Origin: Auanema rhodensis
Lineage: Eukaryota > Animalia > Nematoda
Assembly (NCBI GenBank): GCA_964057225.1
Contig: OZ059896.1
Coordinates: 14,694,001-14,758,000 of the forward strand
Length of the DNA: 64,000 nucleotides
Direction of reading: 5' to 3'
Below, in pieces: positions 1-64,000 of the stretch; the first letter of the stretch is position 1, and each line of letters begins with the position of its first letter. Made by a program: the position numbers and the translations under genes. Under the pieces are notes generated by a model that ran no database searches, was not told the DNA's origin, and saw nothing but the letters and a program-made list of their open reading frames with translations.

Positions 1-194
1 CTGCTCCTACCTGATTAACATCAGCATTTCTTGTTTTGTACTTCTTTTTGACTATGGTTCCCCTTTTATTCCTGTATTACTACTTTATGCTTTTAATAAT
101 AAAGAATCATGACATTCACTTCATTTTTGCATTTATTCTGACATTTTCTTAATTTTCTTAATGATTTTTCAATTAAGATAAACTTTATATAGCA

Positions 195-2550
195 ATGACT
201 GATTTGTTCAACAAACATATCAAAAAGGCTACTTCCAGAACTAAGGAAAAGGTTTGTAGTTAAACGTTTTATCGTTATTATCTCTTATATTTGCAGCTTT
301 TGGAAGGTATTGGTAAAGCTAAAGCAACTCAAGATGAAGTTTTTGATACCCATGCTGCAAACCTTGTTAAGCAAAGTAAAGGTTGTGAAAAACTGTACAA
401 GGATGTGAAGGTATGTATTTATTATTTATCGGGCTTTTTGAAAGTATTGAATTTTTTTAGATTTATACACAAGCTTTAAAAACTTTATGCCAAGCTGAAA
501 AGGCATTGAGGGATACGATTAGGGAATCTTATGAGAGTGATTGGCCTGAAAGAGAACAGTTAACAGCTTTATTGGACGTGCGTAACTCTCCTTTTCAGTT
601 TATTCTTTCAAATTTTGCACAGAATTTATTATTTTTTTCTTCCTTACTCAATCGTTTTTCAATAGTTTAATGGACTCTTATTCTTCTTCTACGTGCGAAT
701 GTTTTGACGTAAAATTCATTTTCATTGTTGTTTTGCATTTATTCGGTTGAGAAAGAAGATGTTTGATCCAAAAAATGGTGTAATTAATTAATTATTTCCA
801 GAACTTGGATATTCAAACAGATGCGCTTGAGAAAGCAATCGGTGAAGATTTGGTCCAAAGTGTTTCTCAGTATTGTAGTCAATTCAGTGACCTCAAAAAG
901 AAGGTATCCAGATTATCCGATTAAGATCCATGTATTGTGATTGTGATTGTGATTTAGGTTGACAAAAGAGGTAGAAAACTAGTGGATTACGATCATGCAA
1001 AAAATACATACAATTCTCTTTCTGCAAGTAAGAAGGTACAACAAAATTTCATTATGGCCTTTTTTTAATTGTGAATTTTCATTATTGCAGAATAATAATG
1101 ATCCAAAGGTTGCCAAGGCTTTGAACGAGTTAGTTCAGACAGAAACAATGTATAAAGAAATTAACAATGAATTACTTGAGGTATACATGTTGTAACTATA
1201 ATAGATATTCGAGTTAACTTCTAGATTCTCCCAGCTACTTATGATGGCCGTATTACATTCTTAGTTGATACTTTACAAACTATGTTCAATGCTCATAGTA
1301 TTCAGGAGACAGAATCTGGAAAGGTAACATTAGTTTTCATATTTTTTTATTCCTTTATTCCTTCCTTCAATATCCCAGATCAATAAGCAAGTTGTTTCTC
1401 AACTTGATAAGCTTGGACAATCAATGGACTATCTGCGTGTTCCACGCCCTGAACCACGTACTTTAACTCCTATTGATACCACTGAGGTATAGTTGATCGC
1501 TCATATTTTCTTTTCCATGTGCTTTATTTTATAGAATGACTCAGTTACGTCTGCAAATTCTCCCCAACAAAATTCTTTGCCAGTCCCATCAACACCTACG
1601 AATACTTCTGTAACTCCATTACCGGCATCAAACTCTCCAGCGCCACCTGCATCGGAAAGTTCAAACCCATTTGACGAAGATGAAGATGCTGCTGAAGAAG
1701 AGGCATGCACCAATAAAGTATATCCAGTAAGTTAATTGCGTTGATATTAATAGTTCCAGAATAATTTTCTCTTTGATTTTTAATTTCCAAACTTTGCAAA
1801 GCAGTTCGCTTACATTTTTTTCTTTCCGCGCTAATAGACTCGCAAAGTTCATCTATAAATAGATAAAATTCAGTTTTTCATTGACGTTTGATGCTATAAA
1901 CTATACATCATGCCCAGTTCAGCAGTGGCATACGCCTTAAAGATCGAATTCATAATATTTGTACAAATGCCTAGTATCAAATAATGAATGTAAACAATAT
2001 GATATAAGCCTATTTTCACAGCCGACTTGTTTCGTTTTTAAGAATTCTTTGTGTTTTCCAGAAAATAACCGCAGTCCCATCTGCAAAAAATTATGAAACA
2101 CCGAAGAAAAAGGAAAAAGATCCCACCAACCCATTTGATGATTCAGAAGATGAAAGTGCCTTAGATGCTGAAGGTTCAAAGGACAAGGCTGAGGACAAGC
2201 CTGAGGACAAGCCTGAGGACAAGCCTGAGGACAGAAAGGTTTGCTTATTGTTTCTCGTTTCTTTCTATAATTAATACTCTAGGTTATGTATATGGTTAAG
2301 TCAACACACGAATACAAAGCTGCTGATACGGATGAACTTAGCTTCACAGCTGGTGTTGAAATCAAGGTTTGTGTTTAGTTTAAAAAGCAAAATATTGAAT
2401 TTCACAATTTTGTTTGAAATTAGGATTGACGCATGTTTTCAGGTCTTGGAGTCTAAGTCGTCCGATCTTTTGGATGATGGATGGCAATTAGGTGAACTTC
2501 AAGATGGAAGACGAGGTGTATTCCCTGAGAATTTTACGAAGAAAGCTTAA
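195..2550 (+). CDS. amph-1: Amphiphysin/BIN1 orthologue (N-BAR, NPF-containing linker, C-terminal SH3); multi-exon
   Basis: Spliced translation starts MTDLFNKHIKKATSRTKEK|LLEGIGKAKATQDEVFD, has BAR-type KRGRKLVDYD, two NPF motifs (SNPFDE, TNPFDD) and ends in an SH3 (YKAADTDELSF...DDGWQLGELQDGRRGVFPENFTKKA*); GT-AG introns. Confidence 0.93.
2180..2233 (+). repeat. 12-bp coding minisatellite (GAGGACAAGCCT, ~4 copies) encoding EDKP repeats in amph-1 linker
   Basis: Direct read; lies in exon 2062-2238 (KDKAEDKPEDKPEDKPEDRK). Confidence 0.9.
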
Positions 2551-3061
2551 ATATCCTATGATAAAACGTTCGGTTAATATGATAAGAACGTAAAAGAAAA
2601 AGAGCATTCTATTAGTCATTATATATCTGTCGATTCTACTTATATTTATACATATAATAGAAAATATTGATTCAGTTCGAAACAGATTAGTGATAGTGCG
2701 AGCAAATTTTTTCGGTTGTTTGACGCCTACTTACTGATATATACAAAAAATTATGTGCTTGGATAAGAGTGACAGCCAAATTTCTTTATCAACAACCCAT
2801 TTTTTTCTTTTTTTTTTAAACATTTTCTGGTTGTGTCTAATAATGAAAACAGTTTTATTGCTATAGGCTCGCTTTTTGTATTCCCAAAATTGCAGGTTTC
2901 ATAATTCGTATGCAGAGTCTTGTGCCTTGAAAATGTTTTAAGCTTGCTATTTTTCCTGTTTTATTAAAACATTTTGTAACTAAATGTCTACATTCTCATC
3001 ACTTATCACAGCATCATTCAATGAAATTTTTAGACAAAATACTTGTTTCTTCCGTTTCTGT

Positions 3062-3954
3062 TTATGTGAGCAATGTTCCGTTGGCGGCAGATGCATAAAC
3101 GCTTAGCTGAAGCAGTATGTAATGTTAGTCAGATTTTCTGAGTCAGATGAGGCATGTGTGACATTCCTCAAAATTTCAATGTTATTCCTCCAATTGGGAA
3201 AAGGAATGAGACAAATTCGAAAACAGCGAAACGAAATATTCCAAAGATATGAAGAAATTATTTCAGATACAAAACCTACCAATGCCTTCAGCTCCTTGAT
3301 GCTTTCAATTTTACTAATTTTGTACGGGTTGATATTGCAGAATGTTACCGAGGGGAAGTTCGCTTGATCCAAGCCGAGCTTAAGAAGTAAAAACAAGTTT
3401 TAAAACAAGACAGTCGTTAAGCTTACATTGAGTCTAACCAGTTTTTCAAATCGTAAATATTGCATTAATGTATTTGAAAATAAGAAGACAAAGCCAAAAG
3501 CACAAAATGCCAGAATGATTGACCAAATTATAATGGAAATAAGCTATAAATGAAAAAATATTTACATAATTTCTATTCTGAAATGAACAAAGGAAATTTA
3601 TATTGTTAACATACTGTATTAGCTTGAGCCAGGTGAGGAATTCCATGGCATGAAGATGTCTCACCCCATTCACGTATTGAACATTTCATTTTCCTTCAAT
3701 ATAATAGGTTTTATGAATCATTGTAAGGCTGTAAGTTTAGTGAAAATAGTAAAACTTACGAGAAGCGACTATTAGGGCCATTATCTCCAATGTTGTCCTT
3801 TTCAATGTCTTCTACCATGTTGTGAACATCATTCTCATCAGATTCTGAATCAGTGGTGAAATCCTCATCTGATTCCTATTCAATAGATAATCAAATGAAA
3901 TTTTTTTAAAATTACCAAATATGAATTGCGTTGCTTTTTAGGAGAATCTACCAT
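3062..3954 (-). pseudogene. Truncated DEG/ENaC channel gene (N-terminus, TM1 and start of ectodomain only)
   Basis: Exons splice to MVDSPKK...IREWGETSSCHGIPHLAQA (HG motif), hydrophobic TM1 (IIIWSIILAFCAFGFVFLF), FPSVTFCNINPYK; next exon LSVYASAANGTLLT hits TAA at 3064-3062; only ~500 bp remain before the amph-1 stop. Confidence 0.7.
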
Positions 3955-6900
3955 GCTGAAGCCGGTTGGGAAGTGGAAATAAGACTTAACTGACAACGAG
4001 AATAACCGCAATTTTCAATTTTGAACAAAGTGCTTCCATAGCAACTGTATTCTGAATAGATGAAAGATGTCTTTGAGTCTCCCCCACACTTGGTTTTTCT
4101 CATAAAGTCCTATCTTCAGACAAGCAAAAAGAAAAAGATTTAACAAAATGAATAACGTTAGGAAAAAATGTATATGAAAGTCATCATCAGATGTATTTCG
4201 ATTTCAGAATCGAATTGAAACGGGTGGGGGATGGAAGTTACGTCAGAATACTAAATTCTCATACTTAATACAAAACCTTATAAGCTATAAATTATTATAA
4301 TAGTCCCTTTAACGGCTACTATTAACATAACAGTTTTTTTATTATACTGTCAATAAAATAATGATATACAACACAAGTTTGTTGTTTATGAGATAATTGG
4401 AAAGGGATATATTATACGTATAGTATTGAATGAATGTTCTTTGCAGTTTAGTCTACGTGATCATCACCACATCATCTAGTTCATTATCTCAACTACCTGT
4501 GGATTAAAGATGAAGGTGATGATGAAGCCCTGTTTATAATAATAGCATAATATCTGTCTCATTTTACTGTTTAATTAAAACAACAACTCAAGATTATCAT
4601 CCTCAGCTTAAATAATATATTTAAAGAAATAGTTCTTATTCTTCATACCAGTGCCAATAATTGAAGTTTGATCCTTCGCTAACTTTTTCTCTTAATTTGA
4701 TGTTCTTTTTGATATCACGTGAATCTCACGTGAGTCTTTTATCCATTTTCTCTTCACTTACTGTCTTAAGCGGTTGCATTTCTACTATTTACTATTTACT
4801 ATTAACAGTTCCGCATTTACCATTTTTACTATTTTCATCATGAATATAATTTTTATTTTTTGAAAACTTGAAATATTATTTCTATGAGACTTTTTTAAAT
4901 TTTAGACATTTTCGTTCTTTCTTTAACAATATTTTTTTCTTAAATATATAAGATTATGATTACAATTCATAAAAATCTCTATTGTGTTGATTTATATTTT
5001 TATATTGTTATGGAATAGAATTAGAATTAACCATCTATTTGATCTTTTAAATAATCTTCTCTATGATTTATTCTCATATTGATTCATTTTTCTATTAAAA
5101 TACTGTTCGTTTCTCTCTGATATTCTATGCTTTCGACCTGTCCTATTTCAACTATTTTTTTTTCGGTTTTTTTTCTCATCTCAAGCTTCCTCTCTCACTT
5201 TCTCTATCTTTCTATCATATCGCTTTGATGTAAAAGCAGCCACGTATATACGTGACGAAACTGGCTCCTTATAGCTGAAAAATGCGGTTGTCATGTCATG
5301 GTTTTAGTGGAATCTACATGAAATACAGCATGCATCAAGCTGTATAAAACGTACGCAAATGCTAGAAAACCTTGATCTTCATCTTGCAATTAATATATGA
5401 GATTTGATGATGATCAGCAACATTTATATCTTATAGCGGCATACTTACAAGGCATATCATCGTCAAATCACAGTACTGTCGTTTTGTTTTGTTTTTATAC
5501 ATGTAACATGCGTAATTCATCATGTATACAATACTTACTTAGCTGTTTGACCACAAATAGTTCTAATATAATCTGCCTAAGGCGGATGTTCTAGAATCTT
5601 CTGTTCAATCTTCTGGAACTTTGAACATAAATATTGTATTAAACGCTTTCAGTTTTTGTCAAGTTTGCATAAAAATTCAAAGTACTTTTACACATGTATG
5701 CGATGACGACGATCTTGTAATTTTATTTCTGAGTATTTATATATGTATTACTAATTATAAATATATATATATCTATTTTCTACTTATATTATCTCAACTC
5801 ACTCTTTATACAATTATTGCTTCCTTATATCTTCTATATATTCATTTTTATTAAACTTCTACTATATAGTAGGCCAAGACCACATATCTAACCTCTGAGT
5901 GACCAATCAGGCAGTTCTTGTACTCCTTGATCTATATGGCCACGCTGTTACGTTAGATCTAAAATCTTCTCACATTGAGGTGTTTAACATTACTGCCGTC
6001 TCTCATATTCATATACATATATTTGGCCATTTGAATTATTTTCTTTAAATATTATATTAATCAAAAAGAAAAATATTATATATAATATTAAATTAAATTC
6101 AAAAAAATGCTTATATTCTATATAGTAATTCAGATCTTGGCATTGCATCTTGTCTACTATCCTTGTCCTTCACCCCTGCCTTCTCTTTTGCTCTCATTTC
6201 CCGACTCTCAACCTCATATTGTAAGTAACAGACGTCCTCACTTATCTGGGGCATTCCTTATTCAAATTTCTCACGTACACGAACTGATGAAACGAATATT
6301 CATCATCATTGTCAACATATTCTTGATTCTTAGTTTTTCTCTTTAGTTGTCGTTTTTTTGACCCCATCTGACCTGCTGATGCTGTTTGGATTTTCAAGAA
6401 ACTAACTGCTTGACCACATCGTCTCATGTCTGTCTCTGTTCACGATGCCTCTAACACTCGTTTTCTCTTTTTTTCTCTCACATTCTCAACACACCCTTAC
6501 TAGAATTCTCGACTGACTTCCACTTGATCTACAATCTTTTCTCGTCGTCTTCGTCGTCCACACCATCATCACCGTCGTAGTCTTCATCAGTTCCTTCTCT
6601 TTTCCACCATTTATTGAATCTTTCTCTCATTATTTTTCTTCGTTTTTGTCAATTCACATGGGAATATTCTCGAAAAGGCTAACCACAGCCAGCTTGCTAG
6701 AATTTTCTTTTCACATCCTGGTACTATCTCCTTCATATCGTCAAACGTCCTGCTTCTTTCTGCACTTTTTCCTATTTGATTTTTGTTTCTCTAAATTTTG
6801 GCCTATTTAGATTTATCATTATATTCACCTATTCCTATGTTTCTTTTTCTATTTTTGTTAAACATTCATATAGTACATCATCATATTCATCTAAACTATA

Positions 6901-7605
6901 AGTATGTTTTTTATTGTTGACTTCATTCATGAGATATTCAGAAATACTGTTCACTTTGACATTTTACATAAAAATTACAGCTTGTCTAATTCTGTCTTAC
7001 TTCGTCTAACATCATTCATTCTATAGAATGTCTCCTTCTGCTTGTCTTTGGGCAGTTTCTGACCCCGAACATTGTTGAACGTCTGGCCTCGGACTCATCA
7101 TCATCGATTAGTCGAAGTACATATACATTGTGTTGTATACTAGTTGAATATAATATAAACTATGTGTATGAAATCTTAAATTATTCTTTTCTTTCCACTT
7201 CAATGATGCCCATTTTCTCAAGTTCTTTCAATCTCTACATATTATGTATCTGGTTAGCTATTTATCGATCAATGTTCGACTCGAACGTGTCCTTCCTTAA
7301 CTTCAGCACTAAATGTACGACCCCAACATATGCTCCTTTTCATTTTTCCCTTTATTTTTTGATTTTTTATCGATAAAAAGCCGACTAATTTAATTCAATT
7401 CTATATAGTTAGTTATTTTCTCGAAAATATTTTTAAAATTTAATTACCTCTTAGGATTCTGAAGGCTTCTCCCTGATTATGCAGTGTGTTTGAAACTTTG
7501 AAGCTTTTTTCTTATTTATAAATGTTTTATCAATATTTTCCGTTTGTTTTTTATATCTTCTTTTCAATGTCGTTCTTTATATCTAACTGCATCGTTATTT
7601 TTAGT

Positions 7606-10542
7606 ATGATGGGCCTTCAATGGCTGGCCCTTTGTGGCTTACTAGTAGTAGTTTCTGCGGACTTATTTACCGCAATTGCTGATATGGAGCGCATGTTGGG
7701 TGCTGAAAAAGAGGTTACAACTTTCATCGATCAATATATTTCATCAGAGCAAGATCGTCTTCGTCAGTTAAAGAAGTAACTATATCATATAATTAGAGAT
7801 ATTCAAGCTTATTCTTGTTAATTTTCAGGTTTGCTGATGAATACGTCAGCAGAAATAACCATGCCGCTAATGTTGGACCAGAATTTGTTACTAATCCTAT
7901 TAATGCATTCTTGTTGATCAAGAGATTGACATCTGAATGGAAGAAGGTTGAGGAGATTATGAAAAAAAATCGTGCTGATACCTTCATCCAGAATATCACT
8001 GATAATCGTGTTCGTGGACAGGTAGGCTTACATCAGCTGAACATTAATTTTTATGCTTTTCATTGAAGGTTAAATTCCCAGGAGAAGAAGATTTGTCTGG
8101 AGCTGCTATTGCTCTCCTTCGTCTTCAAGATACTTATAACCTTGACTCTCATGATCTTGCCAATGGAATGATCAATGGAGAGAAAGTTGGTCACTCCCTT
8201 ACATCTCATGATGTGTTTGAGGTCGGTATTATCTTTAAGCTTAGAATTGCATAATTTCGCTTATTCAGGTTGGACGTGCTGCTTATAACCAGCATGATTA
8301 CTACCATGTTGTTATGTGGATGCAAGTAGCTCTTAATAAGGTTTAAGAGAATATGTTTTACACAATAATTTCCAATTTTCAGCTTGAGAATGAGAATCCT
8401 AAGACTATTGATGAAGCAGAAGTCTTAGAATATTTAGCTTTTGCTTTATATAAGCAAGGAAATGTACGCAGAGCTTTAGCTTTGACCAAACGTTTAGCTG
8501 AAATTGCGCCAAGACATCCACGTGCCAAAGGTTAGCTCCAATATAATTTGTGAGAAAATATTAAGTTAAACCAATTTTTAGGTAACGTTAAGTGGTATGA
8601 GGACATGTTGGAAGGCAAAGACCTAGAAGGAGAATTGCCACCGATTGTTAATAAGGTTTTTAGTAAATTCTTTAAGTTTTTAACAATGTTGAAGTATTTC
8701 AGCGTAATGATAACGATGGTATTGATGAGCGTGATGCTTATGAAGCTTTGTGCAGAGGAGAAGTTCAACCAATTGACCCCTCTGAAGCTAAGAAGCTTTA
8801 CTGCTACTTGAAGGTATTTCCTATTCTGTTCACAATCTTATTTTATATTTGTGATTCTTTTCAGAGAGATAAGCCTTTCCTTAAGCTTGCCCCAATCAAG
8901 GTTGAAATTCTTCGTCTTGACCCTATTGCCGTTCTCTTCAAAGAAGTAATTAGTGAATATGAAATCAGCGTCATTAAGGAGCTTGCCTCTCCTAAGGTAA
9001 GTAATAATGAAACAATTTGCATAATTTAATCAAAGTTAAACAGAAAAAAAGGTTTGTTTTTGAAACTTTAGTCATTTAAATAGTTTATTCAATTCTAATA
9101 TTATATTACAATTCAATTTTCACGTAATGACTATTGAGATCACGTGATTGATAGGAAATTTAAATGTATTAATTGATTGAATTTTGAGCTTGAAAGAGCT
9201 ACAGTACAAGGAACAAACGGTAGACTAGTTACAGTAAGCTACCGTATAGCTAAAAGGTATAAAACATACACATAAGGTTTCTTCTTGACACCGTATGAAT
9301 TGCTTTGAAGAGATTTTTTGAATTGCTTTTGAATGAATATCCCGCTTTCCTTTATATTCTGGTGGTATCTCAAATGTGTTTGATTAGTATAAACTATATT
9401 ATTTATACAGTACATGTTTAATATTTCTAATCAAGCATTTTATCCAGCATGTTTATGTGAATGTTTCAGTTGAAACGTGCTACCGTCCAAAATTCTGTTA
9501 CCGGAGAATTGGAAACTGCCAGTTATCGTATCAGTAAGAGGTCGGAGTTTCATTTAATACTTATTCCCTCTAATGCTTTTGCTGTCCATAATGCTTGTGG
9601 TTGTGGTGTGTTGTTAGTGATGTGATATGCTTTGTTGATAATAGTTATTTGGCTTTATGAGATGATTATCATCTGTTTTCATTATAGTGCTTGGCTTAAA
9701 GCTGGTGAAAGCCCTGTCATTGAGAGAATCAATCAACGTGTTCATGATATGACTAACTTAGAACAAGCTACTTCAGAAGATCTTCAAGTAAGATTTTTCT
9801 TAATATTCGTACATACAATTCACGTTTAGATTGCTAATTATGGTCTTGGTGGTCACTACGATCCTCATTATGACTTTGCCAGAGTAAGTAGCTTTTTCAT
9901 TTGAAATTTAATCCATTTCAGGAATGCTTTTAAGTTTAAAAAATATTATTTTCTTCTAAAACAAAACTCGAAAATACCGCAATTTGTTTGCAATTAGAGA
10001 TCTTATGATTTCAAGCGTCAGTATGGGCATATCTTTTGAACTTAAAACAATAACTGATTTTGAGGAATTTTGTAGAATCGCGGAAATGATCCGTACAGAA
10101 GCGGTACTGGCAACCGATTAGCTACAGTTCTATTCTATGTAAGTATTAGATGACGTTACTAAGTGTTTATCTTATAGAAGGAAGAAAAGAATGCATTCAA
10201 GAACCTGAACACCGGAAATCGCATTGCCACAGTGCTGTTCTATGTGAGCTAACTTGACGTTTTTGATTTTATATCGCCGGCCTCGTTTACATGTGTTATT
10301 CTTCACATTTTGTTCTAGCTTGAGTTGAAACTTTATATCTGGTTGAACCTATGTGTTAATGTGTGACATGATTGAATTGATGATTGAGCATGATGATTTG
10401 AATCGAGCTACTTAAAGCTTTTAACTAATATTTAGAGGAAAAGCATGAGGATTGATGGACTTCTGTGAACCTGCTTGTGCTCCCCATTTACCACACAACT
10501 TTTTATTATTTTTTTTAGTTGTGAAATCAGACACACACATAT

Positions 10543-10573
<31 letters not shown>

Positions 10574-11188
10574 GCATAAGTTTTCACCGCATATTTGGTT
10601 TTCACACTTCTATTTTCCAACCATAAACGAGGCCGGTGATCCGGAATTTGGCGATTTCATAGTATATGATAACTAGACATTCTTTAAAAAAATGAAAAAG
10701 CTTTGAATTTTTCAGTTTCTGTTCATTTAACAAACATGTTGTTGCTTTTTCATTTTTTTCTTTTTCTTATCTTCACATCTTAATCACGTTTGACGCTTAA
10801 GTAATTGCTTGTTGAGAATCAAATGATGTTACTTTCATATTTCTCTTGAAATTGAATTTCTTCTTCAGATGAGCCAGCCAGAGAAAGGTGGTGCTACTGT
10901 CTTCAATCAGCTGAATACTGCCGTATTCCCAAGCAAGCATGATGCTCTTTTCTGGTACAACCTTAAACGAAACGGAGAAGGAGATCTACGAACACGACAT
11001 GCTGCTTGTCCAGTTCTTCTTGGAGTCAAATGGGTATATTTGGCTTGTGTGGCTGCTTGACAAACTCATATCCTGCTTTAAAGGTTTCTAACAAGTGGAT
11101 TCACGAGCGTGGTCAAGAATTCTATCGTCCATGTGGATTAACAGAAGACGTTCAAGAGAACTATATTGGAGACTTAACTCCATTCTAA
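7606..11188 (+). CDS. phy-2: Collagen prolyl 4-hydroxylase alpha subunit; multi-exon with two alternative exon pairs
   Basis: Signal peptide then ADLFTAIAD, VGPEFVTNPINA, FPGEEDLSGAA, NYGLGGHYDPHYDFAR (HxD), GNRIATVLFY, TRHAACPVLLGVKWVSNKWIHE; matches recalled C. elegans PHY-2 rather than DPY-18. Confidence 0.93.
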
Positions 11189-13685
11189 ACGGATTAAAAG
11201 CAGAAGAAAAAGAAGAAAAAGAAGTTCTATTGAAAAACATATCTGATTTGTTTGAAAAATTCCTATTTCTTATTTATTTTATTCAATTATCTCCCCTCAC
11301 CTAAAAAATTGTTTTAACTAAGTGACCATTTAACACATAGTTTGGTTATCCACTTTCCAATACATCCTCTTACACATATTCCGTTATTCATTTTCACAAA
11401 AAAAATTGCATTTTTTGGGTATCGGTAGTAGCTAGAAAGCTACAACTTTTCTTGCCTTATGTACTACTACGGTTAAAATTATGTCTAATGTTGTCATAAC
11501 TATATGTATATAGTATTGACAGATTGAGATTTGACTAATTGTGTTAAAATCAAGAAAATAAATTCATTTTACAATAATTGTCTGAAGATATTGAATTCTT
11601 GATTGGAAAGAATAGATGAACACAGCCGAATAGTTCACCATTTCGAAGAAAAATGAATGTGGTACTTGAGTGGCTTTCCGTATAAATTTGTAATTTATTC
11701 GATTAAAATATTATTCAAAAGATTTTATATTATAAGAATATAAATTAAATACTAAAAAAATATTAAAATAATATATTTTAAATATTTAAATAATAAATTT
11801 ATACGGATATCTGTATGAGTTTATTATATAAATATTGAAAATTAAAAAAATAAAATCTAACGCTATTCATACTTTCATCTATGGTCAGATCAGTCAAAAA
11901 AATAATATTTTGAAAACTGATATCCAATATCATAAAGCTAATCGTTATCATTGTTTTCAAGTTCTCATCATGATTTTGTCTCTTAAAAATTCATTTTAAT
12001 CTAATGAATTGCTTGTATGTGAACATCCCGACAGGGATTATCATCTGTACCGTATACGCCCACTGCTGCGTCTCTCTGTGTTTCATTTTTTTTGTTCTTT
12101 TTCTTAATTAATAAAATAAATTTTTATTAATATAGATATATAATAATATTATTCTTATTATACATATTTGATGTTTTTTTTTAAATTTTTATTTTGATGC
12201 AATAGAAAAAGAAATTCTGATTATTAATTTTTGACGGTAAAACGATAATTTCTTGTCACCAGATTTCTTTTTTTAATTTTTAGATATATATGAAGTTAAT
12301 AAAGTAAAAGCTCAATATTAAAATCATATTGATATGACAAAAAAAAGATTTTTTAATAGCTTTGATAGGATAGAAATGAATAATATGATTATAATCGTTG
12401 ATAATGTTCTTTCTTTTCTTTATATATTTCTATTTAACATACATCATAGAGATGATTTTGCTCGTTTCTCTCTTTAAGACTCATCATGATATTCGTCGTC
12501 ATATAAATAAAATGACGACGATAATGATGATGACTTGAATATAAAAGAAAAGATATTTATCAGAACATCTTCTGGTTAGTAGACAGCATTTCAAGAACGA
12601 GAGTGAAGATATATATACTATATATATATATAATATATAATATATATTTATATGTATATATACATATTTATATGAATGAAAGTGAATAAGCGAGAAACTG
12701 AGAAGAGAATGACTGAAAGAGGAGAAGGAGAAATCTGGAATTTTGATGATTATAATGGATTGCTTTCAATTGGGCATTGAATGTCCGAGGATGACTGCCT
12801 GTTAACATCACTCTTGTCATATCTATCTACGTGTGTGTAGTGTGTGTATGTCTGTGTGTGTGTGTGTGTGTGTGAATTGCTCATCTTCTTTATTCAAATT
12901 TTCATTAGATGTTTCAACGTCATTCATTGTTTGGTGGATGACTTGAACGATACTATCGTGACGACGACATTTGATGTCATTTGAATAATGATAACGATCC
13001 TGCTATTGATAATGGATTAGAAATGAATTCAAATGTTCAAATTGAAGATTAACTATCCTCTTACGCATATTCTTGAAATCAATAAGCTATTTATATTATA
13101 TATTGTTCTAAAACAAGCTCATGATCTCATTGTCTTTAGGTGACATTAAACTGATCAAACTTTGTTCCAAATCAACTATTCCTATATAGATTGCTCTTAT
13201 ACTATTTTATATTTATATTCAATTATATATTTATAATTTTATCTCTTTCTAAATATATATTAATTTATTTACTATTACATGAGTAATGGTATTGTCTTAT
13301 CAATGCTAATACTTGTATATAGCTTTGATCTCATATCTCGATTCATTCAAACAGCTTTTACACTAGCTTCAATCGTATTCAAGACAGCTTTTCATCTTAC
13401 AAAGCTTATTCAGTTTCAAGATAGTAATGATTGCTATCGTCGTCTATAATTCCAGACTATAGAGTACATGGCGAATCAACATCATCATCTTAGCTATTCG
13501 AACTTTTTACAGATCTCAATTCGATATTCAGCTCTATTGAAATCGGATTTCCTACTTTATAGTTATTTGCTTTATTATATTTCCTCATAAATATTTTAAA
13601 AATTTATATTAATTAGAAAAATATATATTATTGTTTAGATTTCTGAATTGTGAGTCAAATACTCACATACGGGTGAACTAAATTC

Positions 13686-16600
13686 ATGTGGCGGCTAATC
13701 TGCTTAGCAGAAATTCTTTTGCTATTACCAGCATCTCATGCAGCAACGTATCCATGTGGTACAAGTTTCACGCCATGCCACTCAAAAGCTTTCGGAATTC
13801 GAACAGCTACAGGTTACCTGATCATTCTTTCTTTTTACTAATTTCAATTATTTCAGATGTTATAGGAGATAAAGATTTATTATTTCGAAAAGGAAAAGAA
13901 TCTGATCGAATTAAATTAAAAGAAGTATATATTTATATTTATAACTATATCATATAAATTAATTTAAGATACAACGTCTATTACCTTTTTCAAGAATAGC
14001 ATCAGCAGCTCAAGAAGGTGTTAAGGAAATGGCTTATGTATTCAACAGCACTGAAAAGCAAATGATGAATAAAGTTAAAAGTACATAATAGTTAACTTAA
14101 CTATATTAATCATAGTTTTAATTAGCTTCTTACTATTAATTTTTAGATGAGATGTTCAGTGTTCCTGATCAAGCATGGAGCGCTTATATGAAGGCTGATC
14201 AATATTCTAAATATTTGTCTTATTCCGCTTTAGTGTCATTATCTGTTACGAAAAAACTGATCAAGTAATTTCATTAGTTATAGTTTTTACTTATAATTTA
14301 TTCATTTATACATATAATTAAGCTAAGTAAGTGATACTTTAGAACTGTTCCATCTATGGACACATTGTCGTTATCTTCAGTATCTCAAACTGATATTGAG
14401 AAAAACTGTCCCATTAATCAAATAGATGAATGTGTTGCCGGAAAATACAGGTTTACCAACTATTTATATTCAAAAATATATAATATATAATTAAAAGATT
14501 TTATATTTTCAGATCATATTCAGGTCATTGCAATAATATATTAAATCCATTACGAGGAGCTGTATATGAACCAATGAGACGTATTTTGCCCTCTGATTAT
14601 GCTGATAGTATGCATTTTTAATTTATAATTTAAAAAAATATATAATTTTCTAAGGTTATATATATATATAGATAATGTACTGATATTTTATATATTTTTA
14701 TCTTAAAATTAAAAACAAATATTAAAAAATAAATTAACAAATTATTGATTATTTGATTATTTTGATTGTAATCATTTTTTGTTTTCTTTCAAAATATAAT
14801 GATTTATGCTAATTTTCACATAAAACAACAATATCATTCTAATGAATCTCCATGCATTAACCGGCTGCATTTATATTTAACTAATCATTATAAACTATAT
14901 TATTATTTTTTATTTTTTAGAAATATCTGAACCTCGTATTGGCTTCAATGGTAAAAGCTTACCTGGTGCACTTGATTTAAGTAAATTATTCACACCAGCA
15001 CCGACTGGTCATGCTTCTTGTTCTCTTATGTTGGCACAATGGGCTTCTTTCTTATATGATGATATGTCACATATATCAAGTAATAGTTTATTCAGAGGTA
15101 AAATACATATATTTTAGAATAGTTAGCATATTATTATTTCTATTAGGAGCTTTCTACAATCCCAGTCATGAATCAGCAACTACTGAACATCTTCCAATGC
15201 CTTGTTGCGAAACCGGAATAGTTCATAACGAATGCTATCCGATTATCCAAAATTCTACTGGAGGTATTAATTATTCTTCTTTATTTATTTATTTTTTAAT
15301 TTTTTGCACAATATAATAGAATGAAGCTAATTCATTATAGACTGTATTTCGTATACTCGCAGTATGCCTGTTCCACGTGAAAATTGTACTCTCGGTCCAC
15401 GAGAACAAGGAAATTCGGTATAATATTTTAATATTATATAAAGTTCATTCATAATAATGCTATAGGTAACTAGCTATCTGGATGGTAGTCAAATCTATGG
15501 ATCTTTCACTGATACAACAAATAGACTAAGATCTTTTGTTGATGGTAATCATTTTTTGTCATCAATTTTTATATGAAAACTATTTTTTATTGGTAAGCCA
15601 TAGTTAAATTGTGATTTTTAGGAAAGTTGTCTATGAGAAATTGGTTAGGATATAAGCAAGGTATTCCCTTAGCTGCCGATAGCCGAGAGACATTCTGTAA
15701 ATCAAGTAGTTCCGTATATGATTGTTTCTTAACCGGAAATCACAGGTAAACTAACTTTAAACCTAATTTTATAATTTATAGACTATGTTCTATAGATTAT
15801 ACTGCTTTATAATATATTTCAATATTTATAGATCAAACTTCTTGCCAACATCAAACGCATTCTATACAGTTTGGATGCGTCAACATAATAAAATAGCAGA
15901 TAATTTAAAAGTATAATATCATTAATATAATTATAGTAAATTATATTTTAAGCAATTGAATTATCATTGGGATGATGAACGTATATTCCAAGAATCACGT
16001 CGAATTGTTGTAGCTCAGCTTCAACACATCACATACCATGAATATTTGCCTCTTATTGTAGGAAAAGCTAATTTAGTTAAGTTCCAAGTAGCATTACGTA
16101 CACATGGATATGACAGCGGATACGATATTGTGAGCGTTTGCATCAAAAATTTTATTAAACAAAATAATTTTTTTCAGAAGAAAGATGCTTCTGTATTGAA
16201 TGAATTCTCAACTGCTGTTGGACAAATCTTCCTTACACTACTTCCTGATGATATCATCAGTATGAATTTGGATGGAAGTATTAATCAAAAAATTCGTTTG
16301 GAAAAAGTTTGATTACTCCGTACTAAGGAAAACATATTTTCTAATATAACTTAAGGCTTTCTATGATCCTTCATTACTATATGAACGTGGTCGAATGGAT
16401 TATATACTTCGAGGATTACTACGTTCACCTATTCTTAAGCCTGGACTTCATATGGCTTATCAATTGAAGAATGCTTTTGGACAACGTAATATAATTATAT
16501 TCTAACAATATTTAAATATAAAAATTTATTTGTAGAAGTTAAGAAAGGTATTGATTTGGCAGCCGTTTTGGTACAAATGGGACGTGATCATGGTCTACCG

Positions 16601-19600
16601 GGATATTTGAATTTCAGAAGATACTGTCAATTAGAAAGTGCTGAATCATTTGGATCATTATCAAATCATGTAAGATATATATATATATATATATATAGTT
16701 ATCTGTATAATGTTTAGTTTAAACCTTCGGTTAATATAACCGAATTACAAGAAGTGTATGAACATCCAGAAGATATTGATTTGATTGTTGGAGGATTAGC
16801 AGAGAAACCTATCAATGGCGCTTTACTTGGGCCAACATTTGCTTGCTTATATGCTACTCAAATGCGTGATGTAAATTAATATAAGATTATAATCAATAGA
16901 GAGATATTTATCAATTTCAGACGAAACAAGGTGATAGGTTCTGGTATGAAAACTTCTTGTCGCCATCTGCTTTTACAACTAAACAGCTTGATGAAATTCG
17001 TAAAACAACTTTGGCTCGTATACTGTGTGATAATACTGATAACATTGGAACTATTCAACCACATCCATTTTCTTTACCTGATATTTATGGGTAAATATCT
17101 TAAATATATATCACATAATATGTGTATGTTTTTCTTTTCTTTTTTTTTCAGAAATTGTCCAATGACATGTAATTCATCTATTTTACAAGGACCTGATATA
17201 AATGCTTGGAAAGATGCTGAATTACCTCGACTTCTACCAACCACCAGAGTATGAGAATCAAAAATAAATAAACCATTAACAAACATGATGCAATGTACTT
17301 TCAGGCTACCTTAGAAAAAGCTATTAAACTTGGTATTGAACAGTATACAAGACTTCAAGAAGCTGAAGGAAAACGTATTGCAGCTATTCCAGGTATATTC
17401 ATATAATAATCTTAGCCTTAGTTCTGATATATCTTAGTGGCTGTTGGAACATCATCTCTTTTCTCACATGCTGCTCTTATGGCTCCAAAACAAAAATCAT
17501 TAGATATAGCTAAAACAGCTGGAGTATTACGTGAAGCTACAAATATTCTTGTAACAGGGTATGTATTACATATTTTAATTTATAAAATATAAAATGTTAA
17601 TCATGAAATAATATTTAAGTGAAGGATTATCTGAAAGTGAACGCTTACCTGCTGAGCTTGATGTTCAAACTCTTCAACGTCTTCTGCCATTTGTTGAAGT
17701 CAATTCAATTATTGGAAACTTTACTCCATTCCTTGGTAGAAATATTCTTTTTTGACTTTACATAACCAAGTTTTCTATTCTTAAGGTCGTGAACCTCTTT
17801 CCAAAGAGCAATGTTTACCACAACCATTACCTTGTGATCATACATCAAAATATCGATCTTATTCTGGCTGGTGCAATAATTTGAATAATCCAAAGTATGG
17901 AAATGCTTTTGAACCAATGAGAAGAGTACTTGATCCAAGTTATGATGATGGTTAGTATAATTATATAAATATATATTACTAACTATATTAAATTATTTCT
18001 CCAGGGTTTGATAGTCCACGTATGAAATCTGTGTTAGGTGGTGATCTTCCATCTGCCAGATCTATTTCGAATGCGGTTCACAATGACAAACCTATTTTCC
18101 ATACTCGCTTCTCTCACTTGTTGATGCAGTTTGGACAGATTTTGGATCACGATATGGCTCATTCTCCTATTGCCCGAGGTAACAAAAAGACGTTTTTCAT
18201 GAAATTACATCTCTTTAGGTGCTAATAACTCTATTCTTAACTGTAGTCGATGTGATTCATTTGATACTTTATCGATTCATTGTTTCCCAATCAAAATTGA
18301 AGAAGGAGATCCGTTTTTCCCTCACAAACATGACGATGGAAGTCCAAGATGCATACCATTTGCTCGTTCCTTATTGGCTCAATTAACTCTCGGCTACCGT
18401 AATCAGGCAAGAATTATTTATAGATTATCATATTAAAATAATATACGGTTTCAGCTTAATCAACTAACATCCTTCATTGATGGATCGTTCCTTTATGGTT
18501 CCACTGAGTGTGAAGCTAATAAGCTACGTTACTTCAGCCGAGGAAAATTAAATTTCACAGATTTAGGGTATATTCTTATAAATTCAAATATATTTTTAAT
18601 AATTATTTATATAGATTTAACAAAGAAGCATTACCGCAAGGTAATCAAGAGAGAGATTGTCGTTCAACTATACTTAGTGGACAGAAAAAGTAAATTTTCA
18701 ATAATAATTCATTATTCTATAGTTTATTTGAAATTTAGATGCTTTCAAGCTGGTGATGAACGAAATAATGAGCATCCTGCTCTTACTGTTGTTCATAATA
18801 TTTTCCTTCGAGAACATAATCGTATTGCTTCAAAACTTGAAAAAATTAACAGTTTCTGGAATGATGAACAGATATATCAGGTTTTAATTTAATACTATAT
18901 TTAACTGTTTATATAAATAATTAAAATAATAGGAAACACGTCGAATAATGATTGCAAAAATTCAACATATAGTCTATTCTGAATGGTTACCGATTGTATT
19001 AGGATGTACTACAATGGAGAAGTATCAACTTCTACCACTTACCACAGGATATTTTGAAGGTTATTATAATTATAATTATATAAATAATATATATTATTCA
19101 GGATATGATGAACATTGTGATGCTACAATGAGCCAGGAAATGTCTACAGCAGCTTTCCGTTTTGGTCATACATTAATTAGAGCTGAATTTCCAAGAATGA
19201 ATGATCATTATAATAATGTTACATCATCTATTGTACTAAAGGTTTTAATAATTTACTAAAATATAATCAAAATGTTCTTTTTAGGATCATTTTTCAAATC
19301 CTGCTCCATTGTATGAACAACGTGTTGGCCATTTAGAATCTATTCTTATGGGATTACTTGGATCTGAAAGGTATGTAATATATATTATTTCTTTAAAATA
19401 TTTAATTATTATAGTATGGCATTTGATCGTCATGTTATTGATTCGTTGAGAAATCATCTATTCGCAAAGCCAGGAGCCACTTATAGTGGAATTGATCTTC
19501 CAGCCGTTAATATTCAACGAGCTCGTGATCATGGTGTTCCATCTTATAATAACTATCGGTATATTCATTTTATTTTAACATATAATATATAATTAACACA

Positions 19601-20768
19601 TACAGTCCGGTTTGTAACTTGCGACGTGCACGTCGTTTTGAAGATTTACGTGATACTATGGAGCCACAAGCAATTGCTTCGTTACAATCTGTCTATAAGC
19701 ACGTAGATGACATTGATCTTTTCCCAGGAATTATGAGTGAAAAACCAATGCCAGGTAAATTTGTAACTTTCACTTTCTTTTTCTAGTTTTTTTCTGCTTT
19801 TTCTTGATGAAAATTTTGAAATTGCTCTAGGTGCTCTTGTTGGTCCAACATTAGCATGCCTCATAGCTGAACAGATGTCTCGTTTAAAGAAATGTGACCG
19901 ATTCTTCTATGAAAATAATAATGCTAATACAAGATTCACTCCAGGTAAATCCAAATGATCAAAATAATTTCGAATTAATTCGTTTTTTCAGATCAATTAG
20001 CTGAAATTCGAAAGACAACTATGTCGAAACTTATTTGTGAAAATAGTAATTATGCTAAGAATATTCAACCAAATGCATTCCTTTTACCTGATGATTTACA
20101 GTATGTTATTTAATTTATTCAAATATATATCTATCAGAACTATCAGAGAATAGATTATATCTTATAGTAAAAGTTTTGAAACATTTATCTTTTATGTTTT
20201 ATATCCATTTGTTGATGCTCAGAACGGTTGTTCATCATCTTTTTTTTTTTTCTTATCTTATATTCAATTAGATTTGCTATTTCTTTGAAAATTATTTTAT
20301 TTCATTCAGAAATGCTCCAATGCCATGTTCGTCACTTGCTGATACGGACCTTTCATCTTGGGTGGATAGAAGTGAGTGGCTCTTATCTAAACGTTGAGAC
20401 TACATGTGTTTCGTATTCAGAATTCTGTGTTATTGATGATCGTGTAGTGAATTTGGGAAAAACGAAACGGATTACACCTTGTGTTTCATGCACATGTACA
20501 ATTGAAGGAGTACTATATATGAAAATATAAAAATATTTATAAAAAATGCTTAATTTCAGGCTGAATGTCATTCAATGACAATTGAAAATTGTGAAGATTT
20601 AAAAAATAATTATTCAATTTCCGATCTCTTAAAGGTATTATATAACTAAATTATATTTTATAATAAATGAAAATATAATTAATTATGAAAAAGTTTTTTT
20701 TCATTGAAAACATATTCTTATAGGATCCTGTTTGTCTAGTTCAATGTGCTTCAACTATTCTTCATTAA
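13686..20768 (+). CDS. Secreted animal haem peroxidase with two tandem peroxidase domains (first degenerate, second intact); >30 small exons; resembles C. elegans C46A5.4-type
   Basis: Signal peptide [19 protein letters not shown]; domain 1 [10 protein letters not shown]...QMGRDHG...DRFWYE; domain 2 [47 protein letters not shown]; Cys-rich tail ending [14 protein letters not shown]. Confidence 0.88.
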
Positions 20769-21441
20769 TCGTCACGTATTATGTTGATACTGAACTGTCG
20801 CTATTCGTTGACACCAGCATTCTATTATGCCCTTCCGCAAACAATTGATTATATCAATTCAGTATAACCCCAACATAATACATTCGGGAATTACTTTGTA
20901 CATGTTGTTTACATGTATTATATTTCATGACATTTTATATATTTATAATATATATTTATAACTTATATAACTATAATTAATATTTTCTTATGTAAATCAT
21001 TCTTCTTCCTCGTTTTCTATTTCTCTTTTTTTTCTTTTCCTAACACATAATGTTATATTCTCTGATCAAGGCAATATTTCTTCTTAGCAATGACTAGTAA
21101 TTCTCCAGAATTGATTTGAAGAAGTTATAATTAATTACAAAATCATATTTAATATATTTATTTATTAATTTGAAAATAATTATTATAATTTATTTGTAAA
21201 TATAGACCTTTTTCTGTTATTTTTCTCTCTAAATAATTCGAAAGGAGTTGTATTGATTTCGTTGCAGAAATGATAAGATATGAATTGTTTATTTCTAGAT
21301 TTTTTTGTACTTTGACTTACTTTCAATGATTTCGAATGATTTTTCAATTATTTTATTGAAACCTTCAATATTTCTCTTTATTAACATTTAAGATTTTGAT
21401 TAAAATTAAAAAAAAATAAAGTTTTTTAGAAATTTCAGAAC

Positions 21442-23377
21442 ATGGGATCTGCTTTTCCATCTGATTTCATATGGGGCATTGCTACGGATGCTTATCAAAT
21501 AGAGTGTGGAGGACAGAATGATGGTAATAACCTTAGAGAAAGCAAGGAAATTCACAAATGTCCCATCATTTTCAGGAAGAGGTGTAAGCATATGGGATGC
21601 TATCAGAAAGGAGCCGGGACGTATTACTGATAATTCAGATCCCACTACCACTATTGGAGGCTATGAAAATTGGAAGGAAGATATTCAGCTGATTAAAGAT
21701 TTAGGAGTATATTATATTATTTATTATAATTTAAAATTATAATTTTGCTAATTATAGGTGACACATTATAAAATGTCATTAAACTGGTCAAGACTATTAC
21801 CTTATGGGGATATAAATTGCATCAACCAGCAAGGTGTTGCCTATTACCGAAAAGTATTGGAAGAGCTTGTGGCCAATGGCATTCAGCCAATTGTATGTGT
21901 TTAATTAACTTTCAATAATTCTTTTTTTGAATTTGCATAATTATATTTAAGGTAACCTTATATCATTCGGATATGCCTTTAAGATTATATCAAAATGATT
22001 CTTGGCTAAACGATAAGGCGATTGAATGGTTCACCGACTTTTGTCGTCTTTGTTTCCAAAAATATGGTGATTTGGTAATTACACTTCATCTTAGCTGTTG
22101 AAGCTTAAGTTGTACAAAAACAATTTTAGGTTAAAACATGGATAACAACAAACGAATTACCTATGCGAGCTTGGAATGATGTATGTCGGTTGGAGGTTAT
22201 ATAAGACTCAATTTTTACAATATAGTTAATATAGTATATTAAAGGGAGAACTATTTTTTGGAGTGTCAGGAGTATTTGATGAAAATAATAAGAATATTCC
22301 ATTGAAAGTTGCTCATCGGATACTTTTAGCACATGCTGAAGTTTATCATATGTATCAAAGAGAATTTCACGCTGAACAGAAAGGTAACTGTATTATATTA
22401 GTACTATACTAACTATATTATTATAGGTCAAATTGGTGCTGGTTTGAGTGGAGATTGGTGTTATGCTAAAACTGAAGCTGATGCTGATATCACTAGACGA
22501 ATGCAGATTTTTCTATTCGATTGGCTTGTAAGTTTTTAAGATATTTCTAAGGTAATTGACGCCATATATTGCTCAAGATTCAACCAGTTTTCGGAAAACA
22601 TGGTGATTATCCACAAGAGATGAAAGATTGTTTGGGAGAAAATGGTTCAAAGATTCTTCCAAAATTCACGGAAGATGAGATACAAAAGCTCAAAGGTCAG
22701 TGATATTAGTATTTTCTCTAAAACAATAAAACTTGGAGGAAGTGCTGATTTTCTCGCTATTAACTACTATCGACCAATTCTGATTGAAAGTGGCATCGGA
22801 TCGTCGACAAAGGAAAAACTTATGAAATTCAAGTATGCTGATGATGATTGGGAAAAGTAAGTCTTCATTTGACAGGATACAGAGAACATGAAAATACTGC
22901 AGGATTTGCGGTGACAACGACTTCTGGTTACGTCACATGCCTCAAGGTCTTTACGATCTTCTACACTACATCAAATCAAATTATAATATTCCTGTGCTTA
23001 TAACAGAGAATGGATGTGCTGACAAAATGAATTCTGATGAGAATCCGTTGAATGATGAACACCGTATACGGTATATTCGAGATCATGTGTTGTTTTTGGA
23101 GAAAGGTTTTTTTATTCAATCAAAAAAATAAAATAAAATAAAATGTATAGCTATGCAAGAGTCATGCAATGTCATTGGATATATAGCTTGGTCTCTTCTA
23201 GACAACTTTGAATGGAACGATGGTTTTGCCACAAAATTTGGCTTCTACAGGTATGAACGGAAAATAATCTTGAAAGACTGATTAATATATTTCAGTGTTG
23301 ATTTGGAGAGTAAAGAAAGAAAAGCCAAGAAAAGTGTCCAATTCTACAGAGAAATGATCAAAAGTTATCAACAGTAA
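21442..23377 (+). CDS. Glycoside hydrolase family 1 beta-glucosidase (single domain, klo-1/klo-2-like, no signal peptide)
   Basis: FPSDFIWGIATDAYQIE, WSRLLP, TLYHSDMP, acid/base TTNEL, nucleophile VLITENG, AWSLLDNFEWNDG; TTTCAG acceptor 3 nt before ATG. Confidence 0.9.
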
Positions 23378-23824
23378 TAGTGAATAAACTGAAATATTTA
23401 TATTAAATGATGACAATGAAATGATGATATTCGAGAATATCAAAGTATGAAAATAACCATAAGAAAGAAGAAGTAAAGTCAGGGCTTGTCCATCAATTGG
23501 ACATGTGTCAAGGAAAATTAAAAAGTTGAAAATTTACACAAAGTGACGAAACACTTTCAAACTCAGTTTTTTTTCTATTTTTGGATGAATGTACATCTGA
23601 TTTCAATGATATCATCGATTAGACTTTGGCTTATGAATTGATTGCATACACTAGCTTCATAAAGTGTAGTGCGCAGAACAAATTTGGTTTAAGCATTCAT
23701 AGACAGCTCAACATCTATACATTAGATTATTTATATTATATATTCACATTGAAAGAATTTTAAAAACTTATATTTTCAGAAGGAATAATTCAGATGATCA
23801 TTGAAGAGGGTAAGAAACACATTG

Positions 23825-23915
23825 TTATCAGCAAGAAAGTCCAAAACGGCAGATAACAGATGATTGACTTGGTAGAATAGCCTCAGGGCATGTGTCAATA
23901 TGAATTGATATATAA
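23825..23915 (+). promoter_or_regulatory. Vitellogenin promoter of copy 1: VPE2/GATA (TTATCAG), VPE1 (TGTCAAT), TATA
   Basis: TTATCAG (reverse CTGATAA) at 23825, TGTCAAT at 23893-23899, TATATAA at 23909-23915, ATG at 23964; VPE1/VPE2 are the established Caenorhabditis vit promoter elements. Confidence 0.75.
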
Positions 23916-23963
23916 GAAAGGAACTGAGCAGTAAAGGACAGTCTACGACTCTCATCAAGAACG

Positions 23964-26900
23964 ATGAAACTTCTCGTTCTCGTTGGCCTCTTGGGGCTAA
24001 CCCTGGCTAGTCTGCCATCTTTCGAGAGACGCGATATCAACGAAGTCGAATTCCGCTCCGAGCGTGAATACCGTTATCTCTTCGATGGACATCTCTCTAC
24101 TGCTTTACCTGTCTCTGAAAGCCAGAAGGCTATCACTCGTATCCAATCTCTTGTCAGCATCCAACCTGAATCTTCTGAATATTGGTTCCGCATGCAATTG
24201 AGAAATCTCCGCTGGGCTACTAGCCAGGAAGAGGTCGACACCCTCAGAATGCTCCCATTCGAGAGCATGGAGGAGGTCACCCTCGAGAAGGTAATATAAA
24301 CTTCCTCTTTTCTAATTCATCTTCCTTGTTTCAGGAGCAAGAACGTCTTCTCTCCCTCCCAATCCGCTTCAACTACAAGCACGGACTTGTCGGAGATGTC
24401 GAATTCGACGGAGAAGAGCTCGCCTGGTCCAAGAACATCAAGAAGTCCATCGTCAACATGCTCCAAGTATTCAGAATCTCTTCCTATAGTTCTCTAATCT
24501 TCTGAAATTCAGATCAACTACGTTAAGAAGGGAGTTGAGATGCGCGACCACATGATCGAGGAAGAAGACATCCGCAAGAACGACTACTTCACCGTTGTCG
24601 AGGTAAATGCCATCTGAGCTTAACCCAAAAACCTTTTGAACTTCAGCGTACCCTCGAAGGAGAGTGCGAGGTTGCCTACACCAGAATCGAAGAATCCAAG
24701 GAATTCGAACAATGGACCAAGTCCGTCAACTTCGACAAGTGCAACATCCGCCCAGAAGTCCGTTACGGACGCCGCTTCGTCGAGAAGTGCGAAGAATGCA
24801 AGAAGACCGTCGCTGACGAGAAGCTCTCTTCCACCGTCATGACCTTCAACCTCACTCACGGACGCACTGAGAACAAGTTCCTCATCCGCGATGTCGAACT
24901 CCGTTCCCAACACTTGTTCGCCCCAATCGCCGACAAGAACCAACTCCTCGTCTCCTACGTCTACAACAAGCTCAGCCTTGTCTACGCCGGAGAGGTCGAG
25001 AAGACCATCGAGAAGATCCAAGTTGAAGAGAAGGAAACCCTCATCTACAACTCTGAGATGGAAATTGCCGAGGAGATGTTCGCTATGACCGGAGAAGAGA
25101 AATACCTTCGCCACATCCCCATGTGGAGCAACAAGGTCGAGATGGTTAAGCAGATCTTCAACAAGATTGTCAAGGACCTCGAATCCGGAGTTGAACTCGA
25201 GACCACCAACCTCATCGCCCGCGTTGTCAAGGTTCTCCGTTTCTGCACTGAGCACGAGATCGAGAAGATCGAGCGCTTCTTGTACGACATGGAGAAGATG
25301 GAGGAGAAGACTGTTGAAAAGATGCGTCACATCTTCTTCGACTCCCTTGCTCTTTCTGGAACCAAGGTCACCATCCGCCACCTTCTTGAGAAGATGACCA
25401 AGAAGCAAATGAACCCCATCAAGGCTTCTCAACTCTTCAAGATGCTCGCCGAGATCCGTGTCCCATCCGAATACATCGCTGAAGACGTCTACCGTTTCTG
25501 CGAGTCTGATGTTGCCCACCGCAACCCAGTCCTCCGTCAATCCTGCTGGCTCACCTACGGATCCATTGTCTCTGGATTCTGCGGAGACAACGAGGAGAAG
25601 ATGGCCTACGAATTGAAGGAGAAGCTCTGCACTCGCTCCCTCAAGCAAAAGATCGTCGACCAACTCATCCGCAAGTTCAAGTCTGCTGAGACCCGCTACG
25701 AGAAGGTCCTCATGATCAAGACCCTCTCCAACGCTGCCATTGACGTTTCCGTCTACAGCCTCAACACCATCATCGCTGACAAGATGGAAGAGAAGACCGT
25801 CCGCCTCCAAGCCATCGAGGCTCTCCGCCGTCTCCGCACCGTCATGCCACGCAAGATCCAATATGTCCTCATGCCAGTCTACAAGGACCGCATGGAGCTC
25901 CCAGAGATCCGCATGTCCGCCCTCAACATCATCCTCATGACCAGACCAGAGGAAGCCATCCTCAGCCAAGTTGTTGAACAAGTCATCGTTGAGCGCAGCC
26001 GTCAAGTCCGCGTCTTCACCTACAACCTTCTCTCCACCCTCACCAAGTCCACCAACCCATGCGAGAAGGTCTTGGCCCTCCGTGTTTCCAAGGCTCTCCG
26101 CCTCATCCCAACTGAGCTTAAGCAAAACCTCTTGGACAGCCGCTTCAACAAGTGGACTCTCTACAACACCGAGTACATGACTGGAGCTACCTTCAACTGG
26201 GCTTCCATCTTCAGCTCTGAATCTGTCCTCCCCAAGGAAATCATGGCTTCCCTCGACTCCGTCTTCGGAGGAGAATGGAACAAGTACTTGGCTCAAATCG
26301 GACTCTACCAAAACAACATGGACGTCATCCTCAACAAGATGATCCGCAAGGTTGAGCAATCCGGACTTGAGACCCTCGTCGTCCGTGGAAAGAGATCCGC
26401 CACTTTCCGCCCAGTCGAGATCCTCCGCACCATCGCCGAGAAGTTGAACATCAAGCGCCGTGAGATGAGCAACGACGAACCAGAGGCTCTCCTCTACTTC
26501 CGTTACAAGGACATGGACTACGCTTTCCTTCCAATTGACATGGAAACCATCCCAGAGCTTTTCAAGAAGATCGCCCGCGAGGGAAGAATCGAGCTTGGAG
26601 ACATTGAGCGTGTTCTCTCCCACGGATTCCACTACACCCTTTCCGGAGCCGTCTTCGTTCACGAGACCATCCGCAAGATCCCAACTGCCCTCGGTATGCC
26701 AATCGTTCTTGGATCCAAGATGCCAACCCTTGCTACCGTCACTGGACACATCAAGGTTGAATTCGAGCCCAAGAGCTCTGACCGCTTCACCGGACTCCGC
26801 CTCCACCTTGTTGCCAAGCCAGAGGTTGCTTCCACTCACGTCATCAAGCTTGAAGCCCGCACTCCAGTTGTCTACTCCGGAGTCAAGCTTCTCCACGGAG

Positions 26901-29209
26901 CCAAGATCAACACCCCCATCGATCTTCAAATGTTCGTCAACTGGGAAGACAAGCTCACCCTCAAGACCGTCTTCAAGGTTCCAGAGACCAAGAGACACAT
27001 TGTCCACCTCATGACCCGCCCAGTCACCTACGTCGCCGTCTGGGACAAGGAAACCCGTCACTACCCCGAAACCATCGAGAAGACCATCTACCTCAAGGAT
27101 TCTCGCTACCCAGTTGAGACTATCGAGCGCGAATACTTCGAGAAGACCGGAATGAAGGTTTTGGTTTCCGGAAGCATCCGTCGCCCATTCTTCCCACTCT
27201 ACGCCACCGAGGAGCACAAGACTGTTCTTATCGGAGACAACCTCATCAACATCTGGTACGAGCCCATGACTGAGAAGGTCCGCGAGATCGTCTTCCACAT
27301 GGAAATGGACGTCTTCGAGCCAGTCAAGAGAATGGAAAGCCCAACTTTCGAAAACTTCTATGAGAAGAAGTCCATGAACAAGAGATACGAGACCGAGGAG
27401 GAAGACTTCGAGGTTGAGATGACCGACTACAAGACTGAGACTGAGAGCGAACGCCGCAACGTCTTCGCCAAGTACGTCAAGAACCTTGAGATCGTCAAGG
27501 CTTACAAGCACAGACTCTCCTTCAAGCTTGAGACTGTCGGAGATATCAAGAACAAGCTCGAGACTGAGGTCCGCGCCATCTGCGACGACAAGATCCGTTA
27601 CTGCCGTGTCCACTTTGAGGCCCGTCGCACTCCCTTCGGAGAGGAATCCCGCGAGTGGGAACTCAAGGCTTTGATCCAAACCCTCTACCCAGAGATGCCA
27701 ATGACCTTCAAGCAAATGTTCGATCAAATGCACCGTGAATTCATCGGAAACATGGAAATCCAATGGGGATCTGAGGAGAAGTACACCATGAACCTCAAGC
27801 TCCAAGGACAACAAAGCCGTGACCAAAAGATCTGGATGAAGAAGGTTGAGCGCGAGCAAAACGGACTTACCGAGACCGAGAAGCTCATCGAGGCCGCCAA
27901 GTTGAACCAATACAAGCTTGTTGCTGAGCACAAGATCAGCCCAATGCACAAGATGTACCTCCGCAACTTCCTTTCTCTCCTCAAGAGCTGGAACTTCATG
28001 AACACCCAAGTTGAGTTCACCAACAAGATGTACGAAGGACGCATGGAGGCTAAGCTCACCATCGAGCCAATCAGCCGCCGCTTCTGCGACATCGTCATTG
28101 AGACCCCAGAGCAACGTGTTCTCTTCCGCAACATCGTCGTTCCATTCGAGCTCCCAACCCTCAACATCCGCCGTCACTACGGATCTATCAACTCCATGAA
28201 GCACATCGCTGAGAAGATCGAGAAGGAGACCCGCGCTGAATGCGTCGTCAAGAGCAACGAGATCAAGACCTTCGATAACCTCTTCTACAGACTTCCAATG
28301 GTTCCATGCCAAACTGTTCTTGCCAAGGATTGCTCCTCTGAGATCCCCAAGTTCACCGTTCTTATGGAGAAGGTTGCCAAGAACACCGAAGAGAAGATCC
28401 TCACCATCCACCACGAGAAGAACAGCATCGAACTCGAATTGAAGAGAGAGAAGATGATCGTTAAGGTCAACGGAGAAATCATCAAGTCTGAGAAAGAGTT
28501 GGAGAACTTCGGAATCTTCATCATCACTGAGAAGCTCTACAAGATCGATCTTGAAGACGTTCTCGTCACCTTCGACGGAATCCACGCCAAGATTCAACTC
28601 TCTGCTCTTTACAAGAACAAGCAATGCGGAATCTGCGGACACTACGACAACGAGGTTTGTTCTAATTGCCCAGCATCACTATTGTGAATTCTATTTCATT
28701 CCAGGAAACTAACGAGTTCCGTCGTGCTGACAACATCGAGACCACCGACCTCATGGAGTTCCACAAGAGCTTCTTGCACAAGAACCAAAGATGCGAGATG
28801 GACGAGTACGAGCTCAACAAGGAGTCCAACTACAAGATTCTCCGTGAGGAGACCAGCAGCAGCGAGGAAGAGCTTATGAACGAGTACGAAGGTACAGCTT
28901 GTTTCTTATCCAATCTCAACCCAACTTTGTTTTTTTTCAGAGCCCGAGCTCCGCACTCGCGTTCTTGAGCGTGGACACCGCATGTGCTTCTCCGAGATGC
29001 CAGTTAAGAGCTGCCGCACTGAGAAGAAGGAATCCGAAACCACCTACAAGCAAATGACCTTCAGATGCCTTCGCAAGTCTCTCCCAGTTGTTGAGAAGAT
29101 GATGCGCGAACTCCGCAAGGAGAAGGTCTTGACCACCGACATGCTTGAGGAGATCGAAGAGACCTACGAGCACAAGATCCGCGTCCCAAAGATGTGCCTT
29201 GCTTATTAA
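23964..29209 (+). CDS. vit-6: Vitellogenin vit-6 type, copy 1 (6 exons: 23964-24290, 24335-24466, 24513-24602, 24647-28654, 28705-28891, 28941-29209; ~1670 aa)
   Basis: Signal peptide, VIT-6-like N-terminus (FRSEREYRYLFDGHLSTALPV...RMQLR...ATSQEE), ERTLEGECEV, RGKR candidate convertase site at 26384-26395, vWD motif CGICGHYD; exon lengths sum to 5013 nt in frame. Confidence 0.95.
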
Positions 29210-29362
29210 ACTAATTTTCTTATAGTTAATAATAAAAAATTTTATATTTTATATTTTCTTCACATAATTAGCATAAATACCATACAATTAGTACAATAAT
29301 TACGTAAAACACGTGAAAACCTCAGAGGGAATATCCAAAACCATCATTTCAGTCAAACATCG

Positions 29363-29470
29363 CGTGACCAATGAAGCTTTGCCGAGGTGCGATTATTGCT
29401 GGTTGAAAAACTTTTTCTAATTACCCGAAACATGGGTGATATACGCAATTTTTGAATGCCTGATAAGGCT
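29363..29470 (+). ncRNA. U4 snRNA-derived copy lacking the 5' ~20 nt (probable pseudogene), unit 1
   Basis: CGTGACCAATGAAGCTTTGCCGAGGTGCGATTATTGCTGGTTGAAAAACTTTT matches nematode U4 5' stem-loop/stem I; Sm site AATTTTTG; terminal hairpin GCCT-GATA-AGGC. Confidence 0.88.
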
Positions 29471-29581
29471 GATTAGCATATTATGGAAGATTGTTCCACG
29501 TGAAATGACGTCATTTTTCAAAACTAAACTAGAAGGAACGGTTGCACTCCGTACATATTCCGAAAAGAAAGAAAATCCTTC

Positions 29582-29700
29582 GCTTACGACCATACCACGT
29601 TGAAAGTACGCCATCCCGTCCGATCTGGCAAGTCAAGCAACGTTGGGCCCGGTTAGTACTTGGATCGGAGACGGCTTGGGAATCCCGGGTGCCGTAAGCT
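29582..29700 (+). rRNA. 5S rRNA gene, unit 1
   Basis: 119 nt GCTTACGACCATACC...TAGTACTTGGATCGGAGAC...GTAAGCT, near recalled C. elegans 5S; terminal stem pairs; followed by T-run Pol III terminator. Confidence 0.97.
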
Positions 29701-29793
29701 TTTCCCTTTTCTAATATTTTCAAATACGTTTATCATTATCGGTTACCTATATGGTATATGGTTAGTATTTCATAGTTGTTCATAATATTATTT

Positions 29794-30171
29794 TCGATGA
29801 TTTTGGGTTAGTGACGGTGTTTCCTTTTCCCAGACTGAGACATACGAGACTAGGCGGGTCAGGAGATGGACAATATGTCCCTTGGTCTCTGAATTCTTGA
29901 AGACGGTCTCCTCTAGGGAATGTTGATCTTGGCTCCGTGGAGAAGTTTGACTCCGTATCACACTACTGGAGTGCGAACTTCAAGCTTGATAACATGAGTG
30001 GAAGCAATTTCTGGTTTAGGAACATGGTGGAGTCCGGTGAAGCGGTCAGAGCTCTTGGCCTCGAATTCAACCATGATGTGTCCGGTGGCAGTAGCAAGAG
30101 TTGACATCTTAGATTCAAGAACGATTACCATACCGAGGGTTGTTGGGATCTTGCGGATGGTATTGTGAACG
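29794..30171 (-). pseudogene. Inverted, diverged internal vit-6 fragment, unit 1
   Basis: Reverse complement aligns by eye to vit-6 exon 4 (~26656-27078) with many substitutions and an ~45-bp internal deletion. Confidence 0.92.
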
Positions 30172-30349
30172 GTGATTTGAAATTAACATTGATAGTTGAT
30201 TAGCCATTAAGATCTTATCAAAGAAAAGAAAAAAAAACTGAGGAAATGCAATGAAATGGGAAAATGATTGGAAGCACATGTCAATATGAATTGATATATA
30301 AGAAAGGAACTGAACAGTAAAGGACAGTCTACGACTCTCATCAAGAACG

Positions 30350-33300
30350 ATGAAACTTCTCGTTCTCGTTGGCCTCTTGGGGCTAACCCTGGCTAGTCTG
30401 CCATCTTTCGAGAGACGCGATATCAACGAAGTCGAATTCCGCTCCGAGCGTGAATACCGTTATCTCTTCGATGGACATCTCTCTACTGCTTTACCTGTCT
30501 CTGAAAGCCAGAAGGCTATCACTCGTATCCAATCTCTTGTCAGCATCCAACCTGAATCTTCTGAATATTGGTTCCGCATGCAATTGAGAAATCTCCGCTG
30601 GGCTACTAGCCAGGAAGAGGTCGACACCCTCAGAATGCTCCCATTCGAGAGCATGGAGGAGGTCACCCTCGAGAAGGTAATATAAACTTCCTCTTTTCTA
30701 ATTCATCTTCCTTGTTTCAGGAGCAAGAACGTCTTCTCTCCCTCCCAATCCGCTTCAACTACAAGCACGGACTTGTCGGAGATGTCGAATTCGACGGAGA
30801 AGAGCTCGCCTGGTCCAAGAACATCAAGAAGTCCATCGTCAACATGCTCCAAGTATTCAGAATCTCTTCCTATAGTTTTCTAATCTTCTGAAATTCAGAT
30901 CAACTACGTTAAGAAGGGAGTTGAGATGCGCGACCACATGACCGAGGAAGAAGACATCCACAAGAACGACTACTTCACCGTTGTCGAGGTAAATGCCATC
31001 TGAGCTTAACCCAAAAACCTTTTGAACTTCAGCGTACCCTCGAAGGAGAGTGCGAGGTTGCCTACACCAGAATCGAAGAATCCAAGGAATTCGAACAATG
31101 GACCAAGTCCGTCAACTTCGACAAGTGCAACATCCGCCCAGAAGTCCGTTACGGACGCCGCTTCGTCGAGAAGTGCGAAGAATGCGAGAAGACCGTCGCT
31201 GACGAGAAGCTCTCTTCCACCGTCATGACCTTCAACCTCACTCACGGACGCACTGAGAACAAGTTCCTCATCCGCGATGTCGAACTCCGTTCCCAACACT
31301 TGTTCGCCCCAATCGCCGACAAGAACCAACTCCTCGTCTCCTACGTCTACAACAAGCTCAGCCTTGTCTACGCCGGAGAGGTCGAGAAGACCATCGAGAA
31401 GATCCAAGTTGAAGAGAAGGAAACCCTCATCTACAACTCTGAGATGGAAATTGCCGAGGAGATGTTCGCTATGACCGGAGAAGAGAAATACCTTCGCCAC
31501 ATCCCCATGTGGAGCAACAAGGTCGAGATGGTTAAGCAGATCTTCAACAAGATTGTCAAGGACCTCGAATCCGGAGTTGAACTCGAGACCACCAACCTCA
31601 TCGCCCGCGTTGTCAAGGTTCTCCGTTTCTGCACTGAGCACGAGATCGAGAAGATCGAGCGCTTCTTGTACGACATGGAGAAGATGGAGGAGAAGACTGT
31701 TGAAAAGATGCGTCACATCTTCTTCGACTCCCTTGCTCTTTCTGGAACCAAGGTCACCATCCGCCACCTTCTTGAGAAGATGACCAAGAAGCAAATGAAC
31801 CCCATCAAGGCTTCTCAACTCTTCAAGATGCTCGCCGAGATCCGTGTCCCATCCGAATACATCGCTGAAGACGTCTACCGTTTCTGCGAGTCTGATGTTG
31901 CCCACCGCAACCCAGTCCTCCGTCAATCCTGCTGGCTCACCTACGGATCCATTGTCTCTGGATTCTGCGGAGACAACGAGGAGAAGATGGCCTACGAATT
32001 GAAGGAGAAGCTCTGCACTCGCTCCCTCAAGCAAAAGATCGTCGACCAACTCATCCGCAAGTTCAAGTCTGCTGAGACCCGCTACGAGAAGGTCCTCATG
32101 ATCAAGACCCTCTCCAACGCTGCCATTGACGTTTCCGTCTACAGCCTCAACACCATCATCGCTGACAAGATGGAAGAGAAGACCGTCCGCCTCCAAGCCA
32201 TCGAGGCTCTCCGCCGTCTCCGCACCGTCATGCCACGCAAGATCCAATATGTCCTCATGCCAGTCTACAAGGACCGCATGGAGCTCCCAGAGATCCGCAT
32301 GTCCGCCCTCAACATCATCCTCATGACCAGACCAGAGGAAGCCATCCTCAGCCAAGTTGTTGAACAAGTCATCGTTGAGCGCAGCCGTCAAGTCCGCGTC
32401 TTCACCTACAACCTTCTCTCCACCCTCACCAAGTCCACCAACCCATGCGAGAAGGTCTTGGCCCTCCGTGTTTCCAAGGCTCTCCGCCTCATCCCAACTG
32501 AGCTTAAGCAAAACCTCTTGGACAGCCGCTTCAACAAGTGGACTCTCTACAACACCGAGTACATGACTGGAGCTACCTTCAACTGGGCTTCCATCTTCAG
32601 CTCTGAATCTGTCCTCCCCAAGGAAATCATGGCTTCCCTCGACTCCGTCTTCGGAGGAGAATGGAACAAGTACTTGGCTCAAATCGGACTCTACCAAAAC
32701 AACATGGACGTCATCCTCAACAAGATGATCCGCAAGGTTGAGCAATCCGGACTTGAGACCCTCGTCGTCCGTGGAAAGAGATCCGCCACTTTCCGCCCAG
32801 TCGAGATCCTCCGCACCATCGCCGAGAAGTTGAACATCAAGCGCCGTGAGATGAGCAACGACGAACCAGAGGCTCTCCTCTACTTCCGTTACAAGGACAT
32901 GGACTACGCTTTCCTTCCAATTGACATGGAAACCATCCCAGAGCTTTTCAAGAAGATCGCCCGCGAGGGAAGAATCGAGCTTGGAGACATTGAGCGTGTT
33001 CTCTCCCACGGATTCCACTACACCCTTTCCGGAGCCGTCTTCGTTCACGAGACCATCCGCAAGATCCCAACTGCCCTCGGTATGCCAATCGTTCTTGGAT
33101 CCAAGATGCCAACCCTTGCTACCGTCACTGGACACATCAAGGTTGAATTCGAGCCCAAGAGCTCTGACCGCTTCACCGGACTCCGCCTCCACCTTGTTGC
33201 CAAGCCAGAGGTTGCTTCCACTCACGTCATCAAGCTTGAAGCCCGCACTCCAGTTGTCTACTCCGGAGTCAAGCTTCTCCACGGAGCCAAGATCAACACC

Positions 33301-35595
33301 CCCATCGATCTTCAAATGTTCGTCAACTGGGAAGACAAGCTCACCCTCAAGACCGTCTTCAAGGTTCCAGAGACCAAGAGACACATTGTCCACCTCATGA
33401 CCCGCCCAGTCACCTACGTCGCCGTCTGGGACAAGGAAACCCGTCACTACCCCGAAACCATCGAGAAGACCATCTACCTCAAGGATTCTCGCTACCCAGT
33501 TGAGACTATCGAGCGCGAATACTTCGAGAAGACCGGAATGAAGGTTTTGGTTTCCGGAAGCATCCGTCGCCCATTCTTCCCACTCTACGCCACCGAGGAG
33601 CACAAGACTGTTCTTATCGGAGACAACCTCATCAACATCTGGTACGAGCCCATGACTGAGAAGGTCCGCGAGATCGTCTTCCACATGGAAATGGACGTCT
33701 TCGAGCCAGTCAAGAGAATGGAAAGCCCAACTTTCGAAAACTTCTATGAGAAGAAGTCCATGAACAAGAGATACGAGACCGAGGAGGAAGACTTCGAGGT
33801 TGAGATGACCGACTACAAGACTGAGACTGAGAGCGAACGCCGCAACGTCTTCGCCAAGTACGTCAAGAACCTTGAGATCGTCAAGGCTTACAAGCACAGA
33901 CTCTCCTTCAAGCTTGAGACTGTCGGAGATATCAAGAACAAGCTCGAGACTGAGGTCCGCGCCATCTGCGACGACAAGATCCGTTACTGCCGTGTCCACT
34001 TTGAGGCCCGTCGCACTCCCTTCGGAGAGGAATCCCGCGAGTGGGAACTCAAGGCTTTGATCCAAACCCTCTACCCAGAGATGCCAATGACCTTCAAGCA
34101 AATGTTCGATCAAATGCACCGTGAATTCATCGGAAACATGGAAATCCAATGGGGATCTGAGGAGAAGTACACCATGAACCTCAAGCTCCAAGGACAACAA
34201 AGCCGTGACCAAAAGATCTGGATGAAGAAGGTTGAGCGCGAGCAAAACGGACTTACCGAGACCGAGAAGCTCATCGAGGCCGCCAAGTTGAACCAATACA
34301 AGCTTGTTGCTGAGCACAAGATCAGCCCAATGCACAAGATGTACCTCCGCAACTTCCTTTCTCTCCTCAAGAGCTGGAACTTCATGAACACCCAAGTTGA
34401 GTTCACCAACAAGATGTACGAAGGACGCATGGAGGCTAAGCTCACCATCGAGCCAATCAGCCGCCGCTTCTGCGACATCGTCATTGAGACCCCAGAGCAA
34501 CGTGTTCTCTTCCGCAACATCGTCGTTCCATTCGAGCTCCCAACCCTCAACATCCGCCGTCACTACGGATCTATCAACTCCATGAAGCACATCGCTGAGA
34601 AGATCGAGAAGGAGACCCGCGCTGAATGCGTCGTCAAGAGCAACGAGATCAAGACCTTCGATAACCTCTTCTACAGACTTCCAATGGTTCCATGCCAAAC
34701 TGTTCTTGCCAAGGATTGCTCCTCTGAGATCCCCAAGTTCACCGTTCTTATGGAGAAGGTTGCCAAGAACACCGAAGAGAAGATCCTCACCATCCACCAC
34801 GAGAAGAACAGCATCGAACTCGAATTGAAGAGAGAGAAGATGATCGTTAAGGTCAACGGAGAAATCATCAAGTCTGAGGAAGAGTTGGAGAACTTCGGAA
34901 TCTTCATCATCACTGAGAAGCTCTACAAGATCGATCTTGAAGACGTTCTCGTCACCTTCGACGGAATCCACGCCAAGATTCAACTCTCTGCTCTTTACAA
35001 GAACAAGCAATGCGGAATCTGCGGACACTACGACAACGAGGTTTGTTCTAATTGCCCAGCATCACTATTGTGAATTCTATTTCATTCCAGGAAACTAACG
35101 AGTTCCGTCGTGCTGACAACATCGAGACCACCGACCTCATGGAGTTCCACAAGAGCTTCTTGCACAAGAACCAAAGATGCGAGATGGACGAGTACGAGCT
35201 CAACAAGGAGTCCAACTACAAGATTCTCCGTGAGGAGACCAGCAGCAGCGAGGAAGAGCTTATGAACGAGTACGAAGGTACAGCTTGTTTCTTATCCAAT
35301 CTCAACCCAACTTTGTTTTTTTTCAGAGCCCGAGCTCCGCACTCGCGTTCTTGAGCGTGGACACCGCATGTGCTTCTCCGAGATGCCAGTTAAGAGCTGC
35401 CGCACTGAGAAGAAGGAATCCGAAACCACCTACAAGCAAATGACCTTCAGATGCCTTCGCAAGTCTCTCCCAGTTGTTGAGAAGATGATGCGCGAACTCC
35501 GCAAGGAGAAGGTCTTGACCACCGACATGCTTGAGGAGATCGAAGAGACCTACGAGCACAAGATCCGCGTCCCAAAGATGTGCCTTGCTTATTAA
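30350..35595 (+). CDS. vit-6: Vitellogenin vit-6 type, copy 2
   Basis: Copy 1 shifted by 6386 bp; a handful of SNPs. Confidence 0.95.
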
Positions 35596-35748
35596 ACTAA
35601 TTTTCTTATAGTTAATAATAAAAAATTTTATATTTTATATTTTCTTCACATAATTAGCATAAATACCATACAATTAGTACAATAATTACGTAAAACACGT
35701 GAAAACCTCAGAGGGAATATCCAAAACCATCATTTCAGTCAAACATCG

Positions 35749-35856
35749 CGTGACCAATGAAGCTTTGCCGAGGTGCGATTATTGCTGGTTGAAAAACTTT
35801 TTCTAATTACCCGAAACATGGGTGATATACGCAATTTTTGAATGCCTGATAAGGCT
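35749..35856 (+). ncRNA. U4 snRNA-derived truncated copy, unit 2
   Basis: Same sequence as 29363-29470. Confidence 0.88.
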
Positions 35857-35967
35857 GATTAGCATATTATGGAAGATTGTTCCACGTGAAATGACGTCAT
35901 TTTTCAAAACTAAACTAGAAGGAACGGTTGCACTCCGTACATATTCCGAAAAGAAAGAAAATCCTTC

Positions 35968-36086
35968 GCTTACGACCATACCACGTTGAAAGTACGCCAT
36001 CCCGTCCGATCTGGCAAGTCAAGCAACGTTGGGCCCGGTTAGTACTTGGATCGGAGACGGCTTGGGAATCCCGGGTGCCGTAAGCT
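35968..36086 (+). rRNA. 5S rRNA gene, unit 2
   Basis: Same sequence as 29582-29700. Confidence 0.97.
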
Positions 36087-36179
36087 TTTCCCTTTTCTAA
36101 TATTTTCAAATACGTTTATCATTATCGGTTACCTATATGGTATATGGTTAGTATTTCATAGTTGTTCATAATATTATTT

Positions 36180-36557
36180 TCGATGATTTTGGGTTAGTGA
36201 CGGTGTTTCCTTTTCCCAGACTGAGACATACGAGACTAGGCGGGTCAGGAGATGGACAATATGTCCCTTGGTCTCTGAATTCTTGAAGACGGTCTCCTCT
36301 AGGGAATGTTGATCTTGGCTCCGTGGAGAAGTTTGACTCCGTATCACACTACTGGAGTGCGAACTTCAAGCTTGATAACATGAGTGGAAGCAATTTCTGG
36401 TTTAGGAACATGGTGGAGTCCGGTGAAGCGGTCAGAGCTCTTGGCCTCGAATTCAACCATGATGTGTCCGGTGGCAGTAGCAAGAGTTGACATCTTAGAT
36501 TCAAGAACGATTACCATACCGAGGGTTGTTGGGATCTTGCGGATGGTATTGTGAACG
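36180..36557 (-). pseudogene. Inverted, diverged vit-6 fragment, unit 2
   Basis: Same sequence as 29794-30171. Confidence 0.92.
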
Positions 36558-36735
36558 GTGATTTGAAATTAACATTGATAGTTGATTAGCCATTAAGATC
36601 TTATCAAAGAAAAGAAAAAAAAACTGAGGAAATGCAATGAAATGGGAAAATGATTGGAAGCACATGTCAATATGAATTGATATATAAGAAAGGAACTGAA
36701 CAGTAAAGGACAGTCTACGACTCTCATCAAGAACG

Positions 36736-39700
36736 ATGAAACTTCTCGTTCTCGTTGGCCTCTTGGGGCTAACCCTGGCTAGTCTGCCATCTTTCGAGAG
36801 ACGCGATATCAACGAAGTCGAATTCCGCTCCGAGCGTGAATACCGTTATCTCTTCGATGGACATCTCTCTACTGCTTTACCTGTCTCTGAAAGCCAGAAG
36901 GCTATCACTCGTATCCAATCTCTTGTCAGCATCCAACCTGAATCTTCTGAATATTGGTTCCGCATGCAATTGAGAAATCTCCGCTGGGCTACTAGCCAGG
37001 AAGAGGTCGACACCCTCAGAATGCTCCCATTCGAGAGCATGGAGGAGGTCACCCTCGAGAAGGTAATATAAACTTCCTCTTTTCTAATTCATCTTCCTTG
37101 TTTCAGGAGCAAGAACGTCTTCTCTCCCTCCCAATCCGCTTCAACTACAAGCACGGACTTGTCGGAGATGTCGAATTCGACGGAGAAGAGCTCGCCTGGT
37201 CCAAGAACATCAAGAAGTCCATCGTCAACATGCTCCAAGTATTCAGAATCTCTTCCTATAGTTTTCTAATCTTCTGAAATTCAGATCAACTACGTTAAGA
37301 AGGGAGTTGAGATGCGCGACCACATGACCGAGGAAGAAGACATCCACAAGAACGACTACTTCACCGTTGTCGAGGTAAATGCCATCTGAGCTTAACCCAA
37401 AAACCTTTTGAACTTCAGCGTACCCTCGAAGGAGAGTGCGAGGTTGCCTACACCAGAATCGAAGAATCCAAGGAATTCGAACAATGGACCAAGTCCGTCA
37501 ACTTCGACAAGTGCAACATCCGCCCAGAAGTCCGTTACGGACGCCGCTTCGTCGAGAAGTGCGAAGAATGCGAGAAGACCGTCGCTGACGAGAAGCTCTC
37601 TTCCACCGTCATGACCTTCAACCTCACTCACGGACGCACTGAGAACAAGTTCCTCATCCGCGATGTCGAACTCCGTTCCCAACACTTGTTCGCCCCAATC
37701 GCCGACAAGAACCAACTCCTCGTCTCCTACGTCTACAACAAGCTCAGCCTTGTCTACGCCGGAGAGGTCGAGAAGACCATCGAGAAGATCCAAGTTGAAG
37801 AGAAGGAAACCCTCATCTACAACTCTGAGATGGAAATTGCCGAGGAGATGTTCGCTATGACCGGAGAAGAGAAATACCTTCGCCACATCCCCATGTGGAG
37901 CAACAAGGTCGAGATGGTTAAGCAGATCTTCAACAAGATTGTCAAGGACCTCGAATCCGGAGTTGAACTCGAGACCACCAACCTCATCGCCCGCGTTGTC
38001 AAGGTTCTCCGTTTCTGCACTGAGCACGAGATCGAGAAGATCGAGCGCTTCTTGTACGACATGGAGAAGATGGAGGAGAAGACTGTTGAAAAGATGCGTC
38101 ACATCTTCTTCGACTCCCTTGCTCTTTCTGGAACCAAGGTCACCATCCGCCACCTTCTTGAGAAGATGACCAAGAAGCAAATGAACCCCATCAAGGCTTC
38201 TCAACTCTTCAAGATGCTCGCCGAGATCCGTGTCCCATCCGAATACATCGCTGAAGACGTCTACCGTTTCTGCGAGTCTGATGTTGCCCACCGCAACCCA
38301 GTCCTCCGTCAATCCTGCTGGCTCACCTACGGATCCATTGTCTCTGGATTCTGCGGAGACAACGAGGAGAAGATGGCCTACGAATTGAAGGAGAAGCTCT
38401 GCACTCGCTCCCTCAAGCAAAAGATCGTCGACCAACTCATCCGCAAGTTCAAGTCTGCTGAGACCCGCTACGAGAAGGTCCTCATGATCAAGACCCTCTC
38501 CAACGCTGCCATTGACGTTTCCGTCTACAGCCTCAACACCATCATCGCTGACAAGATGGAAGAGAAGACCGTCCGCCTCCAAGCCATCGAGGCTCTCCGC
38601 CGTCTCCGCACCGTCATGCCACGCAAGATCCAATATGTCCTCATGCCAGTCTACAAGGACCGCATGGAGCTCCCAGAGATCCGCATGTCCGCCCTCAACA
38701 TCATCCTCATGACCAGACCAGAGGAAGCCATCCTCAGCCAAGTTGTTGAACAAGTCATCGTTGAGCGCAGCCGTCAAGTCCGCGTCTTCACCTACAACCT
38801 TCTCTCCACCCTCACCAAGTCCACCAACCCATGCGAGAAGGTCTTGGCCCTCCGTGTTTCCAAGGCTCTCCGCCTCATCCCAACTGAGCTTAAGCAAAAC
38901 CTCTTGGACAGCCGCTTCAACAAGTGGACTCTCTACAACACCGAGTACATGACTGGAGCTACCTTCAACTGGGCTTCCATCTTCAGCTCTGAATCTGTCC
39001 TCCCCAAGGAAATCATGGCTTCCCTCGACTCCGTCTTCGGAGGAGAATGGAACAAGTACTTGGCTCAAATCGGACTCTACCAAAACAACATGGACGTCAT
39101 CCTCAACAAGATGATCCGCAAGGTTGAGCAATCCGGACTTGAGACCCTCGTCGTCCGTGGAAAGAGATCCGCCACTTTCCGCCCAGTCGAGATCCTCCGC
39201 ACCATCGCCGAGAAGTTGAACATCAAGCGCCGTGAGATGAGCAACGACGAACCAGAGGCTCTCCTCTACTTCCGTTACAAGGACATGGACTACGCTTTCC
39301 TTCCAATTGACATGGAAACCATCCCAGAGCTTTTCAAGAAGATCGCCCGCGAGGGAAGAATCGAGCTTGGAGACATTGAGCGTGTTCTCTCCCACGGATT
39401 CCACTACACCCTTTCCGGAGCCGTCTTCGTTCACGAGACCATCCGCAAGATCCCAACTGCCCTCGGTATGCCAATCGTTCTTGGATCCAAGATGCCAACC
39501 CTTGCTACCGTCACTGGACACATCAAGGTTGAATTCGAGCCCAAGAGCTCTGACCGCTTCACCGGACTCCGCCTCCACCTTGTTGCCAAGCCAGAGGTTG
39601 CTTCCACTCACGTCATCAAGCTTGAAGCCCGCACTCCAGTTGTCTACTCCGGAGTCAAGCTTCTCCACGGAGCCAAGATCAACACCCCCATCGATCTTCA

Positions 39701-41981
39701 AATGTTCGTCAACTGGGAAGACAAGCTCACCCTCAAGACCGTCTTCAAGGTTCCAGAGACCAAGAGACACATTGTCCACCTCATGACCCGCCCAGTCACC
39801 TACGTCGCCGTCTGGGACAAGGAAACCCGTCACTACCCCGAAACCATCGAGAAGACCATCTACCTCAAGGATTCTCGCTACCCAGTTGAGACTATCGAGC
39901 GCGAATACTTCGAGAAGACCGGAATGAAGGTTTTGGTTTCCGGAAGCATCCGTCGCCCATTCTTCCCACTCTACGCCACCGAGGAGCACAAGACTGTTCT
40001 TATCGGAGACAACCTCATCAACATCTGGTACGAGCCCATGACTGAGAAGGTCCGCGAGATCGTCTTCCACATGGAAATGGACGTCTTCGAGCCAGTCAAG
40101 AGAATGGAAAGCCCAACTTTCGAAAACTTCTATGAGAAGAAGTCCATGAACAAGAGATACGAGACCGAGGAGGAAGACTTCGAGGTTGAGATGACCGACT
40201 ACAAGACTGAGACTGAGAGCGAACGCCGCAACGTCTTCGCCAAGTACGTCAAGAACCTTGAGATCGTCAAGGCTTACAAGCACAGACTCTCCTTCAAGCT
40301 TGAGACTGTCGGAGATATCAAGAACAAGCTCGAGACTGAGGTCCGCGCCATCTGCGACGACAAGATCCGTTACTGCCGTGTCCACTTTGAGGCCCGTCGC
40401 ACTCCCTTCGGAGAGGAATCCCGCGAGTGGGAACTCAAGGCTTTGATCCAAACCCTCTACCCAGAGATGCCAATGACCTTCAAGCAAATGTTCGATCAAA
40501 TGCACCGTGAATTCATCGGAAACATGGAAATCCAATGGGGATCTGAGGAGAAGTACACCATGAACCTCAAGCTCCAAGGACAACAAAGCCGTGACCAAAA
40601 GATCTGGATGAAGAAGGTTGAGCGCGAGCAAAACGGACTTACCGAGACCGAGAAGCTCATCGAGGCCGCCAAGTTGAACCAATACAAGCTTGTTGCTGAG
40701 CACAAGATCAGCCCAATGCACAAGATGTACCTCCGCAACTTCCTTTCTCTCCTCAAGAGCTGGAACTTCATGAACACCCAAGTTGAGTTCACCAACAAGA
40801 TGTACGAAGGACGCATGGAGGCTAAGCTCACCATCGAGCCAATCAGCCGCCGCTTCTGCGACATCGTCATTGAGACCCCAGAGCAACGTGTTCTCTTCCG
40901 CAACATCGTCGTTCCATTCGAGCTCCCAACCCTCAACATCCGCCGTCACTACGGATCTATCAACTCCATGAAGCACATCGCTGAGAAGATCGAGAAGGAG
41001 ACCCGCGCTGAATGCGTCGTCAAGAGCAACGAGATCAAGACCTTCGATAACCTCTTCTACAGACTTCCAATGGTTCCATGCCAAACTGTTCTTGCCAAGG
41101 ATTGCTCCTCTGAGATCCCCAAGTTCACCGTTCTTATGGAGAAGGTTGCCAAGAACACCGAAGAGAAGATCCTCACCATCCACCACGAGAAGAACAGCAT
41201 CGAACTCGAATTGAAGAGAGAGAAGATGATCGTTAAGGTCAACGGAGAAATCATCAAGTCTGAGGAAGAGTTGGAGAACTTCGGAATCTTCATCATCACT
41301 GAGAAGCTCTACAAGATCGATCTTGAAGACGTTCTCGTCACCTTCGACGGAATCCACGCCAAGATTCAACTCTCTGCTCTTTACAAGAACAAGCAATGCG
41401 GAATCTGCGGACACTACGACAACGAGGTTTGTTCTAATTGCCCAGCATCACTATTGTGAATTCTATTTCATTCCAGGAAACTAACGAGTTCCGTCGTGCT
41501 GACAACATCGAGACCACCGACCTCATGGAGTTCCACAAGAGCTTCTTGCACAAGAACCAAAGATGCGAGATGGACGAGTACGAGCTCAACAAGGAGTCCA
41601 ACTACAAGATTCTCCGTGAGGAGACCAGCAGCAGCGAGGAAGAGCTTATGAACGAGTACGAAGGTACAGCTTGTTTCTTATCCAATCTCAACCCAACTTT
41701 GTTTTTTTTCAGAGCCCGAGCTCCGCACTCGCGTTCTTGAGCGTGGACACCGCATGTGCTTCTCCGAGATGCCAGTTAAGAGCTGCCGCACTGAGAAGAA
41801 GGAATCCGAAACCACCTACAAGCAAATGACCTTCAGATGCCTTCGCAAGTCTCTCCCAGTTGTTGAGAAGATGATGCGCGAACTCCGCAAGGAGAAGGTC
41901 TTGACCACCGACATGCTTGAGGAGATCGAAGAGACCTACGAGCACAAGATCCGCGTCCCAAAGATGTGCCTTGCTTATTAA
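36736..41981 (+). CDS. vit-6: Vitellogenin vit-6 type, copy 3
   Basis: Copy 2 shifted by 6386 bp; no differences from copy 2 noticed. Confidence 0.95.
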
Positions 41982-42134
41982 ACTAATTTTCTTATAGTTA
42001 ATAATAAAAAATTTTATATTTTATATTTTCTTCACATAATTAGCATAAATACCATACAATTAGTACAATAATTACGTAAAACACGTGAAAACCTCAGAGG
42101 GAATATCCAAAACCATCATTTCAGTCAAACATCG

Positions 42135-42242
42135 CGTGACCAATGAAGCTTTGCCGAGGTGCGATTATTGCTGGTTGAAAAACTTTTTCTAATTACCCGA
42201 AACATGGGTGATATACGCAATTTTTGAATGCCTGATAAGGCT
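42135..42242 (+). ncRNA. U4 snRNA-derived truncated copy, unit 3
   Basis: Same sequence as 29363-29470; the 5S gene that should follow is cut off at its first base (42354). Confidence 0.88.
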
Positions 42243-42370
42243 GATTAGCATATTATGGAAGATTGTTCCACGTGAAATGACGTCATTTTTCAAAACTAAA
42301 CTAGAAGGAACGGTTGCACTCCGTACATATTCCGAAAAGAAAGAAAATCCTTCGTGACCTATGAGGCTTC

Positions 42371-44879
42371 TATTTTTTCCGGAAAAACGGTTTATTCCGG
42401 GGGGGGGGGGCCTATCCACAAGATTGTTCACAAAAAAGTTCAGGCTGTGTTCACGATGTGACCGGTGATTCCCCGTTTTTCTCCTCGATTATGAAATATA
42501 TTCAATTACAAATATACTGAACTTGGGTATTGAAATCTGTAGAATCTGAATATCCAACTTAGATTTGGCTAGGTTCTCTCTAATTTCCGGAAAAACGGTT
42601 TATACCAAGCCCAACCACGAGAATGTTCACAAAAAAGTTCAGGCTGTGTTCACGATGTGACCGGTGATTCCCCGTTTTTCTCCTCGATTATGAAATATAT
42701 TCAATTACAAATATACTGAACTTGGGTATTGAAATCTGTAGAATCTGAATATCCAACTTAGATTTGGCTAGGTTCTCTCTAATTTCCGGAAAAACGGTTT
42801 ATACCAAGCCCAACCACGAGAATGTTCACAAAAAAGTTCAGGCTGTGTTCACGATGTGACCGGTGATTCCCCGTTTTTCTCCTCGATTATGAAATATATC
42901 CAATTACAAATATACTGAACTTGGGTGTTCAAACCTGTAAAATCTGAATATCCGACTTATATTTGACTAAGTTCTCTCCATTTTCCGGAAATACGGTTTA
43001 TACCAAGCTCAACCACGAGAATGTTCACAAAAAAGTTCAGGCTGTGTTCACGATGTGACCGGTGATTCCCCGTTTTTCTCCTCGATTATGAAATATATTC
43101 AATTACAAATATACTGAACTTGGGTATTGAAATCTGTAGAATCTGAATATCCAACTTAGATTTGGCTAGGTTCTCTCTAATTTCCGGAAAAACGGTTTAT
43201 ACCAAGCCCAACCACGAGAATGTTCACAAAAAAGTTCAGGCTGTGTTCACGATGTGACCGGTGATTCCCCGTTTTTCTCCTCGATTATGAAATATATTCA
43301 ATTACAAATATACTGAACTTGGGTATTGAAATCTGTAGAATCTGAATATCCAACTTAGATTTGGCTAGGTTCTCTCTAATTTCCGGAAAAACGGTTTATA
43401 CCAAGCCCAACCACGAGAATGTTCACAAAAAAGTTCAGGCTGTGTTCACGATGTGACCGGTGATTCCCCGTTTTTCTCCTCGATTATGAAATATATTCAA
43501 TTACAAATATACTGAACTTGGGTGTTCAAACCTGTAAAATCTGAATATCCGACTTATATTTGACTAAGTTCTCTCCATTTTCCGGAAATACGGTTTATAC
43601 CAAGCTCAACCACGAGAATGTTCACAAAAAAGTTCAGGCTGTGTTCACGATGTGACCGGTGATTCCCCGTTTTTCTCCTCGATTATGAAATATATTCAAT
43701 TACAAATATACTGAACTTGGGTATTGAAATCTGTAGAATCTGAATATCCAACTTAGATTTGGCTAGGTTCTCTCTAATTTCCGGAAAAACGGTTTATACC
43801 AAGCCCAACCACGAGAATGTTCACAAAAAAGTTCAGGCTGTGTTCACGATGTGACCGGTGATTCCCCGTTTTTCTCCTCGATTATGAAATATATTCAATT
43901 ACAAATATACTGAACTTGGGTATTGAAATCTGTAGAATCTGAATATCCAACTTAGATTAGGCTAGGTTCTCTCTATTTTCCGGAAAAACGGTTTATACCA
44001 AGCCCAACCACGAGAATGTTCACAAAAAAGTTCAGGCTGTGTTCACGATGTGACCGGTGATTCCCCGTTTTTCTCCTCGATTATGAAATATATTCAATTA
44101 CAAATATACTGAACTTGGGTGTTCAAACCTGTAAAATCTGAATATCCGACTTATATTTGACTAAGTTCTCTCCATTTTCCGGAAATACGGTTTATACCAA
44201 GCTCAACCACGAGAATGTTCACAAAAAAGTTCAGGCTGTGTTCACGATGTGACCGGTGATTCCCCGTTTTTCTCCTCGATTATGAAATATATTCAATTAC
44301 AAATATACTGAACTTGGGTATTGAAATCTGTAGAATCTGAATATCCAACTTAGATTTGGCTAGGTTCTCTCTAATTTCCGGAAAAACGGTTTATACCAAG
44401 CCCAACCACGAGAATGTTCACAAAAAAGTTCAGGCTGTGTTCACGATGTGACCGGTGATTCCCCGTTTTTCTCCTCGATTATGAAATATATTCAATTACA
44501 AATATACTGAACTTGGGTATTGAAATCTGTAGAATCTGAATATCCAACTTAGATTTGGCTAGGTTCTCTCTAATTTCCGGAAAAACGGTTTATACCAAGC
44601 CCAACCACGAGAATGTTCACAAAAAAGTTCAGGCTGTGTTCACGATGTGACCGGTGATTCCCCGTTTTTCTCCTCGATTATGAAATATATTCAATTACAA
44701 ATATACTGAACTTGGGTGTTCAAACCTGTAAAATCTGAATATCCGACTTATATTTGACTAAGTTCTCTCCATTTTCCGGAAATACGGTTTATACCAACCT
44801 CAACCACGAGAATGTTCACAAAAAAGTTCAGGCTGTGTACACGATGTGACCGGTGATTCCCCGTTTTTCTCCTCGATTA
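42371..44879. repeat. 199-bp satellite, ~12.5 copies, two variants arranged (A-A-B)x4
   Basis: AAAAAAGTTCAGGCTGTG recurs at 42432, 42631, 42830 ... 44820; variant B (GGGTGTTCAAACCTGTAAAATC) in copies 3, 6, 9, 12, variant A (GGGTATTGAAATCTGTAGAATC) elsewhere. Confidence 0.97.
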
Positions 44880-44985
44880 CCAAAATCATCGAAAATAATA
44901 TTATGAACAACTATGAAATACTAACCATATACCATATAGGTAACCGATAATGATAAACGTATTTGAAAATATTAGAAAAGGGAAA

Positions 44986-45104
44986 AGCTTACGGCACCCG
45001 GGATTCCCAATCCGTCTCCGATCCAAGTACTAACCGGGCCCAACGTTGCTTGACTTGCCAGATCGGACGGGATGGCGTACTTTCAACGTGGTATGGTCGT
45101 AATC
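44986..45104 (-). rRNA. 5S rRNA gene (variant: C2A and a second C>A)
   Basis: Reverse complement reads GATTACGACCATACC...GGAGACGGATTGGGAATC...GTAAGCT. Confidence 0.93.
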
Positions 45105-45215
45105 GAAGGATTTTCTTTCTTTTCGGAATATGTACGGAGTGCAACCGTTCCTTCTAGTTTAGTTTTGAAAAATGACGTCATTTCACGTGGAACAATCTTC
45201 CATAATATGCTAATC

Positions 45216-45323
45216 AGCCTTATCAGGCATTCAAAAATTGCGTATATCACCCATGTTTCGGGTAATTAGAAAAAGTTTTTCAACCAGCAATAATCGCACC
45301 TCGGCAAAGCTTCATTGGTCACG
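45216..45323 (-). ncRNA. U4 snRNA-derived truncated copy
   Basis: Reverse complement of 29363-29470. Confidence 0.88.
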
Positions 45324-45476
45324 CGATGTTTGACTGAAATGATGGTTTTGGATATTCCCTCTGAGGTTTTCACGTGTTTTACGTAATTATTGTACTAATT
45401 GTATGGTATTTATGCTAATTATGTGAAGAAAATATAAAATATAAAATTTTTTATTATTAACTATAAGAAAATTAGT

Positions 45477-48400
45477 TTAATAAGCAAGGCACATCTTTGG
45501 GACGCGGATCTTGTGCTCGTAGGTCTCTTCGATCTCCTCAAGCATGTCGGTGGTCAAGACCTTCTCCTTGCGGAGTTCGCGCATCATCTTCTCAACAACT
45601 GGGAGAGACTTGCGAAGGCATCTGAAGGTCATTTGCTTGTAGGTGGTTTCGAATTCCTTCTTCTCAGTGCGGCAGCTCTTAACTGGCATCTCGGAGAAGC
45701 ACATGCGGTGTCCACGCTCAAGAACGCGAGTGCGGAGCTCGGGCTCTGAAAAAAAAACAAAGTTGGGTTGAGATTGGATAAGAAACAAGCTGTACCTTCG
45801 TACTCGTTCATAAGCTCTTCCTCGCTGCTGCTGGTCTCCTCACGGAGAATCTTGTAGTTGGACTCCTTGTTGAGCTCGTACTCGTCCATCTCGCATCTTT
45901 GGTTCTTGTGCAAGAAGCTCTTGTGGAACTCCATGAGGTCGGTGGTCTCGATGTTGTCAGCACGACGGAACTCGTTAGTTTCCTGGAATGAAATAGAATT
46001 CACAATAGTGATGCTGGGCAATTAGAACAAACCTCGTTGTCGTAGTGTCCGCAGATTCCGCATTGCTTGTTCTTGTAAAGAGCAGAGAGTTGAATCTTGG
46101 CGTGGATTCCGTCGAAGGTGACGAGAACGTCTTCAAGATCGATCTTGTAGAGCTTCTCAGTGATGATGAAGATTCCGAAGTTCTCCAACTCTTCCTCAGA
46201 CTTGATGATTTCTCCGTTGACCTTAACGATCATCTTCTCTCTCTTCAATTCGAGTTCGATGCTGTTCTTCTCGTGGTGGATGGTGAGGATCTTCTCTTCG
46301 GTGTTCTTGGCAACCTTCTCCATAAGAACGGTGAACTTGGGGATCTCAGAGGAGCAATCCTTGGCAAGAACAGTTTGGCATGGAACCATTGGAAGTCTGT
46401 AGAAGAGGTTATCGAAGGTCTTGATCTCGTTGCTCTTGACGACGCATTCAGCGCGGGTCTCCTTCTCGATCTTCTCAGCGATGTGCTTCATGGAGTTGAT
46501 AGATCCGTAGTGACGGCGGATGTTGAGGGTTGGGAGCTCGAATGGAACGACGATGTTGCGGAAGAGAACACGTTGCTCTGGGGTCTCAATGACGATGTCG
46601 CAGAAGCGGCGGCTGATTGGCTCGATGGTGAGCTTAGCCTCCATGCGTCCTTCGTACATCTTGTTGGTGAACTCAACTTGGGTGTTCATGAAGTTCCAGC
46701 TCTTGAGGAGAGAAAGGAAGTTGCGGAGGTACATCTTGTGCATTGGGCTGATCTTGTGCTCAGCAACAAGCTTGTATTGGTTCAACTTGGCGGCCTCGAT
46801 GAGCTTCTCGGTCTCGGTAAGTCCGTTTTGCTCGCGCTCAACCTTCTTCATCCAGATCTTTTGGTCACGGCTTTGTTGTCCTTGGAGCTTGAGGTTCATG
46901 GTGTACTTCTCCTCAGATCCCCATTGGATTTCCATGTTTCCGATGAATTCACGGTGCATTTGATCGAACATTTGCTTGAAGGTCATTGGCATCTCTGGGT
47001 AGAGGGTTTGGATCAAAGCCTTGAGTTCCCACTCGCGGGATTCCTCTCCGAAGGGAGTGCGACGGGCCTCAAAGTGGACACGGCAGTAACGGATCTTGTC
47101 GTCGCAGATGGCGCGGACCTCAGTCTCGAGCTTGTTCTTGATATCTCCGACAGTCTCAAGCTTGAAGGAGAGTCTGTGCTTGTAAGCCTTGACGATCTCA
47201 AGGTTCTTGACGTACTTGGCGAAGACGTTGCGGCGTTCGCTCTCAGTCTCAGTCTTGTAGTCGGTCATCTCAACCTCGAAGTCTTCCTCCTCGGTCTCGT
47301 ATCTCTTGTTCATGGACTTCTTCTCATAGAAGTTTTCGAAAGTTGGGCTTTCCATTCTCTTGACTGGCTCGAAGACGTCCATTTCCATGTGGAAGACGAT
47401 CTCGCGGACCTTCTCAGTCATGGGCTCGTACCAGATGTTGATGAGGTTGTCTCCGATAAGAACAGTCTTGTGCTCCTCGGTGGCGTAGAGTGGGAAGAAT
47501 GGGCGACGGATGCTTCCGGAAACCAAAACCTTCATTCCGGTCTTCTCGAAGTATTCGCGCTCGATAGTCTCAACTGGGTAGCGAGAATCCTTGAGGTAGA
47601 TGGTCTTCTCGATGGTTTCGGGGTAGTGACGGGTTTCCTTGTCCCAGACGGCGACGTAGGTGACTGGGCGGGTCATGAGGTGGACAATGTGTCTCTTGGT
47701 CTCTGGAACCTTGAAGACGGTCTTGAGGGTGAGCTTGTCTTCCCAGTTGACGAACATTTGAAGATCGATGGGGGTGTTGATCTTGGCTCCGTGGAGAAGC
47801 TTGACTCCGGAGTAGACAACTGGAGTGCGGGCTTCAAGCTTGATGACGTGAGTGGAAGCAACCTCTGGCTTGGCAACAAGGTGGAGGCGGAGTCCGGTGA
47901 AGCGGTCAGAGCTCTTGGGCTCGAATTCAACCTTGATGTGTCCAGTGACGGTAGCAAGGGTTGGCATCTTGGATCCAAGAACGATTGGCATACCGAGGGC
48001 AGTTGGGATCTTGCGGATGGTCTCGTGAACGAAGACGGCTCCGGAAAGGGTGTAGTGGAATCCGTGGGAGAGAACACGCTCAATGTCTCCAAGCTCGATT
48101 CTTCCCTCGCGGGCGATCTTCTTGAAAAGCTCTGGGATGGTTTCCATGTCAATTGGAAGGAAAGCGTAGTCCATGTCCTTGTAACGGAAGTAGAGGAGAG
48201 CCTCTGGTTCGTCGTTGCTCATCTCACGGCGCTTGATGTTCAACTTCTCGGCGATGGTGCGGAGGATCTCGACTGGGCGGAAAGTGGCGGATCTCTTTCC
48301 ACGGACGACGAGGGTCTCAAGTCCGGATTGCTCAACCTTGCGGATCATCTTGTTGAGGATGACGTCCATGTTGTTTTGGTAGAGTCCGATTTGAGCCAAG

Positions 48401-50723
48401 TACTTGTTCCATTCTCCTCCGAAGACGGAGTCGAGGGAAGCCATGATTTCCTTGGGGAGGACAGATTCAGAGCTGAAGATGGAAGCCCAGTTGAAGGTAG
48501 CTCCAGTCATGTACTCGGTGTTGTAGAGAGTCCACTTGTTGAAGCGGCTGTCCAAGAGGTTTTGCTTAAGCTCAGTTGGGATGAGGCGGAGAGCCTTGGA
48601 AACACGGAGGGCCAAGACCTTCTCGCATGGGTTGGTGGACTTGGTGAGGGTGGAGAGAAGGTTGTAGGTGAAGACGCGGACTTGACGGCTGCGCTCAACG
48701 ATGACTTGTTCAACAACTTGGCTGAGGATGGCTTCCTCTGGTCTGGTCATGAGGATGATGTTGAGGGCGGACATGCGGATCTCTGGGAGCTCCATGCGGT
48801 CCTTGTAGACTGGCATGAGGACATATTGGATCTTGCGTGGCATGACGGTGCGGAGACGGCGGAGAGCCTCGATGGCTTGGAGGCGGACGGTCTTCTCTTC
48901 CATCTTGTCAGCGATGATGGTGTTGAGGCTGTAGACGGAAACGTCAATGGCAGCGTTGGAGAGGGTCTTGATCATGAGGACCTTCTCGTAGCGGGTCTCG
49001 GCAGACTTGAACTTGCGGATGAGTTGGTCGACGATCTTTTGCTTGAGGGAGCGAGTGCAGAGCTTCTCCTTCAATTCGTAGGCCATCTTCTCCTCGTTGT
49101 CTCCGCAGAATCCAGAGACAATGGATCCGTAGGTGAGCCAGCAGGATTGACGGAGGACTGGGTTGCGGTGGGCAACATCAGACTCGCAGAAACGGTAGAC
49201 GTCTTCAGCGATGTATTCGGATGGGACACGGATCTCGGCGAGCATCTTGAAGAGTTGAGAAGCCTTGATGGGGTTCATTTGCTTCTTGGTCATCTTCTCA
49301 AGAAGGTGGCGGATGGTGACCTTGGTTCCAGAAAGAGCAAGGGAGTCGAAGAAGATGTGACGCATCTTTTCAACAGTCTTCTCCTCCATCTTCTCCATGT
49401 CGTACAAGAAGCGCTCGATCTTCTCGATCTCGTGCTCAGTGCAGAAACGGAGAACCTTGACAACGCGGGCGATGAGGTTGGTGGTCTCGAGTTCAACTCC
49501 GGATTCGAGGTCCTTGACAATCTTGTTGAAGATCTGCTTAACCATCTCGACCTTGTTGCTCCACATGGGGATGTGGCGAAGGTATTTCTCTTCTCCGGTC
49601 ATAGCGAACATCTCCTCGGCAATTTCCATCTCAGAGTTGTAGATGAGGGTTTCCTTCTCTTCAACTTGGATCTTCTCGATGGTCTTCTCGACCTCTCCGG
49701 CGTAGACAAGGCTGAGCTTGTTGTAGACGTAGGAGACGAGGAGTTGGTTCTTGTCGGCGATTGGGGCGAACAAGTGTTGGGAACGGAGTTCGACATCGCG
49801 GATGAGGAACTTGTTCTCAGTGCGTCCGTGAGTGAGGTTGAAGGTCATGACGGTGGAAGAGAGCTTCTCGTCAGCGACGGTCTTCTTGCATTCTTCGCAC
49901 TTCTCGACGAAGCGGCGTCCGTAACGGACTTCTGGGCGGATGTTGCACTTGTCGAAGTTGACGGACTTGGTCCATTGTTCGAATTCCTTGGATTCTTCGA
50001 TTCTGGTGTAGGCAACCTCGCACTCTCCTTCGAGGGTACGCTGAAGTTCAAAAGGTTTTTGGGTTAAGCTCAGATGGCATTTACCTCGACAACGGTGAAG
50101 TAGTCGTTCTTGCGGATGTCTTCTTCCTCGATCATGTGGTCGCGCATCTCAACTCCCTTCTTAACGTAGTTGATCTGAATTTCAGAAGATTAGAGAACTA
50201 TAGGAAGAGATTCTGAATACTTGGAGCATGTTGACGATGGACTTCTTGATGTTCTTGGACCAGGCGAGCTCTTCTCCGTCGAATTCGACATCTCCGACAA
50301 GTCCGTGCTTGTAGTTGAAGCGGATTGGGAGGGAGAGAAGACGTTCTTGCTCCTGAAACAAGGAAGATGAATTAGAAAAGAGGAAGTTTATATTACCTTC
50401 TCGAGGGTGACCTCCTCCATGCTCTCGAATGGGAGCATTCTGAGGGTGTCGACCTCTTCCTGGCTAGTAGCCCAGCGGAGATTTCTCAATTGCATGCGGA
50501 ACCAATATTCAGAAGATTCAGGTTGGATGCTGACAAGAGATTGGATACGAGTGATAGCCTTCTGGCTTTCAGAGACAGGTAAAGCAGTAGAGAGATGTCC
50601 ATCGAAGAGATAACGGTATTCACGCTCGGAGCGGAATTCGACTTCGTTGATATCGCGTCTCTCGAAAGATGGCAGACTAGCCAGGGTTAGCCCCAAGAGG
50701 CCAACGAGAACGAGAAGTTTCAT
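45477..50723 (-). CDS. vit-6: Vitellogenin vit-6 type, copy 4 (inverted)
   Basis: Same 6-exon gene on the minus strand; private changes include KKESETT>KKEFETT and one synonymous GCT>GCC. Confidence 0.95.
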
Positions 50724-50901
50724 CGTTCTTGATGAGAGTCGTAGACTGTCCTTTACTGTTCAGTTCCTTTCTTATATATCAATTCATATTGACATGTGCT
50801 TCCAATCATTTTCCCATTTCATTGCATTTCCTCAGTTTTTTTTTCTTTTCTTTGATAAGATCTTAATGGCTAATCAACTATCAATGTTAATTTCAAATCA
50901 C

Positions 50902-51279
50902 CGTTCACAATACCATCCGCAAGATCCCAACAACCCTCGGTATGGTAATCGTTCTTGAATCTAAGATGTCAACTCTTGCTACTGCCACCGGACACATCAT
51001 GGTTGAATTCGAGGCCAAGAGCTCTGACCGCTTCACCGGACTCCACCATGTTCCTAAACCAGAAATTGCTTCCACTCATGTTATCAAGCTTGAAGTTCGC
51101 ACTCCAGTAGTGTGATACGGAGTCAAACTTCTCCACGGAGCCAAGATCAACATTCCCTAGAGGAGACCGTCTTCAAGAATTCAGAGACCAAGGGACATAT
51201 TGTCCATCTCCTGACCCGCCTAGTCTCGTATGTCTCAGTCTGGGAAAAGGAAACACCGTCACTAACCCAAAATCATCGA
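50902..51279 (+). pseudogene. Diverged vit-6 fragment, opposite orientation to copy 4
   Basis: Reverse complement of 29794-30171. Confidence 0.92.
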
Positions 51280-51372
51280 AAATAATATTATGAACAACTA
51301 TGAAATACTAACCATATACCATATAGGTAACCGATAATGATAAACGTATTTGAAAATATTAGAAAAGGGAAA

Positions 51373-51491
51373 AGCTTACGGCACCCGGGATTCCCAAGCC
51401 GTCTCCGATCCAAGTACTAACCGGGCCCAACGTTGCTTGACTTGCCAGATCGGACGGGATGGCGTATTTTCAACGTGGTATGGTCGTAAGC
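51373..51491 (-). rRNA. 5S rRNA gene (one G>A variant)
   Basis: Reverse complement reads GCTTACGACCATACCACGTTGAAAATACGCC...GTAAGCT. Confidence 0.95.
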
Positions 51492-51602
51492 GAAGGATTT
51501 TCTTTCTTTTCGGAATATGTACGGAGTGCAACCGTTCCTTCTAGTTTAGTTTTGAAAAATGACGTCATTTCACGTGGAACAATCTTCCATAATATGCTAA
51601 TC

Positions 51603-51828
51603 AGCCTTATCAGGCATTCAAAAATTGCGTATATCACCCATGTTTCGGGTAATTAGAAAAAGTTTTTCAACCAGCAATAATCGCACCTCGGCAAAGCTTC
51701 ATTGGTCACGCGATGTTTGACTGAAATGATGGTTTTGGATATTCCCTCTGAGGTTTTCACGTGTTTTACGTAATTATTGTCACCTCGGCAAAGCCTCATT
51801 GGTCACGTTATCTCTACTGCGCCGAGCT
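51603..51828 (-). pseudogene. Split U4 snRNA gene: 5' part 51828-51781, 70-bp insert 51780-51711, 3' part 51710-51603
   Basis: Minus strand AGCTCGGCGCAGTAGAGATAACGTGACCAATGAGGCTTTGCCGAGGTG is a U4 5' end; CGTGACCAATGA(G/A)GCTTTGCCGAGGTG occurs on both sides of the insert. Confidence 0.85.
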
Positions 51829-52185
51829 GTCCATCAATAAATATTATATATAATAATTATAATAAACGTTATCATTATAGAACTTTTTACGCATAAAAGT
51901 TAAAAATTTAAAGCAGCAGCATTTTCAAAAGCTCATGAATACATTTAATTAGTTAATATTTTTTTTAATTTTCATCGATTGTTGTTGTTTTCTTGATTGA
52001 ACTTTTGTATTATTTTTGATATTTGTATATAAAAACTTGAATAGATAACAGTTAGAACATTCATTGATAGAATTTTAGGGAAAACTCGCCTGTTTCCATG
52101 AAAATAGATTTTGAAATGATTATTACAGACTCGTACAAACTATAGACAGAACTTTTGTGAGATCAGTTGACAAACAGAGAGTGTG

Positions 52186-52197
52186 GGAGAGAGAGAA

Positions 52198-52254
<57 letters not shown>

Positions 52255-52263
52255 AGAGATAGA
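52186..52263. repeat. (GA)n microsatellite
   Basis: Direct read, downstream of egl-21 stop. Confidence 0.9.
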
Positions 52264-52382
52264 GAAATAGAATGATCGAACAAGAGAAACGCAAAGTTAA
52301 AGAAAATTAGAGAGAGAGAGCATTTGATATCTTCATCTTCAAGACGAAAAATATAGTTTGTGATTATATTATTTTCTCTGAT

Positions 52383-54770
52383 TTATTGGTTTCCTTGAGG
52401 AAGATCATACATCTCGTTTAATTCCGAAACAATGTCGTCAAGTTGCTGAAACTGAAAATAAAACTTGAGTAATATTTGAAGTATTTTTAGGACTAACATC
52501 AACAGGATCGGATGGCATTAGTTGTTTCAACGAGAAGTTTACAACCTGAGCACTATCGCGAACTTTGTTAGTTACAGTAACCTGAAATACAGTATTAAGA
52601 ATTTTAAAAATTAATTATATACATTTCGAGCAACTGGTTCATATCCTTTAGCCAAGACTTGGACCTCATATGTTCCTTCAGGCAATATACGGTAATAATC
52701 TCCATTAATCCCTAAACATGTATATGAAAATTGAGATTTTTTCATATGCTTCAACTAACAGGTTGTCACTGGATGAGCAACAGTCTCAGTCTTGTTCATA
52801 ATCCATATTCCTGCATTAGGGATGGGCTCGAAGGTTTCAGCATCAACAACAACTCCTTTGATTCCGGAATGAACCTGTATATTTGATATAAGCATATTGA
52901 TAACAGAAAAAAATGTTACCTTGAACATATATTCCATCAAAGCTTTTTTGTTGTCTTCCCAATATTGAGGCAAAGCTTTTCCTGCGGGCATCTGAAAGAA
53001 AAACCTGAATCGAGAGAAAAACCCTATTGAACCTAACCTTTTCGCAACTCAATTCGACAGTGATTTCGAAGGAGTTTGAAGCTAAGTAATTGAAATCTTG
53101 CATTCCACCGCTGACAGCATACCATTTAGCTCCATTAGTGATTCCTCCTGAAGTTAATGATATCATTGTTGCCATCATCAATCGTTGTTTTGAATAACCG
53201 CCTTACCTTGACGAGCAAAAGCATCATTGCTAGTTCCATCACAAGAAGGATGATCATTCTTAGCCATATGAGCAGTGTTCTTGGCATAGCTCTCAGCCAG
53301 CCAACTGGAATTTATTTGATATAAAGTAGATGTTTCGACTTTCATACCGGAAAGTTCCATCATCTGGGGAAGCAGAATATTCACTGACTTCAGTAAGATC
53401 TTTAGCATAGTTAGAATCGAATGGATAGTTAGCAACTAGATCTCCTTCATGCAAGTTGGCAGAAAGAACAAATGGCAACTTCATGATCCAGCTAAGAACA
53501 GCGATAGTCTCTGGTTGACGTTCGATCTAGAACTCAAACATTTGCTTGATTTTTCTCATTTCAGCGAACCTCTCCTTCGTCTTCGTTAATAAGATCCATG
53601 AGGTGGTCAAACTTAGGAATCTCCATCTGCTTTAAGAAGTAGAAGATACGATCAAGATCGGGGAAATCTCTATATAAATATTAGTTTATAACACACAACA
53701 ATATTAAAGCCTTATTCCAACCTGTTCAAGTCAACACCATTAGCATTAGAACGTCCAGTTAACCAAGTACGAGCAGATGGCTCCTAAAATGTGAAAATAA
53801 TGGTAAATTAGTTGAAGAAAAGTTTTTAAAAAGTTGTAGTTTGTACTAAAAGAAAGAAAAACAATTAATTCCAAAGAGCCTACCGTATTCAATGAAAGTT
53901 CAAATCCATCAGGATTCATTGTTGGCATAATATGAATAGAAGTAGAATTGAGAAGTTGAATGATTTCCTGTAAATGTCATATAATATGCCATGTGAAGGA
54001 ACTTTAAGCTTAATATAGCTTTACCTTATCCTTATTCACAGCTCCATCACACAGCATGTCAGCTAAACGAATTAGAAGTTCACGTCCAATAGCTTCATTG
54101 CCATGCATATTTCCAATATATTTCATTTCTGGCTTCACTGTAAAGAACAAAAAAAGTAAAACTCTCGTTTTCACATCAATTCCATCATCATCCTCATCTC
54201 ATTTTTAGAATTCGAAGTTCGTTTGCAGCGATAAAAAACAACAAAAAAATTTTTGTAATTTTTTTTAAATTTTATCTTTTTATGAAAGACAAATAAGAAA
54301 TTTTTTGATTATATTACTCTAGAATGTTTCAATCTGGTTCTAGGTCGATGATAAGAAAATCATATGTCAGTCAAACATCTTCTAGCATATGATCTTCTTG
54401 AATATAAATATTTGTAAAGTTTTTCGGGAAAAAACGAGAGAATGGCGAATTCCCAAAACACTTGAAACTTGCTTTGTTCACCACCTCCTTCGACGCCAGC
54501 TTATTGAACATTGGTTACTCTTGTTGCGTCAAAATGATTTGAGAGTTAAACGCAAAAAAGGTAACTAGCTCGCCCCTAATGGGCCTTGAATGTTATTAAT
54601 TTATCAATGGAACTTCAATTTATGTTCTGAAACACTGAAAGAAGCTAAATTCTTTGTGTATGACGTCATAAGATTTTCGGATGTTCATAGGATTTCGGAT
54701 TTTGCTTTCGAAGGAAATACGCAGATGGCTTGTGCCTGCCAGTTCATTGAGCTAAATGAAAAGACACTTA

Positions 54771-54805
<35 letters not shown>

Positions 54806-56454
54806 CTATATAGATATATAAATGACTATAAAGGGAAGCTCATAATATAAGCTTATAGCATAGGCTATAAGCTTTGGATACACATAGGGCAAAGAGCTAA
54901 ATGAAGAATGAAGCATTTTGAGACTTCACGATGAAATGAAGCGATGAGATGAAGAAGAACTAGATGAGGATGACACTTTCTTTGATCTCTCACCCAAAAT
55001 AATATTTTATTATTTTTATATCTATTTAATGGAATCTTATTAAATTAATAAATAGATATAATTAAATTTATTTATATATTCCTTTTTACTTCTCCTGATT
55101 ATATTATATTAACTATTTTATTTACAAATATAAACCTAATCTTAAGTATTTTCTGAGTTTCAATGAAGTCAGCAATAAGCTGTAGAAGTACGAATTTCAT
55201 GAATTTTTCAAGCATTACCGACTATCATAAACCTCATTTCGATTCTCAGAATCAGCTACACGCTTGCACACACACACACCCACAGACAGGCATCTCATGA
55301 CTGTGTCACAGATACATACATTTACAGATGATTCAGAAAGAGAGAGTTAACTTACACATACATATACGAATACGGTATGATGACAATTCTTTTTTTTATT
55401 TTATTTTCTTTGATAAAAATTCACAAAACGAATTTTGTTCATAATTATTCTCACATTTTCAGAATATTTTTAATCAAAAAAAAAGCAAAAAATAAGTAAA
55501 TGAGAAGGAACTGGGAAGGACTTACATGCAATATGCTCTCCAGGAGTTGTAGAGAAGTGGATTACAGCCAAATCACGATCTTCGACCGATTTTCCAATCG
55601 AGTAAAGAGTTGTAATCTGCAAAAAATATATTTCTTCCGACAAAAAATCCTTTCTTTTGGTCCCTTTTTCGATAATTTTTTTTCATTTTCATAAAAGTAG
55701 AAGTAGCATTGATGCTACTAATAGACCCCATCTCAACTAATGAGATCATGAGCACGAGATATATTGGAAGCGAAAATGAAAATTATTTTTAAAACTTTTT
55801 TTTCTTTTCTCAGTAAAAGTTATATTAATTTTGAAAAGAATATTTTCTATTACACTTTATTAAGCTATGTTTACAATAATGGGATGAAGTACGATTTGGA
55901 ATAGAAAGATAAAACCACAACAGACGAAGAACTACAGAGGAGAATCTTTCGTTTCGAAAATAAATTGAGCACATTTTATATTTCTAAATAGGCAAACACC
56001 TCGTTTTTTGATTCGATTTTTGATTATTTGATTCGCAATATCAAAAAATATAACATGAATAAGCTTGTTTCCATCAACTTACAACTTCATTCAATCGCGT
56101 CATGTGATGGAAGCTCAAACTAAACATTCATCTCCCACCAGCCTAATTCAAAAAGAAGCACAATACCCTTTCTCCTTTTAAGAACTTATGCTTCAAAATA
56201 AAACTTGCTCAGATGTTGAGATTTAGCAACACTATAGTTTGCTTTGAGGTGAATGATTTTAGAGAAATGTTATTTTATGTTGAAAAGATGAAAAAATTAA
56301 AATGTCAACTCACGTCTGGGCATTTTTGGTTGATCTGTTCAAGTTTGTAGATAAGTTGTTCATGGTTGTGATATCGACTCCATTCATCAATTGGAGTGGC
56401 TGATACAGCCCAAAACAGGTAGAAAACGAGCTGAGCCCGCATCAGAAGAGCCAT
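52383..56454 (-). CDS. egl-21: Carboxypeptidase E (M14B, neuropeptide processing); multi-exon
   Basis: Signal peptide, [19 protein letters not shown] (exon ~55526-55616), [67 protein letters not shown]; single domain, no TM. Confidence 0.9.
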
Positions 56455-58756
56455 GAGGCTGTTGAAATGACTGCAGCGACGTGGGCGGAGGACGTGGAGC
56501 CGAGTAGGGCCTGAGGGCTGAAGCGAAAGAATCAATACGAGGCAGGGAGCATGTGAGAGAGCCATTAGAAAGAATGTGAGATAGAGTAAGAATTGAAGAG
56601 AAGCAGGCAATGAAAAGAAGCTAAAAAAGGAGTTAATGACGTCAGTTTGGATGGAAAGCAGCGACGGCATAGATGTTTCGATGTCGACGTCTGAACATCG
56701 AAAAAGAAGGAAAGAAAGAGATGGCGATATAGAAAGTTTGTGAAAGAAGGAGCAAAAGCAAAGTATTAAAAAGGAGAAAGAAGAAGTTCAAAGAAAAGAG
56801 AGAGAAAGTAATAGGTTACATAGATGAGCACATTAGTAGTATATTCATTTTAAAAATGGAAAAGTCTTTTTGATTAACTAATTGAAAACACAAAAAATAT
56901 ATAAATGAAGTACAGAAAGATAAAGAAAGAATAAATTCAACTTATAACTTGGTGAAGTTTATATAATTTCTTTTGAATAAAACAAAAATGTTACTGAAAT
57001 GTGACTGCACCTTGATGAAAGTTTTCCATTCTCGCCCCCCCCCTCTCCTTTTCCTCTCTTGTCTTCTTTTTTCTATCTCTATCTCTCTCCTATCCGCATT
57101 TCTTGCTCATCTTATCATCTCTAAAATTCTCTTTTCTCTTGCTATTTCGAGCAAAAAATATGTTGCTTGTTATTCTGTTTTTTTTTCTGCATCAGATAGA
57201 AAAAAAACTCAAATGTTGTTTCCCAGAATATGTCTGCTCTACCCTTTTCTCTCTATATCCTGTACTTACTAGCTTACTTTCTTTCTCTCTGCTAACTATT
57301 TATCCTTTATTCCCTCTCACTTATTCTCACTCTCTCAGTTTCTCTCTTTCTCTATTAACTATCTCACTGCCTTGAGAAGAATACTTAGATTGAAAATAGT
57401 TTCAAGTCTAATCACATATTCATTGTAAGATTTTTTTTTTGAAATAAAAAAAATTAAGATTAAAGAAAGTGAATGAAATAGCAATAGGCGAAAAGGGGGG
57501 GGGGGCAGAAAAAAACCTGAAGAAAATTCCTTGCAGTTAATTGCGCAAAGATCTTACTTCCCCCTTTTTTCTTTCTTTCTTTTGAAAAAAAATTATTTCC
57601 ACCAAGAATAATATCTTTTAGACAAAAATTTGTATGTACCATGTAGAATAGATGTATAAACAAGACTACTCATTGCTCTTTACCAGAGTGAAAAAGTCTT
57701 CAAAGCTACGAAGAAAAAAGATTTTAAAAGAAATTGAGAATGATGTATGATCAACATATACATATATTAGCTAGGATAAAACGGTTTTATTCGTTTTATT
57801 GTAGTCTCAGCTTTAGATATATCTTACTATATCAGTATCCGGTTCAACTATTTCTAAAAAGAAATTCACAAATTTGAGAGACATAGAAAGGGAGAGAAGC
57901 GGAGGAGGAAGGAATAGCGACGACTGAAGATTCAAAAAAATCCACCTCAAGTTTTTCTTTTTCCTCTTCTTCTCAAAAGCCATTTTATAAGAAATCAAAC
58001 TTCTAAACATCAGATCAAATAAGATTTTAAATTTTAATATTCTAATAATTACAAAAAAAAAAGAAATTTTTTTATAAAACTTAAATTATTTACATTATCT
58101 ACAAAATTATTCTCAAATCATTTATTTTGTTAAAATAAATATTCTAATTTAAATATTTTACTTTATTAATTTATTATTAATAATTAAAATGATATTTATG
58201 TTATATATATATACATAAATATTAATATTCAAATAGTATATACATGAACGAATATACATATGTTCATATTTCAAATTCGTTTTTTCGACAAAAAAAAGAA
58301 AGAAAGTGCTGTTGCTCAAGCTTTATAATGCTTATGCTGCTGTTGCTATTAAAGAAATTGTATGAACAGGAGATAGAAATAGTGGAACAAAAACAAGAAA
58401 AACAGTTCAACAAATGTGCAAATCTTGCATAATGATGTCAAACTTGAGATAAACATTTCTCTTCTTTTTTATTCATTTGTTTGTATTTTTCTTAAAACAC
58501 AACACTTATAAGGTTATTTTATAACAAAAAATTTTTTTTGAGCTTTTATATATACATATACATCTATATATATATATATGTATATATATACATACTCTCG
58601 GATAGAAAGAAAATTAATTTTTGAGAAAAATTTGTGTGCAAAGGAGACAAAATAGCTATTTTCGTGAAATGCTCGACCTATTATGAACTGGAACCTCTTT
58701 CAAACAACCAACCCACAAGCCCTCTTCCTCCCCCTCAGTTCTTCTTCATTATCTAT

Positions 58757-58836
58757 TTCTCTCTCTCACTCTCTCTCTCTCTCTCACACACACTTTCGCT
58801 CTCTCATTCTCTCTCTCACACACTCACTCTCTCTCA
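58757..58836. repeat. Compound (CT)n/(CA)n low-complexity tract
   Basis: Direct read. Confidence 0.8.
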
Positions 58837-59432
58837 TTCCTATTCTTTTCTTAAACAGGCTCTTTCGTAGTCATTTCTCAGTCATCTGTTACTTATCTTA
58901 CTATAATCCTTTTAAAGTTAAGTTCATAAGGTATTCTAGAATACAGTTGATATATGTATGTAGATGAAAGTGGGAACATACAAATAAAAAGTTGTGGGGG
59001 GGGGAGGCGTTTTTTGGATATGAACGAGAACGAAAGGAAAGAGAAATAAAAATAAAAACTCAAAATCATTATAAACAAAATGTAAAAAATAAATAAAAAT
59101 AGTTTATTAAAACAAAATATAATGAAAGTATTTGTTGAAAAACAGACCTTTTCATCATTTTCTGAAAAACGTTTTTAATCGGTTGCATTCATTAAAGTTA
59201 TATCATATTGGAAACAAGTCAGAGAAATTAATAAAAAATTAGTTTCATAAAATAGAAAATAGAAATATATTTATATATATATATATATATATGATGTGAT
59301 GTGATAATTACAAAAATATTTTACTTAGAATTGAGTTGAATCACCATTAACTGACTGCTCACGATCAATCGTTATCAATCGAGCAATAATCACCATCTTA
59401 AATCGATTATATATGAATTAATTGATATTTTC

Positions 59433-59498
59433 GATGAAATAATAGAATTTTATACCTTAAAATATATATTTTAAGGTATAAAATTATATTATTTCATC
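59433..59498. repeat. 66-bp spacerless palindrome (33-bp arms, 1 mismatch)
   Basis: GATGAAATAATAGAATTTTATACCTTAAAATAT followed directly by ATATTTTAAGGTATAAAATTATATTATTTCATC. Confidence 0.92.
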
Positions 59499-60453
59499 TA
59501 AAGAAAAGTTCAATGTACTTCAATTGTATAACTGAATATTCCAGGAAAGAATGAAGAAGAAGGCATCTCATTGTCGACGTCAATGCGTTTGGTCTCAGAT
59601 ATCAAGCAGAACTACATTCTACACACACACACACATACATGTATATGTATGTATAGCATATAAATAGTATCAACTGCTTCAACTGATTCTAAAAAAAATG
59701 AAATTTCATTAGCATTGATAACGGATTATAATGATTAATACGATGGGAATTTAAAAAAAAAAGAAGAAGAAAGACTTGTACTTCAAAAGATAAACGATGT
59801 TTTCTCGTTTACAACCTTATATACTAGTCTGAGCCTGATGAAATAAAAACAAGGAAAATCAAATGAGTGTCTATTACTTCATCAATTGGTTCCAATGATT
59901 GTTATTCACAATCCCAAAAACCATTTATCCATTCAATTATTAAAAAAAGATTTTGATTCGTAATCCACCCAAGTTCCGTTAATGTGGAGGCTGAGTCCGG
60001 TTTTCAGGTTCGTTGCCTGCACTCCATACGAGATCGATCCATCTCATATTGAGAAAAAATGTTTTATTGGCATTCAGAATATGCCATATCATTCAATTAG
60101 CCTCTATAGATTTCTAAGATTCTTCTGATGTCGTTATTCGGCTGAGAAAAACGACAATGAAAAGTTGCTGTTACCTTAGAAACAGACTGTTTTTTTTCGA
60201 GACAAAACTATATTTTCCCATTTTTTTCAATTTCTCCCCAACATCAAATGTTCTTTTTATTTTCTAATTAAAACTAAGAATTTCAAAAGGTTTGAGGCTT
60301 AATTATATTCTAATTATAGAAATTTGTATCGTATTTTCTTGAATAATATACATTCATCTGTGAATTTATCTAGTAAATTATTTTTTTAAGGACAAATAGA
60401 CAAGGTAATTGAAAATAATCAAATATTCCATTAGTCTCTCATCTCTTGAGAGT

Positions 60454-61836
60454 ATGTTCTCTTTAATATTTCTTCTATCAGTTGCTATTGGAACATCAGC
60501 TCAGGTACATAGCTTTGTTCATGAAACTTATTATGATTTTATCATTTATTTTTATATAATTCAATAATATTGAAGATATTCTGTCATAGTTGCTATGGTA
60601 ATTCATCAGAAATTGGAAAATATTGTTCAATTGATCATTTATGCACAGGAAAAGCCTGCTATTTTAGTACAGTTTAACATTTTTTTTTCAAAGATTTCTC
60701 TTTCTTTTTTTTAATTTTGTGTCAAATGGGGTTTTCTTATCTCAAAATCAAATTCAATCTCGTGTTCTGTACCATATTGTTCTCGAATGTTTGCAGATCA
60801 TGATGGACTAGGCGGCTGGGAAGCAGGATGCACTGATACAGATGATGCAACTCCAATCATAGCTTGTCAACTACGTGATGGCGTCAAATCTGGATGTACT
60901 TGTGCAGCAGATTTCTGTAACAAGTTTGATATTGGAGTTGAAGCTTTAAAAAAGTTCTGGACCACCGATCCACCATTGTATGTTTCGTGTGCAAAACGAT
61001 TTTCTGTAAATTGTGTTACTTAACGTCTTTGATATTTCCTATTTTCAGTAATGAATTCAATTTTTATCATCCAGTTGTCGAAAATAATATTATGTGTATG
61101 GAGTGTGGTAATGTGACTGTTAACGGCATAGTGAAACAGATTCCATGCACTGAAGAAACTATGTGTACTGGCCAGCATTGCGTTACAAGTTGGTATCAAG
61201 CAAACTTTTCATGAAATAAGGTTTTATATTAATAGAAAGAGGTGAACATCCACGTTCTTTTTGTGGAACAAGTTGGGAAACGAAAAACATTAATGTTGGT
61301 TTTAATTCAATATTAAGCATATTATTATCTATTTCTGGAAAGAATTTCAATTCAGGTACGATGCTACAAAGTTCCAGGATCAGAAGAAGAATGTATATGC
61401 CCTGAACAGCTTTGTAATGCCATTTTACCTCCTGAACCCATCGGAACAACAACTACAACCAAACCAACTACCATAACCAAAACCACAACCACAACCACAA
61501 CCACAACCACAACTGAGGCAAGCCGAACGACAAAGAAAGCAGGTAATATTGAAATATGAATTTAATTTTGATTCTTTTTTTTATTATTTACATTTGATTA
61601 CAGAAGGAGGCAGAAAGAAATGTAAGAACAACCTCAAGTTCTCACCTAACGCTCAAGCTGTATTTATGGGAGAAAAGTTGAAACAGCTGATAAATGGACA
61701 GTTCGGCAACAAAGATTTGAAGGTTTGCTAAATAATTCGACACCAGAACACAATCTTTTGATAAACATAACATTTTCAGAATTTTAATGGAGATATGGAT
61801 AGCCATATCTGCAATTATGCAGAAGGTGAAGCTTGA
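60454..61836 (+). CDS. Secreted protein with two Cys-rich three-finger/Ly6-like modules, Thr-rich stalk and short C-terminal domain
   Basis: MFSLIFLLSVAIGTSAQ|IFCHSC...CTCAADFCN; IMCMEC...CICPEQLCN; TTTTTKPTTITKTTTT; ends HICNYAEGEA*; GT-AG introns. Confidence 0.75.
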
Positions 61837-63429
61837 AAAAGTGCGATCGTAATGAAAATCAAATGACGAAGAAGGGCTTAACTACATCATAAACAACCCA
61901 TTTTTTCATTCATTTTCTGTACTCCAATATGAAAATAAGTCTTTTAGTTATGCATTCTACATGATATGGTTCAGAGAAATTATTGATTCTCAAACAACAG
62001 TATATACTATGTAGTTACACACCTTCATTATTTCTTCATTAATATTAACATTCCAGATGTTTTGAAGCATTTTCTTTTCTCTTTTTTTCTTATTTTTTTA
62101 CATTTTCTACTTTATAAAAGTTGTTAAATGAAGTAGATATCGTTCTGTTTTCAATTCAGCACCAAAATAGATGTATCTATCCATATGAGAAAGTGCTGCT
62201 GAACAAAAGAGCCGATCTAACTTCGAAATACACAAAATAGAAAACTTCAATAGTGTCAAGATCAGTTCATCTTATCGAATATACATATTAGGCGTGAAAT
62301 TAAACAGAATTGAAAAATCAAAATTAAAATTGATTTTTTAAAAAATGTTCAAATGGACGGCAACTGCATAACCTTTAAACTTTGAAAGGACCTTCGCATA
62401 GAATAGGGAGATAAATGACGAGCCAAAGGGACAACCTATTGTCTGTTTTAGGTCAGCTGACTGGCTTACTGAACAAGGGCGGTATTACCTGAGGGAGGTC
62501 AATGCAACCAAAACTGGAGCTCTCACTCACATGTACACTGTCATTCCTCTCATCTATTCAAACTCTCTGTGTTTCACTCTTTGTCAATGTGTATTCTTCA
62601 TCTTTCTCTTCGTTGTTATACACCTAATGTCTAACCGTCTCCAATATTAGTCTTCTCTCTTCCTTTTCTTGTCGTATCTGCTCTTCACGTCGTGTCTTCA
62701 TTTTCAGTCTAAAACATCATCACCTTACCTAGATTATTGATGACTCAACCGTTCATTTCAATTTTAAAACTTCATAACAAATAATAACACATTATTTGTT
62801 ATAATGATACTGAAATGTAAGATCAATTTTTATTTTACTATAGATTACGAAAATAAATCGCGATATTTAAAATTTGAATATTACAATTGTTTCACGTATT
62901 TCACGTGTCTAAACGCCTTACGTTCACTTTCATTATTATGAATTCAGACGAAATGTACGGTTGTGGTTGACTCAAATATTCAAAAGGGTAAACTAAATTT
63001 CTTTTTTCACATATATCTTGTATTATTTTAATAAATATAATAACAAATATCTTAAACTGTAGATGTAATTGAGAAAACTATATACATATTTATTGAAATA
63101 TATTTTATTTGTTCAACCTTTTAGGGTATCCTTGAATGATAATCGAATGTCCATATGTATATATGTATTAGATTGTCATTCCCTGAAAGAATCTATTGAA
63201 TGAATATTTATATAAAACCTTCTTTAAACGCCTGACTATCCATTCACAATCAGTTTTCTCATAAGCTTATGAACAGTTGAACATAGGTGAGACTGTTCAG
63301 TATTTGTATATTATAAATATCATTAACGATTATTATTATAACATAATGTTTTTCGTTTTTTTTTCTATATCAAAATCCTCGAATTCTTCAGAAAGCATGA
63401 TCCAATATTCCCAAAACTAAACTACCAGC

Positions 63430-64000
63430 ATGTCGTCGTCTTATTTCATCCCAGTCTCATTACCCAAATGGGAGAAAAATCTCAGTTATGCTGTGTGGAT
63501 ATTTCATTCACTTTCGGCTTTTGTGATATCATACTATGTGTCGAATGGTCCAGTATCACATTGGATTAAACATTGGTTAGACAAATCTACGTAAGTACTT
63601 TATACGTTCAATCAAAGATATTATTATGCATGTTTCCTAGTTATATCGAAGGCTATCAATTCGATAACTCTGACACAGAATGGAGAGTATTTCGATTAGG
63701 AATTGTTCATATGGCTACATCAAACTTAGTTAATTCAATCGGGTATAACATCTACAATTTAATTTAATTTTGAAGAAGAACTTTTAGTTTTCATTTAATT
63801 ACTAAATACTTACATGGAATCTCAGTTCAATACGCTTTAATATTCCTTGGGCTTGCTACACAAGTTCATATGACCAGGTATCCCTTCAAATCTGTTTCAT
63901 GGCTTCCTAGCATCGTCAACTTCCTTCCTTTCAGCTTGCCCTGTATGCTGTTAGTTCTAGCTTTTACATTTGTGGTGATATGGATAACTATTAAAACAAA
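63430..64000 (+). CDS. Hedgehog acyltransferase-like MBOAT protein, 5' part (runs off window)
   Basis: Four exons splice in frame: MSSSYFIPVSLPKWEKNLSYAVW..., YIEGYQFDNSDTEWRVFR (HHAT/GUP1-like DxxDxEW), then hydrophobic segments; largely missed by the ORF track. Confidence 0.72.

Follow-up and report, generated by a model that had tools for sequence, protein, structure and literature searches.

Organization of the array

Four intact copies of a vitellogenin gene, four 5S genes, five U4-like pieces and three antisense vitellogenin fragments lie together in the window, by which we mean the whole 64-kb stretch of DNA that was analysed. A repeat search placed them in three direct units with a length of 6386 bp and in an inverted arm of about 6.9 kb (6901 bp), with a satellite between the direct and inverted arms (Table 1). 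The original prediction, which had been made for a 6386-bp unit with a vit-6 gene, a U4-derived sequence and a 5S gene, was confirmed by the repeat search and by Rfam in its coordinates and in most of its description. The count of four vit-6 copies also stood, but they are laid out as three direct units, the last of which is truncated, plus one inverted copy, and not as four tandem units.

The truncated third unit runs straight into the first copy of the satellite, which is degenerate. The satellite has a period of 199 bp and is present in about 12.4 copies (42416-44879), and a run of G residues (G12) is found at about 42399-42410. A 5S origin of the satellite was considered and rejected, as local alignment of a satellite dimer to 5S and its context was no better than alignment to shuffled sequences (z ≤ 1.4).

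Table 1. Positions of array components, the adjoining U4 fragment and the right-flank gene, numbered from the first nucleotide of the window.
Feature	Start	End	Strand	Remarks
Direct unit 1	23888	30273	+	Left edge adjoins unique flank; contains promoter, vit-6 CDS, 3′ flank, U4-like piece, 5S, antisense vit fragment
vit-6 CDS, unit 1	23964	29209	+	Exons 23964-24290, 24335-24466, 24513-24602, 24647-28654, 28705-28891, 28941-29209
U4-like piece, unit 1	29343	29469	+	
5S, unit 1	29582	29700	+	
Antisense vit fragment, unit 1	29791	30171		
Direct unit 2	30274	36659	+	Identical to unit 3 across shared length
vit-6 CDS, unit 2	30350	35595	+	
U4-like piece, unit 2	35729	35855	+	
5S, unit 2	35968	36086	+	
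Antisense vit fragment, unit 2	~36177	~36557		
Direct unit 3, truncated	36660	42355	+	Stops at 5S nt 1; without 5S and antisense fragment
vit-6 CDS, unit 3	36736	41981	+	
U4-like piece, unit 3	42115	42241	+	
Satellite centre	42356	44879		Between direct and inverted arms
Inverted segment	44880	51780	-	Reverse complement of 29293-36192
5S, inverted segment	44986	45104	-	C2>A, C94>A
U4-like piece, inverted segment	45217	45343	-	
vit-6 CDS, inverted segment	45477	50723	-	
Antisense vit fragment, inverted segment	~50902	~51282		
5S, inverted segment	51373	51491	-	G25>A
U4-like piece, inverted segment	51604	51730	-	
70-nt joint	51711	51780		Right end of inverted segment
Native U4 snRNA 5′ fragment, nt 1-48	51781	51828	-	Good GCGCAG stem II region
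Carboxypeptidase D-like gene (Peptidase_M14)	52504	53536	-	Right flank

The vitellogenin gene and an older relic

The vit-6 gene of unit 1 extends over 5246 bp from its ATG to a stop codon at 29207-29209. Its exon borders were taken from introns seen in RNA-like contigs, and the resulting reading frame of 1670 amino acids is open across all 6 exons, as expected from the earlier description of an intact 5.2-kb gene within the 6386-bp unit. The large exon encodes Vitellogenin_N, open beta-sheet and VWD domains (Pfam E-values of 2.8e-77, 7.9e-53 and 1.9e-21, respectively). In a protein collection free of the source species' own proteins, the best matches were the vit-6 proteins of Rhabditina: identity was highest with Heterorhabditis (52%), followed by Oscheius VIT6 and Caenorhabditis auriculariae (47% each) and C. 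elegans vit-6 (41%), while other vit types reached about 34%. By its domains and its closest similarity, the gene is assigned to the vit-6 type of vitellogenin. Contigs from run X11, which are RNA-like although the type of the run is a guess, skip all five short GT..AG introns, and since they join the exons over these introns the gene appears to be expressed and spliced.

Between the 5S gene and the next promoter lies a second, much less well preserved piece of vitellogenin sequence. As measured in unit 1, this antisense fragment corresponds to vit residues 851-985 with 77% DNA identity, and it carries one stop and one frameshift. The fragment is an ancient relic that long predates the units, among which divergence is about 0.1%.

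5S genes and U4-like pieces

The four 5S genes in Table 1 were recovered with Rfam model RF00001 at scores of 101.9-108.2 bits (gathering score, 38); each match covers model positions 1-120 and is followed by a TTTT terminator. A complete, high-scoring 5S gene with its terminator lies just downstream of three of the four vit-6 copies and is absent in the truncated unit 3. The prediction that each unit holds a full 119-nt 5S gene with terminator is therefore upheld by four complete matches, but it fails for unit 3, and one of the four copies carries two probably damaging changes. In this copy, at 44986-45104, C2>A breaks a pair in helix I and C94>A falls on a conserved C; together these changes have probably damaged the gene. 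The single change in the copy at 51373-51491, G25>A, looks neutral. Because the terminator is retained and three of the four copies look intact, some of them may be transcribed and active. SL1, which is linked to 5S in C. elegans and had been reported as missing from the unit, was not found anywhere in the window, and our literature search found no paper linking 5S with vitellogenin genes.

Rfam model RF00015 identified the five U4-like pieces (54.1 bits; gathering score, 46). The U4-derived sequence that had been predicted beyond the vit-6 stop is thus present, in five pieces, but at a distance of 134 nt and not about 150 nt. Over model nucleotides 1-21 the alignment of the internal pieces is poor; they also lack the GCGCAG stem II segment and are mispaired in the central stems. 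They open with 70 nt that elsewhere continue the vit 3′ flank, and resume at U4 nucleotide 22. The true 5′ 48 nt of U4 survive only in the fragment to the right of the array, where the end of the amplicon at 51780 directly abuts native U4 nucleotides 1-48; nucleotides 22-48 (27 nt) are repeated in the amplicon's own U4-like piece. A right boundary of this structure (U4 1-48, 70 nt, U4 22-end) requires more than one simple tandem duplication. Judged from their sequence, the internal U4 pieces are dead remnants of a breakpoint and do not belong to any organised unit.

Variation among the copies

Alignment of the copies revealed just 12 variable sites and a divergence of at most about 0.1%, in agreement with the initial observation that the four vit-6 and four 5S copies are near identical; units 2 and 3 do not differ at all. 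Divergence this low implies either very recent events or ongoing conversion. The pattern of variants fits a simple tree, ((u2,u3), u1, inv), in which u1 to u3 are the direct units and inv is the inverted copy. We considered recombination among the copies and found no need for it, as this tree explains the variants.

The variable sites are unevenly distributed. Three of the 12 fall within the 119 nt of 5S out of a unit of 6386 nt, which is about 17 times the rate of the remaining unit (binomial P of about 1e-3 in a post hoc test). 5S is the least homogenised part of the unit, and its excess variation is the opposite of what is expected under 5S-driven homogenisation. Four sources could account for the excess: relaxed selection, mutation associated with Pol III, exchange with 5S loci elsewhere, and polishing errors. 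That the passenger 5S copies change faster is a modest clue, open to testing, and could reflect the second or third of these.

Flanking genes and related nematodes

The carboxypeptidase D-like gene in the right flank is a homologue of the upstream neighbour of vit-6 in Angiostrongylus cantonensis, and it has the same relative orientation to the minus-strand vit gene. This synteny indicates that the right-hand, minus-strand vit-6 occupies the ancestral site and that the plus-strand copies are derived. Linkage of 5S to vit-6 was looked for in five relatives, represented by the Logan nematode contig L001, C. auriculariae, A. cantonensis, Nippostrongylus brasiliensis and Pristionchus pacificus. 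As far as contig ends reached, neither 5S nor U4 was found within 10 kb of vit-6 in any of them, with the upstream side in L001 covered for only about 1.1 kb.

Two genes for haem peroxidases lie in the left flank at about 15.9-19.3 kb, together with a GH1/klotho-like gene, apparently complete, that ends near 23.3 kb. Truncation of the latter by the left breakpoint was considered and rejected, as the exons encoding ITENG and WSLLDNFEW are both present and the gene ends about 500 nt before the array.

Copy number in independent runs

A query spanning 23301-29300, which is free of 5S and U4 sequence, was compared with Logan contigs of four runs from four studies. The depths given here are per-contig k-mer means and not copy numbers, the run types are guessed, and the values are indicative only. 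In run X1, an 11.2-kb flank contig had a depth of 43.1, and an intron-containing vit contig of 5531 nt, starting at 23893, had a depth of 341.1, or about 8 times the flank. The corresponding values were 16 and about 144 in X4 (about 9 times) and 4.1 and about 13 in X9 (about 3 times). Elevated k-mer means in three independent runs bear out the claim that vit-6 is truly amplified. They suggest some 3-9 unit-like copies, with the proviso that k-mer means are not copy numbers, and also a copy number that varies from sample to sample.

The X1 contigs also break at the assembled left boundary. The flank contig ends at 23846 and breaks occur at 23889-23893, with short contigs at 23817-23889 and 23860-23922 showing about 2 and 2.5 times the depth, respectively. 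A further contig, of 272 nt, joins two inverted promoter copies. The majority contig carries a combination of variants not seen in any of the four assembled copies, and this points to strain differences or to copies missing from the assembly, which, if it errs, is more likely to have too few copies of vit-6 than too many. In two scans of JGI metagenome contigs, nothing was found with a 66-nt 5S core or with the junction between the antisense fragment and the promoter.

Origin of the array

We consider it probable that the locus is a young segmental amplification of vit-6 at its ancestral site, in which 5S and U4 are passengers. As in a recent amplification, the copies are near identical, their outer junctions are with unique flank, depth is raised in independent data and a breakpoint cuts U4. 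Since unit 3 ends at 5S nucleotide 1, it is vit-6, and not 5S, that is common to all copies. The original prediction had mentioned, as its alternative, that 5S and U4 might be passive passengers of a vit-6 duplication. With U4 cut, one unit lacking 5S and the 5S sequence variable, this alternative provides the best fit.

The events could be reconstructed as follows. On the minus strand, the original gene order would have been the carboxypeptidase D gene, U4 snRNA, a solitary 5S, an old, decayed head-to-head vit fragment, and vit-6. A duplication, one of whose breakpoints lay inside U4 and the other some 150 bp past the stop codon of vit-6, would have generated the 6.4-kb unit, which would then have been copied in tandem and inverted around the 199-bp satellite. 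What was selected, or drove the process, was probably vit-6, a gene with a product required in large amounts; 5S and the 5′-truncated U4 piece would merely have been inside the copied interval, and the 5S copies would now be drifting. Selection on dosage is our inference from this requirement; for a yolk protein required in such quantity, dosage is a plausible benefit. A very young amplification of a major yolk gene, probably variable in copy number, offers a system in which dosage selection on the provisioning of yolk could be examined, and the locus could equally serve for work on the mechanics of direct and inverted duplication.

Passenger status need not mean that 5S was inert. Of the approximately five breakpoints, two coincide with a 5S gene or lie no more than 106 nt from one, and 5S may therefore not be wholly passive: the direct array breaks between 5S nucleotides 1 and 2, the inverted segment stops 106 nt past a 5S, and the 5S that faces the break from across the satellite is altered at nucleotide 2. 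These positions would be accounted for if 5S genes were the instigators, with stalling of forks at Pol III-bound sites, or dispersed homology, having seeded the breakpoints and the inverted duplication. We regard this as unlikely. The breakpoints at 23888, at 51780 and at the joint between the vit 3′ flank and U4 are all away from 5S, the events are too few for statistics, and transcription of 5S at this locus is presumed only. A more general form of the idea, that 5S genes have moved out of a single array and are scattered beside protein-coding genes, and that Pol III sites act as hot spots for recombination or fork stalling, or as chromatin boundaries, seems doubtful to the same extent. If it were true, scattered 5S genes would shape copy-number change in adjacent, heavily used Pol II genes, and the vit-6 amplicon, with its break at 5S nucleotides 1/2 and a copy number that seems to vary among samples, would be a live example.

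The proposal with which the analysis began was a different one, namely that a functional 5S rDNA-type repeat took in vit-6, and that rDNA-like concerted evolution then amplified and homogenised yolk-gene dosage and coupled the supply of 5S with that of yolk in the making of eggs. A complete 5S followed by a T-run after vit-6 in both complete direct units as well as the inverted copy, the near identity of the copies and the absence of SL1 from the window are what this proposal has in its favour. Against it, the window holds only four 5S genes, and the head-to-tail series of units, each with a 5S, that characterises a 5S rDNA array is broken by a unit without 5S and by an arm that is inverted across a satellite. 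Nor is 5S homogenised to at least the level of the spacer; it is the most variable segment, with one copy probably damaged, which does not support the suggestion that vit-6 hitch-hikes on rDNA-like homogenisation. The placement of vit-6 inside a 5S rDNA unit also has against it a boundary that cuts the U4 gene and leaves dead fragments, and five relatives without the linkage. We consider this explanation very unlikely, and with it goes the more exciting claim of a Pol II gene that is housed in, and homogenised by, a 5S rDNA array. Least probable of all is that the assembler inflated or mis-joined one or two real vit-6 copies, the outcome that had been named as refuting the original prediction: the complete identity of units 2 and 3, the G12 run and satellite at the centre and the X1 majority combination of variants would be compatible with such an error, but vit contigs at 3-9 times the flank k-mer depth in X1, X4 and X9, from three studies, and contigs that break at the assembled boundary argue against it.

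Comparison with known systems

Complex segmental amplifications, which combine direct and inverted copies with breakpoints in neighbouring genes, arise by replication template switching or breakage-fusion. The amplicon described here resembles them in its direct and inverted copies, its central satellite, the truncation of U4 at a breakpoint and its very low divergence. Compared with these systems, its right boundary adds a 27-nt overlap and a 70-nt joint; the likeness is one of anatomy, and the mechanism may or may not be shared.

In C. elegans, vit-6 is a single-copy gene. The same species has six vit genes in total, with vit-1 to vit-5 forming an expanded set (reviewed in PMC6736625), and the mosquito Vtg genes provide a case of local vitellogenin expansion with concerted evolution (PMC2875236). 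Such families have grown by recent duplication, either tandem or inverted. As in both of these, the locus contains several near-identical local copies of a highly expressed yolk gene, with a plausible benefit from dosage. It differs from both in that the gene is of the vit-6 type, the copies are about 99.9% identical and the repeated block includes Pol III-type genes.

Linkage of 5S to other genes is itself known. In C. elegans it is linked to SL1 (PMC1657053) and, according to PMC10946416, which cites Drouin and de Sa 1995, 5S genes may be dispersed or may have histone, snRNA or spliced-leader genes as linked neighbours. As in these linked repeats, 5S here adjoins a snRNA-type sequence, U4, and shares its repeat with a gene that is not ribosomal. 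In the known cases, however, the 5S unit is the repeat and its partner encodes either a small RNA needed in abundance or a histone, whereas here a 5.2-kb Pol II gene defines the repeat, the copies are few and 5S is not homogenised. The locus is a further example of a gene amplicon with passengers, and not a novel type of rDNA unit.

Possible further vit-6 copies and a probable paralogue transcript

The promoter-proximal stretch at window positions 23817-23922 is present in the public run X1 at 2-2.5 times the depth of the unique left flank, a ratio of per-contig k-mer means rather than of copy numbers. A 272-nt contig from the same run joins two inverted copies of this stretch. Together, depth and contig are consistent with an additional head-to-head vit-6 pair elsewhere.

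Differences within the gene were seen in an independent run from organism D (X9), in which GATC is inserted after position 29175. The vit-6 reading frame has 1670 codons and the insertion lies within codon 1659, so the final residues would be read out of frame. Several of the contigs in this run carry vit sequence and then depart into unrelated sequence, as with a different upstream context at 23948, which suggests that this sample contains vit-6 copies of differing structure.

Run X11, which is RNA-like, yielded a second, lower-depth contig (5000 nt, depth 27; window positions 24718 and 28653). It matches vit-6 in short stretches only, is divergent elsewhere, and is probably the transcript of a paralogous vitellogenin gene.

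Flanking genes and simple sequence

Features of the flanks and of the unit-satellite junction
Feature	Window position	Strand	Remarks
Haem peroxidase ORF pieces (2)	15956-19256		Left flank; animal haem peroxidase domain match
GH1 (klotho-like beta-glucosidase) gene	21506-23281	+	ITENG and WSLLDNFEW exons
G12 run	42399-42410		Truncated third unit meets satellite
AG/CT microsatellite, 90 nt	52176-52265		Between native U4 fragment and carboxypeptidase gene

The amplicon starts about 500-600 nt beyond the end of the GH1 gene and does not seem to disrupt it. Both peroxidase ORF pieces cover the same profile positions (about 245-342), suggesting two tandem peroxidase genes. The G12 run may reflect an error in long-read assembly, or else a scar left by repair.
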